In this document: positions 1 through 64,000 of the stretch, piece by piece
How positions within the stretch are numbered: the stretch's first letter is position 1
Layout: each line of letters starts with the position of its first letter
From: a virus
Reading direction: 5' to 3' (one strand)
DNA length: 64,000 nt
IMG/VR virus record: IMGVR_UViG_3300045988_131075
Span: 29,671-93,670 of that record
Translations under genes and position numbers: made by a program
The notes under the pieces: generated by a model
What the model saw: only the letters and a program-made list of their open reading frames with translations
Databases searched by the model: none
What the model was told of the DNA's origin: nothing

Positions 1-572
1 ATGGAGTAAAGATTCCTAAATCTAGTTTCTTATCTATGGAAAAAGATTTAGAAATTGTTGTAAATCATTTATGTAAAAATGAAAGATTAAAACGTTTATT
101 GTATTATACTACCCCAGATGCTATAGACAAGCCAAATCTGAGTGATGAACAAATGATTTAGTTATTTAAGAAAAATATTAAATTAATTCCTAAATTATAT
201 GTTGATGGTAGTGTTTTAAATTATGTCGTAATTAGTTTTGATAATTTTATTCCTAATGATACAAATCCAGAATTTAGGGATAACATTATTGAATTCGATA
301 TAGTTTGTCATTATGATTAGTGGCATTTAAAAGATTATTAGTTGCGTCCTTATCGCATTGCTGCGGAAATAGATAGTATGATAGATAAAACACATTTAAC
401 AGGTATTGGAAAATTGGAATTTCTTGGTGGTAACCAAATTATTTTAACTGATGAATATGCTGGTTTATGTCTTATGTATACTGCTATTCATGGTGAAGAA
501 GATAAGAAATTTATGCCAAATCCCAATGATGAAGAAAGATTTTTAAAAGACTTTTAGGATAGAACTAAATAA
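1..572 (+). CDS. 3' part of a structural-module protein of unknown function; the gene starts upstream of the window. About 5 in-frame TAG codons; stop is TAA at 570-572.
   Basis: Frame stays open from the window edge. All standard-code interruptions are TAG. The track ORF 342..557 is a fragment of this gene. Confidence 0.5.
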
Positions 573-1297
573 TGGATTTACGTTTAGGCTTAATGTGCGG
601 AATTGATTTACCAATACCAGAACTTTAGGCTACAATTCATTAGCCAAAGATAAAAGAGATTGCTTTTGTCGGTGAAAAAGATTTCTTCCTTGGGGTTCAA
701 TGTCTTTGTATTGATAAAAATATAATAGCCAATTAGGGCGAAAGTCTTTTAGTTAATACGAATAATTTTTAGATATTTATGACAATGATAAAAGAAAAAG
801 AGATGGCTGAAAAAAAAGATTCAGTCATAAATGTTTTTTCTCTTATATTTCCAAAATATAAAACTTTATTTACTCCAAGATCTATCATTTTACAAAGTGA
901 TACTTAGATAATGATTGATGATTCAAATTTTGAAATTCTTTAGGAATATTTAAAGGAAATATTTTGTTTTAAATCTTCTATGTCTCAAGAGCTGGGTTTT
1001 AACCCTGCTAATGGTACTGCTAAAAAAATTGCAGATAAATTAATGAGAGGTAGATAGAGAGTTGCTGAATTAAATGGTTCAGCTAATGTTAGTATATTTA
1101 GTTAGTATCTTTCAATGCTTACTGTAGGTTTAGATTCAATGTCTCTACAGGATTTAATGGATTTAACAATGTTCCAACTTTTTGACCTTGTTGAAAGATA
1201 TTAGCTTTATATTAATTGGGATATTGATATTCGGTCAAGGCTAGCGGGTGGAAAACCTGATGGCAAACCGGAGAACTGGATGAAAAATATCCATTAA
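572..1297 (+). CDS. Hypothetical structural-module protein, about 241 aa, with about 10 in-frame TAG codons.
   Basis: The ATG overlaps the upstream TAA (taATGg). The frame is continuous to TAA at 1295-1297, broken only by TAG. Confidence 0.5.
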
Positions 1298-1321
1298 ATT
1301 TATTAAGGAGGAAAATAACCT

Positions 1322-2320
1322 ATGAAATTTGGTGTTCGCGAAATTTGCGATGTCGTTTTAAAGGCTAAGGCAACTCAGAAGGTTGGTAATAAAATCTTTT
1401 ATAGAAATGAGCCAGTTATTTATTTCGACACTTTAAAAACTTCCAGCATGGAAGGCGCTGCTACCACTGTATATGCACAGGGAGGACGCGGTAATGCTCG
1501 TTTAGTAGCCTGGGAAGGTGAGCGTACTGTTACCTTTACAATGGAAGATGCTCTTATTTCTCCAGAAGGTTTCATGATTCTTTCTGGTGCTGGTCTTGTT
1601 GAAGCAAGTGCTACTAGTACTATTAAACAGCACGTTACTGAAACTGTAGATAAATCACAAATTGATAGTACAACTACTGAAGGACAAGTTACTATTCGTG
1701 TTTCTAAAAAGCCCTATCTTCCAACAGACGAACAAGAGAATTTTGCTTATGTTATGTTTGTCAAAGATGGCGAAATTATCACTGAGCCTTTTATTCCTGT
1801 CCATGAGGAGTTAACTGCTAAGAAAGATACTAACGGTAATGAATATTTTGAATTAACTCTTAAAACTCCACATGATGATTATATTGCTGGTACAGGTAAT
1901 TATACTTTTAATGAAAAGAATGGCCTTCCAGCGGCTGCAGCATATGATAGTGCTATTGTTGATTATTATACTGAAAAGGCTAGGGGCGCTCAACAGATTG
2001 AGATTACTGCTGATAAATTCGGTGGTAACTATTATCTTGAAGCCTCTACTTTATTCCGTGATCAAAATGGTGTTGATATGCCTGCTGAATTTATTATTCC
2101 TAACTGCAAGATTCAGTCTAACTTCACTTTCACAATGGCTTCTTCTGGTGATCCTTCTACTTTCACCTTTACTATGGATGCTTTCCCTGATTATACTCGT
2201 TTTGACCACAGTAAGAAAGTTCTTGCCGCAATTCAAATTATTGAGGAAGGCGGAGCTAGTGACCTTCATCGTACTATGACTGCTCACGATGAGGCTCACA
2301 ATGCTTCTTTCACTGACTGA
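1322..2320 (+). CDS. Major structural protein, 332 aa: major tail (tube) protein candidate, with major capsid protein as the alternative. It has no TAG and a higher-GC codon usage, so it is likely highly expressed.
   Basis: RBS AAGGAGG sits 8 nt upstream of the ATG. The ORF is uninterrupted and followed by a strong terminator. It lies upstream of the chaperone-like gene and the tape measure gene. The beta-rich composition and C-terminal Ig-like tail are an impression only. Confidence 0.5.
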   Translation: MKFGVREICDVVLKAKATQKVGNKIFYRNEPVIYFDTLKTSSMEGAATTVYAQGGRGNARLVAWEGERTVTFTMEDALISPEGFMILSGAGLVEASATSTIKQHVTETVDKSQIDSTTTEGQVTIRVSKKPYLPTDEQENFAYVMFVKDGEIITEPFIPVHEELTAKKDTNGNEYFELTLKTPHDDYIAGTGNYTFNEKNGLPAAAAYDSAIVDYYTEKARGAQQIEITADKFGGNYYLEASTLFRDQNGVDMPAEFIIPNCKIQSNFTFTMASSGDPSTFTFTMDAFPDYTRFDHSKKVLAAIQIIEEGGASDLHRTMTAHDEAHNASFTD

Positions 2321-2493
2321 TGATTATTAAAGGTAAACGTTGGAACATCCAAAAGAAAACTGAGGAAGTAAAAAACAACAATACCAAGAAAGAGAAAAAA
2401 GCTGTTAAATCTATCAAGGTTCCTGAAGAACCTGTGATTTCTGAAGAAGAAATTGATGAGGTCAGCAAATTCTTTAATTTAGATAAAGAATAA
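2320..2493 (+). CDS. Small Lys/Glu-rich protein, 57 aa.
   Basis: The ATG overlaps the TGA of the upstream gene (tgATGa). It ends at TAA immediately before the terminator. Confidence 0.35.
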   Translation: MIIKGKRWNIQKKTEEVKNNNTKKEKKAVKSIKVPEEPVISEEEIDEVSKFFNLDKE

Positions 2494-2499
2494 TTTTAT

Positions 2500-2534
2500 G
2501 GGAGAGAATAGAAATATTCTCTCCCATTTTTTTT
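2500..2534 (+). terminator. Rho-independent terminator.
   Basis: The gggagagaata / tattctctccc stem is followed by a T9 run. Confidence 0.6.
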
Positions 2535-2558
2535 ATTTAGAGAAAAAGGAGAGATAAT

Positions 2559-3665
2559 ATGAATTCGTTATAGAGAAGTATTAAGGCCAGTCCAAGAGAA
2601 ATGAATACAGAAGATTTTTTAAAGAAATCTTATGAATTTACAAAAAGAAGTATGAGTTAGAAATTAAGAGCAAGAGATACTTCTGAAAAACAAGCTAAAA
2701 AATTAGAAGAATTCTTTCAAAGTATTCAAAATAGATAGCTTGGAAATCCTATCGAAAATATCCAAATGAGTGAATTATTAGATGCTTTAGAATAGATTAA
2801 TCCTTAGCTCTTTAATTCAATGAAATATTTATTTACTACGCCAGATAACTATGGAGATTCTAATGATGCGCATGGTAAATATTTTGAAGGGGTTATTGCG
2901 GAAGCGGTTGCCACTGCGGAGAATTATTTTGCTGGTAATAAAACTATGACTATAAGTGGAAGTAGTAAAAAGGCTGGAACCGCATCTGTTAACCTTATAG
3001 ATTTAGCAAAGGATTTAGATGAAGATACAAAAAATCTAATGAATGATATTTATTAGAAAACTGCCCAAGAAATGAAAAAAGATAGTGAAGCTGCATCTTC
3101 TACAATAAAAGGAGTTTCTGGCAAAGCGGATATTATAGGAATTTAGTAGAATTATACAATATAGAAAACTAGCCATTTAGAATTAGATGAAGAAATTTAT
3201 GATGCTTTATTAAATGCTACTTTTACTGCGAAAAATTATATGTCTAACACTTAGATTGAATTAGGATCTACTAATCCTTTTCGTGTTTTTATGACTATGA
3301 TTCCTCTTGGAGGAGCTACAAGTAAAATTTAGAGATATTACCGTATGTTGGCTTGTAAATAGAAGCACTTTCCTGATAAGCATCCTGATGCACCAAAGTA
3401 TTTTTATAGATTAAGAGCTATTTATGAATTAACTGGTGGAAAATCTAATTATACTAATACTGTATTAAATAAGCTAATAGGTGGAAATTATACTAAATTT
3501 TTAGTTTTAAATTTATAGGGACATATAAGAGTTATTCCTACTTAGAGTGTCATAAAAGAGCTTATTGACAATATTGATGATGATTAGTTTAATAAAGATA
3601 TAGATTGGCAAAAGGCTTTATATGGACGTATTAGGATTAATCAAAATAAATTTAGTGAAATTTAA
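2559..3665 (+). CDS. Hypothetical tail-module protein, 368 aa, with about 17 in-frame TAG codons.
   Basis: A single frame runs from ATG 2559 to TAA 3663-3665. All internal stops are TAG. Confidence 0.5.
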
Positions 3666-3723
3666 AATTGACTAAATAGAAAATTTTTTGTATAATGTAA
3701 TAAAGAGTAAAAGGAGGCTAATT

Positions 3724-4257
3724 ATGGCTAAAATTTCATATACTAAATTAGGAATTGGTAAGGAAGAATTGAATAAAGTTCAGACTGTAGAATATAATGA
3801 TCAAACCATTGAAGTAAAGCAATATCTTCCAGTTGCAGAAAAGAGTGAATTAATTACTCGTGTATTAAATAATTCTGTAGATGAAGATAATGGATATTAT
3901 AATCTTTTAAAGATGGATATGCATCTTGCACTTGAGATTGTTTATGCTTATAGCAATATTAATTTTACAGAAAAGCAAAAAGAGGATTCAGCGAAGCTTT
4001 ATGATATGCTCAATGCTTCAAAGGTGCTTAATCTTATTATTGGTCTTATTCCAGAAGGAGAATTTTATTATTTAAATAAGACTGTCCATGAAATGGCTAA
4101 TAATATTGTGGCTTATCGCAATTCCGCGATGGGAATTATGGAGCGCATTACTACTGATTATAGTAACTTAAATTTTGATGCTAGCACGATTCAAAAAGAA
4201 CTTGCCGATCCTAATAATATGACTTTATTGAAAGATATTCTCACTAAATTGGGCTAA
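3724..4257 (+). CDS. Putative tail assembly chaperone-like protein, 177 aa.
   Basis: RBS AAAGGAGG sits 6 nt upstream of the ATG. It lies immediately upstream of the tape measure gene. The protein is acidic and helical. Confidence 0.3.
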   Translation: MAKISYTKLGIGKEELNKVQTVEYNDQTIEVKQYLPVAEKSELITRVLNNSVDEDNGYYNLLKMDMHLALEIVYAYSNINFTEKQKEDSAKLYDMLNASKVLNLIIGLIPEGEFYYLNKTVHEMANNIVAYRNSAMGIMERITTDYSNLNFDASTIQKELADPNNMTLLKDILTKLG

Positions 4258-4302
4258 TTAAATTATTTAATTTAATTAATTTTTTAAAGTCATTAGAGTA
4301 AT

Positions 4303-4345
4303 GGGGATAAGAGTATTTTATTACTCTTATCCCCTTTTTATTTTT
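4303..4345 (+). terminator. Rho-independent terminator.
   Basis: The ggggataagagta / tactcttatcccc stem is followed by a T-run. Confidence 0.55.
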
Positions 4346-4387
4346 ATTTTGCAAAGTAAAAATTAAGAGAGAAAGGAGATTTTTTTG

Positions 4388-7300
4388 ATGGCTAAACAAT
4401 TAAATAGTTATCAAGTTAATTTACAATTTAATGCAAATACTGCATAGGCGAAAACGCAATTGCAAGATTTGCAAACAACTCTTGATGCTATTATAAAAGA
4501 GTCTGTAGCGGGGGTTTCTAAAGGAGACTTTAATTTAACTAAAAGATTAAATGAAGCGCAGATAGCGGCATCAAAACTACAAACCATTTTAGCTCAAACT
4601 ACTAATGTAAAAACGGGAAAAATGGATTTAACAAGATTTTCTCAATCTTTAAAATAGAGTAATTTAGATTTAAAAAAGATATAGAATAGTTTACTTGAAC
4701 TTGGACCTTCTGGGCAAAAAGCTTTTATGTCTTTAGCTCAATCTATTGTTGAAGCTGATGTTCCATTAAAAAGAACAAATTTATTAGTTTCTGAATTATG
4801 GACAACTTTAAAGAATACAGCTCGTTGGTAGATTTCTTCTAGTGCATTGCATGCATTTATGGGTACTATTCAATCTGCTTATGGATATGCCAAAGATTTA
4901 AATGAATCTTTAAATGATATTCGTATTGTTACTGGACACAATATTGAATATATGGATAAATTTGCTGAAAGAGCAAATAAAGCGGCGAAAGCATTAAACG
5001 CTACTACATTAGATTACACTAATGCTTCTTTAATTTACTATCAATAGGGTTTAAGTGATGAAGAAGTAGAAAAAAGAACAGATATTACTGTTAAAATGGC
5101 TAATGTAATTAAACAAAATGCTGATATTGTTTCTGATCAATTGACTGCAATTTGGAATAATTTCTATGATGGCTCCGATTCTCTAGAACATTATGCTGAT
5201 GCGATGGTGCGCTTAGGTGCAGATACCGCATCTAGCTCTGATGAAATTGCTGGCGGTCTTGAAAAATTTGCGGCAGTTGCTAATACAATTGGTTTAAGCT
5301 TTGATAATGCAGCAGCTGCGTTGGCCACTATTACTGCTACGACTCGTCAAAGTGAAGATGTAGTAGGTACTTCTTTAAAGACTATTTTTGCTCGTATTCA
5401 AGGTTTAAAATTAGGTGAAACCTTAGAAGATGGCACTACTTTAAATCAATATTCACAAGCTCTTGCGGCTGTTGGAGTTAATATTAAAGACTCTAATGGA
5501 CAATTAAAAGATATGGATATCATTCTTGATGAATTGGGCCACAAATGGTCAACAATTAGTAAAGACCAATAGGTAGCTTTAGCTCAACAAGTAGCTGGTA
5601 TTCGCCAATATAACCAATTAATTGCTTTAATGGATAATTTTGATTTTTATCAAGAAAATATTCAAAGAGCAAAAGATGCAGATGGTTCTTTACAAGAACA
5701 AGCTGATATTTATGCTGAAAGCTGGGAAGCTGCTCGTGATCGTGTGCGTGCAGCAGCCGAAAGCATTTATGATGATTTGATTAATGATAAATTCTTTATT
5801 AGTTTGTCTGATGCGATAGCAGGAGCTTTAGATGCTATCGATAAATTGATTAGTTCTATAGGAGGTCTTCCGGGAGTAATTGCAGCTCTTGGAATGATAT
5901 TTACTAAAGTGTTTAAAGTTCAAATGGGCGAGGGCGTTAATAATTTAGTTTTTGGCCTTTAGTCTTTAGTTGGACTTACAAAAAAGAGTGCAGTTTCTCT
6001 TAAACAAGAAGCTTATAATCGAGCTTCTAATATGGCTTTTGATACTGGTACTGAAGTTGGAGATAGATAGGGAGAATCATTAAAATAGACTTTAGACTTA
6101 AAGAAAAGAATATATGATATATCTGAAAATATTACAAAAGAGGAAAGACAATAGCTTGAAGGGTTAATTGAAATTAATCGAGCTTATAATGAACAGGCTA
6201 TAAAAGCGGCTCAAAAAAAAGATTAGGCTAGTGAGAATCTTCAAAATACTCGCATGGATCTTAGAGCGCGCATAAGAAGAAATTCTGCCACTGGAAAAGT
6301 AGAGAAAAATTTAAATACTTTTGGAAATGTTCAATAGCAAATGGGTGGAATTATTAAAACTGGTTTGCGAGGAACTAAAGCTTTAGATGGACTTAATAAA
6401 GCATTAAAAGAAGGAAGTCCATTAGGAAAAGCTTTTGAGGGCAGAATAAATACAATTCAGCAGGCTTTAATTAAAGTAGATAGATCTGAAGCAGCTAAAT
6501 CTATTGGAAATTTTGTTGAAGAATTAAAAAACGGAACTATAACAGTAGATTAGTTCTTGAAAAAAGTAAATAATGTTGTCACTAAAGAAAATTTAATGGC
6601 TGATGCTACATCCAAAGCGGCAACTATTCTTGAGGATGACTTTGGCAAAAAAGTTAAAATTAACGGCGAGGAATGTCAAAAGCTTGCTGAAGATATGACT
6701 GAAGTTATTGTAACAACAGATAAATTAAAAACTACTAATAAGCAAGTTGCTGGGTCTTATGAAAAAATAAAAGCTGCAATTGAAAATTATAAAAATGCTA
6801 CTGGAGATTTAGGGTAGAAATTAATTTCTATGGTTAATGGTTTTTCTTCATTGGCTATGGGATTGGCTTCCATTAAGAGTATTTTTGATACTTTATCTGA
6901 TGAAGATATGTCATTCTTTGATAAACTTTTATCAGTTAGTATGTCTTTAGGCATGGGTATTTCTATGACCGTTTCTGGCTTATCTACTATGGCTAAAGCC
7001 TATAAAGAATTGGCAGAAGCTAAAACTTTAGATAATATAAAGACTTCGATTAATACTGCTATTACAGAGATTAATAATCTGGTAAAAGCTTAGGCGGCCG
7101 CCAGAACAGGAACTCAAACAGTAGCTACAGATAGATAGGCATTGGCTGAAAGCAAACTTACAAAAAATATAATATTGTAGAATGCTGCCTATTTAGTCCG
7201 TAATACACAGATGTCTGCAACAGCAGCTTTTGGATTAAGTTTAGCTGGTACTATATTAGCTGTAGTTGCAGCTGCAGCGGCTTTAGTGCTTATATCTAAA

Positions 7301-10300
7301 GCAGTTTATAATTCTATTCATAAAGAAGAAATAGCGGCTGAAGCAGCAGCCAAAGCGGCTTCAGATCTTGGTAATGCTTATGATGAGTGTCGTGAAAAGT
7401 ATCAGCAAATGATTGATGAGTTTAATGAATACAAAGATGCCATAGATGCTTTGGATAATTTAACTAAAGGAACTCAAGAATATCGTGATGCTTTAGACGA
7501 GGCTAATCAAAAGGCTTTAGAATTAATTCAAAATAATCCTGATAAATTTAATAAAGATGATTATTATTGGGATGATAATAAATTAGTTATTAAAGATACA
7601 GCTATGTCTCGTGTAGCTGAAGCTAGTAGACAAGAGACAGCGGATTTATAGGCTGCTTCTGCTATGGCCAATGCCAATAATGCTCAGGCATAGGCAAATT
7701 TGCAGAAAGAAAATCTTACTGATATTGTTAAGAGTTCTTTGCGTAACACAGGTAATGTAAATAAATCTATTGATGCTTATTTAAATAGCGATAGAGTTGC
7801 TGTTGATAAAGAAGACTTAAAAGATATTCTTAATCTTGATAATGGTATAGACGATAAGGCTTTAGTTAATGTCCTTTGGCGCAATATTGATGCTTTAAAT
7901 GAGTTAAGAAATACTATGGATGGGGTTGAAACCTCTTTTGATCTTGCTAGTAAAACCGCAGCAAGAGCGCAATGGTCTGGTTCTGGTAAAGAAAATACTA
8001 AAGCTGGAAAAATGGCGCTTGAAGGTGGCGGAAGATTATATAATAATCTTTATGCTGAGGGAGAAAATACTGTTAAAGGTTATTCATTAGACACTAATTG
8101 GGCTGCCTATGAAAAAATGAATAATTTGAATTCTCTAAAAGGATATAAACGTTCTATTAAAAGCGATAAAGTTGAATACAGTTATTATGATGAGAATGGT
8201 GAAAAGATAACTTAGGAAATCAGTAAAGAAGCTATTCAAATCGCGGCCGCAACCCAATATGCTAATGATAGAATTGGAGAAGCTTTAGATAGCTTATATC
8301 AAAATATTGCTAAAGCTAATAAAGATGGCCTTGATAGTGTAGGGAAATATTTATCAACAGAAAATTTTGATAATATGACAAAAGGCGAGCTTGAACAATT
8401 TTAGGGATTAACTGATGATTAGTTAAAAGAATACGGAATTGATAAACAAGCTATTGAAGAAGCTAAGAAAGTTGTATTTGATGAAATGGATGGTCTTAAT
8501 GAAGCTATGAGCGATTAGATCACTGTTGGAGTGAATAAGACTTTAAAAGAAAATATTTAGAATTTTGGTTCTGAAGGTAAAGATGCCTATATTAGTGCTA
8601 TCAATCAAATTGGTGAATCTATTGATTGGAATGCTTTGTCTCCAGAATCTTAGGCTGAAGCTTGGAATAAAATTTCTAATATTAATTGGTTTGATTTTGA
8701 TGCTCAACGTCAAGCTGAAACTCTAATTAAAGAAATGGGCGGAGATGTTTCTGTTCTTGGAGATAATTGGGATAAAGCTTTTAGCTAGATGCGCAAAGCT
8801 GGAGATGTCGTTCCAGTATTAACTGATATCAAAGAACGCCTTGATAAAATAGATAATATTACTAAAGATATGAAAATCGGTAAGATTTTAGAAAAAGAAG
8901 ATTATGATACTTTAGTAAATTATAATAGTGAATTGGCAAGATATTTTGCTATTTTATCTGATGGGTCTGCTGTTTTTGTAGGTGATCCTCTTGATTTCCA
9001 GTAGATGGTTAAATCCACTAAGTAGGATGAATTAAGTAGAACTATAAATGGATACCAAAATATTATTGATTAGTATTATGCGGGGGCTGAAGAACTTAAA
9101 AAAGCGGGTGGATTAGATTAGATTCGAGAAGTTGGGTCTGAAAATGTTAATAATCAGTTAGCGTTTTTAAAGACTTAGAACTATGATGAAACATAGATTT
9201 CTGATTGGATTGGTAAGCTTGCTAATTCTAGAGGATAGGATATTGACACTTTAAAAGCTATTGCTGAAGCAGTTAATGAAGTTGGTAATTCTTTCTTATC
9301 TAGCAAAGATAGTATAGAACAATATACAGCAAGTAGTCAATAGGCTATGAATGAATTGGCAATGACCGCCGAAACTGCTCAAGAAGCAGAAGAAATGCTT
9401 AAAAATGGTAGTATCAATGAAATAGCTTATAATATAAGTGCTATATAGCGTATGTCTAGTGAAAAATGGGAAAATTTAGATTCATCTGAAGTAAATAAAT
9501 ATGCAGATTCTTTAATGAAGACAGCTAAAAGTTCTAAATTATTAAGTGATGAACTTGTAAATAATAAAGAGGCTGCTGAAGATGTAGCTCTTTACACTAT
9601 GAAAATGAATAATGGTGTAGAGAAATTGAAAAATGGCTTTAGCGGATGGGCTGATGTATTAACGAAATCTGATTCTGCTTCACAAGAATATTATGATGCA
9701 ATGGTTGATATTAAAGATGCCATGTCTGATGTGCTTGGGGTTTCAGAAGAATTTTTAACTGATGAGTTTATTACTAAAAATTTAACTGATATAGGCAAGG
9801 CTGCAGAAGGCGATGCTGATGCTATAGATCGTTTGGCCGCTGCGGCAAGTAAAGATATTCTTTTAAATGTTGATTTTGTTTAGGATAATAAACAATTACA
9901 AGATGTTTTATTATCAATGCATGATAAATTAGCGGCGGAAATTCCAGATATAAAAATTGGTACAACTTTTGAAGGTCAAGATGATTTAGTTAGATAGGCT
10001 CAAAACATTATCGGCACAGCAAAAATGACTGCTGAATAGGCAAATGCTTATTTTAGTGCCATGGGTTTTGAAACTAAATTTAAAGTTGAACCTCAAAAGA
10101 TGGAATAGGAAACCCCGATAGTACGTTCTAGATAGACAATAGTTGGAGCAGGATTTGATGAACACGGAGCTCCCTATTGGGAAACAACAACAGAAACTTG
10201 GAATGATGGATATAGCATTCAAACAGGTTATGTCGATGCTATTGCTATGGCGACCTCTCCTGATGGAACAAAAACTCCGATTATTGAAAGTATGACTAGT

Positions 10301-13300
10301 AAGCCTACTGGAATTATGAATAATAGTTCAAAAGCTAATAGAGGTACTACAAGCTCAAGTAAAGGCGGAGGAGGAAATAAAAATAAACCAACCAAGGGAG
10401 ATTTAACTAAAAAAAGCGATGTTGTTGATCGTTATAAAGAAATTACTGATAGCATCAATGATACCACTCGTGCTTTAGATAAGGCTAATAAATCGGCAGA
10501 TAGACTTTGGGGTAAAGCCCATCTTGATGCGATGGCTAAAAGTAATAAATTAACTTTAAAAGAAATTGATTTATTAAAACAAAAGCAAAAAGAGGCTTAG
10601 GCTTATCTAAAGACAGATAAAGTTACTTTATAGCAAGCTGCGAAAGAAGCTGGAATTACTTTCACATTTGATGAAGATGGTGACATTTCTAATTATACTG
10701 ATTAGATGACTAAACTTTATAATTAGCTCATAGCTGCTTAGAATAAAGCAAATTCTTTTTCTACAAAAGATGCTCAAGACGCTTATAAAGAAGCAACTTT
10801 AGATCCGATTCAAGAGAAAATCAATAAGTTGAAAGATGCTATTAAGCAATATGAAGATACAAGAGATTTAGTCGAAGAATTAACTGATGATATCCAAGAT
10901 AAAATAAACGAATGGCAAGATAAAAATTATCAAATGCTTACTTATGAAGTTGAAATAAAGGTTCAATTAGATGAAAATGATACTAAAAAATTAGAATATT
11001 ATTTTGATAAATTAAGTGATAATATTTATAAAGCCGCTGAAGCTCTTGGATATTTACAAGGCCAATTTGATCCAGTAATTAGTCAATTAGGAACTTACGA
11101 AAATTTCTATGGCCAGTTAAATAATGCTTATTCTAATGGAGAAATCTCTCAAGAAAATTATATTGAAGGCTTACAAGATGTATATGATAATACATTAGAT
11201 AATTTAAATGCTTTGTAGGATTTAGATAAAGAAATGCTTGAATATTATGGTAATACTATAGATTTGGCAAATGATGAATTGTCTAAATATACAGACCATA
11301 TGGAACATTTAACCAATGTATTAGACCATTATCGTTCTATTATTACTTTATTAGGCAAAGATAAAGATTATGATAAAGTTTTATCAGTTTTAAATGGAAC
11401 TGCTTAGACTAAGAAAAATAATTTTGATACTTCTAAGCAATGGTATGAAAGCTTGAAACGTGAACGCGATGCGGCGGCCGCAGCTTTAGCCAGTTCAACT
11501 GATGAGGCTGAACGTGAAGTGCTTCAAAAGAATTATGATGCTATATTAGCCGCATTCGATGAAGCGGAAGAGGATATGCTTTCTAAAGCTGAAGAATATG
11601 GCGAAGCATTAAAAGAAATTCTTACTACAAAGATGGAGCAAGCTGCGGATGAAATGAATAAGCAATTAAGCACTACTAAAGTAAGTATTAATGGTAATAA
11701 CTTTAATATTTCTGGTTGGGATGCTTTAAATGATGCTTTGGATAGAATGTCTTCTTATCAAGATGAATATTTAACAAAAACTAATTAGATTTATGAAATG
11801 AATAAACTACTTAATAATGTTAATTAGGCTATTGATAAGACAAATAATCAAGCAGCTAAAAATAGATACCAGCAATTTACTAAAGAAATTGAGTAGTTAA
11901 GAGATAAAGATAAATTAAGTCAATTAGAATTAGAAATTGCTTAGGCTAAATATAAAGTACTTGAAGCGCAAATTGCGTTAGAAGAAGCTCAAAACGCAAA
12001 GTCTACAGTTAGACTGCAACGTGATAATGAGGGCAATTTTGGTTATGTGTATACCGCAGACCAAGAGAAAGTAAATGATGCGCAATAGGCTTTGGCGGAC
12101 GCGGAAAATGATTTATATAACATTCGCCTTGATGCGACAAATAAATATGGTCAACAAAAACTTCAATATGAGAAAGAGTTGGCTGACAAACTTGCGGAAC
12201 TCGATTAGAAAGCTGCGGAAGATGCCGTTTACCGCGAGACCGCTTATCAGCAAGAACGCGCTTTAGTAATTCAACAATATACTGATTTAATTACTACTGC
12301 TGGAAATCTTTATGCAAAAGCTCAAGAAGAGGATAGTAGAGTTGTTCAAGACGCTTGGGTAAATTCTTTTGATATTATCAAAGATAATAGTAATAGTTGG
12401 AAAGATACTATTACTGAAAACACTAATATTATCAATGATACATTTAAAGAATGGCAAGATAGCATGGATGAAATTAGTAAAATTGTTGGTGATGATTTAA
12501 AAGATACTCAATAGAAAGTTAAAGATGTTACTGATGAAAGTAATAAACTTTATCAAGAAGTATCTAATAGAGTTATTCCTACTCTTGAAAGCGAGTTAAG
12601 TTCTGTCCGTAGCGCTACTGAAGCTTGGGCACAACATCGTCAGCAATTACTTGATACTATTAGAGCTTATGAAGAGCTTTTGAACGCTATTCAAGCGACA
12701 TTGCGCGCTTAGAGTGGATTTGGTAGCGATAGTAGTAATTCTTCAACAAGAGTTGATTGGTCTGAAAAAATGGGTCAAGTTGAATATGGTTCTGATAAAT
12801 ATAATGAATATTATCAAAATCGTGAAGATGTTATTAAAGGAGGATATGACATTAAAACAGCTACAAATGCTCGTGTTAATGCTTTTTATCAAAAAGGATT
12901 GACATTACCAATTACCCGCAATGGAAAAACTTATACTCATTTTACTGATATTCCTGATAGCATTTGGAAACAATTAGTTGGGTTTAGAAGTGGCGGTTAT
13001 ACTGGCACTTGGAATGATGGTGGAAAATTAGCGTTCTTACATTAGAAAGAATTAGTTCTTAATGCTGATGACACGGAAAATATGTTAGCTTCTATCCAAT
13101 TAGTTAGATAGATCGCGAAACAATTAGATTTCAATAGTCAACAAATTTCTACTCTTTCTTCTTCTGGATTTACTGTTAGTTCTCAAGATGGAACATTAGA
13201 ATAGAATGTTAGAATTGAAGCTAATTTCCCGAACGCAACTGATAGATACGAAATTCAAGAAGCATTTAATACATTAGTTAATGTAGCTTCTCAGTATGCC

Positions 13301-13312
13301 AATAGAAAATAA
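4388..13312 (+). CDS. Tape measure protein, about 2974 aa. This is a single ORF once TAG is read as sense, with many tens of in-frame TAG codons.
   Basis: RBS GAAAGGAG precedes the ATG at 4388. All 15 long track ORFs from 4460 to 12770 share one frame, and the gaps between them contain only TAG. The stop is TAA at 13310-13312. The protein is Ala/Gln-rich and helical, with no enzymatic motif recognised. Confidence 0.7.
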
Positions 13313-13317
13313 AATTA

Positions 13318-13355
13318 AGGGTGAAGTCTTATAGGCTTCACCCTTTTTCTTTTTG
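13318..13355 (+). terminator. Rho-independent terminator.
   Basis: The agggtgaag / cttcaccct stem is followed by a T-rich tract. Confidence 0.55.
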
Positions 13356-13427
13356 GGTAATTATATTGAATAAAACTAATTAATTTTTTAGAAAATTATA
13401 GAGTAATGAGTAAAAGGAGGGATTATT

Positions 13428-16400
13428 TTGGCTGATAATGCACTAAATATTCAAGAAAGTTTATGTCAAGCAATGAGTATCATTGCTAATTCGAGTGTTG
13501 ATAAAGTTAAATTTGATAGCACAATTGAATGTACTATTATTGATGCGACTGATAAACTTATTGGTAAGTATAAGGTTAAAAATGAATCTTATGCGGAATT
13601 TTATGCTTATTCCCAAATAACCACTTATAATAAAGGTGATAAAGTGTATGTATAGATTCCAAAAGGAGATTATAATAGCACTAAATTTATTGTCGGTAAA
13701 AAGACAGATAAAAATGAAGATAAACCATATAATTTTGTCAATCCTTTTAATACTTTTATTGATTTAACTGGTAATTTTTTTATTGCCAAAGATAATAATA
13801 AAGAAGTTTGGAGTATCTTAGCTAATGGCAATGAAGAGGAAATTGAAATTACTCCAAATGGCGGAATTACCTTTACTGATGAGCAATAGGGATTTACGCG
13901 GTTGGGGTTGCGTGCCGATTTCCGCGCCTGGCTTGAAATGCTCGGTGTAGTAAGTGGTAATTATGGATTAAAATTAAATATATATGGTATTAAAGATGAT
14001 ACTGCGGACAATATTAAAAAAATAGAAAATAGTATTAAAAATAATGGAGAAATCCCTTTAATTGCATCTATTGATTTAGATACTAATGATATGTATGGCA
14101 ATCCTTATAATTTTGAAGGATATTATTCTCAAGAAATTGTTATTGATACTAGCGCAGTAGCTAAAATATATAATATAAAAATATTTTTATATCAAAAAGG
14201 TAATTTTAAAGATAGTAATAATAATTTAATTAGTTATGCTAATGATTTCAATATGTCAATTCCGCCCAATAATATCTTTGTAAAAGATATATACATGGGG
14301 TTAGGCATTTCCGCAGATGAAATAGAAAATGAATATGTAAGATTATATTCATTAGATGGAAGTACTTATGTAATTGACGATAAAGGTTAGATTGATTCTA
14401 AAACTATTAGATTGAAATGGGTTCATTTTGATGAAGACGGCAATAGAACTCAAATAACCGAACATAAAAAAGATGATACTTTTGAAGTTCATTGGTATAA
14501 ATATGAATTTGGAGCACCGTCCGCGGATGAATATTCTGGTGTCTATTGGACTGCAATTGAAGATAATAAAAATAATTTTTATTATTAGCTAAAACCGCGC
14601 TCTAATAAAAATCAAGAATAGGTTAAAGTAATTATTTTATACAATGGAAAAGTTTATAGAAGTAATATAATTACTTTTAATAATGAAAAACAAGTTCCTA
14701 ATGATGCGACTATTGATAGTTTAAATGCTTTGTCTATTCACTGTGAAGATTAGACTAATGGTAATTATTTAATTTATAATTAGGCTAATTATTTGATGAA
14801 TAGATCAGATGGAAAAATTAGTCGTAAACTAACCTTACATTTTGATTCTAAAACTTATGCTATTAGCAATGGTATAATTGGTAAAAATTAGAATGGAGAA
14901 AGTAAATTAGTTGAAGCTTAGAGAGTAATTTGGCAGATTCCTATTAAGAATACTATGCTTAATTTTGGTATTAAAGATGATGGAACTGATGCTACTTACA
15001 AAGAAATCATTATTGATTTAACTAATGAAAACGTCAGTGTTTCTCCTGGAGAATTTTTTTTAAACTACACCATTAATACTTTTTATAGTAGCAATAAATC
15101 TAACAATACTGTAATTGCTAAAATAGAAAAGGATGGTATCGTTTATACTGCTATTAAAGATTTCACTTTTGGATAGGCAGGAACTAATGGTACTGATTGT
15201 ACTTTGGTAATTGATATGATAGCTCACGAGAATTTAAATAATAAAGTATTTACTGCTATAAGAAGTAGTGGTGACGTAAGAGATAATTATATTTTTAGAG
15301 CTTAGTTATATGATAATGAAGGTAAGGAAATTACTGATTTTAAAAATTGTAATTGGACTTGGAGTTTTATGCCTGGGTCAATTGTTGATAATATTGATTT
15401 ATAGAATACTAATAATTAGAATTGTGTGTTAAGAGTTAATATCACAAATTCTATAATGAATAATTTAATTATTTTATAGGTAAAATTATCTGGTTGGGGA
15501 GACTATGATTTAACTGCTTATTATCCAGTTCCTATTACGACTTTAGATAATGCTTATATAAATGGTCCAACAGAGGTAATTTATTTAAGTAATGGTGAAC
15601 CTACATTTTCTAAAGAACCTTATAAATTATTTATAGACGGAAAAATAGATGAAACTGTGACTTGGAGCATTTATTCTAGCAATTCTGATGATGCTTTTAT
15701 TGGTAAAGTTAATTATAATAAGGATAAAAAAGAATATAGATTAAGTCCTATGAGTTTTTACGTTGATGGTGTAAGCGTTTATGGAGTCCAAGGAAAATAG
15801 AGAAATAAGATAGTTTGGACGTAGCCTATTTTAGTATTATAGAATAAATATCCATCTGCTATGGTAAATAAATGGGATGGAAAATTTTATACTGATGTAG
15901 AAAATAATTTTTTAGGTGTAGCTTAGATCGCTGCAGGTAAAAAAGATAAAAATGCTAATACTTTTACCGGAGTATTAATTGGTGATTTTGGAACAAAACA
16001 AAATGCAGATTCAAGTATTTCTTATAATACTGGTGTTTATGGATATAATAATGGGTATCAAGTTTATGCTTTAAAAGATGACGGAACTGCTACTTTTGGT
16101 AAATCTAGCACAGGATAGATTATAATTAATGGAACTTCAAGTATTATAGAATCTAAAGATTTTGAATATACTTATAATGAGTCTGGAGCTAGTGTAATAA
16201 CAGGGTTAAGTTTAGATTTATTAAATGGTAAAATTTATGCTTAGTCTGGTACTTTTAGTGATAATATTAAAATTAATTATAATGGTTCTACGGGATAGCC
16301 TTGGTATATTTAGTATGGAGCGGGAGAAAAATCATTAAGTGATATATTAAATGCAATTGGTAGCGCTGCTGCTGAAGCTAAAAGTGCCGCTAGTGCGGCG

Positions 16401-16751
16401 GGGGCTGCTGCTACTAAAGCTCAATAGGCAGCAGATGCAGCCGCGGATGTAGCGGAAACAGCTGCTTCAATTTCTATAGTAGCTAACAATGCTGCGTCTA
16501 ATGCATAGAGTGCGGTAGATGATTTAAGTTATTTATCAAAAATTTTGAATTATAAAAATAGTAGTAATATTTATTTAGGTCCTTCTGTTGAATATTCTTC
16601 TACTCCCAATTTAACTATTTTTAATGGCACAATTGGCTTAATGGGAGGAACTGGTAATTATCTTAATGTGACTGATAGGTCTATCTATTTACAAGGTCCC
16701 GTTGTAATAAATGGTTCATTGACTCTCAATGGAAAAGAAATAACAGGTTAA
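13428..16751 (+). CDS. Tail or baseplate structural protein, about 1107 aa, with about 28 TAG codons.
   Basis: TTG start after RBS AAAGGAGGG. The frame is continuous through all track fragments (13428, 13902, 14955, 16545) and ends at TAA. Confidence 0.5.
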
Positions 16752-16773
16752 ATTAAAAAGGAGAAAAAGGAAA

Positions 16774-16950
16774 ATGAAAGAACAAGATATTAATTTTTTA
16801 AAAGTTTTATACAATACTCTTTCTTTAGTATCAACTAAAGGAGAAGATACTATTCTTATGGGAGAGTGTTTAAAACAATTAAGAGATTTTACAAATAGAT
16901 TAGTAGATCTTCAAGAGGAGAAGAATAACGAGAATAATTAGGAGGGATAA
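16774..16950 (+). CDS. Small protein, 58 aa, with one TAG.
   Basis: RBS AAAAAGGAG precedes the ATG. Stop is TAA. Confidence 0.4.
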
Positions 16951-16951
16951 A

Positions 16952-19831
16952 ATGGTTAATAAATTATATCCACCTATTATATCTGGAACTTTACCAGCAT
17001 TTGTTGGATAGGAAATTACTATTCCATTTCAAATGAATCGTGCAGTTAGTATGGTAGAAGTTTCAGGATTATGTTATATAATTAAAACAGTGTCAAGCAA
17101 TGTCGTAATTGCTTAGGGAACAACCGCGGATTTTACTCCAAGCAAAGTCCGCGGTTGTTTGGAACAAGGTTCTATTACTTTTAATATAAATCTTAAATCA
17201 ATTACTAATAATGGAAAACCTATTCAATATAAATTAAATCCAGGATAGTCTTACAAAATTCAGTTAGCATATATTAATACTAATGGAGTAGTTGGATATT
17301 ATTCTACGGTTGGTATTGCTAAATGCACGACTAAGCCCGCAGTTTATATAAAAGGTTTTGAAGATAATTTAGTAGGAATAAATAAAACAAATTTTATTGG
17401 AGTATATAGCCAAAAAGAAAAAAATGATGATATTACTGAAAAAGTTTATTCATATAGATTTAAAGTGTATGATGAAAATGGTAATATTTTTGCTGATAGT
17501 GAAGAGCAATTACATAATTCAATTAATGACACGGAATTAAATGAAAGTTATGATAGTTTTGAATTAAATAAAGAATTACAAAAAAATAAAAATTATTTTA
17601 TTCAATATTCTATAACTACTATTAATAACTATGAAGCAGAGAGTGTTAGATACCAAATCATTAATAGAGAAACTATTAATCCAGAATTACAAGCAACCCT
17701 TTCCGCTACTATGGATGAAAATAATGGATATGTAAAAATTAATTTAAATGGAATCCGCGATAAAAAAACAGGGTTAGAAATTCCTGCTACTGGGGCTTTT
17801 GCTTTATTAAGAGCCAGTAGCGAAGATGATTTCAATACTTGGAATACAGTATTAAAATTTAAATTAGTTGGTGAAACTCCATCAAGAGAATTATATAGAG
17901 ATTTTACTGTCGAGCATGGGTTTAGTTATCAATATGCGGTTTAGCAGTATAGCGATGAAACCGCGGTCCGCAGTAATAAAATTTTCTCTAATACGATATA
18001 TAGTATTTTTGAAGATAGTTTTTTATACAGCAATGGACAGCTATTAAGAATAAGATTTAATCCAAAAGTAAGTAGTTTTAAAATCAATACTCTTGAAAGT
18101 AAAACTGATACTATTGGAAGTCAATATCCTTATATTTTCAGAAATGGAAATACTTATTATCACGAATTTCCTATAAGTGGTTTAATTTCTCACCTTATGG
18201 ATGAAGATCATTTGTTTATAGATAAATTGGGCGATGATGAAATTAAAGATTTTACATCAACTGATTTGACTAACTATAATATTAATATAGAGCGTCAATT
18301 TAAAACTAAAGCTTTAGAATTTTTAACCGATGGAGAACCTAAATTATTTAAGTCTCCAACTGAAGGAAACTTTATTGTGCGTTTATTAAATGTAAGTTTA
18401 AGTCCAGAAGATAAATTAGGTCGTATGCTTCATACATTTAATGGAACCGCCTATGAAATTGATAAAGTTAGTTTTGATAATCTTACTACTTATGGATTTA
18501 TTAACGCGGACCCGCCTGAAAGCGAAATTCTTAAATGGGATAGTATTTCTTTTGATGGATGGTATAAAATTAATGGGTATATTGATGATGTAAATACCTA
18601 TATTGATAACTTAAAAGATGAAAATTTAACTTAGGCAGAAATTAAGAAATTACAAGCAAATAAACAAACTTGTTTAGATAATTTATTACAAACGTTAAGT
18701 TTTTATCCTATGTTTGAATTACTATATAATGGAGATCATTATAGCTTATAGACTAAAGATATCTTGGCTAATTCTCCTGCAATAACTATTCGATTTGAAG
18801 GTTTTGCTCCTGGAGATAAATTTAATGTTGATGGAGAAGAAATTGTTATTGGTATTACAGGAGCTTATTTAATAGATCATGTAGCTCCTATTCATAGTGT
18901 AAAAATAATTGAATTATCCGACGTAGGATTACAGCAAGGAACTATTGTATATTCTTATTATGGTAAACAAGCAAGTAAATTTGATACTATTAGTGATATT
19001 CAAGTTGCTGACTTACCTTTAGAGCAATATTACGGCACTGAGGGTAATATTTTAAATCTTTATAATGATAATTTCAAATATAAAATCACAAAAATTTATT
19101 TCTTGCGTTTTACGAAGCGCGAAGTATAGAAACTATATACTAATAATAGAGTTAATTTTTATATAGCTCCTGATAGGGCATTGGAAGATAATAATTATAC
19201 TATGGAGATTAAGCGCGAAGATTTTGATCCAACTTTAATTTATCATGTGTATGTAGTTAAAGAAAATGAAGAAAGAGATTATTATATTGATGGTTATACT
19301 AAAAAGGAAATTTATGATTCAGGTATTTTAGTAGATGAGAAAAACTGGGCTTGTAATATTAGAATAAATGAAGATAATAAATAGATTATTGGTATAGACC
19401 ATAAAAATGAATATCAAATAAAAGATTTGACTGATATTACTTCTATTGAAATTGATCCTGGCGTTTTATGTGAATTGTCAGTACAACGTCAAGAAATAGT
19501 TTATTCTTTTGAAAATGATAACCAAACTACTTATAGAATTTTTAATGGTTAGACTTATACTACGACAACTATTTATCAATTAAAGCAAAATTGGTTAAGA
19601 GCTAAAAAAGCTTTAAAAGATTTTAAAGAATTAGAACAAGATAAAAGCAATCCTGACTTCTCTAATGATGATCCATTTTATAATGTAAATCAAAATAATA
19701 TTTAGGATTGTATAAAAAAATACAATAGAAAAGTAGCAGAATTACAAAAAACTATAGACGAAACTTATACTTTATTCATTAATACTTTAAGAAAGGCGGT
19801 AGAGGATTATGAAGACTCAAAGACAATATGA
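16952..19831 (+). CDS. Tail or baseplate structural protein, about 959 aa, with about 15 TAG codons.
   Basis: The ATG at 16952 is in frame with track ORFs 17465, 18197, 18764 and 19181. The stop is TGA at 19829-19831 and overlaps the next gene. Confidence 0.5.
17117..17157 (+). repeat. 12-bp perfect inverted repeat (aacaaccgcgga ... tccgcggttgtt) with a 17-nt spacer, lying inside the coding sequence.
   Basis: Read directly from the sequence. It has a GC-rich core that includes two CCGCGG sites. Confidence 0.6.
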
Positions 19832-22115
19832 TACCGACTTTCTTAAAAAGTTAGATGAATTTAAACATAAAGTAGTTTATGCTCGTATTGAGCTACTAAC
19901 ATTTGATGAATTACCAATAGAAAGTATAGAGGGTAAGATAACCGGCGGATCAATTAATATTGATGGAACATCTGCGGTCCGCCGATCTTGTTCTCTTACT
20001 ATGGCCACGAATGAGAAATTATATAAACAATATTCTTGGGGTTTAAATTCTAAGTTTAGTTTGGCTATTGGATTAGAAAATAAAATTGATAATAAATATC
20101 CAGATATTATTTGGTTTAATCAAGGTATTTATTTAATTACATCTTTTAATACTTCTCAAAGTGCTAGTTCATATAACATCTCTATTCAAGGTAAAGATAA
20201 GATGTGCCTATTAAATGGAGATTTAGGAGGAGATTTACCTGCTTCTGTAGATTTTGGACAAGAAGAAGTAATTACTTATAGCTATAATAAACAAAATAAT
20301 ATAACTAAAGATAGTTATATAAAAGGTAAATATTGCTATATTGTTAATAGTGAAGAAGAAGCAAAAAAATATAATATTTATTACATTTCTACTTAGAATA
20401 AACAAACTACTTATTATGTTTTAGATGAAGAAGAGTTTAGTAATAAAGAGTATTATTTAAGGGAAAGCTATTTGAATTTAATTTCAATTCCTATTTAGAC
20501 TATTATTAAAAAACTTCTTACAGTTTATGGCAAAGAAAAAGAAAATAATATAATTATTAATGATTTAGACCAATATGGTTATGAGTTATTAGCTAATAAA
20601 TGCGATGAAACTATGTATTTCTTCAAAGACGCGCAAACGAATAGAATAGTTAATGCTTCAATAGGGACAATGCCTACTTTATTAGATATAAATAATAATA
20701 AAATAACTGATATGAGTAGTATTAAATTCGATAATTTAGATAGTAATAAATTATTAGATGATGTTCCTGAACCGACTAGAGTAAGACTGGTAAATAATGG
20801 AACTATTTACACTATTATAAGTCGAACAACCAATGAAACAGTTGGTTATCGTATTTGTGATTTAGTCTACGCAGGAGAACTTATTACTAGTGTCGGTGAA
20901 AATATAACCAGCGTATTAGATAAGATTAAAAATATGTTAAGTTGTTTTGAGTATTATTATGATATAGATGGTAGATTTATTTTTTAGCGAAAGAAATTTT
21001 ATGAATACCAGTCTTGGAATAATATAGTAAATAATTCTAATGGAGATAGTTATATTGAGCCTGCGGTTTATTCTTCTTCTTCAATTTATTCTTTTAGAGA
21101 TGGATAGACGGTTATTTCTTTTAATAATACTCCATAGATTGCTAATCTAAGAAATGATTTTTCTATTTGGGGATAGAGAGAAAGCGCCAGCGGGGCGGAA
21201 ATTCCTATTCATTTAAGATATGCAATAGATCAAAAACCTATTCAATATACCACAATTATTGTGAATAATAATGATATAAGTAGGTATAAATCTACAATGT
21301 ACAATAATGATATTTTTGATACTATGAATCCGCAATTAGAGCAAAAAACTTATAAAAACAAATGGTATCAAAGTGAAAATGAGCCGGGAGTTATTTATTG
21401 TGATTGGCGTGAAGTTTTATATCGTATGGCTGTAGATTATTATCAATATAATTATGCAGATGATTTTACTAGTAAAGTGGCAACCGCTAACCCTGATTTC
21501 TATCCTTCTGGAATAACTGGTTATGAAACTTATTATGTAGATTTATTTTCTTTTTGGAGAGATATTTATGATTATAATAAGTTAGATTTTAAAGAAGAAG
21601 TAAAGAATAATCCTGAAAATTTAAATTTTTGGTTTGATTTTATTGGGGAAGAAAATGCGGATATTGCTAAATACTCAGTTCAATTAATCGGAGATAGAAC
21701 AAAAGCAATTAATGATACTAATATAAAAGTTATATGTTATAGAGATACACCTGATGTATTATTTATGACATAGACAGATTATGATTCTATTATTTAGAAT
21801 AATTATCCAACAGAAAGTGGGTATATTTGGATTAATATTCCTTCTGGATATGATAATTATTTTAAAATTAGTTCTAAGGGTAAGAGCGCAGTTGATGAAA
21901 TTGAAGATTTACTTTACACGACCGCTTACTGCACGGAAAGCGTTTCAATTTCTACTATTCCAGTTTATTATTTAGAACCTAATAATAGAATTTATATTGA
22001 AGATAAAAGAAGTGGCGTTGAAGGAGAATATTTAGTTAATAAAATAACTATTCCATTAACTTATAATGGTTCAATGTCTATTAGTGCCACCAAAGCAATA
22101 TCAAGAGTATATTAA
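19809..22115 (+). CDS. Tail-associated structural protein, about 768 aa, with an N-terminal region like the tail-tip or minor-structural-protein family.
   Basis: ATG 19809 is in frame with track ORFs 20613 and 21261. Stop is TAA at 22113-22115. The N-terminal VYARIELLTFDE ... GGSINIDG pattern resembles tail tip proteins. Confidence 0.45.
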
Positions 22116-22128
22116 GGAGGACCACTAA

Positions 22129-22473
22129 ATGGCAAGAAAGATAAGACAAATTCGTTATTATGGTGAAGGTCTTAACTCTAAGAACTATCCAAGTGATGTT
22201 AATATGAGTAAGCTAATTACAGGAACCGCATTTAAAAATAATAATCAAAATGTGTTGATTACTCAGTTGGGTATTTAGACTTTACCAGGAACGAAATTTT
22301 ATTTGAATGATAGCGCTAATGCTATTATTGTTGGAAATACTGGTATTTATGAATTAGATTTAGAAGGTATTTCTACTATTAATTTAATTAAATTTGATAG
22401 AAGTTCTATGAATTTGATTAACCAAAATAAAGAAGCATATCTTATTATAGATTATTTATTTGAGGAGGGTTGA
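22129..22473 (+). CDS. Hypothetical protein, 114 aa, with one TAG.
   Basis: RBS AGGAGG precedes the ATG. Stop is TGA. Confidence 0.45.
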
Positions 22474-22475
22474 TA

Positions 22476-24749
22476 ATGGGTTTTTATGGTAATATAAGTA
22501 ATACTTCAAAAACGACCTTCACTTTTGATAGAATTTATAATAATAGACTTCAAATGGATAACAATTGCGCGAGCGATGGAGTATTTTTAGGTCGCTATGT
22601 TTTAGTTGAGTATGGCCTTCCGGCTTCTTAGTATATAATAGGCTATCTTGACAATAATGGGAATATGTATGATGACCCTGCTGATAGAAGTGATTCTCAC
22701 ATTATTTTATGTGAAAAGGGTAAAATGGTAAAGGTTAATAGAAATAGATATTGGTATTTATATACAGGAGATACCAAATCTGATGGGTCTCCATATTGGA
22801 GATATCTTACTAGAATTACTAATGACAGAGTTGATGATGAATAGTATAATAAAAATTATCAAATAGATTATCCCGTTTATGGACGAGGATATGATTCTAC
22901 CGTTTGGATAAAACAATATATTAATAATCAAGAAACTTATATTTAGATTGCTGAATTAAATACTGTTGTTCCGAATTTTTCAATTTATCCATTGCTTCCT
23001 CAAGACCCATATGTTGCGGTTGATAATACTAATATTGTATATCAACCAGGTAAGTATTATTATTACGATGAAACTGATAGTCATTATAAATTAGATAATA
23101 ATGATACTAAAACTGAAGGACGTGTTTATTATTTAGAAAGTGAACTTGGACCTGCTATAACCGCGGATCAAAGTAGCACAAATTTACTTTATAAATTAAG
23201 AGTTCCCACTAATTTCCAACTTGATTTAGATGATAATAATATCTATTATAATAAAGAAGGATTTAGTAAGACAAAACGTTCTTATGATGGTATTACAGAC
23301 AATAGTATTAATTATAAATTAAGTTAGTCAGGATATAGATTTTATTATAATGTAGAATAGGATAATGTTGTTGGTGAGCCGATCGAAGATGGCTATGACC
23401 GCAAATCACTTGTAATAAAACTTCCTGCTCTTGGTAATGCAGTATGTGAAACTTATGATTTACTTTATGGCCAAAATCGTAATGATTCTGTTACTAATTT
23501 TGATAAAACTAATGTTAAGGGAGCTTTAAATACTCTTAATAAAAAAATGAATTTAGAAAAATTAGAGACTAATAAACTTATTTACTTTTCTACTGAAACT
23601 GACAATGATATTAATGACAATTATATGAAATCTGCAACTATTTAGGGAGATAATCTAATTTCAATAAATGCAGATATTGAAAAAAATGGTGGAGCTATTA
23701 AAATTACTCATAATAATTTAGATGTAAATAAAGCATCAAAAAGCTATGGTAAAGATGTTGATTTTAACACTTTTGGCTCTTCCATTACTTTACCTAAATT
23801 ATTTATTGATAGAGCTGGGCATGTTGTAAAAGAAGAAACATTCTCAGTTAGTATCCCAAAAGGCTCTTATGAAAATACTAAAGAGGGTAATGTTCTTACT
23901 TCTTTAAATTTTATTGATACTACTGGAGTTTTAAATAGTGAGAAATCTTATTTAGGTACTTTAACATTAGGAACTGGATATACTACTAACGATAAATTAA
24001 ATACTATCACTAAAGATACAACTCTTAATGATAGCATTAGTAAGTTGATTGATAACAGTGATAGTAAATATAATACTTTATTAGGACAAACTAATAATAA
24101 TTTTGGTAAAGACACTGTTCCAACTCTTTATGGCTTAAGACAAGGAATTAATACTGATAGAGATAGTATTAGTAATTTAAATGATAAAATTGATATTTTA
24201 AATGGAGCTGTATCTACTACTAATTCTGTTGCTTATAGTATTAAATAGGCTATTGATAAATTAGATAAAGCTGATAACAAGGTAGATAAACAATTTGTTA
24301 CGGCAGTAGAAGAAAAAGACGGTTTAATAACTGTTTCAAGAAGTGCCTTACAAGAAAGTGATTTACCTATTACTTTTGATGGAACTTATAGTAGTAGTAA
24401 TAAAGTTGCTACTATGAGTAGTTTAACTACTTTAAAAACAAGTCTTTTGGGTGACTATACTGGCACATTAGCTGATATAAATACTTTAGCAAGTAGTAAA
24501 TTAAATGAAAGTGCAGTGCGCAGTCTTACATATAATGCGACTTCTGGAAATAATGGAGCTAAAACAATAACAGAGATGTTTGATTTAATTGTAGAATTAT
24601 AGAATAAAAATACACAGTTAAATACAACTATCAAAGCATTATAGGATAAAGATATTGAATTAAATAATTTAATTGCTGGATTAAGAACTGATGTTGATGC
24701 TTTAAAAAATGGCTCAAATAATACTGATACTCCATCTGAAACAACTTAA
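22476..24749 (+). CDS. Tail fibre-like protein, about 757 aa, with many TAG codons.
   Basis: ATG 22476 is in frame with track ORFs 22992, 24045 and 24414. Stop is TAA. The protein is Asn/Thr/Ser-rich and fibre-like. Confidence 0.5.
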
Positions 24750-24756
24750 TTTAAAT

Positions 24757-24790
24757 AAAGGGTTTGGTCTTAATAGGCCAAACCCTTTTA
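24757..24790 (+). terminator. Rho-independent terminator.
   Basis: The aaagggtttggtc / ggccaaaccctttt stem is followed by T-rich sequence. Confidence 0.55.
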
Positions 24791-24837
24791 GTATTGATTA
24801 AAAAGATTTTATAAATAATAGAAAGGAGTTGATTATC

Positions 24838-25419
24838 TTGCCTAATACATTAAATAAATATGTAAAATTTGTCAGAGGTTCTAAAACCGCTTTTGAAAAT
24901 TTAGGGACGAAAAGAGACAATGATACTTTATATTTTATTTATGGGGAAAATGATTCTTCTGGAGAACTTTATTTAGGTAGTCGTCTAATTTGCGGTGGAA
25001 TTAGTTCCGCAGGTAAGTTAAGCGATTTAAGTGATATTGTTCTTAATGAAGTTAAGACAAATCAAGTTTTAATTTATAATGGAGAATAGAAAAAATGGGT
25101 TAATTAGGGTTTAGAAAATAATGAGACTTTAATTAATTCTATTGTTGAAAAATTATCTACAGAAGAAAATTTAGCTAAATTAGCTCCTGTTTTTAAGGGC
25201 ACAGTCCCGGGTTTAGTTCCTGTTTCTCTACATGAAACTAAAGGAAAACATATTCTTACCGACGCTGGTACATGGATTGATATGCCAATAGGAACATTAA
25301 CTTAGGGAGATATTGAAACAATTAATATAGCTAATAAATATTTAGTAGATAAGAGCCCTGATAATTTGGTAACTCGTGTTGAAGCAGTTGAACAAACTGT
25401 TTCTTGGTCTGATATTTAA
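24838..25419 (+). CDS. Hypothetical tail protein, about 193 aa, with 3 TAG codons.
   Basis: TTG start at good spacing from AAAGGAG. It extends track ORF 24829..25089 through TAG codons to TAA at 25417-25419. Confidence 0.4.
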
Positions 25420-25433
25420 AGGAGTGAAAAAGA

Positions 25434-27095
25434 TTGAACGTTAAATTTTTAAAAGGCTCTCAAGCCGAATTTGAAAAGGTGGCAGGTAGATATAAACCTG
25501 GTGCGTTTTATTTAGTAATTAATGATAATAAATCCGCTGATGATTATAAAAAACCAAGTCGTCTTTATTATGGTGTAGATGAAAATAATTGTGTTCCTGT
25601 AAATCAAGGTATTAATGTAGTTGATACTACAGCAGGTTTACCTCAAAGTTTTAACCAAAATACAGCAGGCGAATTTTATTATGTAAAAGATAAAAATATT
25701 TTATGTATTAACAATGGTAAAGGCTGGGTTCAAACAAATACTGATACTGTTTTGGATACTGATAAGAAAAATAGTAATGTGTCAGTAAATACCAGCCCTA
25801 ATAATGCTAACGGGGCTTCTATAACTAATACTATTGCTGATAGTAGCGGTAATGTTATTACTGAGACTTATGATATTGTTGGTAGTGATTATATTCAAGT
25901 TGAAGTAATTCCTGCGACCGATAATAAAGGTGTAGACACTGTTAAATTAAGTTTAAAAGGAGTTAATTATCAATTAAGTTCTTCTTTAAATAAAAAAACT
26001 TTAAATGTTAATCTAAAAAATGAAGATAAAGATGCGGGTAATTTTAATATTATTGCTGGTAGTAATGTCAATATTGCTGAAAGTTCTGCGGGTAATTATA
26101 CTTTAAGTGTCGATAAAGCAGTTAATGATATCAACGTAATTAATCACGCTACTAGTACTGGTTTTACTGCTTCTATTAGCGGCCCTGGCGTTGAAGGAGC
26201 TAGTAATAACACAACTTTATCTGCTGATATTGATCCAGAAATTGCTTTAGAAGGTAAGGACGGTAGCTATAAATTTAAAGATGGTGTTTTAACTCTTCCA
26301 GTTTATAGTAAGCAAGACATTGATAATTAGCTTAGAACGATCAATGCTATGGTTTTCCGTGGTGGATTCCAAATTAAAGATGGAGCCATTATCTATGATA
26401 GTTCTGATATTACTGAAATTGCTGAAGGTAATACCTTTATTTATACTGGCGCTGAAGATACTCTTTGGAACGGCCATTATTTACGTCCTGGGGATTTAAT
26501 TATCGCTTCTGGTAAAGAGGTTGATGGAGTTATTACTGGTACTATTAACTGGACTTATGTTCCTTCTGCTGATGATCCTGTTACCGAGGTTGAAGGAGCT
26601 AAAGATGAGAGCACTACTGGTTTTATTATTAAACTTGGTCCTACCAAAGAACTTTTAGAGTATGCTCTTAAAGGCGAAAATGGTATCACTTTAGAGACGA
26701 AAGTTATAAAAGATTCAAGTAATAACCCTACAAATTCTAAAGAAGTTACTATTAAACATAGTAATACTTTAACTGTAAATGCTCCAGTCTCTCAAGATTA
26801 TGCTGATGAGTAGACTATTGTTATCAATGAACCAACTGAAATTGATGCTCAAGGACATGTAGTAAAATCTACTCAAAAGACTTTTACAGTAAAAAATACT
26901 CATCAAGAGATTACTAATGCAGATTATACAGTAAATGGTACTGATACTTTAATTCCTAATCTTAAAGTTGCCGGTGCTGATCTTGAAGGTAAACCACTTG
27001 TTTTCGCTAGTGACAGCTTAAAGGTTAATGTTTCTGCGGCGACTACTACTAACGATGCAAAAGTTAGTTTTGAGTTAGAGTGGGGAACATTCTAA
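25434..27095 (+). CDS. Fibre or receptor-binding-like protein, about 553 aa.
   Basis: TTG start after AAAGGAG. Track ORFs 25434 and 26349 are in frame. Stop is TAA at 27093-27095. Confidence 0.5.
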
Positions 27096-27156
27096 GGGCA
27101 ATACTATTTAATAATAAATATAATTTTTTCTATTTTATATAGAAGAATGTTTTTAT

Positions 27157-27193
27157 GGGGAAAGATGAAATATTCTTTCCCCATATTTTTTTT
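27157..27193 (+). terminator. Rho-independent terminator.
   Basis: The ggggaaaga / tctttcccc stem is followed by a T8 run. Confidence 0.6.
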
Positions 27194-27213
27194 AGGATAG
27201 AAAGGAGTAAATT

Positions 27214-30200
27214 ATGTCTAAGATACGTTTTCGTCCTGTATAGGGTCCAGAAGAAAAGATAAAAGCATATCCACAAACTGATGGATATTTTTATGTGGCA
27301 ACAGATACCGGACGAGTTTATTTAGATACAGCGACTGAGAATAAAATACCAATAGGTTCAAGTGGCGTTTAGGTAATTTATGGAACTGAAAAAGACGTCG
27401 GAATTGATTATGATGCGGATGAAAACCCAATCGGATATTCAATTCGTTTATCTAATTTATCAAGTTCTAATCCTCATGTAAATGATTTAATTTTAAATAG
27501 CGATGGAGCATTTTATCGTATTAAAGAATTTAAATTAAATGATGATAAAGAAGAAGTCGCAAGTTGTGAAAAATTATTGGCAGGCAGTGGAAGTCAAGAC
27601 CAAGAAGTCAAAGTAAATGGTACTGTTTCTTTAACTTTAGATGGACCTACTGATGTGCTTAATGGTGAATCAGTAAGCGTGACCGCGCTTGTAAAATGTA
27701 GAACAATAAACGGAGAACCAGTTCTTGATTCTGTTGAAGGTACTTTAACTATTAGATAGAAAAAGAGTGATGGTTCTTGGGAAGATATTTATAGTGAAGC
27801 AAAAACTTATTAGCATAATAAACCAATTACTACTGATATTTCTGCTTATTTAAGAAATTCTTCTACACATGAAATTGAGTTTATCGTTAGTAAAAATAGT
27901 GATCCTACTAATAACCATTTTTCTACTACTAAAAAGACTCAATTTGTAACAACTCATGAATTAACTCTTCAATGGCAAGAAAGTAAATTTAATAATGATT
28001 TACCTTTTGATAATGGTCAAATTAATGTTACTTGGTTAATGTCCGATAAAGTAAATAGTGCTATTGAAGTTTATTTTGATAATTATTTAGTTTTAGATAA
28101 AGAATATAGCAGTACTAATACTAGAAATGAAGATAGTATTACTATAACAAAAAATACTGTTATTTTAAATAATAATAATGATTCTACAATGACTTTAACA
28201 AATTATTTCCTTCACGGAGAACATACTATTAAGGCTAAACTTTATTTAGTTAATAGTGGTGAAAAAGGAAATGGTACTGATTTTATTGAGAAAGAAATTG
28301 TTGTTTTAGATAGAAGCAGTAAGACTCCTTTAATTTGGACAGGTGACTTTAAAACAGAATATTATATTTATGAAACTATTAGAATTCCTTTTAGGGTATA
28401 TGATCCTAATGTAACGATCGCGAAAGTTAGTTTATATAAAAATGGTGTTTTATTAAGTACTCGTGAAGTTACTAACTAGAATGAATGGCAATATTGGGAA
28501 ATTACTAATCTTTCTGTTAATGACAGCTCTTATTATACAATTAAAGTAGGAACTGAGCCATATGATTATTCTCGTAATTTTACTTTTATAATTAAAATAG
28601 ACCCATTAAGGAATATGGAATTAGCTAGAAGTAATGATTTAAAAGTTAATTTCGTTGCTACTGGACGTTCTAATTCTGAGAGTAAATTAAGTCGTGAAAC
28701 ATTAGAAATTAATGGTAAATATGCAGAATTTAAAAACTTTAACTGGTATAATAATGGTTGGGTTTTTGATGATAACAATACTACTTGTTTAAGAGTTAGT
28801 AATGGTGCTGAAGTTTCTATTCCTATTGGACAATTGTCTTTTGATAATAGTTCTTCTACTCCTACACATAGTATTGAGATTCAATTTAAAATTAGAAATC
28901 CACAAAATTATTCTAAAGTAATTACCAAATATACTCGTTATAAAGCAAGCGATGAATCTGGAAAGTCTTGGACTGATAGAGATGCTTGGGATGCATTTAA
29001 AGATTAGACTATCTATGTTAATTATGATGAATTTTTAACAAAGAAATATTTACCAGAGCATCCAGAAGCTCCAAGTTATGATGAATTAACCTATAATGGT
29101 TTAGATCAAGATTTTAATTTAAATAATCTTGTTTGCGCTTATGGGTCTTTAAAAAATCCTTTAGGTATCTATTTTAGTCCTCAAGATGCTGTATTTACAG
29201 CTAATGGTGATGAAGAGACTGTTTCGGTTGATTTTGTAGAAGATGAAATGTTATATTTAACATTTGTTTACACAAGTTCTAAACCTAGTCATACTGGCGG
29301 AGATTCTAAATTATTAGAAATTTTCTTAAATGGTGTTTTAACTAGTGTAGCTCGTCGTTCTGATAAATCTAGTAATTCTGCTTGGACAATTGATTCTGAT
29401 GTTATTAAATTTATGTCTAATACTTGTGATATTGATATTTATAGTATTAGAGTTTATGATACTAGTTTAACTATTCCTGATGTGGTTTAGAACTATGCCT
29501 TTGATAAAAAAGATATTAATCAATGGGATTAGAAAGATCTATATGATTATAATACTATTTTAAATGATTATGTATTTTCTTACCGTAAAATGCTTGACTA
29601 TAATACTGAACACACTGATAAACCATTGATGCCTTATATTATTTTAAAAACTACTAAAAATAATAGTGAAAGTACTGATAATAGACTTCCCTACTCCAAG
29701 GACAATGGCGCTCAAAAAGGAACTATGGAATTTGTAAATGTTCCATTAGATACTGCTTATGCTAAGGGCGAACTTGATAAAATAGTTGAAAAAGAAGGTT
29801 GGAAACCTGTAATAGATGATAAAACTAATGAAGTAAAATATACTGCGGTATAGAATTATTATTTACATCATTGCCCTAGTTTTATAACTCTTTTTGATAA
29901 AGCGACATTTTAGGTTTAGGGAACTTCTTCGCGTAATTATCCAAGACGTAATTATAAAGCTAAATGTAAAGAAACGATGTTTATGAATAGAGGACCTTTT
30001 GAATCTATTTATAAAGAAGAAGAGGTTAATAATAACTTAAATACGAAAAGTAAGAGTTATCTTGAATTTTTCTATATGGATAATAATACTGTTGGTACTA
30101 CTAAATTTACTTTAAAGATTGATTTTATGGAATCTTCTGGAGATTATAATAGAGGATTTGCTAATTTAGTTAATGAGACTTATTCTAAACATCCAGTAGA

Positions 30201-33200
30201 AGATTACCAAGACTCTTTTGATAAATATGATTTATATGGAGATATTGATGATTATAGGACTTCTATAAAAGGATATCCCGTTCTAGCATTCCATTGGCCT
30301 TCAACTAACGATAATGAATATAGTGAAAATGATATTATTTATATTGGAAAATATAATATGTTATTAGATAAAGGCTCTGATGAATGTTTTGGATTTAAAC
30401 CCAATAAAAAAGTTTTATAGAATCAAATTGAAGGAACTCCAAGAGTAAGGGATGTTGCTGAATGCTGGGAATTTTAGAATAACTCAAGAACATACTGCTC
30501 TTTCCGTGATCCTTGGAATAGATATAAATTATCTTTTAGACCTCCATTAATGGATGATAATAACTCAGCAGGTTATTTAACTTCTGGCGGAGCTCCAATG
30601 GTTGCTGATTCTTTTGAAGTTAGATATAATTCTAATGATGATTTAATCGGCGATGTGTTGTTTAAATGTACTTCTGCTGAAGCTACTGATGCTGATAAAA
30701 TAATTGAATATGCTGATGGTATAAATAATACCGTTCCTAATAGATTAAAATCAGAAATAATCGTTGATGGAACTACAGGGACTAAACATAAGCAATGGAC
30801 TATTACTAATCCAGGACAAGATCCTGTCATATTTGACATGAAAAATAGAAATACTTCTCGTGAATTACTTCTTGCATTAATGTCAAATTGGGAAGATGCC
30901 GTAAGTTGGGTTTGGAGTACTTGCTTAGATTGTAGTATTGATTTTGATGGAATTTTATATGAAATTCCTTCAATGGGTAAATATGAAAAAATAGATTTGG
31001 CAGAAGCTAAATATGAACCAAATAAATATTACTTATTTGATAAAGTTGATGAAAGTGGTAGTGAAACTTATAAAATTGCTACGAAAGAATTTGATTCAGA
31101 AGAAAAATATTATATCTATAATAAAGATACCAAAATTTATAGTATAATTAAATTAACTGATGATGATAGTAAAGTTTATTAGATAAATAAATATTATATT
31201 TTATAGGATTAGGATAATAAAATTTATATTCTAGATTCTGAAAAATATAATCCTTATACTACTTATTATTCTTTTATTGAAGATGAAAGTCAAATTGATG
31301 ATAGATGGATATTACCTAAACCAGTAACTTATAACTCAGTTACTTATACAAAAGATAGTAAGGAATATCGTCAAGCTAAATTTAAAAATGAGTTAAGCAA
31401 TTATTTTAATATTGAATATTTAGCTACTTATTTTTTAATGACTGAGATTTTTGAATGTTATGACTCTCGTGGTAAAAATGCAATGTTTGCTTCTTGGGGT
31501 CCTCAAAAAGGAAATATTGAAAAAACCACTGGAATTCAACACTATATTTGGTATCCTATTTTTTATGATATTGATACACAATTGGGTATTAATAATACTG
31601 GTATTCCATCATTTGAGTATTATGTTGATGCGACTGAAGATGGTAGTTATTCTACTAATGATAGCGTATTATGGAATAATTTCTATACTTTTTTCAAGAG
31701 TAAAATTGTTGATAAATATAAACAATTAATGGGTAAGCCAAATGGTTCTTATGATTAGAGCCAAGTAAAACAAATTTTCAAAAAAGAATCTGGAACTTCC
31801 TCTAAAAAGAGTGATGTTGTTGACAAATGGTATAAAACAGATCCTTCTTTATTCCCAGGTAGCTATGCTGTATAGGGAGAACGTCCTATTATTGCTTTAA
31901 ATTTAGATGAAGAATATAAATATATTATTCCAACTAATTCTGCGGCTAAAGATACTATTTTTGGTCGTATTACTAATGGCGGCCAATATGAGATAGAAAG
32001 TGACCAATATTTCTATGCTTTATAGGGCGACCGCAATCTCTATCGTTCACAATTTTTAACTAATCGTCTTAATTATATTGACTCTTGGTTGACAGTTGAT
32101 GAATATTCTGGAGATAGTGGTAGTAATAATATTATAAGTCGTATTTCTGCTAATAATCCAAATACTACTTCTGATGAATGGATTGAAGGAACTAATAATC
32201 AAGGCTTAACTAATTTAATAACTAATTCTCAATATTGGAAAAATGGTACTGAATTTGGTACTAAAAATCATATGTTTGATGGTGAGTATTGGATTAAGAT
32301 GGAACCCGCGCGTCGTTCTTATGTTACTGTTGGAACTGATGGAGCAAACTTCCCATCTTAGAAATATGATGGTTTAACTCCTGTTAGATTTACCGCCCCA
32401 GATCTAAAGAAAGGTATTATGTCAAGTGGTAATTATCGTGAACAATTATATTATATTTATGGCTTAGAATAGATGAAATCTCTTGGAGATTTAAGTAAAT
32501 TATATTTCCAAGAATTATTTATTAGAGGTAAGGCTAATAAATTAGTAGATTTGTTATTAGGATATGATGGTCTTTCTGAAGAAGGAAAAAAATATAAAAA
32601 TAATGACGTAAATAATTGGAGTTATCCTAGTGAGGGTATGCCTTTATTGAAAGAAATGAATCTTTGTAATATTAGATTTTTAAATCCAGTAGCTTTAGAT
32701 TTAACTAAAAGCGAAAAATTAGAAAACTTTAGAAATACTGGTTCTAATGTTACTAAAGTGTAGTTTGCAGAAGGTGTCGCGTTAAATACTTTGTATTTAA
32801 CTGATTATACAAATTATTTAAGTTTAATAGAAGCAAATCTTTTAACTAAGTTAGTTACTAAATATGTATATCCTACAGTTAATCCTATCACTAATCGTCT
32901 TGAAGTCGCAGAAGAAAATAAAGGATTGTATATTAAGAATTTAACTGATGCTGAAGATAATGCAATTACAACAAGTATAAAAACTTTTGATATCCGTGGT
33001 GGTAATCTAGATTATTATTCTTACGAATTATTAAGACGTTATTATCTTGGGTGTGAAAAGAGTAATTTAATTGGATGCGAAGTTAATTTAACTAATGTTC
33101 AATGGAGTCCTTATAGATTATTAAATGATGATAAAACAAAGTTAGATAGTGTTAATATTGAATATTATAAAGATAATGGACATTTCCAATTAGAAAAAAT

Positions 33201-34917
33201 TAACACGGAAGATATAAGTAAAATTACTCCAAGTGAAATAAAAAATAATTTAATTTATTATTATGATAATAGTGTAAATGGATATAATGATATTCACAAT
33301 AAAATTATTGATTATACTTTATTACGTAGTTTATATGATAAAGCTCCTGTTTATTTCAAAGGCATTAATTAGACTTATCCTAATATAACTGGCATTATTT
33401 ATATTGAAAATACCCAAGAGATAGAAGAACACATAATTCAAGAAGAGCTATAGAGTATTTATCCTAATTTAACTATTTTTGTAAAAAATGTTAAGAAAGA
33501 GTATTCTGCTAAGTTTGTCCTTGAGCAAGAAGACGCGAATGGAGTATTAACTCAAGAAATTTTAAAGACTTAGAAGTTACCTTTATCAAGCTCTAAGTTT
33601 TTTGATAATCCTACAGATTCTTCAAGTGAAACTTATATTTCTTTTGGTAGTTTACAAGAAAAAATGCCAACCTATAATTTTAAAGGTTGGGAAGACGATA
33701 CTGGTGAATTAGTAATTACAGTTGGAAAAGATGTGAATGAAAAAGATACTATTTTAAAAGATAATTGGGGTTCTTTATCCTTACAATCTAATAAAATAGA
33801 TTATATCTTTAAAGCGAGATTTGAGCGTAAATCTTATACAATTACTTTTGTTAATGGCGACCGCGTCGTCAATGATTCGACCGTAAAGAAAGTGTTTAAT
33901 TATGGTGAAAGAATTACTGTTCCAGATGAATTTTATTATTTTAATAACACAGAAGTGACAGATTTGCCAGATGGGGAGGATCCTTTAGAATGGACTTGGA
34001 GACAGACTGGATGGGCCGATAAAGATGGAGTTAAAATTGATTTAACAAGATAGTTAGCTTATGCCGATCGCGAATTTTATGCTGTTGGAGAACCAGTTAG
34101 TGTTTATGATAATATCTTAGTTAATGATTCCACTCATAAATATTATGATATTATAAATTCTGACGGAGAGTTATCATTTGTAATGACTGATTTAGCTAAG
34201 AATTTAAAAGGTAAAATCACTTTACCTACAACCTATAATGGTTAGCCAATTACAAGAATTAGATACAGTCAAGTTAATCCATCCGCAGCAGTGGGCATTC
34301 AAGTAAATCCTAATATTACAGCAATATTTTTTGCTCCAAAAGATAGTAATAAAATTTCTGTGATAGATGATTATGCTTTTACTTTAGATAGCGGATTGGA
34401 ATATTTTTAGTTCAGTGATTGTTTAAAGAAAATTGGCATTAAGGCATTTTATCAATGTCCTTTAAGTCGTAATAATATAATTCCTTATTCTTCTTCTACG
34501 GAAGGTTTAACTTTTGGAGCTCAAGCATTCTATCAAAGTAAGATGGGGTCTTATTCTCCTTATAATTTAATTATAGAGGGATGTACAGATGGTATTCTTA
34601 ACTTTGATGTAAATGCGTTCTCTGGCTAGACGATTTTAAATATGTCTGGTAATTAGTTTAAGGGCTATACTGGTGCTATCCAAGTATAGATTGGCACTAA
34701 TAAACATCCAATTAAATAGATTACAGCAGATAGTTCTGGTAATATTTTTACTCCTCGTCAAACAGGTATGCCTACTGTCGCTAATGGATATACAGGTCGT
34801 TTTAGATATTATTATGTTGCTAGTTATGGTGAAAGTGTTAAGAATACTTTACACAAAATTTATGAAGCAATGATATCTAATAGAGCAAACTTTGAAGAAG
34901 AGCCTATTGTAAAGTGA
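27214..34917 (+). CDS. Giant tail fibre or adhesin-like protein, about 2567 aa, with about 40 TAG codons and a concanavalin/LamG-like segment.
   Basis: ATG 27214 (RBS AAAGGAG) is in frame with 15 track ORFs from 27577 to 33664. Every gap was checked and contains only TAG. The stop is TGA at 34915-34917. Confidence 0.55.
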
Positions 34918-34926
34918 GGATAAAAT

Positions 34927-35127
34927 ATGGAAAAAGAAATTGTTTATAGATATATGGGTTCTAATGGCATTATTGAATCTTCTATATAGTTAGCAGGAGT
35001 GCCCGCGACTAAATTATATAGATTAATAGCGGATTATAATAAAAAATTAACGAGAGATGGAAAAGAATTCTTTTCCATCTCTCCTTTAGTTCCCGAAGAT
35101 GAATTAGAAGAATGGTATGAGGTCTAA
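34927..35127 (+). CDS. Small protein, 66 aa, with one TAG.
   Basis: ATG after a GAGG motif. Stop is TAA. Confidence 0.4.
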
Positions 35128-35161
35128 ATAGGCCAGAATACATTGATTTAAATATAAAAAA

Positions 35162-35207
35162 AATTAGGTTAAATAGGAAAAGAAACTATTTAACCTAATT
35201 TTTTTAG
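35162..35207 (+). terminator. Rho-independent terminator.
   Basis: The aattaggttaaatag / ctatttaacctaatt stem is followed by a T7 run. Confidence 0.6.
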
Positions 35208-35223
35208 AAAGGAAGAGATAGAT

Positions 35224-36906
35224 TTGATAGTTAAAAATGATAGTGTTATCGAACAAGCTAAATGGGAAGAGCTTCAAAAGAAAATCAATACTTTAGCTAA
35301 AGATAACTCAATAAAAAACGTTAATGGAAAAATCGTTGAAATAAAATCTATTGAAGACTATTATAGTAATATCACTGGTATCGTTCAAATGAAGAAATTA
35401 GATCCATCTGTTCTTCGTATACCTTTAGATGAACCTATTATAAATATAAACGCTGATACTCGTCAAATTGAATTAACTAAAGAATTTGGAAAAACACAAT
35501 TACTTACTGTTGAAAATGATCATTTGGCAGAAACAATTTATTTTCAAATTGATAGATATTTTGATTTACAAGATTTAGCGGCTGATGATATTAAAATTTA
35601 TATTCAGTATTATTTAAACGATCAAGTTCAAGGTTATTCTGAAGCTATTTGTCCTGATATCGGGACTGCTGGAAAACTGATTTTTGGATGGCAAATTAGT
35701 GATGAAGTGACTAGTGAATCTGGTACTTTATAGTTTTCTATTATTTTCTTTAAAAAGAATCCAAAAGATAATAATAATTTAATGTATGTATTTAATACAT
35801 TACCAGCGCAAATGGTTATTAATAAAACTTTAGATATTGACGAAGATTTAATTACCGCTTAGCCTGTTGATTATTTAACTGGTTATCTAGAAAGCCTAAT
35901 TGATTCAAAGAAATCTGCTGGTTTTGGTGTTCCTGATAATGTTGCTTTCTTGACAAGTATTTTAAATAATAAATCTGTTTATTTAACAGGTGATAAATTA
36001 TATGCTTTAGCCTATAATGATACTTTAAATAATCCAGATAATACTACAATTGAATATAAATGGATTTGTAATTATAGAGGAACTAATACTGAATTAAAAA
36101 GTGGTATTGGTTATGAATATAAAAAAATTATTGAAGATAATAGTATTTTTAGTGGAGATATGGTTTATAATGAAAAATTAACTTATTTCACTAAAAATGG
36201 AGATTCTTATATTAATAGCAGTAGTGATATTAATCTTGAAAACTACACTGCTAAGAAAAATGATCTCTATTTAAAAGTTCAATATTGTGAAGTTGATGGA
36301 TGCGGAAGCTATAGTGTCACCGCGTTTGGCGCTACTGCTAATCAAGTAAGCAAAGAAGTTAAATGGACTGGATTGGCTATTTCTGTTGAAGGAATTAGTG
36401 AAAATTTTAGAATTGTTCTTGATCCTTCTCCTGATAATGGATGCTATTATGGTTCTTCTAACACTATTACTGCTGTTGGATAGAATGATGAAGGTGTTTA
36501 GTGTACTTATCTTTGGAAAAAAAATGGCTCTGATTTTAGTACTGAAAAAACTGTAACCTTAACTAAAGAAGATAATTATACTTTGTCAGTTCATGGCTAT
36601 AAAAATAAAGATAGTATAGATTATCCTACAATTAGTTTCACTAATTATTTTGATCCAACTAATTTAGTTCCTGTCATTGATAAAAAAGTTAAAATTGAGA
36701 ATGGAAAATATATTGTTACAGTTACTAACACTAGTGAATTAGGCAATGGTATTTATGAATATCAATGGAAAAATGCGTAGGGTGCTACTTTAAAGACAAC
36801 TTCTGATAATTCAACAGAAGTAGATGAAAATATTACTCAAGGAGCTGTAATTATCCAGAAGGGTGAAAGAAAATCGCAACCAGGAACCTTTAAGATTGAG
36901 GGGTAA
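35224..36906 (+). CDS. Baseplate or fibre protein, about 560 aa, with 5 TAG codons.
   Basis: TTG start after GAAAGGAAGAG. Track ORFs 35224, 35950 and 36583 are in frame. Stop is TAA. Confidence 0.5.
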
Positions 36907-36911
36907 GATAA

Positions 36912-37532
36912 ATGATAACTAATCCAACTGATTATTATAGTGTTTTACATCAAATACAAGATGAAAATTTTCCAGTTAAATATCCTGCTCTTCCAGCCCC
37001 AGAAGATGAGAAGTTGGTTTAGATAGATTTAAACTCAAGAATTATTAGTAATGAAAATAGTTATATTACAGTTGAAGGTGATCATGCTGCTGAAATTATT
37101 TATTTTGAAATAAATAGATATTTTGATACTATGGATTTAACCAATATGATGTGTATTATTTAGTATATTAATGCTGATAATGAAAAACGCATTTATCCAG
37201 TCCCATATTATGATACTTTAACTCATAAAGATAAAATTATTTTTCCTTGGGTTTTAAATTATAGTGCTACTAAAAAATCTGGCACTTTAAATTATATGAT
37301 AACTTTTTATAAAATAGAAAAAGATTCTAATAATTTATTATATAATTTAAACACATTACCAGCAAGTCTTTAGGTTTATTCTAAACTTAATTTAGATTCT
37401 ATTGTAAAAGAAGAAGATTATTATATAATTGATGATAGCCAAGTAGTACAACAAATTTGGGAGCGTTTAGCACGTTTAGAAGGATTTGTTGGTGGTAATG
37501 GGTTGGATGTTTATTGGATTGTTCTCGAATAA
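36912..37532 (+). CDS. Protein paralogous to the N-terminal domain of the upstream gene, 206 aa, with 3 TAG codons.
   Basis: The motifs DHAAEIIYFEINRYFD and NNLLYNLNTLPA mirror DHLAETIYFQIDRYFD and NNLMYVFNTLPA in the 35224 gene. Confidence 0.5.
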
Positions 37533-37605
37533 ATAAACCAAATGGTATAGAATTATTAATTTAATTCTATACCATTAATTTATAGAAAGGAGTTATTGAA
37601 GATCG

Positions 37606-38634
37606 ATGGCTCTATTTAAAATTTTAAAAGGTGATTCAAATAGATTAGTCACCTATGATGCGAAAACGGTTAATGGGAAAATACCTTTTCCCGCCTTAGA
37701 TTCTGGAAAAACTTTATTCACCCCAGTAGAAGATGCTACTCCTATTAAAGAAGGATACGCTTATTTTACAGAAGATACTCATAAATTTTATATTGATACT
37801 GTAGATAAAAGATTAAATTTATATACCGATCATGCAGATTATGCTACTTATGATGAAAATGGTCGTAATTTAGCCGAATTGTCAGAAGTATCTTATGAAA
37901 ATATTGATGATAATGGAAGTAAAATTGGTACGATAAATATTAATGGAATTGAGTATAATGTTACTTGTCCTGCGGATGTAGCAAGTAAACCTGTAAATAA
38001 ATATGTGTTTACCGCGAAAGCAAATTAGAATACATTTACTATTCCTTTTGATTTTGATGATAGTAGTGCTTTAACTTTATATTATAATGGTATCATGCTA
38101 AAAGAAAATGATCATTACACTGTTAAGGGAAAAGTTATTACTTTAAATGGGTGGACTAGTGAAGCTGATGATTATCTTACTGTAATGGGTATTGAGGGTG
38201 CGGCTGCGATTAATGTTGATGAAAAAGTGGCTTAGATTCAAGAAGCAGTAGATAACGCCGAAGTGACTATTAATAATAAAGTTACTGATGCTATTAAATC
38301 TATTGATGATAAACTAGCAACCGTTCCTGATGATGTAACACAAGCAGTTTATAAAAATAAATCCAACATAATGACCGCGGATGGTAGAATTACTATGGAT
38401 AATAATTATGTTCCTACTGCTGATATGGAATTAGCTACTAAAAAATACGTTGATAATGCCACTCCTCCTACAGTTGGAACTACCACTGATTATTCTATTT
38501 ATATTGGATCTACTAAACCTGCTTCTGGAACTGCTCCTTTAGTGTGGATAGATACAACTGCTAAAACTGGCACTTTTAAATATAGAACTTCTACCACAGG
38601 TACTTGGACACCTGTCCCCGTGGCTTGGATTTGA
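37606..38634 (+). CDS. Tail fibre protein, 342 aa, with 2 TAG codons.
   Basis: The C-terminal ADMELATKKYVDN motif is typical of phage fibre proteins. Track ORFs 37606 and 38263 are in frame. Confidence 0.5.
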
Positions 38635-38668
38635 TATAAATTTATTGTAAGAAAAAGGAGATAATATT

Positions 38669-39079
38669 ATGGATCAAAATTTAATTAATCAATTGTTTCA
38701 AGTGTGTTTGATTCCTATGCTTGGTGCTTTAACCACTTTTATAGTTATTTGGATTAAAGCAAAAAGTGCAGAATTACAAAAGAAAACTAATAATGATATT
38801 TTAAATAAATATGTGCAAATGGCTACTGACACAATTACTAATTGTGTTATTGCCACCAATCAAACTTATGTAAATTCTCTTAAAGAACAAGGTAAGTTTG
38901 ATGAAGCTGCTCAAAAAGAAGCATTTTAGAGAACTTATCAAGCAGTATTGCTCATTTTAAGTGATGATGCTAAAGAGTATTTGAATAATGCTTTTGGTGA
39001 TTTAAATAAATATTTACAAGAGAAGATTGAGTCTACAGTAAATAATTATCGTACTCCAAGTAATGATTTAAAGCAATAA
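38669..39079 (+). CDS. Holin of the LL-H family, 136 aa, with one TAG.
   Basis: It has one N-terminal transmembrane segment followed by an amphipathic tail. The stretch ...KYVQMATDTITNCVIATNQTYVNSLKEQGKFDEAAQKEAF resembles LL-H holins. It is the last gene of the + strand operon. Confidence 0.5.
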
Positions 39080-39081
39080 AA

Positions 39082-39128
39082 ATAAGGGAGACATTCTTAA
39101 TTGAATGTCTCCCTTATTTTTTTTATCT
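39082..39128. terminator. Bidirectional intrinsic terminator between the converging + and - modules.
   Basis: The aataagggagacattc / gaatgtctcccttatt stem is flanked by A and T runs. Confidence 0.6.
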
Positions 39129-39839
39129 AAATGGATTTTTCCATCGTCGATTAATTTCTTCATAGCCTTTTTTAGGAAAGTATAAAACTTCACCATTTTT
39201 AAAAGTTAAATTATCTTTATTCATTATTTTAATTTGATTTAAATTAATAATTAAACTTGGCGGAATAAAGACAAAATCTGGATGATAAACTAAAGTTCCT
39301 ATATAATTTTCAAAAGAAGTTTTTAAAGTTTTACTATTTAGAATTTCGTTCTCTAAATGACAACACAAATTTCGTTTTTGAATATCAGCATATAATACTT
39401 TACCCAAATCAATTTTTACTTCTCCGTTAGGAGTGTCTAAATATTTATATTCACGTCTTTTTTCTTCTCTAACTTCATGTAAAATAGAAAAAATTTTTTC
39501 TTTATTAACAGGTTTTTTGACGAAGTTAAATGCCTTTACTTCATAAGAAGCTACTCCATAATTTATTTGAGAGGAAACAAAAATTATTTTTCCAATATAC
39601 CCATTTGTTCTTAAGAGATGAGCTATTTCAATACCATCCATTTTTTTGAATGTAATCCCTAAAAAGATTGCATCATAATCAATATTAGAATCAATTAATT
39701 TTCCAGGATCAGTAAATTTATATACATATCCCGGCAAATTAAATTCTTTAAAATACTGATTTATTATTTCTTCCAATGAGTCATTTTGCTAATCGCTATT
39801 GTCGCAAACACCTACGATAAAAATTTTAATCACCTTCAT
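39123..39839 (-). CDS. Atypical LytTR-family response regulator, about 238 aa, with one in-frame TAG at 39789-39791. The phospho-acceptor Asp appears to be replaced by Gly.
   Basis: A receiver-like N-terminal half (MKVIKIFIVGVCDNSD...) is followed by a C-terminal LytTR DNA-binding domain. The receiver shows YDAIFLGITF where llDi is expected. Confidence 0.55.
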
Positions 39840-40082
39840 TTTGTTTATTTTAGAAAAAATTTTTCTATCTTTATATTCTTTCTATATTATAATTATACAA
39901 AAATTTTTAAATATTGTAAAATAAAAAATTATAAAGTGTCAAATTTATTTAATTTTAAGTAAGTGAAATTTTTATCCAAAAAGTGTTAGTAATTATAATA
40001 TATTTATACAAAATAAAAGTCATATAATAATGAAAGGAAAAGATAAAACCTTTCATTATTATATTTCTCCGGAGGTAATAAC
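39840..40082. promoter_or_regulatory. Divergent AT-rich control region.
   Basis: TATAAT hexamers lie at 39994-39999 and 40023-40028. AAGTG direct repeats start at 39934, 39961 and 39981. A 16-bp perfect inverted repeat at 40022-40037 and 40049-40064, with an 11-bp spacer, overlaps the second -10 hexamer. Confidence 0.4.
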
Positions 40083-40352
40083 ATGAATACTTATGGTTAT
40101 CCATAGCAGTAGTATCCAATAGGTAATAATAGACCTATTTATGGAACAACTGCTACACCTGTGATTCAAAACAATACTACATAGCGAATTAGACCCGTTG
40201 CTTCTTTAGAAGAGGTTCGAGCTATGAATATAGATTTTGATGGTTCAGTTTTTTATTTTCCTGACTATGCTAATCGTAGAATTTATACAAAACAAATAAA
40301 TATGGATGGAACAGCTTCTATTAATATATCCTACTTCAACAATTTATATTAA
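40083..40352 (+). CDS. Small Pro/Gln/Asn-rich protein of 89 aa with 4 TAG codons. It may be the N-terminal part of the following metallopeptidase.
   Basis: RBS GGAGG precedes the ATG. It ends at TAA and overlaps the next ORF in the +1 frame. Confidence 0.35.
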
Positions 40353-40524
40353 TGAAAATGTTAGTAATAAAAAATTAAAAAAAGTATTAGCGCACGAATT
40401 AACTCATGCTGCTATTTTTAGCTATGATATTTCATTAAAACCAGAAGAAGAAGAATTGATTGCGGATTTGGTGGGAACTTATGGTGAAGAAATTATAAAT
40501 AATACTAATCTTTTATTTAAATAG
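40306..40524 (+). CDS. Minimal ImmA/IrrE-family (DUF955) metallopeptidase domain with a HEXXH motif.
   Basis: TIYINENVSNKKLKKVLAHELTHA is followed by a PEEEELIADLVG segment, which matches the ImmA pattern. The upstream homology continues in the other frame. Confidence 0.4.
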   Translation: MEQLLLIYPTSTIYINENVSNKKLKKVLAHELTHAAIFSYDISLKPEEEELIADLVGTYGEEIINNTNLLFK

Positions 40525-40533
40525 ATAAAAAAA

Positions 40534-40580
40534 ATAAGGGAATGAAACTATTTTTGTTTCATTCCCTTATTTTTTTTATT
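40534..40580. terminator. Bidirectional intrinsic terminator.
   Basis: The aataagggaatgaaac / gtttcattcccttatt stem is flanked by A7 and T8 runs. Confidence 0.55.
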
Positions 40581-41007
40581 AGTCTTTAAGCGGTAATTTT
40601 AAAGTCCTTTCATAGTACTCTTTAGCCTATCCATTTCCACCTAAACCTGCATACACTTTAAAGAATTCGACTAACTATTCATATTGTACTGAAGTCATAT
40701 ATCCTTGTTTTAAGAAACTTTGACATAACTGAATTAATCTAAATCTATAAGAAGCAAGAATTATTTCAATATATCTTTCACTAACTTTCTTTTCTTCCAA
40801 TACAAAAGATCTTAAATTATTTAGATCTTCTTTGATTGGAGCTATATGCTCTTCAATTAATTCTTCTAATTGTTCATCTTTCTTTTCTTCTGCCAATTTT
40901 TGATACATTTTCATTTGAGTATAAATATATCTACAAAAGGCTAAGAGGCCAGCAGAAATAAGACCAAAAAATATTTCTATAAAATGCTAGGCAATAAAAG
41001 TAGACAT
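40579..41007 (-). CDS. Small membrane protein, about 142 aa, with 3 TAG codons.
   Basis: RBS GGAAGGAGG precedes the ATG. It has a hydrophobic N-terminus. Track ORF 40675..40914 is an internal fragment. Confidence 0.45.
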
Positions 41008-41084
41008 AAAAAATACCTCCTTCCATTAACTTCTAATATATTTTAAAAGAAGGGAAGGAGGATTATTTATTTAAGGCCTATCTA

Positions 41085-41597
41085 TTATTCCCAATTAAAA
41101 TCATTATTGGAACTTTCTTTCGTGAAATACGCGGTATATAAACATATGGCATCGCATACATCATCATTGGCTTTTATATTATATTTTTGCTATACAAAAT
41201 CAATATCGGCTTGTTTAAGAGTTTCACGTTTAATACTGCGTCCGGTTTTAATTCCAAGTTTTTTTCGCCATTCACTGGCCTACATCAGCTCTAATGTTTT
41301 GGAAGTAAATGAAGAATTAACTCCATGTGCGCCTAACATTACTGCGCCTTGAAGCCACATTAATAAACGTGAAGTATCAGAATATCCATAAGTTTCAGGA
41401 TGAACATCTTCTGCTACTATCTTCTCTATATTATATTTTTTTACTAATTCAATAATCTAATCTTGTATTTTTTGTATTCTATCTAAATTATTAGAGGAAA
41501 TCGCGGTTAGCAGTCCATAATCTAACATTTCTCCCTAATTATTAGATACACAATAACCAGTAGATTTAGTAGATAAATCTAAAAAGAGGATATTCAA
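41085..41597 (-). CDS. ruvC: RuvC-like Holliday junction resolvase, about 170 aa, with 4 TAG codons.
   Basis: TTG start after AAGGAGG. It carries the LDLSTKSTGY and DDVCDAI motifs. The standard-code track missed it. Confidence 0.55.
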
Positions 41598-41630
41598 GTA
41601 ATTACCTCCTTTCTTTAAGGTTTGAGGTAA

Positions 41631-42149
41631 TTACTTTGAAGTTGAGCCAAATCCTCCAAAGCGGTCACCAGAAGCATTATCGTCTTCGGTGATTAAATAA
41701 GGTTTAATAATACCTTGACCAATAACATCACCTTTATGAAGTTGAATATCAAAAGGAGATAAATTAATCATTTGAAAATAAATATGTCCTTCATTGTCAG
41801 GATTATTATAATAGTCTGCATCAATAATCCCAACGCCATTAGCAAGAATAAGCCAATATTTTAAAGGACAAGAACTACGAACTGATAATTCAAGATATGT
41901 ATTATCATTTAATTCACATTTAATTCCAGTAGGCACAAGAGTTGGTTTTACCTTAAGATTTTTTGTCATATTACCCATATCTTCAAGAGAAATTGAATCA
42001 AAATAACGTGTTGGAAATCTATTTAACAAATTCTTGTATGCTGGAATTACAATATCTTCCGCTACTGTAAAATCGTAGCCTGCGGATTTTGCTGTTTTTC
42101 TTACAGGCAAAACCGCATCAGGATATTTGCTTACTCGTTCAAACTTCAT
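41631..42149 (-). CDS. dut: dUTPase.
   Basis: It carries the GVGIIDADY and RFGGFGSTSK motifs. Confidence 0.65.
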   Translation of the reverse strand: MKFERVSKYPDAVLPVRKTAKSAGYDFTVAEDIVIPAYKNLLNRFPTRYFDSISLEDMGNMTKNLKVKPTLVPTGIKCELNDNTYLELSVRSSCPLKYWLILANGVGIIDADYYNNPDNEGHIYFQMINLSPFDIQLHKGDVIGQGIIKPYLITEDDNASGDRFGGFGSTSK

Positions 42150-42397
42150 TAAAAGCTTACCTCATAATTTACATCAATATTACTAATAGGATCTTTTTCA
42201 TCATTGAATTTCTTAACAAGAGTGACTTGATACCATTCATCGACAATTTCACCCTTAGCCTTTTTTTCTTTCTTTACTGAACTATACTTAGCTAAAATAT
42301 ATTTAGTTTCAGCCTTAGCCTCATCAATAAGCGCGGCCGCACTTTCCTCATTATCTACGCGATAAACTTCCGTAGCACTTACAAGATACTTATTCAT
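42149..42397 (-). CDS. Hypothetical protein, 82 aa.
   Basis: Track ORF, tightly packed in the operon. Confidence 0.4.
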   Translation of the reverse strand: MNKYLVSATEVYRVDNEESAAALIDEAKAETKYILAKYSSVKKEKKAKGEIVDEWYQVTLVKKFNDEKDPISNIDVNYEVSF

Positions 42398-42657
42398 TAA
42401 CCTACCTCAACTTTAATTTCTTTTCTATTGGAATAATTTAAACTATTACTTTCATAAATTTTTGGAATTAATTCATTAATAAAATCTTCAATGCCATATA
42501 AACGTATAGTATCAGTATCGTTCTTATAACAAGATGCTACTAAAACATTTGGAAGATCAGAAATACTACAAGTTCCAATAGTTACTGCCATTCCATCATC
42601 ATAAGTTTTAAAAACATTTTGTTCCATTGAAAATAAATTAATATTACAAACAATCAT
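42397..42657 (-). CDS. Hypothetical protein, 86 aa.
   Basis: Track ORF with start and stop overlaps. Confidence 0.4.
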   Translation of the reverse strand: MIVCNINLFSMEQNVFKTYDDGMAVTIGTCSISDLPNVLVASCYKNDTDTIRLYGIEDFINELIPKIYESNSLNYSNRKEIKVEVG

Positions 42658-43191
42658 TTAATTACACTCCACAATACCAGCATCATATTGGAATAAATAA
42701 AAACAATAAGATTCATTATCAATATTTATCCAAATCTCAATAGCGCCATTATTATTTTTTTCCCAACCAACAATACTTCCCAATTCTTGACAAAGTATAA
42801 TTACCATACTCGCCAAAGAACCAGTTGAAATAATTGGAGGAATATTTTTGTGAAAAATGGTATAATAATTATAATCTTTACATAATAACATATAATACAT
42901 TCCATATTCACTTATTTCATTAATACTACTCATTAATTTATTTAATTCTTCTTCATTAATTGGATCCATTTGTATCATAATATTTTTATTAAAATCATAT
43001 AAATTCATTCCAGTTTGAAATGTAGTAGAATTATCTGACAAATTATTAGTAGTAGTTCCTATCATTACCCATTCATTTCCAGTGTAACAATATTGTTTCT
43101 GATCCTCACCAGAAATGGCAATAGTTCCTTCTTTGAATTTACGAGGGGAATTATATAATTCTCCCATCGTATTAGTATAAAAAACATTCAT
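42658..43191 (-). CDS. Hypothetical protein, 177 aa.
   Basis: Track ORF. Confidence 0.4.
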   Translation of the reverse strand: MNVFYTNTMGELYNSPRKFKEGTIAISGEDQKQYCYTGNEWVMIGTTTNNLSDNSTTFQTGMNLYDFNKNIMIQMDPINEEELNKLMSSINEISEYGMYYMLLCKDYNYYTIFHKNIPPIISTGSLASMVIILCQELGSIVGWEKNNNGAIEIWINIDNESYCFYLFQYDAGIVECN

Positions 43192-43272
43192 TGTTATATA
43201 ATCTCCTATCTATTTCATAGAAAAATTATATCACAAATTTTCTTTTTTGTCAAGTTTTAAATTAATAATGTT

Positions 43273-43725
43273 CTAATTGCGGGAACCGCGCAAAGGCAGA
43301 GTGATATCTCTTTCCTTTTGGATATATGGTCCATCAATTAGGTAATCAGCGGTTTTTAATATATTCTTAATTCTAATATTATTACTATTCTTTAAATTAT
43401 CATAAATATATCCAGTCCATATATATATTTTAATGTTTGGATATATTTTTTTAATTTCAGTAATAATTAAATTAGTTAAAAATTCATTTTCAGGGCAGAG
43501 GGGTTCCCCACCCATAATACAAAGATTACGCTCAACATTATTTGCATTAATAGCAGCAATTAATTCATCTAATACTTTATTAGTAAATTCTTTGCCACCA
43601 TTAAAATCCCACGTTTCAGGATTCTGGCATCCTTCACAATGGTGCGGACACCCTTGTGTAAAAAATGATACACATACTCCGGGTGCCGCTGCCAAATCAT
43701 TTTTTATAATTCCTGCATATTTCAT
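43273..43725 (-). CDS. nrdG: Anaerobic ribonucleotide reductase activating protein (radical SAM).
   Basis: It carries the GCPHHCEGCQNP Cys cluster. It overlaps the nrdD stop by 4 nt. Confidence 0.7.
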   Translation of the reverse strand: MKYAGIIKNDLAAAPGVCVSFFTQGCPHHCEGCQNPETWDFNGGKEFTNKVLDELIAAINANNVERNLCIMGGEPLCPENEFLTNLIITEIKKIYPNIKIYIWTGYIYDNLKNSNNIRIKNILKTADYLIDGPYIQKERDITLPLRGSRN

Positions 43726-46700
43726 TCTAATACTCCCGTATGTTTTACTCTTGCTTCAACTTCTTTTTGTTTACCCCAGTTAAAAGCAGTTTTATAATTA
43801 CCTGTAAGATAACCGGTCACACGACGTAATTGCTGAATATTATGGCTTCCACACACTGGGCAAGAATCATTAAATTCATCACAATAACCGCATTCAAGGC
43901 AAGTGTCATTAGGAACATTTACTGCGAAATAAGGAATATCGTGATCCATAGCATAATTAACAATAGTTTCAAGAGCATCAATATTATGTTTTACAGTAGA
44001 ATCAAGTTCAACATAAGTAATACATCCTGCGGATGAATAACCAGTCAGCTCAGACTCAATATCAATTTTTTCAAATGGACTCATTTCTTTCCACACCGGA
44101 ACATGAATACTGTTAGTGAAAAATTCTCTATCACTAACATTAGGGATAATTCCATACCTTTCTTTGAATTTCGTCATAGCTGTATAACAAAGATTTTCTG
44201 CTGGAGTATAGTATACACCAAAATTTAACTTATATTTTTCTTTGTATTCAGCACATCTTTCTTTAAAGCGCTTTTCAATCTTCTTAGCAATTTTCATACC
44301 ATATTCAGTGGTATGGTCTTCACCAACAAGAATTTGAAGGGTTTCCGCAAGACCAATTTGACCAATAGCAAGAGTTCCATGTTTAAGAGCGGAACGAATT
44401 CCTTCTTCTGGAACATAACCAGCCATGACATTATTTTCATACATAAATCTCGCAGACCCAGGGTCTTGAGAACAAATCCATTCAAAACGCTCCATTAATT
44501 GAATACGTGCTTCATTAATCTTTCTATCAAGCAAAGCTAAGAAAACAGGAATAACATCTTCTTCTTGTCCTTCTTTCTAACATTCTTCTTTTGCTATCAT
44601 AGCAAGAGTGGGAAGAATAATAGTAACAGGACAAATATTTCCACGTCCGTCTTTAAGCTGACCAAATCCGTTAATATCCCAGCCATTTGCAGTTCTACAC
44701 ATGATTACCCAATGTCACCATTGGCACTGACTATATTATCATTCTATCTATAAAATAGAGTTGTCTTCCGCTTCGGCTTGGTGCCTATCTCCAAGCCTAC
44801 TCCCTTACATTCATCAGGGATAGTCGATACACTTTATTCATCATAATATTCAAATTTCCAAGTATTTTTAAATGGACTTTTAATTTTTCCATTTAATCTA
44901 TTTGTAACAGAAGTTTTACCATTCTAAATTCCACAAGCTTTAGCACAACTAATAATAGTATCAAAAATATCTATTTCATTAGTAAAAATATTTATTCTTT
45001 TTATTTTTTTAGCCATAGGATTTTTACTTCCTACTTTAGTTTGTCGAATTTTATTTTTAATAACTTCTATTTCTTCATCAGTTTTAGATTGATAAGTATT
45101 TCCACCGCATTTAGAAATAGCGTCCGTTTCATTATAACCATCTATTACTGAATTATAATATTTAATCCAATATTGCTCTTTTTCGTTTAACTCTTGTTGC
45201 GTGTTTGCTGTATCAATTTCTTCTATAATAAAATTTTCTTTACCATATTTTCTTATTGCTCTGGCAAAATGAGTATCAAGAATATTATTAAGAGCATCAT
45301 TTATATGTCTTTGAAATCTTTGATTAATTGGTCTAATAGACTAACCAATGTATACTTTATTATTTTGAATATTTGTTATTTTATATATCCACATTAAGGA
45401 TACCTCCTTTATATGAATATTATGATGAATCTTAGCACGGTCTCATCTTAATATTACAGCCAATTATATTAAGACCTAACCGTTAGCCTCTTTATAGAGA
45501 CACCCGCTGGCGCGGTTCAAAAGATTTTAAATGGGCTGAGTTTTCGCTTACCCATTGTAGAGAAATAAGTGCGAGGATCATTGATATCATATCCTGCATT
45601 GCCAGACCAATCAACATTCGCATAATTAGGATAGAGGCGTCTCGCGGTGCTTTCTAATGCTAATCTATATAAATCATAATTAGGATCACTAGGCTTGCGG
45701 TTAACACCTTTCATACATTGGAAAATTCCACAAGGAAAAATCGAAGTTTTATGTAATTTACCAAGACCTTCAATAGAAACATCTAATAACGCCTTAGTTA
45801 CCATTCTGCCTTCTGGTAAGGTGCAAGTACCATAATTAATACTTGTAAATGGTAGCTGATTACCACTACGAGATTGTAGGGTGTTAAGATTATGATAAAG
45901 ACCTTCAGCTGCTTGATGAGTTTCACGGACAGTCATTTTCATAGCATATTTGTATGCTTTTGGAAATGATTTATAAAAATCATTATCAATAGGAGTTTCT
46001 TTATTATAACAGCCGTCATATTTACTCATATCTAATCCTTCATATAAAAACTCAATACCATCATTGAAATGTTTAAAGAAAGATTTTCTTACATAAGGAA
46101 CCATAGTCCAATCCAAATGAGTAGCACTAACTCCACCAAACTAACAAAGACTTTGAATTTGGAAAATAACAGCAATTAATTGGAATGCTGTATTAATTGA
46201 GCCTGCTGGACGAACATCCGCTTGACGAGTATTAAATCCATTAGCAAGTAAATCATCAAAAGGAATACTTAAACAGTTATGAGAACCAACATAATAAGAA
46301 TCAAGATCGTGAGTATAAATAATATTATCAATATGATTCTTACGAGCCATTGGTGAAAGTAAATAATCAAGTGCGAGTTGTTTGGTAACGACACTACTTG
46401 CTTCACCAGTGCGACCGCCAAATGAATGCTCGTCAACATTAGCATTTTGGTTTTTTACATTATTGCCATCAAGCTTCTCACGAATTGCTTTAATAAAATC
46501 ATCTTTTTTATTACGAGCAACTTCTTTTTTATATCTATATCTGATATAAGCACGAGCAACATCGCGTCGCTCAGAACGCATTAAATAATCTTCAATCCAA
46601 TCTTGAAGATCTTCTACTCCAACACTTCCATCAGGGAAATGATTTATTTGTCTTTCAATGTCTTCCGCAATATCTTTTGCGGTATCATCTTCATATAATT

Positions 46701-46809
46701 TACCATCAACTTCAATAAATGCTTTATTTATTGCGTTAATAATTTTCTTTTTATTAAATTGAGTTATACTTCCATCACGTTTAATAATATACAATTTTTT
46801 TGCCTCCAA
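43722..46809 (-). CDS. nrdD: Anaerobic (class III) ribonucleotide reductase NrdD, split by a group I intron. Exon 1 is 45550..46809 and exon 2 is 43722..44699. There is one TAG at 46141-46143. Together the exons give about 745 aa.
   Basis: TTG start after GGAGG. It has an ATP-cone domain, the segments GSHNCLSIPFD and DPNYDLYRLA, and the glycyl-radical C-terminus RVTGYL. The exon junction YFSTMG|CRTANG is supported by homology. Confidence 0.7.
44700..45549 (-). mobile_element. Group I self-splicing intron in nrdD.
   Basis: The P1 helix pairs exon 5'-AAUGGGU with the internal guide GCCCAUU, with U.G at the splice site. The intron ends in G. It encodes a homing endonuclease. Confidence 0.6.
44834..45394 (-). 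CDS. Intron-encoded GIY-YIG homing endonuclease, about 186 aa, with 2 TAG codons.
   Basis: RBS GGAGG precedes the ATG. The motif reads IYKITNIQNNKVYIG[TAG]S, then RKYG and EQYWIKYYNS. The TAG falls on the conserved Gln of YIGQS. Confidence 0.65.
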
Positions 46810-46854
46810 ACTAAATATAGTAGTTCTTTTAGAATATTCTACTATATTTAGGTT
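46808..46854 (-). promoter_or_regulatory. Pair of NrdR-box-like elements that also form a 12-bp perfect inverted repeat, lying in the nrdD leader.
   Basis: aaactaaatatagtag at 46808-46823 and ctactatatttaggtt at 46839-46854 match 12 and 11 of the 16 positions of the NrdR-box consensus acaCtAtATaTaGtgt. They are spaced 31 bp apart. Confidence 0.3.
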
Positions 46855-46868
46855 TTATTAGTAAATAA

Positions 46869-47474
46869 TTATTTATCTTGGTCCATTTCCGTCCATTGCT
46901 TAACTTTTTGAGTTAAAAGATTAACAATATTATTATAATCTTCCAATGTTTCATTTGTCACAATATTGCACTTAATATCATTCATTAACTGAAATTGAAT
47001 TTCATCAGTAGTATATCTTCTAATGATTTCATTTACATCAGGATTTTTTTCTCTATTTAATTGCCTAATTAAGCGAGTTTTTCCTTTTGCAGTGATATAA
47101 TATATCTCTAATTCAATTCTATCATCTTTAAGAAGACTTATAATTCCTTCGGGATTAAAAACACCAATATTAACTTTACTATCAGACAAACTATCAATAC
47201 TTGTGCCATAATACCAATTGTTAAAAGAAGTGGTTTCTAACATTTTATTTTCATCAATTAAAGTTAAAAACTGATCATCTGAAACAAAATGATAATTTTT
47301 GTCTGCTATTTCTTTTTCACGCTTTGGGCGCGTAGTGTGGCTTATAATAGGATTTAAATATTCCTCTAAGCGGGAAAAGGTAGCCATCATTAGGCTATCT
47401 TTTCCTGCACCAGATTTTCCACATAATGCAATAATTTTATACATCTTCTTCAATTCCTCCTTGATAACGAGCAT
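46869..47474 (-). CDS. Guanylate kinase-like nucleoside monophosphate kinase.
   Basis: It has a GKSGAGKDS P-loop and the motif HTTRPKREKE ... YHFVS. Confidence 0.5.
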   Translation of the reverse strand: MLVIKEELKKMYKIIALCGKSGAGKDSLMMATFSRLEEYLNPIISHTTRPKREKEIADKNYHFVSDDQFLTLIDENKMLETTSFNNWYYGTSIDSLSDSKVNIGVFNPEGIISLLKDDRIELEIYYITAKGKTRLIRQLNREKNPDVNEIIRRYTTDEIQFQLMNDIKCNIVTNETLEDYNNIVNLLTQKVKQWTEMDQDK

Positions 47475-50400
47475 CTTTTAAAACTAAATCGCCATTGCAT
47501 AAAATTTCATCAATTTTATATAATTGATGCCCTCCAGAAGAAGCATATTTTTTTGACATGAAATTATCTCCATTGCGGATTCCAGAGACTACAATCATAT
47601 TTCCGCGATTAAACCAAGATTTTTCAACAATATGTTTGGTTCCATCTGCACCGCGCTCTGAAATTTGTTTATCAAATAAACTAAAATATTCTTTTCTAAA
47701 CTTTACTTCTACAGGACCAGTAGTAGTAAGAATAGTTACAGTGCTTTTAGTTTTATTTTTGGCAATACAAGTTCCACAAATTTTAAATAACTTATAAATA
47801 TGAATAGTATGATTTCCTTTAGTAAAACTTCTATCAATTATTGGGTCTTCTGGAAGTTTAAAGAAATCTACAAATCCATATTTATCATTGTTAATATTGT
47901 TTAATTCATGAGTATGATAATAATAACAAAGAACTTCCATTTCCCAAGCGGATAGATTATTTTTATTAGCGTATTTATCCCAATCATCTTTAAATATTTT
48001 TATATTCAGATTATTCAAAATTTCATCTTTATTATTAGCAATCCAAGTGCGAAATATATCCATCCACTTTTGGTATATACCATTCCAAATATTTTCACTT
48101 AAAGCATAATTAGTTCCATCAAATTGAATATTATTATCTTCTCCAATTTCTACTAAGAAATTAATAGCTCGTTCATCAAGTTGATATAAACCATTATTTT
48201 TTGTAGTTTTACAAATTGCTTTTAAATATCTATTAAATTCATAAATACGGCGAGCCATAATTTGATTTTTATTTTCTTCTGGAAGAAGATCATACTTCAT
48301 AAGTCCGCCCATATTTTGAAGAGTAATTCTTTTCTTTTTGTCGCAAGTTTCCCAAATATACCAAATCATTAATTCTTTTCTATCCATCATATTATCAAAA
48401 GCTCCGCCTTTAATAAGAGAAATCATAGCTTGTTTACCTGGCTTAATACGATATAAAAATTCTTTAGGATTTGAATAAGGGCGATTGGCAATGATTGTAT
48501 TAACTAATTCATCACCAACATTTAGCATACCTTTTAGTCCAAAAAGGATTTTATTATTTTCAATATCAGGGGCAAATCCAAATTTAGATTTGTTAATATC
48601 AGGAAGACCTACTTCAATTCCTGCTTTTTGAATGTCACTAATAGCCTTGGCAATTTTTCCATAATCAGTAGCCGCGGTTTTGCGGATTTTGCCACTTTTG
48701 TCAGGAAGATCTTCAAATGTTACTCCATTAGCTAAATCATCGCCTTCAGGAGCATAAATATCGACAATCTCTTCTTCGCTATTATCTTCAAGGGAACCAC
48801 TATTAACAATTAAACAAGCGGTATCCCAATAGATAGGATTAAAATGAATTACTAAGTAAATCATTTGAATTGCTACAAATGAATAAGGAAGGGAATGGTT
48901 AAGGCTAAATGCATATCCTAATTGAGGAGCAACTGCAATTTCCCAAAAGTATTCAGCAGATTTTTCATTATCAAATTTACTAAATACTTGTTCTCTCAGT
49001 TGTGGAATTTTAGCCATTTGCTTTTTAGCAACAATCTTACGCGCAGTATTAGCTTCACCAAGAGTAAAATGAGCTACATCCATAAGGATTTCCATCATTT
49101 GCTCTTGAATAGGACAACATCCATAATATTTATCACAATGCTTATGCATCTTATCAATTAATTCTTGTGGAAGATGCTGAGCCTTCATTTCATCATCAAA
49201 TACTTTAATACCCGAATGTTGAATGCGATAATATCTATCTTGCTGTGATTCCTTGCCTTTTTCAGACATAAGACGCATCATAGCATTTGCCGCCGTCATT
49301 TCCATAGGGTCTTGGGGTTTAAGACGTTTCGCAATTGCTAAACCAACTCCCGTAGAAAATTGGAATACATCTAATACATCACCCGCGGCAAGGTGGTCCC
49401 AAATTGCTTGGTCAGTTGTATCTATTACTTCTGGATGAATATATTTATTATAGAATTCTCGTAAAGATAATTCTGGAATTTGTTTATCTTTTAGAAGTAA
49501 TTGATAACAAGTAATAATTTTGTCAGAAGCTTCAGTTACAAGGAAGTCATATTTTGTATCTCCCGCGGCTTCCGCTTTATGAAGATCCCAACAAGTAATC
49601 ATATCTCCACTAGGAGTTCTCATAAATGATGCTGTATCAAATGGATCGTCACCATACAAAATAACGCCAGAAGCATGAGAAGAACGTTTATTAACCATTC
49701 CTTCAATATATACAATAATATTCAAAAGACCAGGATATTGGTTTACTTCTCGAATAAATGCTTGAACGGGTTTACGGTCTTTTTCTTCATTACCATAAAT
49801 AACATCATGAATAGGCCATAAAAATCCACGTTCTTGGGGAATTAATGAAGACATATATTGAGCATTATCAACATCAATTCCTTTTGGAAATTCTTCACTT
49901 CTATATCCACGGCAAGCAGTTAAAATACTTTGTTTAGTGCCTTCAGTTCCAAATGTAGCAACTTGAATCAATCCCAATTCTCCGCGTTCTTTTCTAATTG
50001 CTTTGAAAATCGCGGGACGTTTACTTGGGGCAAGGTCAATATCAATATCAGGCAATTCCGCGCGCTCCTTATTTAAAAATCTCCAATAAGGAAGTCCCCA
50101 ACGAATTGGGTCTAATTGAGTAATGCCTAAAAGATAATTGGATAAAAAGCCAGTCGCTGAACCACGTCCAGGACCTACAATACTTCCACATTCCCAAAAT
50201 AAATTAATATAATGTTGGAAAGTATTAAAATAAGCAAAAAGACAATCATCTAATTTTTCACCGATATCTTTTATGATATCAGCTTCAATTTCAAGTCGCT
50301 CTAAATAATTTTTATTATCATAAAGTTGCTTTTCTTGTAAAGCTTTAATACATTCATTTACCCAATATCGTTCTTGAATATTGTCGCTATTAATTAAAGA

Positions 50401-51427
50401 ACAGATAATTGGATATTTATCAAACCATTCTGAAGGAATAAATCCTTTCTTATAATCCTTTACTTCAACTTTTGGAATAATTTGTTTTCTTTCTAATGAA
50501 TAAAAAGAAATTTTATTTTGGATCTCTTGAGTGTTATCAAGAATCCAATTTATCAATTCTTTTCCTGTTTTATTATCTTTATCCCAATCATTAGCATAAG
50601 GTTCCATTAATTCAAAAATTTCATCACTTGTCATTAAGTAAGTAAATTTATAAAAATCGTCAACTTCTCTTTCTCCTGGCTTAGAAGTAAGATATGCTTT
50701 ATGAATGGGTCTATCTTCTTTAGTTAAATAATGCGCATCTGTTCCAACTACTATTTTTAAATCAAATGCCTTGGCAATTTGATAAATTTTATGATTTACA
50801 ATTATTTGCTCAGCATCAGTAGATGGCGCACATTCAAGATAAAAATCATCTTTTCCAAATACTTTAATACAAAAATTAATATAATCAATTATTTGATTAT
50901 AATATTTAGTTTGAGTTTCAATATCTTTATTTAATTCAGCTTGGAACATTGGTAAAATACAGCTACCGAGTTCTCCACCAATACAAGCAGTTGTTGCTAT
51001 AACATGCCCTTTATATTGTTCCATTACCATTTCAAGTTCACTTTTTAAAGTAGGAACTCGTTCCATACGTCTGTCAACATAACTATGAATCCAAGCAATA
51101 GAACTTAATTCTCTTAATGCCTTATGTCCAATAGCATCTTTAGCGATAAGAATAAAGTGGTAATATTTTTGTCCGTTATCTCTTGTATCAGTGAGATAAA
51201 TTTCATTACCAAGAGCAATAGTAAAATCAGGATTTTCTTCTCTTATTTTCTTTGCATATTGATTTACTTCCATATGCGCAGAAAGACACTCATGGTCTGT
51301 AATAGTTATTCCTGATAAGCCTAATTCTATTGCTTTGTCAATAAGAGCTTGTGGTCTATTAATACAGTCAAAGTAAGCGGAGATTCGAATACATAGTATG
51401 ATTATGGATACCAAAATATGATCTCAT
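47437..51427 (-). CDS. dnaE: DNA polymerase III alpha subunit (DnaE type), about 1344 aa. The first 19 codons (51371-51427) lie in the -1 frame relative to the main ORF. They are joined to it by a candidate +1 frameshift at CUU UGA C (51367-51373).
   Basis: The main ORF of 1325 aa has no TAG. The PHP motif FGIHNHTMYSNLRLL is encoded upstream in the other frame, starting at an ATG that overlaps the HNH stop (ATGA). The joined product ...NLRLL-DCINRPQ matches the DnaE N-terminus ...SLLDG. Confidence 0.7.
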
Positions 51428-52089
51428 TCTAACTCCAACCCTCCTTCCAAATTCATTATTTTATCAATAAAATAATCTGAAGTAGTATTTGTTTTTATTT
51501 TAAAAGCATTCCATTCTTCCATTGTCATATCTCTTTTTGAAAAATTTTCATAAACTGTTAAAAATTGATAATTTTCTAATTTTTCTTCTCCACCTTTGGA
51601 GATTGGAATTATATGATCTAAGCTAGGTTTGGCCCAATCATAAAATGTTTTATTTTTATTCTTATTATTATTCCAAAATTGGTATACTTTATTAAATTGT
51701 TTATCTTGCCAAAAATATCTTATAATAGTTTTATATTCTTCAATATGATTATTATAATAAAGCAAATCTCTATGAGTAATTCTTAATGCTTTATGTAAAA
51801 ATAAATATTTTTCAAAATCTTCTTTAAATTCATTAAGAAAATCTTCTTCAACTTCTATATAAGTTGTTGCTTGGAAAGCTTTTTTCTTTCTATCACAACC
51901 ACAACTAGTTTGGGTATAATTCCCATTCCCTGTTAAATATGAAGTAGGCACTTTACAATAATTGCCACATTCACATTTACACAGCCAATAATTTCCATGG
52001 GTTTGTGTCGGACGTTCTTCTATTGAGCAAAGACGTATAACTTTTAATTTTCCAATTTGTTTATCAGTTAAGTCATATTTTGTAGCCAT
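51424..52089 (-). CDS. Free-standing HNH homing-type endonuclease, 221 aa.
   Basis: It has an N-terminal Cys-rich zinc finger and the C-terminal motif PSLDHIIPISKGG...N...N. Its own RBS is AAAGGAG. Confidence 0.6.
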   Translation of the reverse strand: MATKYDLTDKQIGKLKVIRLCSIEERPTQTHGNYWLCKCECGNYCKVPTSYLTGNGNYTQTSCGCDRKKKAFQATTYIEVEEDFLNEFKEDFEKYLFLHKALRITHRDLLYYNNHIEEYKTIIRYFWQDKQFNKVYQFWNNNKNKNKTFYDWAKPSLDHIIPISKGGEEKLENYQFLTVYENFSKRDMTMEEWNAFKIKTNTTSDYFIDKIMNLEGGLELE

Positions 52090-52190
52090 AAAAAATCTCC
52101 TTTAATTTTGTTATATTATTTGAAAATCTAACAATAGAAATTTTTTAAGGTTGCCCGATTTTCATTTATATTTATATAATATCATATTAT

Positions 52191-52454
52191 TTAATAATAA
52201 TCAAATCGAGAGATATAATTATCGCATATACTACGAATATCTTTTAAAAAATCAGCAAATTCTCTTGACCGAGATGATATCTTATGCATATTATCACGAA
52301 CCATAGAATTTAACGCATCTAATTCTACATTTAAGTCATGGGTAAAAAGTTCTAAATTAGAATTTAAATCCTAAGCTAAATCCGCGTCTTTAAGAAACAT
52401 ATTATTTTCAAGTATAGCATTAATACTTGAATTTAAATTAGATGTATTTAACAT
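52191..52454 (-). CDS. Hypothetical protein, 88 aa, with one TAG.
   Basis: The frame is continuous through TAG and ends at TAA. Confidence 0.4.
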
Positions 52455-52455
52455 A

Positions 52456-53655
52456 TTACTTCCTTATAATTACTAATTTATCACTGGCTCTAGTAGCCAT
52501 AGTATATAAATATTTTTTATGTTCTTCTCGATCAAAAGGATGATTTTCTTCAAATCCTAATACTTTTCCGTATTCACTACCTTGCGCTTTCCAACAGGTA
52601 ATAGCGTAAGCATAGGAGAAATCAAGTGGAGGATCGAGGCATTGTTTATTATTTCTTAATTGATAGCATTGGCTACCTGTAAGAGTCCCTTCACCGGTGA
52701 TAAGTTGTTTATAATCAATTGGAGTCCCACAAAATTTATCTCCATCGCTTAAAACAATTTGAGTAAACATATAAGTAATAGGAACTTCTGAAATATAATA
52801 AGGGACTCGAATGTCTTCAGTATAAAAATCTTCAATAGTTCCAACAGTGCCATTAGTTAAGACCCATACTCGATTCTCAGACATAAAATCCCAGTTATTA
52901 TGTAACCCAATAATTTTATCTCCAATTTGAGGGACATTAGGATCAAACCCTTTTCTTAATCGGACTACATTATTAATTTTAGTTCTCGTAGCATTTTTAG
53001 CACAAATAATCTAATCTGCCCAATCGTACATTTCAGGTATAACTTGACTTTTATCATATACTCTTACTTGTTTTCCTTCTGGACGATAAGAAATTAAAGA
53101 TTTGCCTTCTCTAATCCACATTGAAAAACGAATAATTTCACTATCTTGCGCTTGACGCATAATTTCATCGAGAAAAATATGTGGTTTATCTAATACACGA
53201 TTATTTTCATTAGGATCTACAGGAGGTAATTGACCTGGATCGCCGGCCGCAATAATATAAATACCATGGGTTAGCATTAAGTCCCATAATTTTTTAGGAA
53301 GCATTGATACTTCATCGACAACAATTACTTTATATTGGGCCAATTCACTATTGTCTTTTGGAAAAAATTTAAAAGTTCCATTAGCCATCATTTTAGCTTT
53401 ATATAAAAGTTTATGCGCGGTTGTCGCATTCGGGCAACCCTTTTGTTGAAGCACAGTCGCAGCTTTACCTGTAAATGCTACATAACAAACTTCTTCTTCT
53501 GGATCAACATCAAGAGCAGAAATAATAAATTTAATCAAAGTGCTCTTTCCGCTTCCCGCGTATCCCGCTATACAAGTCCAACGCTCATGGGCGTAATAGC
53601 GCTCAACCGCAATTTTCAATCCTTCTTCTTGTTTACGAGTTAATTCCATTTTCAC
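52456..53655 (-). CDS. Dda/RecD-like superfamily 1 DNA helicase, about 399 aa, with one TAG at 52993-52995.
   Basis: It has the Walker A motif GYAGSGKST and the C-terminal motifs ITCWKAQGSEYGKV and YTMATRA. The two track ORFs are joined by a single TAG. Confidence 0.6.
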
Positions 53656-53854
53656 ACTCTCCAGGGTTTAATCTATAATATTTATTTTCATCAGCTATAA
53701 AATAATCACAAGCCCATTTTAATGTTCCATAAACACCTGTCGTATGTCTATCTATATTATCTAATTTAGAAATTAATTCTTGAGCTTTATTATAATAAGA
53801 ACAATTTTCATAATTAGAACAATAATTACATTGTTCTTTCCAGTAAATCCACAT
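53633..53854 (-). CDS. Hypothetical Cys-rich protein, 73 aa.
   Basis: Track ORF. Confidence 0.35.
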   Translation of the reverse strand: MWIYWKEQCNYCSNYENCSYYNKAQELISKLDNIDRHTTGVYGTLKWACDYFIADENKYYRLNPGECENGINS

Positions 53855-54132
53855 TAATCATGTTCTCCAATTGCTTCATTAAGAATTTGGTAAAAACGTA
53901 TACAATCTCTTTCATAAAGGTCTCTAGCCGCGTTTTCAGCTTCTCTTTTAGAATATCCTTTACTATTAATATACATTTCAATATCTTCCTTCATAGCTTT
54001 ATAGCGGGCTAATTGATATCTATAACAAAGACTATCATATATATAACCTTTAGTATGTTTTTCTCTTTCTTCAAAAAATTCTAAATTATTATCGTATTTA
54101 TGAGCTTTATCAACCATTTCTTTTAAATCCAT
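53854..54132 (-). CDS. Hypothetical protein, 92 aa.
   Basis: Track ORF. Confidence 0.4.
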   Translation of the reverse strand: MDLKEMVDKAHKYDNNLEFFEEREKHTKGYIYDSLCYRYQLARYKAMKEDIEMYINSKGYSKREAENAARDLYERDCIRFYQILNEAIGEHD

Positions 54133-54135
54133 ATT

Positions 54136-54450
54136 TTATACCTCTTTAAAATCAACATCTTCGGGTTCATCTATATCAAATAATTCAAATAACATTGGGA
54201 TAGTTGCGACACAAGCATTAACTTCATCATTACAACAATTATTTAAAAAATTCGAGGTAACAATACCTGCTACAAAACAAGCAAAATCTTTATGATTCTA
54301 ATTAAATTTTTTTACAAGAGATTCTAACTCTTCTTCGTTTAAAGAAAGTAAATAATCCTTTGAAAATTGTTTCTAATATTTAGTTAAATAACTATTCCAT
54401 TCTACATAAGACCTTAAAATCTTTTTATAACATAAAGATGGACTACCCAT
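54136..54450 (-). CDS. Hypothetical protein, about 104 aa, with 2 TAG codons.
   Basis: The frame is continuous through TAG codons. Confidence 0.35.
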
Positions 54451-54513
54451 AATATTTTTCTTCTTTCTTCATTTATATTTATATAATACCATATTTTAAT
54501 TATTTAGTCAAAT

Positions 54514-54960
54514 TTAGAATATAATAAAGTCATTATCTGTATTGTCAGCTTTAATTATCATAGGTGGTCCAAAAGAAATAGTTTTTGTGCGTGGCTGGTT
54601 AGATTCAGAAAAAATTTCAGATTTAAGTTTTTCCCCAAAAATTTCTAAATCACTTTTTTCATTTGACTTGTCGGTTTCTTCGTCTGTTCCCGGCCCGAGC
54701 AACCACCCTTTTTCTTTATAGCCAATGGTAGAAGCTTTAATCCATAAGTCTGCGATTTCATCTAATACCTTGAACAAATCGTCTTTAGAAGAAATTCCCA
54801 GTTCATTTAATTGTTTATTTATTCTATTATTCACTTCATTATATGTATACCCATATGACCCTAAAGATTCTAAAATCTCGTGCAGAGCTTCACCACTTTT
54901 TTGTGGAGTTGCCTAATATACCATATTAATGTCATCAGCATAATAATTAAGTTTTTCCAT
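54514..54960 (-). CDS. Hypothetical protein, about 148 aa, with one TAG.
   Basis: Track ORF 54514..54834 extends upstream through a TAG to an ATG. Confidence 0.4.
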
Positions 54961-55023
54961 AATCTACTCCATAAATGAAAATAATGGCTATATGAAGAAA
55001 TAAATCTTCATATAGCCGTAAAA

Positions 55024-55863
55024 TTAATTAGTAAAATAATTATAAGCAGTGGTCGCATTCTTTTGTCTTTGATTTAAAGAACTTGATCCACAACGCTCAT
55101 AACATTTTGCAAAAGCTTTAGCAACTTCTTTTTCATCATTTAAATTTAAAAAAGAATTAAAATTAAATCCTCTTTTATATGAAGAACCAAAAGTATTAAA
55201 TTCATATCCAATAGTATTTATTAAGAATTCGCATTGTGTATCTAAATCAGAATACCAAACACTTGAATATCCTTTACTCCATTGACAAATTCCATAATAA
55301 TATTTATTAGAAGCAGTTGGCTGTAAAGATAAAGTATTACCGCCACATTCTGCCATCATATTACCCAAAATACCGGCGCAAACCGCGTCATTCCATCCTT
55401 GGTCTTTCATATAAAGCCAAATTTCTGTTGCTACTGGATAAGTAGATGATTTATCATTCCATTGAGAATTAATTTTATCTAAACGATTCTGATAAATTTC
55501 CAAATATCCATTAGCAGTTTCATATTCTTTTTTAGCAAATTCAATAATAGGATGATTTTCATCATACCCTAATGCTCTCGTTGCTTCGGCTAAGTCATGA
55601 GCACTATTTACAATCTCTTGATACTCTTGGATTAGAGATTTGAGCTCTTTACGGTTAACTGTATCATTAATTTCTCTATCCATAGGTTCCATATCAATAG
55701 TTTCTTCTGGTAAAAAATTATATACAGTTGATGATTCAGAAGGGATGTAAGCTTCCGAAAAAGTAGTGATTTCGCTATAATTTAAAGCAAGAGCTGATGT
55801 TTGTAAAATAAAAATTAATACAAAACAAATAATACTTCCTGCTAAAATCTTATATCTTTTCAT
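55024..55863 (-). CDS. Secreted peptidoglycan hydrolase of the phage tail-type lysozyme family, 279 aa. It is an endolysin candidate.
   Basis: It has an N-terminal signal peptide (MKRYKILAGSIICFVLIFILQTSALA) and the motif AGILGNMMAECGG...GICQW. Confidence 0.45.
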   Translation of the reverse strand: MKRYKILAGSIICFVLIFILQTSALALNYSEITTFSEAYIPSESSTVYNFLPEETIDMEPMDREINDTVNRKELKSLIQEYQEIVNSAHDLAEATRALGYDENHPIIEFAKKEYETANGYLEIYQNRLDKINSQWNDKSSTYPVATEIWLYMKDQGWNDAVCAGILGNMMAECGGNTLSLQPTASNKYYYGICQWSKGYSSVWYSDLDTQCEFLINTIGYEFNTFGSSYKRGFNFNSFLNLNDEKEVAKAFAKCYERCGSSSLNQRQKNATTAYNYFTN

Positions 55864-56036
55864 AAATGATTTCCTCCTAATAGGTTTTTTAAGTCTATTA
55901 GTCGTAGTGTCAATTATTAAAAATAATAAGCAGCCCTATCTACAATTTCGTAATCTTCTATAATAATCTAAGGACTAATGTTATTATTCCATATATTTCG
56001 TTCGCATTTACCAACGATATTAATTGTCACATAACC

Positions 56037-57665
56037 CTATTCAGAATACAATTTCTCGTATTCCTCCTCGGACGACTTAAACTTGATTAAACTGATGCCA
56101 TCTGGCATAGTTATCTTCAAGGTAGGATTTTTATCTTTTGACATTAAAGTTAAGTTATTTGATGCAACTTTTATTCCTTCAACGGCAATAGATGCTTCTT
56201 CTACCCCTTGGCCCCAAAGTGGTTTAAGTTGAGCGATATCAATAATATCTTTTCCAACTAAATCATTAGTGTGATAAATAAAATCAACACTATAAATTGG
56301 GGTGAAATCAAAATCTTGTAAAGCAGAATTCGCATATTCAATAAATTTATTAAAATTATTATCAATAATACCAAATCCAAAAGCATTAGGATGCCCTTCC
56401 GCATACATAATTAGATTTGATTTTTGACAAAATTCTCTAAAGTCTTTAAGCGCGGATTTGTCGTATCCTCTGCCGGAGCCTTCCCAACAAATTTGTTGAG
56501 TTTCTTCATCTATTGTTTTATTAAGAATTAAAACAGGACGTTGATATTTGCTCATTAATTGATTGGCCATTAATCCAGTCAAATTTTTGTCAGCAGCAAA
56601 TCCATCTAACTTAATTCCTAAGATTTTATTACTTAAAAGATTTTGATTTGCGATTATCTATTCAATTTTTTCCAAGCTAGTGTCTCTGATTTTAGTTTGC
56701 CTATTCTTGATATTAGTACAATTACGACAAGCTTGTTCTACTCTTGTTTCTGCTTGACCTTTACATCCACGTTTTGTTGAAGGGACAAGTTCGTATCCCT
56801 TAAAATCAAGCATCGACTCGAATAGCATGAGCTTTTCTTCTTGCGTCCCAACACGAGTAGTTGCATTAACTAAAGGAGCAATATAGAAAGCTACTCCAAT
56901 AGGCGTAATCTCATTATTAAAATGAAACTAATCTCTATTGATTATGCCTCTGAAGTAAGGATTGGTGATTTGTTGTAAGCCTTTATTAATTAAATGTTTT
57001 GTTTCAAAATCACGCATATCCATCATGTCGGCCACCATTCCAAGAGCAACTAAATCCAATATATGATCCGCATACTGAACATTCATAAGTTCATCAATAT
57101 AACAACAAAACTTATAAACCATTCCTACGCCAGATAAAGATTTGGTTGGATAATCACATAATTGGTTGTTAATAATACAAGCATACTATGATATTTTATC
57201 AGCTTCATGGTGGTCTATTACCAACACGTCAATACCATTTTTATATAAATATTCGTGTTCTAAATAATCATTTGATGAAGAATCTGGAGCAATTACTAAT
57301 TTAATATCTTTATCAATACTATCTGGTATAATTCCGTGTTGTTTTCCTGCATGGACACGATAAAAAATATTGTTTTGCACAAACGCAGGAAAAAGACAGT
57401 ATAAGTAATTCATGAGTGCGGCCGCCGAAGTATAGCCATCACAATCACTATCTACCTATATAAGAACTTTGTCATTTTGTGCAATATGTTTGACGAGCAT
57501 TTTTGCACCATTTTCTATTCTATCAATAGTTGCTGGTTCTATAATGTCGTCATCAGTGGTATTAAGATAATGAGGAATATCTTGTAATTTAATTCCTCTA
57601 TTGGTTAGCACCTGTTCGACCGCTGAATACTGCGGGATGCGAGGAGCTTTTAGTTGATAGTCCAT
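56037..57665 (-). CDS. recJ: RecJ-like DHH-family ssDNA exonuclease, about 542 aa, with 4 TAG codons.
   Basis: It has DHH motifs (DSDCDGYTSAA, LVIDHHEADK) and a DHHA1 motif (GHPNAFGFG). Four track ORFs are joined in one frame by TAG codons. Confidence 0.6.
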
Positions 57666-57734
57666 AGGCTATTCAACCTCCTTTCATAATACCACCACTA
57701 TTATTTAAGAATTTCTATAATTTACTTATTCATA

Positions 57735-58052
57735 TCAGTCCTCTCCTACTGGATCACCATAATAATGATAAGCAGTATAAGGAAGGGCTCTTGTGCATGG
57801 AAAAATAATAGTTTCAATAACTGAAAGAGGGGTTTGACGAGAAATATAAGAAATATTACACTTATATCCTCTGGCATTTCCAGTAGAAATAACTACTTTC
57901 CAATAATCTTCATTTTCAAAAACTATAGAATAATGATTGATAGATTTAATTTTTTCTATTGGTTTTATACCCATTGCTTTATATTGTTCTTCAATTCTTT
58001 CCAATTGTTCAATTCCTTCAATGAAAGTATTACACCAAACAATGCCTGTCAT
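57735..58052 (-). CDS. Hypothetical protein, 105 aa.
   Basis: Track ORF. Confidence 0.35.
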   Translation of the reverse strand: MTGIVWCNTFIEGIEQLERIEEQYKAMGIKPIEKIKSINHYSIVFENEDYWKVVISTGNARGYKCNISYISRQTPLSVIETIIFPCTRALPYTAYHYYGDPVGED

Positions 58053-58339
58053 AAACCGCTCTCTCCCATCTTATGCCCTAATGGACAAATATGAAAAAGA
58101 ACAGGAATTTCCATTTCCGTATATCCTTTTTCTAAATCTCCATTATACCTAATTACTTTTCGAGTTTCAATTCCACTTGAGATACAATTACTGGTTTTAT
58201 CATAATATTTATTACATTTATCGCAATAAATACAACTTCGGAGCAAACTATCTCTTTGTTTTTTTAATCCTTCAATTTGCGCGCTCAGTGAAATAATTGT
58301 ATCATTTACAGAGATAGGAATATCATAATCATCATTCAT
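58049..58339 (-). CDS. Hypothetical Zn-ribbon protein, 96 aa.
   Basis: It has CxxC...CxxxH motifs. Confidence 0.35.
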   Translation of the reverse strand: MNDDYDIPISVNDTIISLSAQIEGLKKQRDSLLRSCIYCDKCNKYYDKTSNCISSGIETRKVIRYNGDLEKGYTEMEIPVLFHICPLGHKMGESGL

Positions 58340-59439
58340 ATAAATATCCTTTCCTTATATAATTGTAAAAATTTTTCTTTACCATCATCAATTGGTGAAT
58401 CTTTGTATTTTGTAATCATATTTTTATCAAAAATAAAAGATATAAGCACATCATTTTTAAATTTAGTTCTAATCTTTAAAAGATTTAACTTTAAGTGTTG
58501 AAATTCTGCGTCTCCAATTTCTTGGAATTGTCTATCAAAAGCAATTATAATTTCTTGCGCGCCACTATCTAATAATAATTGAATTTGATGCGAAGAAACA
58601 TTACTTCCGCAACAAGCTACTGATATATTGTTATTCCAACCGAAATCAGTAGCATATTTCAATACTGATTTTTCACTTTCAAAAATGATTGCTTTTTTCA
58701 TTATGCCAATGGCATTTTTAGACCAATTTAATCCATATAAGTTCATTCCAAGAGGATGATTATATAATTGATTATTTATTTTCATTGGTCTATATTTCCC
58801 ATATAGCTCCGCCTCGTCTTTGCACATAGTGCGTCCACGCAAGCCTACAAATCTTCCACTAATATCATAATGAGGAATTGTAATTTGATCGGCTCCTGGA
58901 TAAAAACCAATACGCGCTTTATTAATTACTTCTTGAGAAATTCCCTCATCAAGCCAAGGAACTATTTTAATATTATAATTTAATCTATTTAAAATAGAAT
59001 CATCATAATCTTTTAAAATAATTTTGTTATTTTTTAATTCAATCTCTTGGATACGAGAATAATTTGATAAAATTTTCCAATCATCTAAAGTTTTACCCAT
59101 ATCGTCATCTTTTATCATACCTGATAAACCAAAGCGACGAGCAACCCATAAAACTGAATCATTTAAATCAAATTCTTCATCATATTGAATTTTCATTACT
59201 TTAGAACATAATTCAAAAATATCAAAAGTTGAATCACATCCTGTGTAGCATTTAAACAATCCTGTATTTTCATAAAAATAAAGTTTTCTACTACCTTCTC
59301 CAGGAGGATTATGACAAATGGTGGAAGAGAGAATCCCGAATTCTGTATATTCAGGATCTCCGCCCCATTCAATTAATAAATCATAAATATTTTCAAGCCC
59401 AAGAGCTTGACGAATTTCTGATTTATCAAATACTATCAT
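58336..59439 (-). CDS. dnaG: DNA primase of the DnaG type.
   Basis: It has the zinc-binding segment ICHNPPGEGSRKLYFYENTGLFKCYTGC and a TOPRIM region. No TAG. Confidence 0.6.
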   Translation of the reverse strand: MIVFDKSEIRQALGLENIYDLLIEWGGDPEYTEFGILSSTICHNPPGEGSRKLYFYENTGLFKCYTGCDSTFDIFELCSKVMKIQYDEEFDLNDSVLWVARRFGLSGMIKDDDMGKTLDDWKILSNYSRIQEIELKNNKIILKDYDDSILNRLNYNIKIVPWLDEGISQEVINKARIGFYPGADQITIPHYDISGRFVGLRGRTMCKDEAELYGKYRPMKINNQLYNHPLGMNLYGLNWSKNAIGIMKKAIIFESEKSVLKYATDFGWNNNISVACCGSNVSSHQIQLLLDSGAQEIIIAFDRQFQEIGDAEFQHLKLNLLKIRTKFKNDVLISFIFDKNMITKYKDSPIDDGKEKFLQLYKERIFI

Positions 59440-59608
59440 AAGTAATTACTTTAGAACAATTTCTCATAAGCCCACACTGTTCATTAACATAATGAACAAG
59501 CATTTCCTGCGGACGAAGCTTAGCAAGACTGGGAACAGCTTTATAAGAACGAATAATCTCCTTAGCCATTCTATTACTCATCTTGTATTCAACATTACCA
59601 CTCTTCAT
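59426..59608 (-). CDS. Small basic protein, 60 aa.
   Basis: RBS AAGGAG precedes the ATG. Confidence 0.35.
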   Translation of the reverse strand: MKSGNVEYKMSNRMAKEIIRSYKAVPSLAKLRPQEMLVHYVNEQCGLMRNCSKVITYDSI

Positions 59609-59625
59609 AATTTTTCTCCTTAATT

Positions 59626-61158
59626 TTAAAAAGCTGACTCTTCTTCAAGAGTAATTTTTATATCATCAATAGGAACAAGTTCATAAGCATATGTAGTACA
59701 AAACATAGGAATAATTCTACAAGTTCCTAAATCTGCTTTACACCATAAAATAACTCCTTTATACCTACCACGTCTATTTTTATAAACAGACATTTTAATA
59801 GTTGGAGTATCAAATAATTTTGTGTTTAGTATTTTTTCTAATGAAATTAAGTCATCATCTTGAACATTTAAAAGAATTGATCCATAATCTACTTTATCTG
59901 CGATAGATTTTGCTCCACGCAAAAGATTCTGGTCAGGAGTTTTAGAATCAACATAATCACCATTTAACTGTGTTGCTGACATAATAAAAACACCATATTG
60001 ATTACAGATATCTTTTAATTTGTTAGATAGCATAAAAAGTATGTTATCTTCACGAAGTTTTACTCCACCACTACGACGAGTAATTTCTTCAAGAATTTTC
60101 ATGCTTGTATGAATATAGTCGTGAAATATATATTTTACATCGTGGTCTCGGATGCCTTTTTTGATTTCATTTTCAACATCCTGCAATGAAAAATCAGGTA
60201 ATTCACGAATATACAATGGACTATCTTTAAGAATTTTCGCAGCTTCTATTACTCGTTCTTTTTCATTTCCTTGATATTCATTATAAATAATATGTTCTTC
60301 ATTCACATTAGAAAGAAAAGCAAGCATCATTGTTTGAATTTCATTTTTATCTTGCTCTGTAGTTATATACAATACTGGTTCTTGGATTCCATTTTTAATC
60401 CAACTTCCAAAAGTATCATCATATATTTTATTACAAGCAATATAGCACGAATCCGCAATCATAGAACGAGTTTTACCTACTCCTGTGGCCGCGGAACGCA
60501 AATAAAACTTTTTAAGTCTTGCACCACGAGTAACTGTATTAATTAATGGCCCATATAGAGGACTTCCTGCTATTGGATGTTGCTCTAAGTCATCAAGCAA
60601 TTCAAAAATTCCATCACCTGCTTGAACCGCAACTCCTTCAACGTCATTTACATACTCATATTTAATTTGTTCTATGCGGTCATCAATTAATTGTGCGATA
60701 TGCTCTAATGAAGAATTATCAAGATTATCTTCTTGTAATTGTTTTTTTTCAGTATCTAAAATATTATCAGGATCATAAATAAAAGAAACATCAATGCCAT
60801 ATCTGTCATAAGCACGAAGTAGAGACATTTTTTTTAAACGACCATAATAATAATCAAATGACAAAGGTTTCGCATTTTCAGAAACTTTTAATAACCATTC
60901 TTCGCCTTTATTAACTTTAAATGTGGCTTCATATTTAGGTCGAGAAGAAAGAAAATCACTAATATTTTCTAAAGTAATTTTCTAAGCTCCTAATTCATGA
61001 ATTTTATATATTGCTCCAAAAACAATTCTATGAAATTCATCAGCAAAGTCTTCATCAGTTATTGTATATCTATCAGTAAAATCCAAAAGCTAAGGAGTAT
61101 TATATACGCACCCTATAACTTGTGTAATCGCTGTTGGGTCTACATATTTACTCGGCAT
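59626..61158 (-). CDS. dnaB: DnaB-like replicative helicase, about 510 aa, with 2 TAG codons.
   Basis: RBS GGAGG. It has a DnaB N-terminal domain and a RecA-like C-terminal domain with AATGVGKT. Confidence 0.6.
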
Positions 61159-61168
61159 TTAAGTCCTC

Positions 61169-61715
61169 CTATTCATCTAAAAATGTAAAAACTGATCTTT
61201 TTCGAGGTTCTTTTTTAGGAATAGGAATTTTTATTTCCTTTAATTTAGGAACGTAATCAATAACATTTTTATCTTTATTGGATTGTTGAATCATCCAAAG
61301 ATTATAATAATAATTGTAAGCGTCTTTATAAATAAAAGGTATAATACCAATTCCACCATTAGCTTTATTTTTATTATTTCCTTTAACCTCATAAAAATAA
61401 ACTAAGGCTTTTAACATTCCAGAATATGTATATTGATATTCTCTGATATAATCATTCATTTGCTTGCGGACGCGAGCATTAATATATGACTCTCCCAATA
61501 AATTTTTTACATATTCTTCAAATTTTTCTTTATCTAAATCTTCTTTTGTTTTTACTTTTTCGGGCGGATTATGAACTTGTAAAGGAGTGTCTTCATTTTC
61601 AGCCTATTTAGCACATTCAGGGTGCGCATATCTTCGAGATTTTATTTGAACATAAGGAAACTTATCTCTATCAAAAGTCTGCTGACAATAAATACATTTA
61701 ACTTTATGTATATAA
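61169..61715 (-). CDS. Zn-ribbon protein of about 180 aa. The start is uncertain because there is no canonical start codon in the open frame.
   Basis: The reading frame opens after a TAA with no ATG, GTG or TTG. An ATG in the -1 frame follows the promoter. N-terminus: CIYCQQ...HPEC. Confidence 0.35.
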
Positions 61716-61744
61716 ATTACTCCTTTCCATTACTTTATATAAAT

Positions 61745-61773
61745 ATTATACAATATTTTTAAATAAAAGTCAA
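61745..61773 (-). promoter_or_regulatory. Consensus sigma-A type promoter on the - strand: TTGACT, 17 bp, TGtTATAAT.
   Basis: Read from the sequence. The -35 hexamer is at 61768-61773 and the -10 hexamer at 61745-61750. Confidence 0.5.
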
Positions 61774-61801
61774 ACCGGAGCGACTTTTATCACTCCGGTT
61801 A
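61774..61801 (-). terminator. Intrinsic terminator after the Sak4 gene.
   Basis: The AACCGGAG / CTCCGGTT stem is followed by UGACUUUUAUUU. Confidence 0.5.
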
Positions 61802-61816
61802 TAAATTATATTTTAT

Positions 61817-62812
61817 TTACTTACTTTCCATTTGAGGAAGAAGATCATCTTTAATTTCACCAACAATTAAAGATACAAATTCTGCCTGTTCAGGAGTGGC
61901 GTCAGAAATTTTCTTGCCTTTACCCAAATATTTATCAATAATTTGAGTGATACGAGGACCAAAGAATCCAGGATTCTTATTCATCATATCTCCAGCAAGA
62001 TTTTGGAATTCAGCCATAAGTGCTTCATAATCATAAGTAGGAGCTTCAGGGGCAACGACCATCTTTTCATCAGTGACAAATTTACCACCATTGTCAGCTG
62101 CTTCCTTATCAATAGCCTCATGGATAGCATTAATAAGACTATCATAATTCATAGGAATTTCACTCTCGATATACTTAAAACGACCACCACAGTCAATAAG
62201 GTCATTACCAGAACGAAGAGTTAGGACAGACATTTGACCTGCCGCCTTTTGATGAGCATATCCATAAACATCAGCCATACCAGTGATAATAGTGCGAGTG
62301 GATTGAGAAAGATTTGGTCTTACTGCCATAACCTCAGTACCATCAGGGCGAGTCACAGTTTGTTCTTTTTCATGTCCGATAAAGAAAACAGCATATCCAA
62401 GACGAGTTAAACCTCTAAAGACTTCATTAAATTCATCTTTAAACTTAGACCAGCCCTTACCATAACCAAGGTCTCCAAGAGATTCAATCTGATTTTGATT
62501 ACAGATATATTTCTCACAATATTTAGCGGCTTCATCAATAGTATCTACAATAATAGCATTATACATTGCCTTTACTTCTGGACGCTTCAAATCACGATAA
62601 ACTTGCTTCATTTCTGCCCAAGAAGTAATGTCCGCGGCCATAACACCAGGAAGGCAGTTATAGCCTTGCTCAAAAGCTAAAAGCAAAGAATTCGGCATTT
62701 GAGTCGCCAAAGTAGTCTTGCCTGTCTTGGGCTTGCCATAAATAAAAGTAATATAACCAGAAAGATCTTTACTTACCTTATGAGGTTGAATTTTAGTTAA
62801 ATCAATAGCCAT
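61817..62812 (-). CDS. Sak4-like (AAA_24) recombination ATPase, 331 aa, with no TAG and higher-GC codon usage.
   Basis: It has a GKPKTGKTT P-loop. Confidence 0.55.
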   Translation of the reverse strand: MAIDLTKIQPHKVSKDLSGYITFIYGKPKTGKTTLATQMPNSLLLAFEQGYNCLPGVMAADITSWAEMKQVYRDLKRPEVKAMYNAIIVDTIDEAAKYCEKYICNQNQIESLGDLGYGKGWSKFKDEFNEVFRGLTRLGYAVFFIGHEKEQTVTRPDGTEVMAVRPNLSQSTRTIITGMADVYGYAHQKAAGQMSVLTLRSGNDLIDCGGRFKYIESEIPMNYDSLINAIHEAIDKEAADNGGKFVTDEKMVVAPEAPTYDYEALMAEFQNLAGDMMNKNPGFFGPRITQIIDKYLGKGKKISDATPEQAEFVSLIVGEIKDDLLPQMESK

Positions 62813-62959
62813 TATGTTATTTCTCCTTATTTGTTTTAATTATTATCTCTTTAAGTATTTCTTCTAAATTTAGTATATTACAAAAATCATCATATAAATT
62901 AACTTTAGCGCGATGACCTCTTATTGGGAGGTCATCGCTATTTAATGGCTAATTCATGA

Positions 62960-63907
62960 TTAGAATTTAAAACCTTCTGTAGCAGTGGATGCAACAGTAG
63001 TAGCAGTAGTGGCATTCTGCTTAGAAGCTTTATATTCATCTTGGCGCTGCTTCAAAGTAGCAAGATAAGTCTCACGTGCGGCCATAGCTTCAGTAAGTTC
63101 TTTCGCAGTGATAGAACTTTCATCATCCCAAACATAAGGCTCCTTAGCGCCACCGGTAATAACAAAATCCTTACGAGTGCTCTGAACTTCACGAACATTA
63201 TCGTCGCCAAATGCAGACTCTTCACGAATCTCACGCTTAATTACTTCAGATACCTGACGACCCCAAAGCTTTGTGAATACAGGCTCAGAAGGAGAAGCTC
63301 CAAGACCCTCATAATAAGCCATGGCTCCAGGATTAGTAGCTGTAAACTCAACAGGAAGTAAAGACTTGCGGAAATCAAAAATTGCTCCCTTAACAATTAC
63401 CTTTTCAGGAATATTATGCTCTTCATCAGCATCAACATGAGTTACATTAGTGATAATCATATCACACTTAAAAGTATTGCGCTGCTTTTCATCATCAATA
63501 AGAGTGGTAGTAGTATGAACAAATCCGCCCTCATTGCGCTTAGCGCTTACAAGCTCTTCCTTGCCGTTACGATCAGAATAAAATTCATTAAGACCAATCG
63601 CGGAATCGACACGAAGCTTAGCAGCTTTATCTTCTCCATCAGCCATATAATTACCAATTGTACCATCAATAATATTCTGAAGAATACTATATGTAGCATT
63701 AGGAGTGCCCTTAGTAGTAGTTTGAGTTACATAAGTAAAGTGAACCTGGACGATATTAGTAAGAGCATTATCAGTAGCAATACTAATAGTACCAGAAATA
63801 AAAGGAGTGCCGGGGTTCTTAGAATTTGGTCCGGTTACCTTATTTTCCAAAGCATGTTCGTACAAGATACCTTCAATATGAGTAGCATTTTCCATTACTT
63901 TCTTCAT
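62960..63907 (-). CDS. Putative ssDNA-binding or recombination-associated protein, 315 aa, with no TAG.
   Basis: It has a gene-2.5-like C-terminal aromatic tail, is adjacent to Sak4, and shares the same atypical codon usage. Homology was not recognised with certainty. Confidence 0.3.
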   Translation of the reverse strand: MKKVMENATHIEGILYEHALENKVTGPNSKNPGTPFISGTISIATDNALTNIVQVHFTYVTQTTTKGTPNATYSILQNIIDGTIGNYMADGEDKAAKLRVDSAIGLNEFYSDRNGKEELVSAKRNEGGFVHTTTTLIDDEKQRNTFKCDMIITNVTHVDADEEHNIPEKVIVKGAIFDFRKSLLPVEFTATNPGAMAYYEGLGASPSEPVFTKLWGRQVSEVIKREIREESAFGDDNVREVQSTRKDFVITGGAKEPYVWDDESSITAKELTEAMAARETYLATLKQRQDEYKASKQNATTATTVASTATEGFKF

Positions 63908-64000
63908 AAATAAATTTCTCCTTAATTAAATAAATTCAATAAATTAATATTTTTTCCTTTTTCTGTTAAAGTATAAATAATTGGATCTTGACTAACTTTT

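Follow-up and report, generated by a model that had tools for sequence, protein, structure and literature searches.

In the 64-kb window analysed here, a stretch of the ~196-kb genome of a large siphovirus from a gut-type metagenome, TAG functions as a sense codon, and TAA and TGA are kept as stops. The explanation that best fits the data as a whole, to which we give a probability of about 93%, is that UAG is decoded as glutamine (translation table 15) by a phage tRNA with anticodon CUA, with UAA and UGA as stops, and that this decoding sets the timing of late-gene expression. Recoding of TAG to glutamine in gut phages is already known; what is new is the large siphovirus lineage that uses it, which is neither crAss-like nor a Lak phage. 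The search for relatives of the window found 313 contigs, so that IMG/VR holds at least that number. The family is mixed in code, with TAG-recoded, standard-code, and TGA-recoded members. Five contigs (110853, 118370, 126669, 126226, and 119030) belong to the same species as the window, with 94-98% nucleotide identity over 16-35 kb.

TAG is read as sense in conserved phage genes

Under the standard code, the window contains 76 open reading frames (ORFs) of at least 100 aa, which cover 43.8 kb and reach at most 1328 aa. With TAG read as sense, 67 such ORFs cover 69.3 kb, the longest being 2981, 2568, 1328, 1113, and 982 aa, while reading TGA as sense instead of TAG gives only a small gain (50.1 kb). 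Across 48 called ORFs, 222 TAGs lie in frame, and all called ORFs terminate at TAA or TGA (34 + 12 among the 46 late and early ORFs tallied). Off frame, TAA and TGA together occur at ~100 per 1000 codons, so open frames of up to 2981 codons are not a chance product. No in-frame TGA or TAA was found in homologous alignments of close relatives, and matches to Pfam and PHROG profiles, like the relatives' alignments, run uninterrupted across the TAG codons.

These results bear out several claims of an earlier, sequence-only reading of this DNA, namely that its genes stay open through TAG and end only at TAA or TGA, that standard-code calling shreds the structural genes, and that TGA is a stop, so that table 4 is not in use. 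Re-calling with TAG as sense gave the longer ORFs and the profile coverage through TAGs that such a reading implies. For annotation, members that recode TAG require table 15, and some of their cousins table 4; standard-code calling shreds every structural gene of the ~196-kb lineage.

The late (virion) genes lie on the + strand. A virion structural protein (phrog_6123; 36-572) has four in-frame TAGs and is followed by a conserved protein (phrog_4051; 572-1297) with nine, all of which are spanned by the profile match (positions 4-245 of 247). The tail tube or major structural protein (phrog_2729; 1322-2320) has no TAG and ends in TGATGA. The highest TAG density of the window, 15 in 368 codons, is found in a late protein without assigned function (2559-3665). 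The tape measure protein (4388-13312; 2974 aa) carries 58 in-frame TAGs and has hits to nine tape-measure PHROGs with E<=1e-5 (best phrog_4211, E=1.4e-50), five of these with E<1e-13, and the alignment of its relatives spans the TAGs. Downstream are a tail or baseplate protein (13473-16751; 1092 aa), with 24 TAGs that all align to relatives, two tail proteins (16952-19831, 959 aa, 10 TAGs, TGA stop; and phrog_32343/phrog_1887, 19809-22115, 768 aa, 8 TAGs), a tail-associated protein (22476-24749; 757 aa, 9 TAGs), and a giant fibre-like protein (27214-34917; 2567 aa, 32 TAGs, TGA stop). With TAG as sense, tape measure and fibre are each encoded by one continuous frame, of 2981 and 2568 codons. 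A holin (phrog_13712; 38669-39079) has one TAG. The product of 39123-39839, earlier named a LytTR regulator, has Response_reg as its sole Pfam match, and that name is not supported.

That the TAGs are true stops, in genes that are fragmented, pseudogenised, faultily assembled, or subject only to rare readthrough, would fit the many short ORFs that standard-code calling yields. It does not fit ORFs as long as 2981 codons that together contain 222 in-frame TAGs but neither TAA nor TGA in frame, at the off-frame stop density given above, nor the homology on both sides of each TAG. Moreover, across dozens of independent assemblies the TAGs either recur at the same position or are replaced there by CAA or CAG. 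In our judgement the frame and homology data refute this explanation, the least probable of those considered.

TAG positions correspond to glutamine

To assign the residue, we compared the TAG positions of the window with the aligned residues in relatives that lack any in-frame TAG. Glutamine is the commonest residue there, making up 25% of residues as opposed to a background of 5.7%, a 4.5-fold enrichment. Sixteen columns have a consensus of at least 60%, and in 11 of them the consensus is Gln. We also applied a Codetta-like likelihood test, with per-position weights and with substitution frequencies taken from the same alignments. With 113 positions from the two window ends, Q scored -283 against -337 for K, and with 118 positions from the middle -326 against -367 for E. 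Restriction to TAG-free relatives gave -185 for Q against -200 for K, and a second such set -186 against -198. Q thus ranks first in every data set, with a margin of 12-54 log-likelihood units, and it again came first when other recoded relatives served as the query.

As TAG is a single C-to-T change away from CAG, variable positions alone cannot exclude insertion of another residue, and this exclusion rests only on the invariant-Q positions. Such columns occur in both gene groups. In the late group, TAG 318-320 (residue 95 of ORF 36-572) is opposite Q in 31/31 TAG-free relatives, and residues 24, 67, 124, and 162 of the phrog_4051 protein are opposite Q in 30-33 of 32-33.

The remaining columns come from genes on the - strand. 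NrdG activase (43231-43725) has one TAG (43273-43275), which lies within a Pfam Fer4_12 match over residues 15-154 and is opposite Q in 19/19 relatives. NrdD, earlier listed as one gene, is interrupted by an 850-nt intron-like insertion bearing a GIY-YIG gene and therefore falls into two parts. Exon 1 (45550-46854, start approximate) contains an ATP-cone and NRDD profile positions 2-265, and exon 2 (43722-44699), with one TAG, covers positions 264-562 of the Pfam NRDD profile. In exon 1, the profile match over residues 137-437 crosses the TAG at residue 238 (46141-46143), which reads SLC[TAG]FGG, as the Q-FGG context proposed earlier would have it. Family relatives show Q (18) or TAG (7) in this column; among solved NrdD structures, T4 NrdD (1h78) and 9d3x read Q-Y-G-G at this site and 8p23 reads M-H-G-G.

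The GIY-YIG homing endonuclease within the NrdD insertion (44834-45394) has two TAGs. One of them (45341-45343) falls on the Gln of the YIGQS motif, as had been noted from the string KVYIG[TAG]S, and its column holds Q in 17 relatives, TAG in 4, and other residues in 7. For the single TAG (53011-53013) of the Dda/RecD-like helicase (52456-53649), the relatives show Q in 25 cases and TAG in 1. The RecJ-like exonuclease (55917-57665) has six TAGs, with Q in 22 and TAG in 3 relatives at residue 566 and Q in 12 and TAG in 8 at residue 70. The DnaB-like helicase (59626-61158) has two, and at its residue 23 Q is found in 28/31 relatives. Gln therefore predominates in the NrdD, DnaB, RecJ, and helicase alignments that had been suggested as a check, and we find support for the proposed table 15 assignment: UAG is probably translated as glutamine, as judged from these alignments. 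A RuvC-like resolvase (41085-41528; phrog_159 and phrog_827) contains three further TAGs.

A sense reading in which TAG instead specifies another amino acid (Ser, Leu, or Tyr, or else Trp, Glu, Lys, or pyrrolysine) could draw on the second rank of K and E in the likelihood tests. This we consider very improbable, since Q leads every other residue in each test and TAG occupies invariant-Q columns (19/19 in NrdG, 33/33 in phrog_4051, and Q or TAG throughout in NrdD); features of the tRNA that bear on it are described below.

TAG use is uneven between late and early genes

Among late genes, 35% of Gln codons are TAG, compared with 11% among early genes (Fisher p=5e-14), or 14.8 against 4.2 TAGs per 1000 codons. 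Genes that avoid TAG include those for the tube, the capsid module, DNA polymerase III alpha (47437-51273, - strand; 1278 aa, no TAG), and primase. Across 47 TAG-recoded relatives, the tube gene uses TAG for 6 of its 461 Gln codons, while among its neighbours TAG makes up 36-61% of Gln codons in four genes and 15% in ORF 3724-4257. Overall, TAG use forms a gradient that rises from zero in the genes of the tube and capsid module, through low levels in early genes, to high levels in the other late genes. The earlier description of TAG as sense throughout the phage thus stands as regards the sense reading, but not as regards uniform use.

This gradient suggests a role for the decoder in timing. 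The tRNA(CUA), presumably charged with glutamine by host enzymes, would have to outcompete host release factor 1. Early genes have few or no TAGs, and full-length TAG-rich late proteins (those of tape measure, tail and fibre, as well as portal and connector) would appear only after the tRNA had accumulated. Avoidance of TAG in the most abundant virion proteins, those of the tube and capsid module, would fit a limiting decoding capacity. Because all three codes occur among closely related members and TAG follows a clean gradient, the family is a good system for studying the timing and limits of a code switch.

If instead the host itself read TAG as Gln, the phage would simply match its host and need no switch. 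Release-factor and synthetase genes were looked for in ~110 of ~196 kb, which leaves this reading some room. Strong depletion of TAG in early genes would, however, be pointless in such a host, close family relatives have either the standard code or a recoded TGA, and the phage, judging from its same-species relatives, carries a tRNA(CUA) of its own. In addition, standard-code Firmicutes or Bacteroidetes hosts have been predicted for code-15 phages (Borges et al., bioRxiv 10.1101/2021.08.26.457843). We regard a TAG=Gln host as even less probable than insertion of a different residue.

A tRNA(CUA) in same-species genomes

No tRNA gene was found in the 64-kb window, nor, in relatives, within ~10 kb on either side of the equivalent region. 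All five same-species contigs, however, carry a 90-nt tRNA(CUA), identical apart from 1 nt, which lies ~50 kb beyond the window's right end in a tRNA cluster, on the strand of the early replication genes. The gene scores 56 bits against the Rfam tRNA model. As a positive control, ARAGORN recovered both annotated tRNA-Sup-CTA genes of phage phAss-1. Since the window itself has no tRNA, the tRNA(CUA) of its own genome, the likely decoder of UAG, is inferred from these relatives. The sequence-only reading had proposed looking elsewhere in the genome for a tRNA-Sup(CUA) and for RF2, RF1-inhibitor, or GlnRS genes; the tRNA was found in the relatives, and the second part of the proposal returned nothing. 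Neither the window ORFs (Pfam and PHROGs) nor the surroundings of the tRNA cluster, together ~110 of ~196 kb, contained RF2, aminoacyl-tRNA synthetase (including GlnRS), or anti-RF1 genes.

The acceptor end of the tRNA(CUA) of the window's species has U1.U72, G2-C71, and G73. Cousins have U1-A72, and two of them (L138 and L192) read UGGGG...CCCCA-G. Both GlnRS and the GatCAB amidotransferase use as identity elements a first base pair that is weak or U1-A72, the G2-C71 pair, and G73 as discriminator base; the acceptor features of the tRNA(CUA) are thus of a predicted Gln type. The D arm is of the normal 4-bp class-I type, the real anticodon arm reads GGUCU-CUA-AAACC, and the variable region is long (20-26 nt). 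The variable arm resembles a tRNA-Gln anticodon stem-loop, its loop reading UUG, a Gln anticodon.

Several of these features touch on the possible insertion of another amino acid. The class-II-like variable region might suggest Ser, Leu, or Tyr, and ARAGORN labels the tRNA 'Pyl', though from the anticodon alone. A minority of phage tRNA-Sup genes, moreover, have predicted Trp, Ile, or Tyr isotypes (bioRxiv 10.1101/2023.06.13.544163). Against this, the class-I D arm, the weak 1:72 pair, G2-C71, G73, and the UUG loop of the variable arm all argue for Gln, and the examined parts of the genome yielded no pyl genes.

The second-arm loops of the tRNA(CUA) genes follow the pattern Y-U-CUG/UUG-A-N, that of a Gln anticodon loop, and long-armed phage tRNA(UCA) shows U-CCA-AA, a Trp (CCA) anticodon loop. 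We tentatively propose, at slightly less than even odds, that the suppressor tRNAs of many recoded phages, this family included, possess a pair of anticodon-type arms, the second of which copies the cognate anticodon stem-loop and supplies an identity element for GlnRS or a non-discriminating GluRS, or for TrpRS. The arm with the stop anticodon would be the real one, and the arm in the variable position would provide the anticodon identity element missing from a stop anticodon, so that charging could be nearly complete, as a gene with 58 TAGs demands. If true, such variable-arm mimicry (Gln for CUA, Trp for UCA) would explain how stop-anticodon tRNAs are efficiently charged by anticodon-reading synthetases, and engineered suppressor tRNAs could be designed on the same natural principle. 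Full-text literature searches found no description of this two-arm architecture.

Comparison with known systems

Gut phages with genetic code 15 (TAG to Gln) were reportedly described by Ivanova in 2014. The window phage resembles such phages in its in-frame TAGs at Gln positions, in the concentration of TAG in structural and lysis genes with variable use among replication genes, in a predicted phage tRNA(CUA) (here from same-species relatives), in the presence of codes 11, 15, and 4 among close relatives of one clade, and in a large genome and apparently Firmicutes-type hosts. Unlike some code-15 clades, it shows no RF2/synthetase code-change module in the parts examined, although such genes are optional and confined to some clades.

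Two classical amber suppressors of E. coli are charged by GlnRS: supE, a tRNA-Gln(CUA), and su+7, a tRNA-Trp(CUA) that inserts Gln. The phage tRNA shares with them the CUA anticodon, weak 1:72 pair, G2-C71, and G73, and, as in su+7, its real anticodon arm is similar to the arm of E. coli tRNA-Trp. It differs in its second hairpin with a Gln anticodon loop; we know of no classical suppressor with such an addition.

Code 15, late-gene bias, and suppressor tRNAs in phages have been described by Borges et al. (bioRxiv 10.1101/2021.08.26.457843), and proteomic proof of TAG to Gln in crAss-like phages was given by Peters et al. (PMC9523058). Kienbeck et al. (bioRxiv 10.1101/2023.06.13.544163) described theta (minimal HDV-like) ribozymes attached to tRNA-Sup genes of phages. 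Similarly, the tRNA(CUA) of a same-species relative has no encoded CCA and is directly followed by a 55-nt stretch with a candidate HDV-F-prausnitzii ribozyme match (26 bits, E=0.03, below the Rfam gathering score).

The closest GenBank relative is phAss-1 (OQ749652) of the proposed genus Phassvirus (Babkin et al. 2023, PMC10607447), listed at NCBI under 'Caudoviricetes code 15 clade'. The two are siphoviruses that share a ~3000-aa tape measure protein, NrdD/NrdG, DNA polymerase III alpha, and TAG to Gln. [quoted passage not shown] The window phage lies outside the genus, because megablast gave no nucleotide match to phAss-1, the tube protein is only 50.7% identical over 63% of its length, and gene order differs, the suppressor tRNAs adjoining nrdD in phAss-1 and lying ~50 kb away here. 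The genomes also differ in size, at ~196 kb here and 136 kb in phAss-1.

TAG is a sense codon in an orderly phage gene map

The window has a G+C content of 30%. Read with the bacterial code, it contains 76 ORFs of 100 aa or more, amounting to 43.8 kb. When genes were re-called with TAG alone as sense, there were 67 such ORFs amounting to 69.3 kb, and ORFs of 2981, 2568, 1113, 982 and 774 codons emerged; treating TGA as sense instead gave a small gain in coverage. Off-frame, TAA and TGA together occur at about 100 per 1000 codons, which rules out a 2981-codon open frame arising by chance. With TAA and TGA as the sole stops, the map contains 222 in-frame TAGs across 48 ORFs, all 48 of which end in TAA or TGA, consistent with TGA being a stop; the tail tube gene (1322-2320, +) ends in TGATGA.

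Profile matches also run through the TAGs. The NrdD match (residues 137-437) spans a TAG at residue 238, the Fer4_12 match of NrdG (residues 15-154) spans one at residue 151, and the match to phrog_4051 covers profile positions 4-245 of 247 and spans nine. Together with the ORF statistics, these matches confirm the sequence-only reading that this phage reads TAG as sense.

The resulting map is that of an orderly phage. The virion module occupies 1-39 kb on the + strand, with PHROG matches for structural, tube, tape measure and holin genes. It encodes structural proteins (phrog_6123, phrog_4051), the tail tube (phrog_2729), a tape measure protein of 2974 aa with hits to nine tape-measure PHROGs (E<=1e-5), several 750-1100-aa tail proteins, a fibre-like protein of 2567 aa and a holin (38669-39079). 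The replication and nucleotide module follows at 39-64 kb on the - strand. Its products are a response-regulator-like protein, a RuvC-like resolvase, dUTPase, NrdG, NrdD, guanylate kinase, DNA polymerase III alpha, a Dda-like helicase, a secreted lysozyme-domain protein, RecJ, a primase-like protein, DnaB and a Sak4-like annealing protein. The lysozyme gene (55024-55980, -), whose product combines a hydrophobic N-terminal segment with a Phage_lysozyme2 domain, lies among these early genes, distant from the holin.

TAG corresponds to glutamine

To identify the residue, window proteins with TAG written as X were aligned to the ORFs of relatives, and the residue opposite each TAG was tabulated; standard-code homologues from IMG/VR were available for most TAG positions. 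Among relatives without in-frame TAG, Q made up 25% of the residues aligned to window TAGs, against a background of 5.7%, and of the 16 columns whose consensus reached 60%, 11 were Q. We also applied a per-position likelihood test with substitution frequencies taken from the same alignments. Q ranked first at the window ends (113 positions; Q -283, second K -337) and in the window middle (118 positions; Q -326, second E -367). The same held in two sets restricted to TAG-free relatives, of 71 positions (Q -185, second K -200) and 67 positions (Q -186, second K -198), and with five other recoded relatives as queries.

Because CAG to TAG is a single transition, variable columns alone are no proof of the inserted residue. 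Invariant columns do supply that proof and are the strongest evidence for Gln. In relatives, Q occupies 31 of 31 sequences at residue 95 of ORF 36-572, 32 of 32 at residue 24 and 33 of 33 at residue 124 of ORF 572-1297, and 19 of 19 at the NrdG TAG. At residue 23 of DnaB the count is 28 of 31; the TAG column of Dda shows Q 25 times and TAG once, and residue 566 of RecJ shows Q 22 times and TAG three times.

Two motifs singled out from the sequence alone bear closer comparison. The TAG that had been placed on the conserved Gln of YIG[Q]S in the GIY-YIG endonuclease does fall there (Q 17, TAG 4, others 7 in relatives), and the one said to lie in a Q-FGG context of NrdD faces Q in 18 relatives and TAG in seven. 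Beyond the family, the NrdD TAG aligns to the Q of Q-Y-G-G in T4 NrdD (1h78) and to Q in 9d3x, with M opposite in 8p23; the PDB alignment of the Dda helicase stops short of the TAG position. The assignment of TAG to Gln, and with it translation table 15, is thus supported by the likelihood tests and the invariant-Q columns.

TAG is unevenly distributed among genes

TAG had been expected throughout the phage. It is indeed present in late genes and in the essential early genes NrdD, Dda, RecJ and DnaB, but the tube gene and ORF 3724-4257, the ORF after next, have none. Late genes contain 186 TAGs in 12,541 codons, or 35% of Gln codons, compared with 32 in 7,586 codons, or 11%, in early genes (p=5e-14). 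The genes neighbouring the tube gene are the most TAG-rich. Across 47 recoded relatives, TAG accounts for 6 of 461 Gln codons in the tube gene and for 36-61% in its neighbours (p=2e-82). Upstream of the window, in the nearest contig (L002), three capsid-module ORFs (3995-4912, 4930-6036 and 6123-6716) are likewise without TAG, and the portal and connector genes hold 3-10 each. We infer that decoding capacity may be limiting, such that TAG is avoided in the virion genes with the highest expression.

Relatives show three code states

Megablast of 24 kb of the window against GenBank phages gave no match. With the tube protein as query, IMG/VR yielded 313 related stretches; the contigs bearing them reach about 200 kb. 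Three further anchors, namely ORF 62960-63907, the tail protein at 19809 and DNA polymerase III alpha, added more loci. None of the IMG/VR relatives is a contig identical to the window. Several belong to the same species, with 94-98% nucleotide identity over 16-37 kb.

Code states were assigned by counting in-frame stops inside tblastn alignments to window proteins. The family comprises three: standard, TAG-recoded and TGA-recoded. Many relatives carry 40-90 in-frame TAGs per locus, while those without any include L015-L031, L037-L043, L058 and L080. Four stretches have in-frame TGA and no in-frame TAG (L072, 32; L076, 22; L077, 23; L034, 8), and at these TGAs Trp is the commonest aligned residue (13 of 66). 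The large recoded clades of Borges et al., who found codes 11, 15 and 4 inside one clade (bioRxiv 10.1101/2021.08.26.457843), show the same mix. Recoding of TAG to Gln is already known from gut phages and a related group; the value of the table 15 finding lies in annotation and in the three-code family.

Same-species relatives encode a suppressor tRNA outside the window

ARAGORN and Rfam found no tRNA in the window, and no RNA family there reached gathering scores; the 10-kb flanks of the window in relatives were also without tRNAs. Within GenBank, phAss-1 is the nearest relative, with a tube protein 50.7% identical to that of the window. NCBI places it in the 'Caudoviricetes code 15 clade', with annotated tRNA-Sup-CTA genes, and the paper describing it reports three suppressor tRNAs and the reassignment of TAG to Gln (PMC10607447). 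A search pattern derived from these suppressors hit 119 IMG/VR stretches, five of which are same-species relatives of the window (L149, L171, L145, L216 and L227). The suppressor tRNA sought for this phage is missing from the window itself but present once in each of these five contigs.

In all five, a tRNA cluster includes a single tRNA(CUA) of 90 nt (L149 9078-9167, -), identical but for 1 nt. From the contig geometry, the cluster maps about 50 kb beyond the right end of the window, on the early-gene strand, in a genome of about 196 kb. The tRNA scores 56 bits against the Rfam tRNA model, has no encoded CCA, and its acceptor end shows U1.U72, G2-C71 and G73. More distant family members have acceptor ends of the form UGGGG...CCCCA-G, as is typical of tRNA-Gln. 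ARAGORN's 'tRNA-Pyl' label is based on the anticodon only, the D and T arms being ordinary. Its 'tRNA-SeC(tca)' in L149 was rejected: it has a poor acceptor stem, lies inside a 676-aa ORF and is absent from L171.

Directly 3' of the tRNA(CUA), the stretch L149 9023-9077 (-) matches the HDV-F-prausnitzii ribozyme below threshold (26 bits, E=0.03). The match agrees with the 'theta ribozymes' described beside phage tRNA-Sup genes (bioRxiv 10.1101/2023.06.13.544163), and the stretch is probably a ribozyme of this kind, one that processes the tRNA 3' end. The ORFs adjoining the cluster have no release factor or synthetase domains, and the roughly 110 kb examined of the 196-kb genome yielded no release-factor gene, RF2 included, and no synthetase gene.

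A more distant relative, represented by L192 and L120 (contig IMGVR_UViG_3300031555_003080), also carries a long tRNA(CUA). It has no in-frame TAG in 2898 aligned codons, all from the replication region, where recoded relatives have 13-21.

The variable arm carries a second anticodon-like hairpin

The variable region of the tRNA(CUA)s, 20-26 nt long, folds as a hairpin whose 7-nt loop is like the anticodon loop of tRNA-Gln. In the window species the stem is UUCC/GGAG and the loop C-U-UUG-A-A (CUUUGAA), resembling that of tRNA-Gln(UUG); most other tRNA(CUA)s have C-U-CUG-A-A. A broader IMG/VR scan, in which the CUA anticodon loop and the T arm were the sole fixed elements, gave 60 unique long-armed tRNA-like sequences whose anticodon stem is properly formed. 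In 31 of the 60, CUG (27) or UUG (4) sits at the centre of a 7-nt loop closed by a stem of at least 3 bp. About 13 others show this motif on a shorter stem or shifted in register, and several of the remaining 16 resemble ordinary class-II suppressors of the Ser, Leu or Tyr type.

These counts come from a filtered re-count. Some CUA tRNAs had seemed to carry a Glu-anticodon (CUC/UUC) mimic, which, had it held, would have implied charging by a non-discriminating GluRS followed by GatCAB amidation. The sequences concerned proved to be ordinary tRNA-Glu or tRNA-Gln with CTCTAAA in the D arm; they were removed as false hits and the idea was withdrawn.

The second stem covaries. Its two inner pairs are always formed, by CG, GC, UA or AU, and the third is formed in 24 of 34 sequences by four pair types. 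The covariation score is 0.57, compared with 0.18 in shuffles (0 of 500 as high), and slid registers reach at most 0.22.

The idea that the hairpin represents the assigned amino acid predicts a Trp anticodon at this place in long-armed opal suppressors. The tRNA(UCA)s do have such a CCA hairpin: 14 of 33 unique sequences form one of 5-7 bp with the loop (C/G)-U-CCA-A-A and seven more have CGUCCAAAA, so that 14-21 of the 33 carry CCA. Gln-type and Trp-type hairpins number 31 and 1 among CUA tRNAs, and 1 and 14 among UCA tRNAs (Fisher p=6e-10). The two arms are arranged symmetrically: one nucleotide separates the D arm from the stop-anticodon arm, as with a normal anticodon arm, and 4-6 nucleotides, a normal variable-loop length, separate the second arm from the T arm.

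Our preferred reading of these patterns is that GlnRS or TrpRS would find its anticodon identity element in the second arm. Synthetase-binding mimics of anticodons are known from other settings: mRNA operators, viral tRNA-like structures and the tRNA-like element of HIV-1. A full-text literature search found no description of this two-armed tRNA architecture, which is no proof of novelty. The two-armed suppressor tRNA is the part of this work that deserves follow-up.

An insertion in nrdD and an ORF beside the DNA polymerase gene

The nrdD gene is split by an 850-nt insertion (44700-45549, -) carrying the GIY-YIG endonuclease gene (44834-45394). Intron-less alleles, such as that of L249, set the junction as ...ACAATGGGT / insertion ...CATG / TGTAGAACT, between the Gly and Cys of STMG-CRT. 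The boundary nucleotides follow the group I intron pattern: U closes the 5' exon and G closes the insertion. Rfam detected no group I intron in the insertion, its sole result being an insignificant HOLDH match (E=0.47). There is no ATG close to the N-terminus of exon 1 (45550-46854, -), whose ORF begins NLNIVEYSK...; residue 23 is the first to show homology to solved NrdD structures. Translation probably starts at a TTG, GTG or ATT codon.

Adjoining the DNA polymerase III alpha gene is a 221-aa ORF (51424-52089, -) with an HNH-like C-terminus, probably a free-standing homing endonuclease. Among the eight same-species contigs compared, six lack the stretch 51430-52159 and two (118370 and 145683) have it.

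Follow-up and report, generated by a model that had tools for sequence, protein, structure and literature searches.

Uneven use of the recoded codon is a general pattern that has been published before for recoded phages. The code-15 phages used for comparison in this study belong to the crAss-like, Lak and 'gem' clades (10.1101/2021.08.26.457843; Yutin et al. 2021, PMC7886860; 10.1101/356790). It is also known that synonymous codons in strongly expressed structural genes of phages come under translational selection. For one recoded crAss-like phage, a remark limited to that single genome noted that the capsid gene is TAG-free and ascribed this to pressure for efficient capsid translation (bioRxiv 10.64898/2026.08.21.746148). 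The phage phAss-1, proposed as Phassvirus, belongs to a group of large gut siphoviruses that includes Enterococcus phage EF1 (Babkin et al. 2023, PMC10607447). In its published gene table, the capsid, tail homologue, DnaE, primase, 'SSB' and RecA-like genes lack TAG, and the TMP, portal, TerL, RecJ and holin genes carry it. That paper gives the presence or absence of TAG and makes no tie to expression or codon bias (PMC10607447).

We analyzed a stretch of 64,000 nt from the virus record IMGVR_UViG_3300045988_131075 (the window). Its source is a large siphovirus-like phage, probably of gut Firmicutes, with a genome of about 196 kb, and the phAss-1 and Enterococcus EF1 phages are its relatives. 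No nucleotide-level match of the window was found among GenBank phage records. [quoted passage not shown] Reading through TAG raised the coverage by ORFs of at least 100 amino acids from 44,028 to 69,474 nt, and glutamine made up 58% of the residues facing window TAGs in standard-code orthologues, a 13-fold enrichment. A tRNA(CUA) was located inside a tRNA cluster on the near-identical contig IMGVR_UViG_3300045988_110853, whose tail protein and DnaE are 100% and 97% identical to those of the window. The features of the window are as follows.

1-39079, plus strand: late (tail/lysis) arm with tail, host-recognition and holin genes; 22 ORFs, 12,742 codons; GC skew positive to about 39 kb
36-572, plus strand: g01, TAG-rich virion or head-tail joining gene, 4 TAGs (g01/g02 match phrog_6123/phrog_4051)
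572-1297, plus strand: g02, TAG-rich virion or head-tail joining gene, 9 TAGs
1322-2320, plus strand: g03, major tail (tube) protein homologue with tail tube/major tail protein matches (phrog_2729); 332 codons, no TAG, GC 0.385
2320-2493, plus strand: g04, small ORF overlapping the stop codon of g03; 57 codons, no TAG
2498-2527, plus strand: hairpin resembling an intrinsic terminator (stem of 13 bp, then a T run), immediately 3′ of g03/g04
2559-3665, plus strand: g05, the TAG-richest gene of the window; 15 TAGs in 367 codons, 68% of its glutamine codons
3688-4257, plus strand: g06; 189 codons, no TAG, not significant (P ~0.06-0.11)
4385-13312, plus strand: g07, putative tape measure protein on account of its size and location; 2975 codons, 58 TAGs (1.95 per 100 codons)
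38669-39079, plus strand: g22, holin (phrog_13712, E = 7e-38); TAG at 1 of 12 glutamine codons
39123-63907, minus strand: replication and nucleotide-metabolism arm, like the SPbeta yor operon; 33 ORFs, 7,758 codons
43722-46809, minus strand: NrdD, interrupted by an insertion carrying g34, so that g35 is its N part and g32 its C part; 1+1 TAGs
44834-45394, minus strand: g34, GIY-YIG endonuclease inside the NrdD insertion; 2 TAGs
47437-51414, minus strand: g37, DnaE (Pol III alpha); 1325 codons, 50 glutamine codons, no in-frame TAG
55917-57665, minus strand: g46, RecJ-like exonuclease; 6 TAGs
58336-59439, minus strand: g49, primase (phrog_47); no TAG (P = 0.15)
59626-61158, minus strand: g51, DnaB-like helicase; 2 in-frame TAGs
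61773-61745, minus strand: sigma-70-like promoter (11-of-12) adjoining the hairpin after Sak4 and, with it, closing the g55-g53 unit
61800-61773, minus strand: terminator-like hairpin directly after Sak4
61817-62812, minus strand: g53, Sak4-like (AAA_24) annealing protein (phrog_124); no TAG, GC 0.375, high codon adaptation
62960-63907, minus strand: g55, YorF-like protein, possibly an SSB (phrog_2367); 315 codons, no TAG, GC 0.396, top codon adaptation of the window

Two labels of the initial annotation needed revision. Its "major structural protein" (g03) is a homologue of the major tail (tube) protein, not a capsid protein. Its "SSB-like" gene (g55) is a YorF homologue whose sole match was a PHROG family of unknown function, with no support from Pfam-A or PDB; the authors of phAss-1 do call the homologue a single-strand binding protein (PMC10607447).

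TAG use was earlier described as sharply bimodal among genes and as tracking GC and codon usage. The heterogeneity itself was demonstrated (G = 190, 54 df, Monte-Carlo p < 2e-4 for the window ORFs). The five genes named as TAG-free (g03, DnaE, primase, Sak4 and g55) are indeed all open under the standard code, with no in-frame TAG. The distribution is not bimodal: densities ran continuously from 0 to 4.09 TAGs per 100 codons, and TAG-free genes did not exceed the binomial expectation in the late arm (3 observed vs 2.3) or the early arm (15 vs 14.3). The claim that neighboring genes carry 1 to 4 TAGs per 100 codons was right for the late arm only; the neighbors of DnaE, primase, Sak4 and g55 carry 0-1.2.

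Most of the variation in TAG use was explained by two factors, the arm and codon adaptation. The late arm contained 188 in-frame TAGs (1.48 per 100 codons, 35% of glutamine codons) and the replication arm 38 (0.49 per 100 codons, 13%), an odds ratio of 3.0 (p = 6e-12). Comparatively, the out-of-frame density differed just 1.25- to 1.6-fold between the arms. DnaE has 46 TAG trinucleotides out of frame and none in frame, so its depletion is specific to the reading frame. TAG provides 64-67% of the glutamine codons in g01 and g02, and 30-68% in genes of low-copy virion proteins, among them the tape measure, portal, connector and fibre genes.

Two genes of the capsid region that lie beyond the window supplied the weights for a codon-adaptation score, and 41 window genes were scored with it. 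Ranks 1-3 went to the genes for the tail protein, Sak4 and the YorF-like protein. The score was negatively correlated with TAG density in both arms (rho = -0.78 late, -0.45 early), and Spearman coefficients for the late genes ranged from -0.78 to -0.84 over analyses. In a binomial model, the score and the arm had independent effects (chi-square 49.8 and 57.5, p ~1e-12 to 1e-14). With both factors in the model, about two-fold overdispersion was left (Pearson chi-square 101 on 52 df), which leaves room for gene-specific effects.

These three genes shun ATA (0% vs 21%), AGA (9% vs 49%) and TTA (21% vs 61%), and favor AAG, CTT, CGT, GGT, ACT and CAG. Among the codons listed by the initial annotation, the preference was confirmed for AAG (61% vs 17%) and CTT (64% vs 22%), was marginal for GGC (23% vs 13%, p = 0.03) and was absent for ACC (7% vs 9%), with ACT enriched instead. 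Their GC contents are the highest of the window, as had been stated (0.294 +/- 0.027 in the other genes), but TAG density followed the codon-adaptation score and, window-wide, was not correlated with GC3 (rho = -0.13, p = 0.43). The GC excess was +0.11-0.12 at the first codon position, +0.05-0.09 at the second and +0.07-0.09 at the third. Positions 1 and 2 thus hold about two-thirds of it, and the remainder is a pattern of translational selection. As the preferred codons largely end in T (CGT, GGT, ACT, TCT, CTT), the shift is not directed to GC; this is a signature of selection, not of donor composition. The higher GC of the three genes is best read as a by-product of amino-acid composition and codon adaptation, not as a sign of foreign origin.

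TAGs were spread evenly along genes, with no concentration near gene starts. In orthologues with 80-100% protein identity, 57% of the window TAGs were retained, compared with 76-81% for AGA, ATA and AAG. TAG sites thus act like ordinary synonymous sites. An A after TAG, the context signature expected under selection on suppression efficiency, stood out clearly in the window, whereas relatives showed it weakly and inconsistently.

We compared the late arm among 25 recoded lineages with tail-protein identity below 90% and 12 standard-code lineages; because they share ancestry, the lineage counts are not fully independent events. Conservation across lineages was demonstrated. Orthologues of the tail protein were TAG-free in 20 of the 25 recoded lineages, the capsid homologue in 22 of 24 and its neighbor in 20 of 23, whereas the portal was TAG-free in none of 24 and g02 in none of 25. 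The upstream 367-codon gene is taken as a putative capsid protein from the phAss-1 authors' annotation of its homologue. The contrast in codon bias was also seen in the 12 standard-code lineages, with gene order conserved. In the replication arm, 15 of 17 lineages had a TAG-free g55 orthologue (Fop 0.64), and 9 of 12 a TAG-free Sak4 orthologue (Fop 0.55). DnaE orthologues had 0-1 TAG in each lineage examined. RecJ carried 1.1 TAGs per 100 codons in relatives (4-14 TAGs in most recoded relatives examined), and homing endonucleases, the TAG-richest genes of this arm, 2.06. Primase orthologues carry 0-7 TAGs, so avoidance is not conserved in this gene, and g06 was TAG-free in just 8 of 21 lineages. 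In relatives at 57-100% identity, the tail gene kept its place and g55-g53-g52-g51-g49 followed one another in the same order.

The best explanation, and one that we consider fairly probable, is that TAG is selected along two gradients, genome arm and expression level, with a suppression cost that scales with copy number. TAG would be a poor synonymous glutamine codon at mutation-selection balance in this genome. Along the first gradient, virion genes use it roughly threefold more often than replication genes. Along the second, the genes with the strongest codon adaptation have almost no TAG in either arm; they comprise the gene of the major tail protein, genes of the capsid region that lie immediately upstream of the window, and the YorF-like/Sak4 pair. 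At each TAG, the suppressor tRNA may compete with release factor 1, so that every TAG would lower yield and produce truncated protein. As this cost would scale with the copies needed, selection would purge TAG from abundant proteins and tolerate it elsewhere. With codon adaptation as the proxy of expression, we infer that the TAG-avoiding genes are highly expressed and that inefficient suppression is the selective cause. For g03, Sak4 and the YorF-like gene, the best reading is the earlier suggestion that strong expression goes with optimal codons and with avoidance of suppression; these genes have the top three scores, and their avoidance and codon bias are conserved across lineages.

The initial annotation also suggested a translational timer. 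Borges et al. propose that genes free of TAG can be translated on infection and that TAG-containing genes await the build-up of suppressor tRNA, which gates late and lytic functions. The threefold TAG density of the late arm agrees with a timer, as does the position of TAG-rich homing endonucleases within early genes, which the model predicts (10.1101/2021.08.26.457843). It would also suit DnaE, which avoids TAG throughout the lineages although its codon adaptation is unexceptional (mid-range, with a Fop of 0.40; RecJ, of like score, is TAG-rich), and the g55-g53 pair, which forms its own terminator-bounded unit. However, 18 of the 33 replication-arm ORFs contain TAG, including those for the DnaB helicase, which is predicted to be an essential replication gene requiring suppression, RecJ, both NrdD parts, NrdG (1 TAG) and an SF1 helicase (1 TAG), so that the TAG-free set is not a self-sufficient early programme. 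The TAG-free tail, capsid and neighboring genes sit amid TAG-rich late blocks, with only 24 nt between the end of g02 and the start of g03. The continuous fall of TAG with codon adaptation in the late arm (rho ~ -0.8) is not predicted by a timer, and the even spread and ordinary turnover of TAGs also speak against it. TAG is scarce in the holin and in the lysozyme-domain gene, although this is not decisive for the holin because one TAG suffices to gate. The timer idea was supported in part. A strict early/late timer was not supported, and we regard a timer as rather unlikely.

Still less likely is chance, under which several 300-codon genes would be TAG-free without selection at about 1 TAG per 100 codons. 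The number of TAG-free genes per arm was what chance predicts, and at the rate of their own arm none of the zeros of the primase, Sak4 and g55 is remarkable by itself (P = 0.15, 0.18 and 0.20), so single-gene zero counts are mostly weak evidence. But the heterogeneity far exceeds chance within and between arms, and of the five named genes only DnaE (P = 4e-4) and, less strongly, g03 (P = 0.006) are exceptional in the window itself. Judged by the recurrence of avoidance in most diverged lineages (g03, the capsid homologue, g55, g53 and DnaE), chance is refuted for g03, DnaE, Sak4 and g55. It stands for the primase and g06, which are not consistently TAG-free in relatives, and for most short TAG-free ORFs. 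The least probable reading is that 1322-2320 and 61817-63907 are modules newly acquired from a standard-code donor of higher GC. Besides the high GC, the Sak4 slot is unstable, with identity down to 53% where its neighbors show 81-84% and a reverse-strand gene in its place in three loci; whole arms are also swapped among relatives, with replication arms 98-100% identical where tail proteins share only 67-69%. Against this, the GC excess occurs at all codon positions, and many preferred codons end in T. TAG avoidance and codon bias recur in 17-25 recoded lineages, the bias extends to the 12 standard-code lineages and to all allele classes of Sak4, and gene order is conserved. Recent acquisition was therefore largely refuted.

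The selection reading agrees with what is seen in phAss-1. Homologues of the window phage genes are found there for the capsid (50% identity), tail (~50%), YorF-like (27%) and DnaE proteins, and the presence or absence of TAG gene by gene was the same in its published table at 27-50% protein identity; the helicase differs, being TAG-free in phAss-1. The tape measure protein is about 3000 aa in both and is also recoded in phAss-1 (3149 aa; PMC10607447). The Sup-CUA tRNA of phAss-1 has the same anticodon stem-loop, and it has an extra variable arm. The phAss-1 genome is smaller (136 kb), and gene order differs.

With the code-15 phages, the window phage shares TAG as glutamine, a phage-encoded tRNA(CUA), enrichment of the recoded codon in structural genes with variable depletion in replication genes, heavily recoded homing endonucleases, and closely related standard-code and recoded lineages. 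Unlike them, it does not preferentially recode its lysis genes, and its replication arm is not in standard code. No TAG occurs in its major tail protein gene, whereas preferential recoding is reported for the tail tube gene of crAss phages (10.1101/2021.08.26.457843). The main correlate within arms was codon adaptation, an analysis that the code-15 papers (10.1101/2021.08.26.457843; PMC7886860; 10.1101/356790) do not contain. As in the crAss-like phage with a TAG-free capsid gene (10.64898/2026.08.21.746148), codon bias is strongest in the genes of abundant virion proteins, and these genes avoid the recoded codon. Our results extend that remark to a gene-by-gene quantification, to two replication-arm genes, to 17-25 lineages and to standard-code relatives.

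The window divided into two arms by GC skew and ORF orientation, a plus-strand arm from 1 to about 39.1 kb and a minus-strand arm from about 39.1 to 64 kb. We called 55 ORFs (g01 to g55) on the coding strands with TAG read as sense; 42 of them ended in TAA and 13 in TGA, and three short ones (g24, g33 and g54) are doubtful. The plus, or late, arm was made up of tail and host-recognition genes, with the holin last. Judged from sequence, the minus, or early, arm is similar to the replication genes in the yor operon of SPbeta. Guanylate kinase, NrdD, NrdG, dUTPase and a RuvC-like resolvase were also encoded there.

Principal genes of the window
g03, 1322-2320, plus strand: major tail protein homologue (phrog_2729; tblastn matches were tail tube or major tail proteins of Bacillus phages)
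g07, plus strand: tape measure, 2,975 codons, assigned by size and position
g22, 38669-39079, plus strand: holin (phrog_13712)
g37, minus strand: DnaE
g40, minus strand: SF1 helicase
g46, minus strand: RecJ-like exonuclease
g49, minus strand: primase
g51, minus strand: DnaB-like helicase
g53, minus strand: Sak4/AAA_24 protein
g55, minus strand: YorF-like protein

The nrdD gene (anaerobic ribonucleotide reductase; 43722-46809, minus strand) was split into g35 (45517-46809) and g32 (43722-44702) by an insertion carrying a GIY-YIG homing endonuclease, g34 (44834-45394). NrdD was uninterrupted, at 744-766 aa, in most relatives, and DnaE itself was interrupted by similar endonucleases in others (e.g. 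loci L275, L282, L287, L289 and L293). No Rfam model reached its gathering threshold anywhere in the window, and the NrdD insertion fitted none of the group I intron models. Between g55 and the Sak4 gene, g54 (46 codons, 62813-62959, minus strand) is probably not a gene; this interval contained a strong ribosome-binding site of the Sak4 gene (AAGGAG) and, at 62910-62938, a hairpin with an 11-bp stem. The fibre-like genes g14 and g15, which lie side by side (24829-27095, plus strand), shared the N-terminal motif V-K-F-x-x-G-S-x-x-x-F-E and apparently start with TTG.

The gene g55, SSB-like in the initial annotation, is homologous to the hypothetical protein YorF of SPbeta and matched PHROG 2367, a family without a function. 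It had no Pfam-A match, and the PDB returned nothing by sequence and only a chance-level match by profile. Its AlphaFold model was unusable (pLDDT 42.7; shallow alignment, at least 74% identity). The homologue in phage phAss-1 was called SSB by its authors (PMC10607447). The position of g55 beside Sak4 and its aromatic C-terminal tail are no more than suggestive of such a function. Precomputed Pfam identifiers considered alongside the YorF-like protein and the capsid homologue discussed below were PF27337 and PF27364.

A megablast search with 24 kb of the window against GenBank phages gave no nucleotide-level match. A crAss-like identity was our first guess and was abandoned after the tail-protein search. 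By protein, the nearest described phages were phAss-1 (OQ749652, "Caudoviricetes code 15 clade") and the Enterococcus phages EF1 and VRE9. IMG/VR contigs, the longest about 200 kb, encoded 313 relatives of the tail protein. One contig, IMGVR_UViG_3300045988_110853 (196,076 bp), represents an almost identical genome, with identities of 100% for the tail protein and 97% for both DnaE and g55. For loci L086, L087, L089, L090 and L133, set against L058, L062, L061, L068 and L066, the replication arm was 98-100% identical to that of the window and the tail protein only 67-69%, which implies that whole arms were exchanged between co-occurring relatives in sample 3300045988. In three other tail-protein relatives (L073, L077 and L078), long-ORF cover was gained with TGA rather than TAG as sense (0.70-0.76 under the standard code versus about 1.2); they may represent members of the family that use code 4.

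Stop-to-stop cover by ORFs of at least 100 aa was 44,028 nt under the standard code, where large genes were fragmented, and 69,474 nt with TAG read as sense; the longest ORFs then reached 2,982 codons. TAG occurred in 37 of the 55 ORFs. It lay in frame inside conserved genes, with domain sequence on both sides, in the tape measure, DnaB, RecJ and the helicase. Opposite the TAGs of the window, standard-code orthologues had glutamine at 662 of 1140 aligned residues (58%), 13-fold above the background of 4.4%. Both lines of evidence are those expected of code 15, for which proteomic proof of glutamine incorporation at TAG is exemplified by Peters et al. 2022 (PMC9523058). Scans for tRNAs found none in the window and none in 32 flanking loci. 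Only a pattern built from a phAss-1 tRNA detected a predicted suppressor tRNA(CUA), which lies on the near-identical contig IMGVR_UViG_3300045988_110853, about 70 kb from the region equivalent to the window.

Locus L173, 9078-9167, minus strand: predicted suppressor tRNA(CUA), 90 nt, whose variable region contains an extra arm or insert

Its anticodon stem-loop was identical to that of the phAss-1 suppressor tRNAs, which likewise have an extra variable arm. It carried U1 and G73, as in tRNA-Gln, and was homologous to one phAss-1 suppressor. Around it lay a dispersed cluster of tRNAs (Tyr, Val, Pro, Ile, Arg-TCT, Leu-AAG and Ser), near which several ORFs began with the motif of g14 and g15. An ARAGORN call of SeC(tca) at L173 7726-7805, inside a 675-codon ORF, is probably false.

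Altogether, the window had 226 TAGs in 20,500 codons, and TAG made up 27% of its glutamine codons. The late arm had 188 in 12,742 codons (1.48 per 100; 35% of glutamine codons) and the early arm 38 in 7,758 (0.49 per 100; 13%), an odds ratio of 3.0 (p = 6e-12). Genes were heterogeneous overall (G = 190, 54 df) and inside each arm (G = 58.6 and 82.9; Monte-Carlo p < 2e-4). Out-of-frame TAG densities of the two arms were only 1.25- to 1.6-fold apart, and DnaE had 46 out-of-frame TAGs and none in frame. Thus, the depletion is specific to the reading frame.

We confirmed that all five genes named in the initial annotation (g03, DnaE, primase, Sak4 and g55) are free of TAG. The "sharply bimodal" distribution proposed there was not borne out: among genes of at least 100 codons, densities ran continuously from 0 to 4.09 per 100. 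Numbers of TAG-free genes were close to binomial expectation (3 versus 2.3 in the late arm; 15 versus 14.3 in the early arm). Under arm-specific rates, a zero count had a probability of 4e-4 for DnaE, 0.006 for g03, 0.15 for the primase, 0.18 for Sak4 and 0.20 for g55. As described, the neighbours of g03 do have about 1 to 4 TAGs per 100 codons (g01 2.3, g02 3.8, g05 4.1 and g07 2.0); this does not hold in the replication arm.

TAGs were evenly spread along genes and were not enriched close to their starts. Orthologues of 80-100% protein identity retained 57% of TAGs, compared with 76-81% for AGA, ATA and AAG; site-specific conservation of TAG was no stronger than that of other synonymous choices. 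An origin of TAG from CAG was considered: standard-code orthologues had no excess of CAG at TAG sites (29% versus 39% at CAA sites), in a test that gene-level bias confounds and makes uninformative. In window genes of at least 100 codons, the base after an in-frame TAG was A in 47% and T in 14% of cases, and after CAA or CAG in 32% and 27% (p = 1e-4). The excess of A was weak in 24 other lineages (37% versus 35%) and was present in only 12 of 23; given this inconsistency, we make no claim from it.

The genes g03, g53 and g55, higher in GC according to the initial annotation, had the highest GC of the window (0.385, 0.375 and 0.396; other genes 0.294 +/- 0.027). The excess was +0.11 to +0.12 at codon position 1, +0.05 to +0.09 at position 2 and +0.07 to +0.09 at position 3, so it mostly reflects amino-acid composition. 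Of the four codons said to be favored in these genes, AAG and CTT were clearly enriched, GGC marginally so and ACC not.

Codon use in g03, g53 and g55 together versus other genes
AAG: 61% vs 17%
CTT: 64% vs 22%
CGT: 62% vs 28%
GGT: 55% vs 37%
ACT: 82% vs 63%
CAG: 41% vs 9%
ATA: 0% vs 21%
AGA: 9% vs 49%
TTA: 21% vs 61%
GGC: 23% vs 13% (p = 0.03)
ACC: 7% vs 9% (unenriched)

Many of the preferred codons end in T, and the pattern is a signature of translational selection rather than GC drift. Contrary to the suggestion that TAG tracks GC, TAG density and GC3 were uncorrelated across the window (rho = -0.13). TAG density fell instead with the fraction of preferred codons (Fop), with rho = -0.84 in 27 late genes (-0.82 without g03) and -0.53 in early genes. 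We also used a non-circular score, with weights from two capsid-region genes outside the window (L002 3995-6036) and glutamine codons excluded. By this score g55, g53 and g03 ranked 1-3 of 41 window genes, and rho was -0.78 in late and -0.45 in early genes. A binomial model of TAG among glutamine codons gave independent effects of score and arm (likelihood-ratio chi-square 49.8 and 57.5), leaving about two-fold overdispersion.

The same relation was observed across lineages. We fetched 80 tail-gene loci, 47 TAG-recoded and 33 standard-code, and kept one per cluster of 90% tail-protein identity, which gave 25 recoded and 12 standard-code lineages.

TAG in orthologous genes of recoded lineages
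Tail protein (g03): TAG-free in 20/25, 0.08 TAG per 100 codons
367-codon capsid-region gene: TAG-free in 22/24, 0.02 per 100 codons
304-codon neighbour of the 367-codon gene: TAG-free in 20/23
Portal: TAG-free in 0/24, 1.43 per 100 codons
g02: TAG-free in 0/25, 3.08 per 100 codons
Connector-region gene u10: TAG-free in 0/25

The phAss-1 homologue of the 367-codon gene, ORF25, was annotated as the major capsid protein by its authors (PMC10607447). PDB searches by sequence and profile with this capsid homologue gave nothing useful, and its AlphaFold model was unusable (pLDDT 38.7; shallow alignment, at least 87% identity). Fop was 0.61-0.65 versus 0.31-0.43 in recoded lineages and 0.56-0.59 versus 0.34-0.47 in the 12 standard-code ones. 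As the latter show the contrast equally, the codon bias is independent of recoding. Around g55, the gene order g55-g53-g52-g51-g49 was conserved in 17 lineages. Orthologues of g55 were TAG-free in 15 of the 17 (Fop 0.64) and those of g53 in 9 of 12 (Fop 0.55). In the same region, RecJ orthologues had 1.1 TAGs per 100 codons, GIY-YIG endonucleases 2.06 and primase orthologues 0 to 7 TAGs each; DnaE orthologues had 0-1 in each lineage examined.

Our evidence on transcription units was limited to terminators and one promoter match; promoter-like matches were barely above shuffled sequence in one scanned region and not above it in the other.

2498-2527, plus strand: strong terminator-like hairpin, directly after g03/g04
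4303-4334, plus strand: strong terminator-like hairpin, after g06
13317-13345, plus strand: strong terminator-like hairpin, after the tape measure
61800-61773, minus strand: terminator after Sak4, followed by a promoter match of 11 of 12 positions

The terminator and promoter 3' of Sak4 make g55-g53 a bounded unit. The idea of TAG-free genes as promoter-defined early units failed for g03, which starts 24 nt after the TAG-rich g02 and has its terminator on the 3' side. A terminator after g03/g04 is the layout expected if the g03 transcript is to outnumber downstream ones.

Recoding as a translational timer (Borges et al., 10.1101/2021.08.26.457843) explains the arm bias and perhaps DnaE. However, the three-fold bias toward the late arm is only quantitative. 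The early genes are not standard-code genes set against recoded late ones: TAG occurred in 18 of 33 replication-arm ORFs, including DnaB, RecJ, NrdD, NrdG and the helicase, and was missing from the late-arm genes g03, g04 and g06 and from capsid-region genes. Neither the absence of TAG from abundant virion genes nor the gradient inside the arms is explained by a timer. Lysis genes were not biased to TAG either, with the endolysin identified without certainty: TAG stood for 1 of 12 glutamine codons in the holin (arm mean 35%) and 0 of 11 in the lysozyme-domain gene g45 (55024-55863, minus strand).

The other reading in the initial annotation was that g03, g53 and g55 are recently acquired modules. 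We reject it for g03 and g55. Both g03 and the g55-g53-g52-g51-g49 order were kept in relatives at 57-100% identity, rather than absent or differently placed in close ones, and the codon bias was common to orthologues in 37 and 17 lineages, with preferred codons partly T-ending. The exception was the Sak4 slot (equivalent to 61817-62812; L093/L096 and L123/L124/L138), where the allele was replaced in some lineages. Its identity was as low as 53% where its neighbours had 81-84%, and three loci had another gene there, on the reverse strand and 350-384 codons long, instead of Sak4. Every Sak4 allele nevertheless retained high codon adaptation.

TAG behaves as a poor synonymous codon for glutamine: turnover at its sites is no slower than for other synonymous choices, it is evenly spread along genes, and it becomes rarer as codon adaptation rises. 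The most economical mechanism would be selection against TAG because its decoding competes with release factor 1, at a cost proportional to the required protein output; a temporal, arm-level bias is added to this. We think it improbable that the TAG count of a gene goes beyond relaxed selection and is a built-in yield dial rather than a timer, an adaptive tuning of expression specific to recoded phages. If each TAG were read through with a probability below 1, full-length output would drop geometrically with TAG count, which would help to set virion stoichiometry among closely spaced late genes. Such a dial would run from 0 TAGs in the tail tube and capsid genes through 4-15 in 12-copy connector proteins to 58 in the 3- to 6-copy tape measure.

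The TAG pattern is a real and ordinary feature. Uneven TAG use in this abundant gut phage family is a graded avoidance that follows codon adaptation, with no clean early/late switch, which tempers the model of recoding as a lysis timer for this family. For annotators, the absence of TAG from a gene in a recoded genome does not by itself mark that gene as foreign or early. With thousands of homologues, contigs of about 196-200 kb and recoded and standard-code lineages side by side, the family is a natural experiment on what a reassigned stop costs.

That recoded stops are used unevenly, more in structural and lysis genes and to a variable extent in replication genes, is already known (10.1101/2021.08.26.457843; PMC7886860; 10.1101/356790). 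A 2026 preprint described a crAss-like phage whose capsid gene has no TAG, and suggested codon adaptation as the cause (bioRxiv 10.64898/2026.08.21.746148). As the core phenomenon has been published, our gain is incremental: the pattern is quantified, and demonstrated lineage by lineage, in a different and very abundant family. The raw pattern of presence and absence was already in the phAss-1 table (PMC10607447), which matches ours in a far more distant phage: TAG is absent from MCP, DnaE, primase, the tail homologue, the RecA-like gene and "SSB", and is present in TMP, portal, TerL, RecJ and holin. Three features depart from the timer picture, namely the TAG-free tail tube gene, the recoded replication arm and the TAG-poor lysis genes; in the last of these, the holin and lysozyme-domain genes differ from the preferential recoding of lysis genes reported in other recoded phages.

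Follow-up and report, generated by a model that had tools for sequence, protein, structure and literature searches.

The region at 4388-13312 (+) of the window, which is the whole 64 kb stretch of DNA that was analysed, very probably encodes one tail tape measure protein (TMP) of 2974 residues, from a large siphovirus that reads TAG as glutamine. Neither its length nor its recoding sets it apart from the long-tailed phages of low-GC bacteria, a large group that has been described before, and the gene leaves knowledge of tape measures and of stop-codon recoding unchanged. Its value lies in annotation. Pipelines that apply the standard code shatter the tape measure gene, as seen in GenBank for its phAss-1 homologue, and recognition of genetic code 15 recovers the complete tail module. 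The locus adds a ~190 kb, 30% GC lineage to the very long-tailed siphoviruses of the SPbeta, 949 and Tsamsa kind, beside the published phAss-1 group.

The open reading frame and its TAG load

Frame 1 of the region consists of 2975 codons, comprising 58 TAG, no TGA and a single TAA as the last codon, so that 2974 sense codons form one ORF closed by TAA. The single ORF proposed in a sequence-only reading of this DNA was thus recovered under TAG recoding, with no internal TAA or TGA. Each of the remaining five frames contains 131-448 TAA and TGA codons and, in DNA of 30% GC, a frame of this length free of both could therefore not have arisen by chance. The ATG at 4388 follows the start of the stop-to-stop frame (4385) by one codon. 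The longest run without TAG spans 175 codons, and the standard code would therefore split the gene into 59 pieces.

Of the 215 TAGs that lie in frame in the ORFs tabulated for the window (41 in all), the tape measure gene holds 58, the highest count, and in this absolute sense the earlier description of it as the most amber-dense gene was correct. By density it was not, as the value of 1.95 per 100 aa ranks about seventh among those ORFs, behind 2559-3665 (4.08), 572-1297 (3.73), 41085-41597 (2.35), 36-572 (2.25), 13428-16751 (2.17), and 40579-41007 (2.11). The dependence of translation on efficient suppression, also proposed earlier, follows from the load itself, since with 58 TAGs full-length protein is obtained only after near-complete decoding. 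If each TAG is read through with 99% efficiency, 56% of the chains are computed to reach full length (0.99^58), and with 95% efficiency 5% (0.95^58).

Meaning of TAG

Comparison of six alleles revealed that TAG is conserved in 47 columns, and that CAG (11) and CAA (8) are the main alternates in the 23 variable TAG columns. In standard-code homologues, glutamine stands opposite 22.9% of TAG sites and 23.4% of CAA/CAG sites, against a background of 6.7%. As judged from these comparisons, TAG in the tape measure gene is glutamine (genetic code 15). Decoding as another amino acid, such as Tyr, Trp, Lys, Glu or pyrrolysine, is very improbable. A suppressor tRNA was not recovered in the DNA searched, and the anticodon and tRNA identity are consequently unread, which gives such decoding its opening; however, CAG and CAA make up 19 of the 31 alternative-codon observations at TAG sites, CAA is a common alternate even though it requires two mutations from TAG, and one-step neighbours are scarce (TAT once; AAG, GAG, TGG, TCG, and TTG never). 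Glutamine is, moreover, aligned to TAG sites at the same rate as to true glutamine codons, and the documented suppressor tRNAs of the related phAss-1 include tRNA-Sup-CTA genes typed as Gln (PMC10607447).

ARAGORN detected no tRNA in the 64 kb window or in 17 tail-module loci of relatives, and none in 12 loci of relatives that extend up to ~11 kb past the 3′ end of the window; the suppressor tRNA search covered about one third of the ~190 kb genome. The decoder would presumably be a phage suppressor tRNA(CUA)-Gln made earlier in infection, as in other code-15 phages, for which recoding of late genes is a published model (bioRxiv 10.1101/2021.08.26.457843). This early suppressor tRNA scheme is consistent with the distribution of TAG in the window, where the + strand structural block carries 186 TAG (1.48 per 100 aa), versus 29 (0.41 per 100 aa) in the − strand block.

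One protein in the relatives

Alleles in five relatives (L003, L004, L006, L010, L011) are 91-98% identical across all 2974 aa. Standard-code homologues (L012-L015, L017, L026-L028) carry unbroken ORFs of about 2840-3700 codons, and those that were aligned (L012, L013, L015, L017) are colinear with the 2974-aa protein, in agreement with the claim that the region encodes one protein and not several. The relatives' contigs are ~160-197 kb long with 30% GC. One of them (L001) has one in-frame TAG in its tape measure gene, in a locus that is otherwise standard-code and in which all other genes end in TAA.

Read with TAG as a stop, the region would be a string of short standard-code ORFs or a decayed pseudogene. 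Standard-code gene callers do split it in this way, and GenBank lists the homologous phAss-1 region as 17 "hypothetical proteins". Yet the 58 TAGs share one frame in which neither TAA nor TGA occurs for 8.9 kb, against 131-448 such codons in each of the others; the 47 TAG positions are kept in all six alleles and the rest exchange with glutamine codons; the standard-code homologues are unbroken and colinear; and the same TAG pattern runs throughout the structural block. The fragment or pseudogene reading is refuted by the open frame, the allele conservation, the alternation of TAG with glutamine codons and the alignment of glutamine in homologues, and retains a vanishingly small probability.

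Domains, structure, and the tail module

The identity assigned to the protein in the sequence-only reading is upheld by profile matches far over their cut-offs, to TIGR01760 (TP901 tape measure family; 98.6 bits, cut-off 28.8) and to PF10145 PhageMin_Tail (94.1 bits, cut-off 33.2, E=1.4e-26), as well as by matches to two PHROG profiles of 2625-2675 positions, 4211 and 34405, labelled "tail length tape measure" (Table 1). Pfam and NCBIfam scans covering the full translated protein (E<=0.01) gave only the TMP core and sub-threshold noise, and no sign of a lysozyme or peptidase domain; the earlier reading had likewise recognised none.

Table 1. Features of the tape measure gene and its surroundings (window coordinates)
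Feature	Coordinates	Strand	Description
YomW-like (36-572) and YomV-like (572-1297) tail/neck proteins	36..1297	+	56-59% identical to L001 genes with PF27256, PF27211
Tail tube protein, SPbeta YomU type	1322..2320	+	66% identical to L001 gene with PF27173 YomU_Tube; phrog_2729; 0 TAG
Small conserved gene directly 5′ of TMP	3724..4257	+	phrog_30570; 0 TAG
Terminator-like hairpin	4303..4334	+	13 bp stem + T run; just 5′ of TMP gene
Shine-Dalgarno-like AAAGGAGA	4372-4379	+	Read from sequence; 8 nt 5′ of ATG 4388
Tape measure protein CDS	4388..13312	+	2974 aa, 58 TAG as Gln, TAA stop; full-length 98% identical allele in L003
TP901-type tape measure core domain	4856..5890	+	TIGR01760 aa 157-501; PF10145 aa 197-404
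Hydrophobic segment 1	5834..5920	+	aa 483-511; Kyte-Doolittle scan
Hydrophobic segment 2	6926..6982	+	aa 847-865; Kyte-Doolittle scan
Hydrophobic segment 3	7211..7318	+	aa 942-977, Ala/Gly/Leu-rich, strongest of the three; Kyte-Doolittle scan
Variable ruler centre	7544..9499	+	aa ~1053-1704; close relatives with a 2737-2752 aa TMP have a diverged and shorter segment instead
Short strand-rich island, then Gly/Ser/Lys-rich linker	10070..10405	+	Island aa ~1895-1975, linker aa 1976-2006
Conserved motif AKSTVRLQRDNEGNFGYVYTAD	11993..12055	+	Residues invariant family-wide; modelled hairpin inside long helices
Conserved C-terminal module	12953..13309	+	aa 2856-2974, GGYTG...LHxKELVLN...ASQYANRK; 47-54% identical even in distant relatives
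Terminator-like hairpin	13317..13345	+	13 bp stem + T run; 5 nt past TMP stop codon
Next tail gene	13428..16751	+	1107 aa, 24 TAG; kept directly 3′ of TMP in relatives

The AF2 model of aa 2283-2974 consists almost entirely of long helices, and that of aa 1917-2070 is of low confidence at the island and linker, with helix returning at aa ~2009. The strand-rich island and the last ~190 aa are not predicted to be helical. The N-terminal family profile matches coiled coils and the solved "tail tape measure protein gp18"; no solved structure matching the TMP by sequence was found. Given the low confidence of these models (mean pLDDT 58 for aa 2283-2974), the whole chain may or may not act as ruler.

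The gene order, YomW-like, YomV-like, YomU tube-like, the phrog_30570 gene, TMP and then the 1107-aa tail gene, indicates that the tape measure gene is in a siphovirus tail module of the SPbeta type. The position of the phrog_30570 gene suggests that its product is a putative tail assembly chaperone; the L002 gene in the equivalent place (equivalence by position only) has a weak match to YomO.

Protein length and predicted tail

The protein had been called exceptionally long and among the longest inferred, which is not sustained. Its 2974 aa lie close to the family median of 2956 aa (IQR 2772-3087, maximum 3506; n=132 full-length relatives with mutual identity <=50%), the relatives retrieved have TMPs of 2737-3700 aa, and longer TMPs are published from cultured phages. 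TMPs of 3149-3209 aa occur in published TAG-recoded phages of the gut (PMC10607447), and the length found here is far below the record of 5002 aa in P23-45 (PMC10770324).

Tail lengths have been measured for two homologues, Bacillus phage Tsamsa (TMP 3123 aa, tail 440 nm; PMC3903500) and Lactococcus phage 949 (3276 aa, 500 nm). A tail of ~420-455 nm is expected by analogy with these two, which have 0.141-0.153 nm of tail per residue; this testable prediction agrees with the earlier estimate of ~0.4 micrometre. Tails ~30-35 nm shorter are predicted for those close relatives whose TMPs have 2737-2752 aa.

The tail would be well below 420 nm if one chain were translated but the working ruler were shorter, either because the chain is cleaved, because two parts meet near the linker at aa ~1976-2006, or because part of it is ejected cargo. 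This is improbable, although several observations point that way. The gene is in two parts in L002, by a frame change exactly at the place equivalent to the linker, and in L001, where its single TAG interrupts it ~400 residues earlier; however, the differing break points indicate independent lesions or errors and not a conserved design of two genes. In L002 the break falls in an A9 homopolymer, and 24 of the 26 full-length homologues retrieved (L001-L015, L017, L019-L028) are continuous. The island ahead of the linker is modelled as non-helical. P23-45 has a long TMP able to carry a fused enzyme (PMC10770324), whereas no enzymatic domain was detected in the present protein with Pfam, PHROG and NCBIfam. 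The Tsamsa TMP runs as two bands, of 280 and 100 kDa (PMC3903500), which by analogy may be processing or two-part products, yet the tail lengths of Tsamsa and 949 fit the full TMP at 0.14-0.15 nm per residue.

Comparison with named systems

The phages phAss-1, BK046881_ctckW2 and BK025033_ct6IQ4 form the proposed genus Phassvirus, the "Caudoviricetes code 15 clade" of NCBI (PMC10607447). They are human-gut phages of siphovirus type that read TAG as glutamine in structural genes and have one giant TMP ORF (3149-3209 aa), homologous to the 2974-aa TMP along most of its length. Identity is, however, only 23-27%, and their genomes are ~136 kb (~133-138 kb for the proposed genus) with ~38% GC, compared with the ~160-197 kb and 30% GC of the relatives described here. 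By our count, the phAss-1 TMP gene has 3150 codons from its first ATG and 110 TAG, about twice the TAG density of the present gene. No megablast match was found in the phage collection; together with the TMP identity and the size of the relatives' contigs, this led us to reject membership in Phassvirus.

Among the standard-code siphoviruses with giant TMPs, Lactococcus phages 949 (ORF130) and phiL47 (measured tail 480 nm) have a homologous TP901-type core; the genome of 949, a cultured dairy phage, measures 115 kb, and the 949 TMP is detectably similar in the core domain only (~28% identity). The core is also homologous in gp226 of Bacillus phage vB_BanS-Tsamsa, a giant siphovirus of 169 kb that differs in using the standard code, in being a temperate phage of Bacillus anthracis, and in the two TMP bands of its virions. 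The best matches from cultured phages are the TMPs of Enterococcus phages VRE9_1-4, EF1/EF5 and H1 (PHROG 34405; 2673 aa), which are colinear from N to C terminus and share with the window the upstream PHROG order 6123, 4051, 2729, 30570; the tail-module order in VRE9_3 is the same as in the window. These phages differ in using the standard code, with TAG as a normal stop in 4 of 10 long ORFs, in TMP identity (22-39%) and in genome size (~138-142 kb).

Bacillus subtilis SPbeta shares the tail-module order YomW-YomV-YomU tube ... TMP, and its YomI (CwlP) is homologous at the core domain and the C-terminal motif. In tblastn searches, yomI of the SPbeta group matched in two pieces within aa 135-2910 with ~28-29% identity (core alone, E=2e-17). 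YomI, which has ~2285 aa, is entered in GenBank as a putative or lytic transglycosylase, and also has an M23 peptidase domain. SLT transglycosylase and M23 peptidase domains of the YomI type were undetectable in the 2974-aa TMP (Pfam, NCBIfam, E<=0.01). Thermus phages P23-45 and P74-26 likewise combine a giant ruler with extreme tail length, but no homology to their TMP was detected, and the P23-45 protein (5002 aa; tail ~800 nm or more) has an RNA polymerase fused at its N-terminus (PMC10770324).

Proposed mechanism

As established for TMPs in general, the tail tube would contain a few copies of the chain, which is predicted to be mostly helical, and the conserved C-terminal module would be anchored in the initiator complex at the tail tip. 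Polymerisation of tube subunits around the chain would proceed up to its N-terminal end and stop there, so that chain length would set tail length; by analogy with Tsamsa and 949, the protein would be located in the lumen of the virion tail. On ejection, the hydrophobic segments may help to build a channel across the host envelope.

It is conceivable, though unlikely, that the amber load acts as a designed gate on tail assembly and is not the product of neutral codon drift. With such a gate, tails would begin only once the code switch is essentially complete, and truncated products, without the C-terminal anchor, would be unable to seed aberrant tails. A linked and likewise unlikely idea is that the lone in-frame TAG in the tape measure gene of L001, a phage with the standard code, may mark the beginning of such a code change. 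The arrangement that goes with the idea of a gate is that the 58-TAG ruler and initiator gene stands between two strong terminator-like hairpins, while the abundant tube protein and the small upstream gene are encoded with 0 TAG.

An open frame with 58 TAG codons

The tape measure protein (TMP) frame runs for 2975 codons from position 4388 to 13312, and contains 58 TAG codons, no TGA codon, and a single TAA, which is its last codon. The five remaining frames of the same interval contain 131-448 TAA and TGA codons, so that a frame of this length, free of both in DNA of 30% GC, cannot have arisen by chance. Upstream of the ATG at 4388 lies AAAGGAGA (4372-4379), and the stop-to-stop frame begins just one codon before this ATG. 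The TAG codons are scattered through the entire gene, with 175 codons as the longest run lacking one.

When only TAA and TGA are treated as stops, the window yields a compact gene map, consisting of a plus-strand block of large structural genes (36-39079; 186 in-frame TAG, 1.48 per 100 aa) and a minus-strand block (39123-63907; 29 in-frame TAG, 0.41 per 100 aa). The sequence-only reading described the TMP gene as the most amber-dense of the window. This is correct for the number of TAG codons, the highest of all window ORFs, and incorrect for their density (1.95 per 100 aa), which is surpassed by six ORFs, including 2559-3665 (4.08) and 572-1297 (3.73). No TAG occurs in the tube gene (1322-2320) or in the small gene directly upstream of the TMP gene (3724-4257), although both contain glutamine codons; their neighbours carry 2-4 TAG per 100 aa. 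Three strong terminator-like hairpins suggest that the tail genes are under graded transcription. The second giant ORF probably encodes a tail fibre or host-recognition protein.

Features of the plus strand around the tail genes, in window coordinates
Feature	Coordinates	Strand	Remarks
Terminator-like hairpin, 13 bp stem and T run	2498-2527	+	After the tube gene
Terminator-like hairpin, 13 bp stem and T run	4303-4334	+	Directly before the TMP gene
Terminator-like hairpin, 13 bp stem and T run	13317-13345	+	Directly after the TMP gene
Second giant ORF, 2567 aa	27214-34917	+	32 in-frame TAG; family matches only to PHROGs 14959 and 24896, of unknown function

Identity and domain structure of the protein

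The product was matched by NCBIfam TIGR01760 (tape_meas_TP901) at aa 157-501, with 98.6 bits against a cut-off of 28.8, and by Pfam PF10145 at aa 197-404, with 94.1 bits against a cut-off of 33.2. The top PHROGs, 4211 and 34405, are both annotated as "tail length tape measure protein" and have profiles of 2625-2675 positions. These family matches identify the product as a TMP, in agreement with the earlier functional call. The Pfam and NCBIfam scans also found no lysozyme, transglycosylase, or peptidase family above threshold; the sequence-only reading had likewise recognised no lysozyme or peptidase domain. Three hydrophobic segments are present (aa 483-511, 847-865, and 942-977), and self-BLAST detected no internal repeats. 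A megablast search of the gene against GenBank phages gave no match.

A search of eight neighbouring window proteins against a Pfam copy without the PF27xxx SPbeta families gave no match, and their assignments were transferred by BLAST to L001, a standard-code relative with precomputed Pfam matches to YonD_N, YonB, YomW, YomV_2nd, and YomU_Tube upstream of its TMP. The window ORFs 36-572, 572-1297, and 1322-2320 share 56-66% identity with the L001 genes for YomW, YomV, and YomU_Tube, and the window tail genes are therefore assigned to an SPbeta-type module for a non-contractile tail. Within the 10 kb upstream of the L001 TMP, no sheath gene was found. The first guess, drawn from the 30% GC content and TAG recoding, had been a crAss-like phage whose supposed TMP would be a virion RNA polymerase or cargo protein; the TMP core domain and the synteny with SPbeta-type tube genes led to its rejection.

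Residues 2283-2974 were modelled via the database protein P0121, which is 100% identical over the BLAST alignment, yet is not an exact copy. The model of these 692 C-terminal residues consists almost entirely of long helices, with the invariant motif TVRLQRD-EGNFGYVYTAD forming a small hairpin, and is of low confidence (pLDDT 58). A model of the TAG-free segment aa 1917-2070 (pLDDT ~58 overall) shows an ill-defined, strand-rich part followed by a disordered Gly/Ser/Lys linker, and a confident helix starting at aa ~2009. Sequence and profile searches of the PDB returned no specific match for the whole TMP or for the C-terminal profile. The N-terminal family profile matched mainly generic coiled coils, as well as a single solved structure named "tail tape measure protein gp18".

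One protein rather than several

The single ORF with TAG read through, proposed from the sequence alone, could in principle have represented several separate genes. Comparison with more distant standard-code relatives settles the question in favor of a single predicted protein, because eight such loci (L012-L015, L017, and L026-L028) carry unbroken TMP ORFs of ~2840-3700 codons without any TAG, and the four that were aligned (L012, L013, L015, and L017) are colinear with the window TMP.

Nine close relatives were found in IMG/VR, on contigs of 68-196 kb. In five of these, the TMP is 2968-2974 aa long and 91-98% identical to the window protein over its full length; in the other four it is 2737-2752 aa long, the center (window aa ~1053-1704) being swapped for a shorter, diverged segment. 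A tenth relative, L023, from a metagenome-assembled genome (MAG) bin, has a TMP of 2740 aa that is 95% identical over the C-terminal 934 aa. The closest relatives are IMGVR_UViG_3300045988_119030 (181 kb, TMP 98% identical), contigs of 190-197 kb in the same IMG dataset, and CAMELE010000001.1. Both length classes (L003-L011 and L023) retain the first 1050 and the last 1270 residues, and represent natural variation in ruler length.

The TMP frame of L002, a TAG-recoded locus on a 102 kb contig, changes in a run of nine A residues (~7329-7337), exactly at the Gly/Ser/Lys linker, and homology to the window TMP is still seen in the new frame, ahead of the start that was called. This is most simply explained as a likely homopolymer error or slippage. 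The L001 frame is interrupted at a different point (see below), and thus the two breaks give no indication of a conserved split into two genes.

TAG as a glutamine codon

The window TMP gene was aligned codon by codon with five alleles (L003, L004, L006, L010, and L011; 91-98% identical). TAG is kept across all six sequences in 47 columns. In the 23 columns where it varies, the alternative is CAG in 11 and CAA in eight, with other codons appearing as scattered single observations. Since CAA is two substitutions away from TAG, these exchanges reflect drift inside a synonymous codon family. Against six standard-code homologues, glutamine occupies 22.9% of TAG positions and 23.4% of CAA/CAG positions, and makes up 6.7% of all aligned residues. 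These alignments indicate that TAG is glutamine in the window phage. No suppressor tRNA was found in the window, in 17 tail-module loci of relatives, or in 12 loci of relatives that extend up to ~11 kb beyond the window's 3′ end.

The computed yield of full-length TMP scales with the 58th power of the read-through at each codon, giving 56% at 0.99 and 5% at 0.95, and the gene therefore requires an essentially complete code switch; the dependence on efficient suppression that had been asserted is supported by this calculation. Such a need agrees with a published proposal in which recoding holds back late-gene expression (bioRxiv 10.1101/2021.08.26.457843).

Length within the family and predicted tail

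The N- and C-terminal parts of the TMP were searched separately for homologues. Among 1.84 billion representative proteins, the C-terminal 692 residues gave 2693 matches (887 at E<=1e-30). The best 150 of these 2693 include 132 full-length proteins that match at their C-terminal end, with a median of 2956 aa (interquartile range 2772-3087, maximum 3506); 59 of the 132 are at least as long as the window TMP. At 2974 aa, the protein thus lies near the median, and the claim of exceptional length was not upheld. Cultured homologues include Enterococcus phage VRE9_3 (2673 aa), Bacillus phage Tsamsa (3123 aa; tail measured at 440 nm; PMC3903500), and Lactococcus phage 949 (3276 aa; tail 500 nm). The longest known TMP, that of P23-45, has 5002 residues and a tail of ~800 nm (PMC10770324).

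The combination of TAG recoding and a giant TMP is also already in print: the TMPs of phAss-1 and two relatives measure 3149, 3150, and 3209 aa, and these phages carry tRNA-Sup-CTA genes typed as Gln (PMC10607447). The phAss-1 gene has 110 in-frame TAG in 3150 codons by our count. GenBank OQ749652 (4677-14129) breaks it up into 17 short CDSs labelled "hypothetical protein", not all of them on the correct strand, whereas the phAss-1 paper itself describes a single TMP ORF (PMC10607447). The window lineage, with relatives on contigs of ~160-197 kb and 30% GC, is related to the phAss-1 group yet distinct from it (23-27% TMP identity). The window TMP is a new member of a large, known family.

By analogy with established TMP biology, the chain would lie inside the tail tube, with its conserved C-terminal module (47-54% identity even in distant relatives) anchored in the tip complex; tube polymerization would stop at the N-terminal end, and the hydrophobic segments may act during ejection. 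At the 0.141 and 0.153 nm per residue of the two measured homologues, the window phage is predicted to have a tail of ~420-455 nm, expected to be flexible and non-contractile; phages of the 2737-2752 aa class would have tails shorter by ~30-35 nm.

TAG in the standard-code relatives

Of the loose ends, the one of greatest interest is found beyond the window, in the standard-code L001 (ENA ERZ28658842, XIAO16-1 scaffold_16; 134 kb, 35% GC). Codon 1652 of its 3236-codon TMP frame is a TAG (locus position 14954-14956), the only one in an otherwise unbroken frame. The 25 kb locus has no other in-frame TAG, and all 13 other genes end in TAA. Records of the exact N-terminal product (1651 aa) exist for three contigs. 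No residue can be inferred for this TAG from the alignment, because it falls in an unalignable variable stretch. It could represent incipient recoding, programmed read-through, or a nonsense allele. In the tail-module loci L012-L017, none of the 31 ORFs of at least 150 aa ends in TAG, TAA or TGA being used throughout; TAG is the stop in four of ten ORFs of VRE9_3. The non-recoded branch of the clade may already avoid TAG as a stop, the numbers being small and the DNA AT-rich.

The MAG bins holding L023-L028 give no consistent indication of the host, being labelled Mollicutes, Tenericutes, Bacilli, Gastranaerophilaceae, and Bacteroidales. L023, the 95% identical relative, was binned under "uncultured Mollicutes" as a contig of 164 kb, which is probably the phage genome itself.

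Follow-up and report, generated by a model that had tools for sequence, protein, structure and literature searches.

Organization of the nrdD locus

The window analyzed here is a 64,000-nt stretch of the IMG/VR record IMGVR_UViG_3300045988_131075, and all coordinates are window positions. On its minus strand, the nrdD gene is interrupted at the catalytic-Cys motif STMG/CRT (the slash marking the junction) by an insert of 850 nt, within which lies an open reading frame (ORF) for a homing endonuclease. The locus comprises the following features:

45550..46809, minus strand: nrdD exon 1, 420 codons (ATP-cone and N-terminal NRDD), last residues ...STMG
45549..44700, minus strand: group I intron, 850 nt, IA2-like (P7.1 and P7.2), beginning after the exon U and ending in G
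44834..45394, minus strand: GIY-YIG homing endonuclease ORF, 561 nt, 186 codons plus TAA, in the P6a loop
43722..44699, minus strand: nrdD exon 2, 325 codons, catalytic Cys first (CRTANG...), with the glycyl-radical domain inside

Exon 1 ends at 45550 in ...TAT TTC TCT ACA ATG GGT, and exon 2 begins at 44699 with TGT AGA ACT GCA AAT GGC. The predicted spliced junction (45550 to 44699) reads ...ACAATGGGT joined to TGTAGAACT..., and the spliced product would be a protein of 745 amino acids matching Pfam NRDD at 2e-143. Across the junction, it aligns without a gap to the P. copri NrdD of PDB entry 8P23 (..fstmgcrtangwd.. against ..IATMGCRTRVFED..). The exon junction YFSTMG/CRTANG, proposed in an initial annotation of this DNA, is present, and NrdD aligns without any need for the insert as protein.

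Intron boundaries and secondary structure

The initial annotation had placed a group I intron in nrdD at 44700-45549, and a P1 helix, a terminal G, and a covarying core were found at these coordinates on the minus strand. The elements of the fold are as follows (all minus strand):

45530..45556: P1 helix, read from the sequence, exon AAUGGGU (45556-45550) with internal guide GCCCAUU (45536-45530)
45437..45524: 5' half of the core (P3 5' strand, J3/4 hairpins, P4 5' strand, P5, P4 3' strand)
45524-45518: P3 5' strand, both sides changed in 6/7 pairs
45515-45504 and 45499-45488: two extra J3/4 hairpins
45483-45479 (5' strand) and 45441-45437 (3' strand): P4, both sides changed in 3/5 pairs
45474-45446: P5, both sides changed in 8/9 pairs
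45436-45434 (5' strand) and 44833-44831 (3' strand): P6
45430-45415 (5' strand) with 44851-44836: P6a, closing the loop that holds the ORF
44700..44833: 3' catalytic core, from the P6 3' strand through P9, plus the terminal G
44825-44820 (5' strand) and 44734-44729 (3' strand): P7, invariant and the same as in T4
44819-44802: P7.1
44797-44775: P7.2
44770-44764: P3 3' strand
44759-44747: P8
44724-44709: P9
44700: terminal G

The P1 pairing is the one described in the initial annotation; it consists of 7 bp, the one at the 5' splice site being U·G, and shows no variation among the same-site relatives, for which this very pattern was the selection criterion. The intron ends in ...AUCAUG/UGU with a terminal G (omega-G), and a G likewise closes the intron in all same-site relatives for which tblastn of exon 2, used to set the boundaries, gave an alignment beginning at the Cys codon. 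Among 20 same-site introns, 91.5% of the cells in the alignment are paired, compared with 72.4% after shuffling and 34-44% when the strands are slid, and 58 of 83 pairs have changed on both sides. Only P8 pairs poorly in the MAFFT alignment (51%), which is probably an alignment problem. Hairpins P7.1 and P7.2 between P7 and the P3 3' strand are a hallmark of subgroup IA; here, both covary and line up with their T4 counterparts. The J3/4 hairpins are missing from two minimal relatives (L013 and L122).

In the P6a duplex (16-17 bp, -21 kcal/mol), the 3' strand is formed by the final five codons of the endonuclease and the first base of its stop codon. Double changes are seen in relatives at 16/16 of its pairs, as in L024, where CAUCAU/AUGAUG has become CAUUAU/AUAAUG. 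Two candidate helices were discarded. A first assignment of P4 (AACCG/CGGUU) disagreed with L002 and L078, while ACNGU/ACNGU covaries; an alternative P3, which the Rfam alignment of L015 builds with the 3' strand of hairpin B, cannot form in the window, L002, or L024, and covariation instead favors UCUUUUG/CGGAAGA.

Covariance model searches

Group I covariance models, suggested earlier as a check, gave a divided answer. The Rfam model RF00028, with a gathering score of 50 bits, had no match across the whole window, nor within 44550-45700 at E<=10. Its score for the T4 nrdD intron is 105 bits, and for the same-site intron of L100 it is 55 bits; the ORF-less cousin L015 stays below gathering at 40.8 bits (E 2.9e-9 in a 321-nt search around it), and three further ORF-less relatives (L013, L105, and L074) had no Rfam match at E<=0.01. 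In contrast, a family model built from 10 other loci with the window left out, in which only the 3' core was modelled (R1), found 44701-44833 on the minus strand at 124.9 bits (E 5.5e-26) as the sole match in the 64 kb, and scored the T4 nrdD intron at 77.6 bits. Together with the strong covariation, this supports the group I assignment, and we attribute the failure of RF00028 to a mismatch between model and architecture, namely the 561-nt ORF in P6a and the two J3/4 hairpins. In practical terms, the Rfam group I model overlooks an abundant intron family, even its ORF-less members.

TAG recoding and the endonuclease

The window is clearly TAG-recoded, with TAG read as Gln (code 15). Treating TAG as sense raises ORF coverage from 0.63 to 0.95 and lowers the number of ORFs, and 212 in-frame TAGs fall in 42 ORFs, 58 of them within a single ORF of 2974 codons. 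nrdD itself has one in-frame TAG in exon 1 (codon 223, 46143-46141), opposite which relatives have Gln (SLQQFGG / SLCQFGG), and one in exon 2 (codon 461, 44579-44577). Opposite the TAGs of nrdD codon 223 and of codons 18, 66, 102, and 157 of the endonuclease, homologues have CAA, CAG, or Q. No tRNA genes were detected by ARAGORN in the 64-kb window, hence no CUA suppressor there; related contigs span 157-191 kb, so that the window would represent the smaller part of the genome. Standard-code gene callers would split nrdD and truncate the endonuclease, which is a practical warning for the annotation of such phages.

The endonuclease ORF is preceded by a Shine-Dalgarno sequence (AAGGAGG, 45409-45403) and encodes a protein with more than 2000 homologues. 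It matches Pfam GIY-YIG (PF01541) at 1.8e-9 and 38.2 bits (cut-off 22.6), the PHROG homing endonuclease at 2e-24, and the I-TevI catalytic domain 1MK0 at 5e-9, an alignment suggested in the initial annotation, in which both the GIY and YIG tyrosines and the catalytic Arg, His, Glu, and Asn are conserved. As had been claimed, two TAG codons lie in frame, at codon 18 (YIG-TAG-S, 45343-45341) and at codon 157 (CGI-TAG-NG, 44926-44924), and relatives have CAA at both. The first had been described as replacing the invariant Gln of YIGQS; this holds among close homologues, with Gln in 114/114, but I-TevI has a gap opposite this codon.

Selection acts on the whole of this frame. dN/dS is 0.08-0.19 over the entire endonuclease ORF, and among the copies with TAG at codon 18 it is 0.12-0.19, with a synonymous excess at p values of 1e-4 to 3e-10. 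The central claim of the earlier reading, that the endonuclease of the nrdD intron depends on TAG as a sense codon, is therefore supported by the recoded window, the CAA codons of relatives, and the low dN/dS. At the same time, TAG makes up 2/10 of the endonuclease Gln codons and about 10% of those in neighboring minus-strand genes, so that no enrichment of the endonuclease over these genes was found (p = 0.27).

Intron mobility and distribution across genetic codes

Over 6.5 kb, three related loci (L129-L131) match the window at 96-98% identity and share the same nrdD TAGs, yet exactly 44700-45549 is absent from them. The intron-less nrdD site reads ...CTACAATGGGA/TGTAGAACTGC..., and in L129 it reads ...TTCTCTACAATGGGA/TGTAGAACTGCAAATGG.... 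Intron-less alleles, which the initial annotation had suggested looking for, therefore exist among very close relatives, and because phages this similar lack the intron precisely, it either is or recently was mobile. The ORF also comes and goes: L005 and L059 have one intron with and without it, and ORF-less forms of the insert (190-326 nt) occupy the same nrdD site. No match was found when window positions 40-50 kb were compared with GenBank phages by megablast, and the DnaE-type polymerase of the window shares only ~39% identity with proteins of SPbeta-like and Enterococcus phages, so that no cultured relative emerged.

Taken together, the evidence makes it very probable that a mobile group I intron of the phage IA2 type has inserted directly before the catalytic-Cys codon of nrdD, carrying an endonuclease in which TAG encodes Gln.

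TAG-free copies of the endonuclease with 80-85% identity occur in syntenic relatives that are themselves free of TAGs over 7-13 kb and apparently use the standard code. Among recoded relatives, L082 has four endonuclease TAGs at other codons, while the ORF of L056 is TAG-free. Because the intron and its endonuclease are also found TAG-free in apparently standard-code relatives, and because TAGs elsewhere are differently placed, the TAGs of the window arose in place. The suggestion that this element moves only among recoded genomes does not hold for the endonuclease family as a whole, which is not confined to them, though it fits the sub-lineage with TAG at codon 18, so far seen only in recoded phages.

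Proposed mechanism and alternative explanations

On this basis, the following sequence of events can be proposed. In the folded transcript, the 16-bp P6a stem would loop out the endonuclease ORF, and the ribozyme core (P3-P9 with P7.1/P7.2) would excise the 850 nt and join ...STMG to CRT..., restoring a normal NrdD. The GIY-YIG endonuclease may then cut the intron-less nrdD of co-infecting relatives, and repair of the cut would copy the intron into that allele, i.e., homing. The Gln codons of the endonuclease would meanwhile drift to TAG in place, as in neighboring genes. Because TAG is a Gln codon in the host phage, synthesis of the enzyme would require TAG suppression, and the mobility of the sub-lineage with TAG at codon 18 would be tied to recoded phages, probably to the phase of infection in which suppression is active.

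A refinement, rather than a replacement, of this explanation is that the TAGs were selected as a translational gate, with the TAG at codon 18 blocking endonuclease synthesis until late suppression while splicing takes place early. Such gating was proposed for Agate phages, in which an intron endonuclease is preferentially TGA-recoded, and the expectation there is early splicing with endonuclease synthesis only late (Borges et al., bioRxiv 10.1101/2021.08.26.457843). Several observations in our data point the same way: (i) the TAG at codon 18 is retained across a clade (the window, L099, and L123-128) with dS up to about 0.3; (ii) the HNH intron ORF of two TGA-recoded cousins (L025 and L108) contains 2 in-frame TGA codons; and (iii) in five relatives the ribosome-binding site and AUG of the endonuclease are predicted to lie inside a hairpin, which suggests restrained expression. 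However, the TAG share of the endonuclease does not exceed that of its neighbors, and the contrasting TAG contents of L056 and L082 fit drift and inheritance better than a conserved gate. Selection for gating therefore seems doubtful to us. In its fullest form, codon 18 would act as both a gate and a lock that depend on the genetic code: the intron would splice with any nrdD transcription, the endonuclease would be made only under suppression, and a TAG-bearing copy would be immobilized in a standard-code phage. This, too, we regard as rather unlikely, but if true, the genetic code would serve as a homing timer and as a barrier that splits one intron family into code-specific pools.

It is much less probable that the TAGs are real stops and that the endonuclease is a decaying pseudogene within an intron that splices yet is immobile. 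The standard code would indeed end the ORF after 17 codons, and the 64-kb window yielded no suppressor tRNA. However, the purifying selection in TAG-bearing copies extends downstream of codon 18, and neither frameshifts nor other stops occur in the 8 endonuclease copies compared. Read-through is, moreover, needed by essential genes including nrdD and by ORFs with 24-58 TAGs, and at codon 157, TAG and CAA are exchanged between copies that are 94-96% identical. Less credible still is a split gene without splicing, with the nrdD halves made separately around a free-standing endonuclease (cf. nrdA of Aeromonas phage Aeh1): the final intron bases ATG are in frame with exon 2, giving an ORF-finder start of MCRTANG..., and the frame of exon 1 stays open for 11 codons of the insert, up to a TGA, but this ATG is ACG, TTG, or GCG in relatives and lacks a ribosome-binding site, the endonuclease ORF is flanked by a conserved, covarying ribozyme, and ORF-less inserts occur at the same site.

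Comparison with known systems

Four known phage systems come closest to this intron. The initial annotation had called it classically T4-like. It shares with the T4 nrdD (sunY) intron and I-TevII the host gene, a phage-type intron with P7.1/P7.2, and an endonuclease of the GIY-YIG class, and 31 nt across P7/P7.1 are identical, which points to a related ribozyme. The likeness does not extend to the insertion site, as that of T4 (..YEL/NTLFSSNGQ..) lies about 115 codons upstream of MG/CR, nor to the position of the ORF, which in T4 is 3' of the core and here is in the P6a loop, and the endonuclease has no significant similarity to I-TevII by BLASTP (E 1.1). The T4 intron also lacks the J3/4 hairpins, is matched by RF00028, and belongs to a standard-code phage.

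A second counterpart is a non-coding intron in the nrdD gene of Lactococcus phage 949 and of the AM phages (Dwivedi et al. 2013, PMC3653736). This intron has the same site (PMG/CR), the same P1, and a homologous core including both J3/4 hairpins, with ~72% identity over intron nt 2-119. Unlike the window intron, it is ORF-less and 320-326 nt long, with a short P6a hairpin at the position of the ORF, and it resides in standard-code phages. For the endonuclease, a parallel is I-TevI of the T4 td intron, whose GIY-YIG catalytic domain (PDB 1MK0/1LN0) aligns at 5e-9 with the catalytic residues kept. The td ORF is likewise looped out of P6a. I-TevI nevertheless targets another gene, and the C-terminal DNA-binding part of the window endonuclease is shorter and unrelated.

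A recoded intron endonuclease has already been reported in Agate phages, where a group I intron endonuclease is TGA-recoded and statistically enriched for recoding (Borges et al., bioRxiv 10.1101/2021.08.26.457843), and the window adds another case. TGA encodes Trp there, whereas here TAG encodes Gln and no enrichment is seen. What the window offers is a clean and well-controlled case in which a selfish element has adopted a genetic code private to its host virus. One family of introns and endonucleases can be compared in four settings, i.e., standard-code, TAG-recoded, TGA-recoded, and near-identical intron-less phages, and is therefore well suited to asking whether recoded stops time the endonuclease and whether they limit its spread between codes.

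A predicted group I intron in nrdD

Endonuclease-bearing group I introns are a classic feature of phage RNR genes. In the window, all features of the nrdD locus (nrdD, intron, and endonuclease) lie on the minus strand, and the translated NrdD frame is interrupted between ...RTYFSTMG (45550) and CRTANGWDING... (44699), which is the exon junction claimed in the initial annotation. The features are as follows:

46809..43722, minus strand: nrdD reading frame, from translation
45549..44700, minus strand: insert between exon 1 and exon 2
45394..44834, minus strand: endonuclease ORF of 186 codons, with AAGGAGG ahead of it

In silico removal of 45549..44700 (850 nt) yields a 745-aa NrdD with the Pfam NRDD (2e-143), ATP-cone, and glycyl-radical domains, which aligns end to end with the Prevotella copri NrdD (PDB 8P23; E 3.5e-129). 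The alignment is free of gaps over the junction (..fstmgcrtangwd.. versus ..IATMGCRTRVFED..); therefore, the insert directly precedes the conserved catalytic Cys codon, and NrdD has no need of it as protein. The final three intron bases (44700-44702, minus strand) read ATG in the frame of exon 2 and so give ORF finders a spurious "MCRTANG..." start, with two nrdD genes called by annotation pipelines; this ATG is unconserved among relatives. As a separate observation, NrdD exon 1 reaches 722 aa in three of the IMG/VR relative loci compared with the window (L005, L067, and L071) and contains an additional in-frame insertion of ~300 aa (..WCLDVEEAHSFVLPNGIVTGNC..) that looks like an intein, and a 14-tRNA-gene array lies just upstream in this group (L005 6973-8595).

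The P1 pairing described initially is present: exon 1 ends in the heptamer AAUGGGU, which pairs with GCCCAUU (intron nt 14-20) and has U·G at the splice site, and the insert ends in G at its 3' end. By BLASTN, intron nt 2-119 are ~72% identical to the gap between two nrdD ORFs in Lactococcus phage 949 and AM phages, and nt 724-754 match the T4 nrdD (sunY) intron core at 100% identity. A scan of IMG/VR with a pattern of P1 and guide sequences found >119 loci, dozens of which are nrdD genes with an insert of 190-1050 nt, either with or without an ORF, at exactly the same MG/CR site. Twenty distinct members were aligned after in silico removal of the ORF-containing loop (20 nt kept on each side), and a hand-derived structure comprising P1, P3, P4, P5, P6, P6a, P7, P7.1, P7.2, P8, P9, and two extra hairpins was scored. 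Given this structure, 91.5% of cells were paired, compared to 72.4 ± 0.8% in the shuffled control (observed value reached in 0/500 shuffles) and 34-44% with partners slid by 1-3 columns, and changes on both sides were seen in 58 of the 83 pairs. P1 is invariant by construction because it was selected by the scan pattern, P7 is invariant among the 20 members and uninformative either way, and the alignment of P8 is poor (51% paired). A 3'-core covariance model, derived from ten other loci with the window left out, had a single match in the 64-kb window (44701-44833, minus strand; 124.9 bits, E 5.5e-26) and gives 77.6 bits for the T4 nrdD intron. From these sequence comparisons, we conclude that the insert is a true phage IA2-type group I intron, with splicing predicted.

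Rfam RF00028 had no match in the window at its gathering score, nor at E ≤ 10 over 1.15 kb. At face value, this miss counts against the group I assignment of the initial annotation, whereas the 3'-core model of the family supports it. RF00028 gives 105 bits for the T4 nrdD intron and 55 bits for another nrdD intron at the window's insertion site (L100), while an ORF-less cousin (L015) reaches only 40.8 bits (E 2.9e-9), under the 50-bit cut-off. The miss can be attributed to the following reasons: (i) the ORF fills the P6a loop and (ii) two hairpins are inserted in J3/4, between P3 and P4. These hairpins lie at 45488-45515 (minus strand) in the window and are also found in L002, L007, L015, L024, and others; they are missing from L013 (190 nt) and L122, minimal relatives with a canonical P3-AAA-P4. 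Even ORF-less members of the hairpin-bearing family do not reach the RF00028 gathering score, and we know of no named group I subclass with two J3/4 hairpins.

The exon and guide pairing (ATGGGT ... GCCCATTTAAAA) was also observed at ORF ends in several other, unrelated IMG/VR gene families, where it presumably reflects related introns.

Table. Other ..MG sites with the exon and guide pairing
L014, L019, L031, L034, and others: ORF end ..ARPMPDLIHTTMG
L010, L035, and others: ORF end ..NSNTDIEKMG
L004, L008, and L021: ORF end ..FTSRIPTMG

The endonuclease and its gain and loss

The ORF within the P6a loop matches Pfam GIY-YIG (1.8e-9) and a PHROGs homing endonuclease family (2e-24). Its N-terminal 90 residues align with the catalytic domain of I-TevI, the T4 td intron endonuclease (PDB 1MK0/1LN0; E 5e-9), with the active-site residues conserved (two tyrosines, Arg, His, Glu, and Asn); a comparison with I-TevII, the T4 nrdD intron endonuclease, showed no significant similarity. 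The 3' strand of P6a consists of the final five codons (EYYDE) plus the first stop-codon base; it pairs with intron nt 120-135 in a 16-bp stem (-21 kcal/mol) that covaries: CAUCAU/AUGAUG is CAUUAU/AUAAUG in L024, changing Asp to Asn in the protein. In the window and four relatives, the Shine-Dalgarno sequence and AUG are predicted to lie inside a hairpin.

Intron-less nrdD relatives were sought and found in three IMG/VR contigs (L129-L131), which share 96-98% identity with the window over 6.5 kb and have the same nrdD TAG codons without exactly the 850 nt. Within 139 nt of the junction, the sole other difference in L129 is the -1 base, A and not T; the P1 U·G pair requires T at this position. 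The Gly codon at the site is GGA in the closest intron-less alleles (L129-L133, position ~3201) and GGT in intron-bearing ones (window 45550), and 80 intron-less alleles have GGA (43), GGT (20), GGC (10), or GGG (7). The GGA versus GGT difference suggests (i) co-conversion of the -1 base or (ii) resistant target variants. Within one phage group, the same intron occurs without the GIY-YIG ORF (L005, 246 nt) and with it (L059, L071, L079, and L094, 819 nt), and the ORF-less form retains a short P6a hairpin built from the ORF-flanking sequences. This presence/absence pattern is what a homing element under gain and loss would be expected to show. One further ORF copy, in L098, is frameshifted (144 aa).

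TAG codons in the window and in the endonuclease

Reading TAG as sense raises the ORF coverage of the window from 0.63 to 0.95 while lowering the number of ORFs, and the resulting greedy gene map has 212 in-frame TAGs; 58 TAGs lie in a 2974-codon ORF (4388-13312) and 32 in a 2567-codon ORF. In the plus-strand block 1-39000, which has very long ORFs and is presumably a structural or late module, TAG accounts for ~36% of Gln-type codons, compared to ~10% in the minus-strand block 39000-64000, which covers replication and nucleotide metabolism, including nrdD. The 1278-codon DnaE-type polymerase has zero TAGs, and nrdD codon 223 is TAG in the window and Gln in all relatives (SLQQFGG / SLCQFGG). 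No tRNA gene was found in the 64-kb window; therefore, a suppressor was not seen there.

The endonuclease has two in-frame TAGs, at codons 18 and 157, the first at the Gln of YIGQS, as initially described. Among 114 database proteins 82-96% identical to it, position 18 is Q in all 114 and position 157 is mostly Q (84), otherwise K (27) or R (3). Codon 18 is TAG in the window, L099, and L123-L128 and CAA in L024, L089, L056, and L082; codon 157 is TAG in the window, L099, and L126-L128, CAA in L123-L125, and AAA in L024, L089, L056, and L082. Whole-ORF dN/dS was 0.08-0.19 in all pairs, including those in which both have TAG-18, with a significant excess of synonymous changes (p between 9e-5 and 3e-10), and 0 other stops or frameshifts occurred among the eight copies compared. 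This dN/dS range and the intact frames indicate that the ORF is translated through both TAGs, which are most likely read as Gln.

The syntenic loci L024 and L089 have 0-2 TAGs in 13 and 7 kb, compared to 19-26 in recoded relatives; their surrounding DNA apparently uses the standard code, and their endonuclease ORFs have no TAGs and encode proteins 80-85% identical. The surroundings of L056 and L082 are TAG-recoded, and the endonuclease ORF is without TAG in L056 and has four in L082 (codons 56, 66, 102, and 165). The pattern in these four loci indicates that the TAGs arose in place, once the element resided in recoded genomes, with inheritance in a sub-lineage, and that the endonuclease family as a whole is not restricted to recoded phages. 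Of the two alternatives proposed initially, long residence in recoded genomes or movement only among them, the second goes too far for the whole endonuclease family, given the apparently standard-code copies in L024 and L089; the sub-lineage with TAG-18 has so far been observed in recoded phages only. No difference in TAG share was seen between the endonuclease (2/10 Gln codons) and neighbouring genes (p = 0.27), which, therefore, gives no evidence here for selected TAGs; dependence of the endonuclease on suppression is a real consequence.

Recoded endonucleases also occur in other loci. In L025 (intron ~3489-4261) and L108, TGA is Trp (NrdD VD-TGA-S aligns with VDWS), and the P6a loop of their copy of the intron holds an HNH and not a GIY-YIG endonuclease, with two in-frame TGAs, one at the conserved W of NLEW. 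A distant intron at the same site, in the TAG-recoded contig L122 (1047 nt), encodes a GIY-YIG endonuclease with TAG at the YIG-Q-T position, probably a second, independent change from Gln.

Comparison with known systems

The recoded GIY-YIG endonuclease in an nrdD group I intron was confirmed as an observation, and its interpretation holds with corrections. Its interest is moderate and lies mainly in an unusually complete natural comparison set and in a J3/4-expanded intron family missed by the standard model. By polymerase, the nearest cultured relatives are SPbeta-like and Enterococcus phages (~39% identity). The non-coding nrdD intron of phage 949 has already been listed (Dwivedi et al. 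2013, PMC3653736), and nrdD of Jug phages is split by group I introns with splicing evidenced at the RNA level (PMC12880540). In Agate phages, a group I intron endonuclease was reported to be preferentially TGA-recoded, and in-frame stops were proposed to postpone endonuclease synthesis to late infection (Borges et al., bioRxiv 10.1101/2021.08.26.457843). Compared with that TGA-recoded endonuclease, the window holds a TAG-to-Gln counterpart in a different phage group.

Follow-up and report, generated by a model that had tools for sequence, protein, structure and literature searches.

The free-standing homing endonucleases of T-even phages, including MobE and the Seg family, are associated with marker co-conversion and with immunity through target-site polymorphism. 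In phage T4, the MobA gene and a 50-nt insert in gene 60 constitute one mobile element, and it was shown experimentally that the insert blocks self-cleavage by MobA (Manning and Atkins, 10.1101/2022.08.31.505936; PMC5009743). All phages with the nuclease have the insert, as do several that lost the nuclease, and MobA is sometimes replaced by another nuclease family (10.1101/2022.08.31.505936; PMC5009743). According to a 2022 survey, the MobA/gene 60 bypass cassette "remains unique" (10.1101/2022.08.31.505936). With regard to decoding, a review by Atkins et al. ranks CUU_U well ahead of all other bacterial +1 shift codons in efficiency (PMC5009743). Translational hopping has been documented in synthetic "stop-hops" and in T4 gene 60, and according to the same review no natural in-frame stop-hop is known (PMC5009743). 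Another relevant phenomenon is the "savior indel" with compensatory frameshifting, as reported for G-run mutants of the herpesvirus thymidine kinase (PMC5009743).

Here, we describe the 5' end of a dnaE gene in a viral sequence of 64,000 nt, hereafter referred to as the window. The locus combines a prfB-type shift site with the cassette logic of MobA/gene 60 and is a member of neither family, because it has neither the stimulator or feedback loop of prfB nor a 50-nt bypass. Our preferred reading, to which we assign a probability of roughly 0.6, is that a real +1 ribosomal frameshift operates on an insertion tied to a homing-endonuclease cassette, by analogy with T4 MobA/gene 60.

Anatomy of the dnaE 5' end

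The 5' end of dnaE is divided between two reading frames, the elements of which are as follows.

dnaE ORF0: 51371..51427, minus strand; 19 sense codons encoding MRSYFGIHNHTMYSNLRLL, with the HxH metal-binding start of the PHP domain
dnaE main ORF: 47437..51369, minus strand; +1 frame, DCINRPQALIDKA..., 1310 codons plus stop, encoding the remainder of the PHP domain together with the Pol III alpha catalytic domain
Shift site UUA CUU UGA C: 51367..51376, minus strand; E-site TTA at 51376-51374, P-site CTT at 51373-51371
Shift site, stop and skipped base: zero-frame stop TGA at 51370-51368, minus strand, with C51367 as the next base; the skipped base is T51370
Shine-Dalgarno (SD) region of ORF0: 51433..51446, minus strand; AAGGAGGG at 51446-51439 and GGAG at 51436-51433, 5 nt before the ATG

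The ATG of ORF0 (51427-51425) overlaps the TGA stop of an upstream HNH ORF (51424-52089) in the sequence ATGA, and the SD region sits within the 3' end of that ORF. Read from this ATG, the zero frame encodes MRSYFGIHNHTMYSNLRLL and then meets the TGA at 51370-51368; the heptamer CTT TGA C spans 51373-51367 on the minus strand. When T51370 is skipped, reading continues as GAC TGT ATT AAT, corresponding to DCINRPQALIDKA, and remains open to the stop at 47439-47437. The fused protein has 1329 aa, and the +1 shift predicts the junction peptide LLDCINRPQALIDK. A single match to Pfam PHP (4.8e-25) covers residues 7-199 of the fusion and positions 2-161 of the 164-position profile, unbroken across the junction, and a further match is found to Pfam DNA_pol3_alpha (4.8e-31). 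From residue 3 onward the protein can be aligned with the solved DnaE chains 5lew_A and 7pu7_A, and PDB chains of PolC match as well. The fused product is a DnaE-family polymerase with colinear PHP and Pol III alpha domains.

The main frame has one start codon of its own, a TTG at 51414, from which an ORF finder reports a 1325-aa ORF. This TTG lacks an SD, whereas ORF0 has both an SD and an ATG. The preliminary description had stated that the main ORF opens at a TTG without a ribosome-binding site, that the PHP N-terminus is encoded in another frame from an ATG overlapping the HNH stop, that a CUU UGA C shift joins the two, and that the fusion fits the canonical DnaE N-terminus; the features above bear out all four statements, with the PHP match beginning at residue 7 and crossing the junction without interruption. 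Read-through of the UGA was considered as another route to the full protein and rejected, as the zero frame encounters TAA and TAG two codons further on.

The shift site and its likeness to prfB

The heptamer and the overall layout of the site recall prfB. Both loci share CUU UGA C and have a long +1 ORF after a short ORF0, and in both tRNA-Leu would presumably re-pair from CUU to UUU with the weak stop UGA-C in the A site, decoding then resuming at GAC. The frequency of the heptamer carries no weight as evidence: CTTTGAC occurs five times in the window versus 5.9 expected, and the remaining four copies lie on the non-coding strand. What exceeds chance is that the heptamer lies where two ORFs meet whose products combine into one domain, and that relatives conserve it. 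The shift codon CUU followed by U (CTT T, 51373-51370) is invariant in all 35 distinct frameshift alleles.

There are also clear differences. In prfB an internal SD lies 3 nt 5' of the CUU, whereas the dnaE site has none: a 4-nt SD core is found within 20 nt 5' of the CUU in 0 of the 35 distinct frameshift alleles. The site had been described as identical to that of prfB, and this holds for the heptamer but not for the internal SD by which prfB is defined. Nor do the 60 nt past the stop provide extra RNA stability, the mean folding energy being -7.6 kcal/mol in frameshift alleles versus -9.2 kcal/mol in contiguous ones. Because the prfB-type internal SD is absent and no 3' structure is evident, the efficiency of frameshifting may be low. 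The outcome at UGA-C is set by the level of RF2 (Atkins et al., PMC5009743), so that competition with RF2 is intrinsic to the dnaE site. The dnaE product, however, is a polymerase rather than RF2, leaving no autoregulatory loop, and unlike prfB the dnaE site is a presence/absence polymorphism tied to a mobile nuclease gene.

Conservation of the extra T in relatives

A protein-similarity search of viral contigs seeded with dnaE yielded 79 dnaE loci. Two allele types coexist among relatives that are 97-99% identical: a contiguous type (...AAT TTA CGT CTA TTA GAT TGT...) and one with an extra T (...CGY TTA CTT TGA C/T...). The same +1 site, at the same codon, was present in 11 of 80 dnaE-seeded relatives, distributed over at least four clades of the DnaE tree at DnaE identities of 65-99%, including lineages with identities of 75% (L051, L055) and 65% (L067, L069). 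In a nucleotide-pattern search of viral contigs, all 37 matches, from more than 20 metagenomes, were dnaE 5' ends with the frameshift, in which an ORF0 of the form M...HxH..[YFM]SN[ILF]RLL-TGA is followed by D[CS]IN... in the +1 frame, with very different N-termini. A looser pattern applied to bacterial and archaeal genome bins returned four true cases, binned as Lachnospiraceae, Erysipelotrichaceae, Clostridium and Bacteroidaceae, together with 13 chance matches. In total, 35 distinct alleles have the extra T at the same codon; they come from more than 20 metagenomes, and the N-terminal part of their DnaE falls to roughly 35-55% identity with the window protein.

The idea that the extra T is a homopolymer error of sequencing or assembly, or that RNA polymerase corrects the frame by slipping on the T run, can draw on the TTT within the site. 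The same T, however, recurs in dozens of independent assemblies with differing flanks, and a run of three lies far below the known transcriptional slippage sites, which are runs of eight or more (PMC3711429). The probability of such an artefact or correction is next to negligible. Since the extra T recurs both in independent assemblies and in divergent lineages, comparison of the alleles argues that sequencing error and recent pseudogenization are excluded. The preliminary description had asked whether the shift might be a simple indel error and had called for a comparison of dnaE 5' ends. Contiguous, UGA-free ORFs do exist in relatives such as L001, yet they do not refute the frameshift, because both allele types coexist as a polymorphism; the recurrence in 35 distinct alleles from many metagenomes, in a selected context, points to a shift that has been kept in evolution.

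Across relatives the amino acids of ORF0 are conserved and its codons drift synonymously, including switches between TCN and AGY codons for serine. ORF0 is preceded in the frameshift relatives by a strong SD and begins with ATG, GTG or TTG. At least 10 distinct alleles lack any +1-frame start codon in the interval from the upstream stop to the junction, and therefore the main ORF cannot be started independently there. These observations bear on the proposal that the gene has been inactivated or its protein split, with a disabling mutation offset by a truncated DnaE from a downstream start or by complementation from a co-infecting phage. Such a proposal would suit the 1325-aa ORF that gene callers would assign to TTG 51414. 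It conflicts with the lack of an SD at that TTG, with the many alleles devoid of a +1-frame start codon, with the intact downstream ORF in all alleles, and with the purifying selection that acts on the SD, start and HxH...YSN.RLL of ORF0 across N-terminal DnaE sequences of roughly 35-55% identity. Inactivation is thus highly improbable.

The nucleotides flanking the shift codon differ between allele types. The pattern-found alleles, one of three sets, had been retrieved with CGY TTR CTT TGA fixed; for this reason the context statistics were limited to the 24 distinct frameshift alleles of the protein-similarity sets. The codon before CUU is TTA in 23 of 24 frameshift alleles versus 22 of 52 contiguous ones (p=4e-6), and past the shift Asp is encoded by GAC in 21 of 24 versus 12 of 52 (p=1.4e-7), although these Fisher tests treat related alleles as independent and the p-values overstate independence. 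The synonymous bias toward UUA CUU UGA C lies in the direction predicted for a selected shift site. CTT GAC is also common among contiguous alleles, where it represents the ancestral sequence, and therefore insertion of one T could recur by chance and merely be tolerated.

The upstream HNH gene as a mobile cassette

Directly upstream of dnaE lies a candidate mobile element with the following features.

Probable free-standing HNH endonuclease gene: 51424..52089, minus strand; 221 aa with the motif DHIIPISKGG...N...N, directly 5' of dnaE
HNH cassette indel: 51430..52159, minus strand; about 730 nt here, with 16 nt instead in 97-99% identical genomes such as L001
Tract of synonymous differences from the HNH-less allele: 51367..51413, minus strand; presumed co-conversion or target-site region

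The HNH protein matches the PHROG family phrog_374, annotated "HNH endonuclease," at 1.1e-11, and PHROG HNH families in general at 1e-11 to 1e-6; its score against Pfam HNH is 18.5 bits, under the cut-off of 21.4. The residues D158-H159...N173...N182 are invariant in an alignment of nine HNH sequences (A1). A full-length homologue was not found in deposited phages.

The breakpoints of the indel, located by blastn at positions 2269-2998 of the re-oriented copy of the window, place the 730 nt that differ from L001 exactly between the preceding gene and the ATG of dnaE. Downstream of the indel the window and L001 are 96-100% identical except in the first 60 nt of dnaE. Thirteen differences fall within nt 15-60 of the gene versus 99 in the next ~4340 nt (112 in 4400 nt). 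None of the 13 alters an amino acid, and the inserted T marks the end of the tract. Presence and absence of the HNH gene vary among genomes that are 97-99% identical, and by this comparison the gene appears to be a mobile insertion. It shares with the MobE and Seg endonucleases an intergenic location beside a conserved gene for replication or nucleotide metabolism, a precise indel among near-identical genomes and a short tract of dense substitutions beside the insertion. Immunity in those systems comes from substitutions, whereas the dnaE locus carries a frame-breaking insertion that requires recoding.

Pairwise identities of HNH and DnaE proteins are correlated (r=0.76), with discordant pairs such as L133/L145, in which HNH identity is 66% and DnaE identity 35%. 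A strictly vertical and a strictly horizontal history were both rejected on these grounds. Because the divergence of the two proteins is correlated but with clear exceptions, the HNH history probably mixes long residence with occasional transfer.

Linkage between the HNH gene and the dnaE insertion

In the dnaE-seeded set, this HNH gene adjoins 4 of 11 frameshift alleles and 0 of the 68 others (p=2e-4, with the same reservation about independence). A second set was assembled by searching with HNH alignment A1, which gave 53 loci. All 53 HNH relatives lie directly 5' of a dnaE, and the neighboring dnaE genes fall into three classes.

CTT TGA frameshift: 27 of 53 HNH-adjacent dnaE genes; same site as in the window
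Short insert of 3-10 nt: 18 of 53 HNH-adjacent dnaE genes; 15 nt further upstream, immediately following the Y-S or Y codon
Contiguous: 8 of 53 HNH-adjacent dnaE genes; RLLD[CS]IN motif altered (LLDSII, MLDSTT, FRDAIN, LVDSTN, LRDSTN)

Thus, 45 of the 53 HNH-adjacent dnaE genes contain a recoding insertion. The RLLD[CS]IN motif is near-invariant apart from the eight contiguous HNH-adjacent genes. Because these eight are uninterrupted, the insertion is not obligatory beside the HNH gene.

The reverse situation is also common, as many frameshift alleles have no adjoining endonuclease; L007, L083, L096, L087 and L055 are among those without the HNH gene. Pairs with and without an endonuclease in which both members keep the frameshift were found in four lineages. 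Three of these involve the HNH family of the window (window/L007, L091/L083 and L101/L096). In the fourth, L051/L055, the gene beside the L051 dnaE belongs to a different homing-endonuclease family. In the pairs window/L007 and L091/L083, the member without the HNH gene still has the terminal ~20 nt of the HNH ORF, in which the SD of dnaE lies. On this comparative evidence, the frameshift seems to track the upstream HNH gene and to outlast the nuclease. The preliminary description had overlooked this association, which accounts for the extra T on firmer grounds than the regulatory idea put forward there.

Short inserts in sister alleles

The short inserts, which occur in sister alleles and not in the window, open with a zero-frame stop codon, and in 8 of the 11 designs the final codon specifies the same amino acid as the codon preceding the stop. 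These eight designs are listed below.

L129: TCT-TAG-TCA, in frame
L052: TCT-TAAC-TCT
L133 and L143: TCT-TGAGG-TCT
L140 and L154: TCT-TAGCG-TCA
L131 and L134: TCT-TAGTGGG-TCT
L146: TCT-TAGGTGA-TCC
L153: TAT-TAGT-TAT
L165: TAT-TAGG-TAC

When the insert and one repeated codon are removed, the canonical ...YSN.R... is restored. By a rough count, the chance of eight matched codon pairs is ~6e-11, and such matched codons are what would be expected of take-off and landing sites in translational hopping. Alleles such as L129 (TCT TAG TCA), L052 (TCT TAAC TCT), L133 (TCT TGAGG TCT) and L153 (TAT TAGT TAT) resemble the synthetic stop-hops mentioned above and would be natural cases of them; the window differs in having the +1 form, with no hop. 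Judging from their design, the inserts are probably not explained by a sensor of UGA termination or RF2, and would be explained by pressure to disrupt a stretch of DNA with the protein left unchanged.

Of the two main rivals to our preferred reading, one holds that the T is a passenger. On this view, a chance T in CTT GAC created a shifty site, leaky enough to supply DnaE, that spread by passive co-conversion with the endonuclease cassette and plays no part in immunity. The occurrence of CTT GAC in contiguous alleles, the co-conversion-like tract beside the cassette and the eight HNH-adjacent dnaE genes without an insert are all in keeping with a passenger. Without selection for disruption, however, it is hard to see how 45 of 53 HNH-adjacent dnaE genes came to be recoded through at least 12 designs at two neighboring positions, and the UUA and GAC bias of the context indicates selection on the site itself. 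A passive origin is therefore doubtful.

Genetic code of the phage and competition with RF2

In the window, the summed length of ORFs of 150 aa or more is 20012 aa if TAG is read as a sense codon versus 11016 aa under the standard code. This near doubling confirms the earlier statement that UAG is reassigned in the phage. TGA terminates 13 of the 44 long ORFs and is a genuine stop. Neither a release-factor GGQ motif nor a tRNA, suppressor tRNAs included, was found in the 64-kb window. For the other phages with the frameshift, the flanks compared for signs of TAG recoding are early-gene regions, which do not tell genetic codes apart.

A recoded phage with a UGA in its shift site invites the view that the site serves regulation, coupling polymerase output to RF2 and UGA termination, perhaps in connection with UAG reassignment, the HNH gene being incidental. 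The heptamer is indeed that of RF2 autoregulation, and competition with RF2 is intrinsic at UGA-C (PMC5009743). Moreover, the context shows selection for shiftiness, TAG is recoded in the window phage, and the site persists in endonuclease-free alleles. Several findings nevertheless run against this view. Near-identical genomes (L001 and others) do without the site, so it is not needed for the phage replication program. The site is distributed in line with the HNH family rather than with the phylogeny of DnaE, and the quite different inserts of sister alleles at a neighboring codon have no explanation in terms of UGA or RF2. Furthermore, an internal SD is absent (0 of 35 alleles), and the window yielded no release factor or suppressor tRNA. 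A regulatory role of this kind, the other main rival, fits the mechanism but accounts poorly for the distribution, and we regard it as unlikely.

Proposed explanation

Our preferred reading, a +1 frameshift on a cassette-linked insertion, starts from the observed anatomy of the locus, its conservation, the selected context and the linkage to the HNH gene. Ribosomes would initiate at the SD-led ATG at 51427, read 19 codons and pause while peptidyl-tRNA-Leu occupies CUU and the A site holds the weak stop UGA-C. A fraction of them would re-pair the tRNA one base forward, on UUU, and resume at GAC into the 1310-codon main frame; unshifted ribosomes would terminate through RF2, freeing a 19-residue peptide. 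In this scheme we infer slippage as the decoding mechanism, as well as its efficiency.

With regard to the origin of the insertion, the extra T would belong to, or would have arrived with, the adjacent free-standing HNH cassette. It sits in the highly conserved coding sequence of the PHP motif, the likely cleavage or recognition region. The T would most likely shield the carrier genome from its own nuclease, and recoding would keep the protein sequence. Cutting of contiguous dnaE by the HNH protein and blocking of that cutting by the T are thus predictions of the model. Because the comparative features of the T4 system all have counterparts here, the extra T may be read, by analogy, as the smallest possible member of the MobA/gene 60 strategy.

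These counterparts are several. The gene immediately 5' of an essential replication gene encodes an endonuclease, and an untranslated insert occupies a highly conserved coding segment a few dozen nucleotides into the ORF. The insert is retained after loss of the nuclease, and the nuclease can be swapped for one of another family (L051 in the present case). In addition, a stop codon opens the insert, and take-off and landing codons match in sister alleles. The differences are equally evident. The target is dnaE, and it is unsplit, rather than a topoisomerase gene. The insert is 1 nt with an overlapping +1 shift, or 3-10 nt in sister alleles, and not 50 nt, and neither a conserved hairpin nor a nascent-peptide signal was identified at dnaE. 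The window itself has no non-overlapping bypass, the matched codons being restricted to sister alleles (8 of 11 designs). The locus also resembles savior indels, in that an indel advantageous at the DNA level is tolerated since some ribosomes restore the frame; unlike a recent escape mutation, the dnaE site is conserved over deep divergence with a selected context.

More broadly, these comparisons raise the prospect of a second, independent family of homing-endonuclease-linked recoding cassettes, in which a dnaE-dedicated HNH nuclease would spare its own genome through 1-10 untranslated nucleotides set into PHP-motif codons, with the message repaired by a prfB-like +1 shift in the window or by natural short stop-hops in sister alleles. 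We consider the chances that such a family exists to be evenly balanced.

Novelty and significance

In cultured phages, the top 40 DnaE matches among deposited genomes are single unbroken alignments that begin at residues 1-5 and run across the junction. The nearest deposited DnaE proteins, from Geobacillus phage GR1, Leuconostoc phages, Staphylococcus 6ec-like phages, Enterococcus phages and SPbeta (YorL), have at most 49% identity, and the dnaE 5' end of Staphylococcus phage 6ec, read directly, is contiguous. A full-text search of the literature returned no report of a dnaE +1 frameshift and no HNH-linked recoding insert outside the topoisomerase genes of T4-like phages. Neither the literature searched nor the deposited phages examined thus offered a case of a replicative polymerase whose catalytic subunit requires a +1 frameshift.

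The finding has a practical side for annotation, as gene callers truncate such dnaE genes or start them at a false TTG, and many phage genomes from the gut and rumen are concerned. The immunity idea is directly testable with a small protein and short DNA substrates. If true, the linkage to a dedicated endonuclease would be the first analog of MobA/gene 60, and the T4 bypass would cease to be an isolated case. Natural short stop-hops, so far represented mainly by synthetic constructs, would be provided by the sister alleles, and together these phages would form a natural gradation between +1 shifting and hopping.

Short inserts at the 5' ends of dnaE genes

Inserts of 3-10 nt occur in the 5' ends of dnaE genes among the relatives' loci recovered by protein-seeded searches (L-numbers), about 45 nt past the start codon and directly 3' of a Y-S or Y codon. 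At one group of loci (L129, L052, L133/L143, L140/L154, L131/L134, L146/L169, L153 and L165), the first codon of every insert is TAG, TAA or TGA and the last is synonymous to the codon preceding the stop, as in TCT TGAGG TCT and TAT TAGT TAT; the L129 insert, TCT TAG TCA, is in frame. Judged by sequence, these matched inserts look like candidate natural translational stop-hops. At three other loci the frame would be restored only by a net shift of +1 or +2, for which there is no evident site of re-pairing.

dnaE 5' inserts with unmatched flanking codons
L120: TCT TAGT GCT
L149: TCT TAAACGA ACT
L163: ACT TAGCG GAG

Endonuclease genes and their presumed target region in dnaE

Inserts of any kind are absent from the dnaE genes lying beside the HNH endonuclease gene in L135/L166, L148/L150, L151/L152, L162 and L164. 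Among these insert-free genes, the N-terminal motif RLLD[CS]IN, which is conserved elsewhere, is altered to LLDSII, MLDSTT, FRDAIN, LVDSTN or LRDSTN, and the altered residues may be substitution-type variants of the target site.

In L051/L085, a different homing-endonuclease-like gene (263 aa; L051 2088-2873; PHROG phrog_559/phrog_9084) occupies the same position as the HNH gene, 5' of a dnaE bearing the frameshift (CTT TGA). L055, a close relative of L051, has kept the frameshift and lacks this gene. The frameshift-bearing lineage of L098/L107/L160/L161 has a much higher G+C content, 0.45-0.47 versus ~0.30 elsewhere, and retains the exact sequence CGC TTA CTT TGA CTC.

Located 1 kb from the HNH indel is a second presence/absence polymorphism, a 630-nt insertion that is found in the close relatives L001 (2058-2688), L007 and L009 and is absent from the window (~52454). 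It is flanked by the helicase gene and by the small ORF that follows, and contains a 214-aa ORF (MKKILSIDFDIIMSPC...).

Extent of TAG recoding

Neither a tRNA gene, and hence a suppressor tRNA, nor a release-factor GGQ motif was found in the 64-kb window, which is part of a TAG-recoded genome. The late-gene block (window 1-39000, + strand), including two giant ORFs, can be read only if TAG is taken as a sense codon, and the sign of the GC skew flips near 39-40 kb, at the change of coding strand.

Selected ORFs of the window
4367-13312, +, giant ORF of 2981 aa, late-gene block
27211-34917, +, giant ORF of 2568 aa, late-gene block
52456-53667, -, P-loop helicase-like ORF with in-frame TAG; two ORFs under the standard code
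55917-57683, -, ORF with in-frame TAG; two ORFs under the standard code

Because the last two genes, both on the replication-gene strand, also hold in-frame TAG, the reading of TAG as sense extends beyond the late block.
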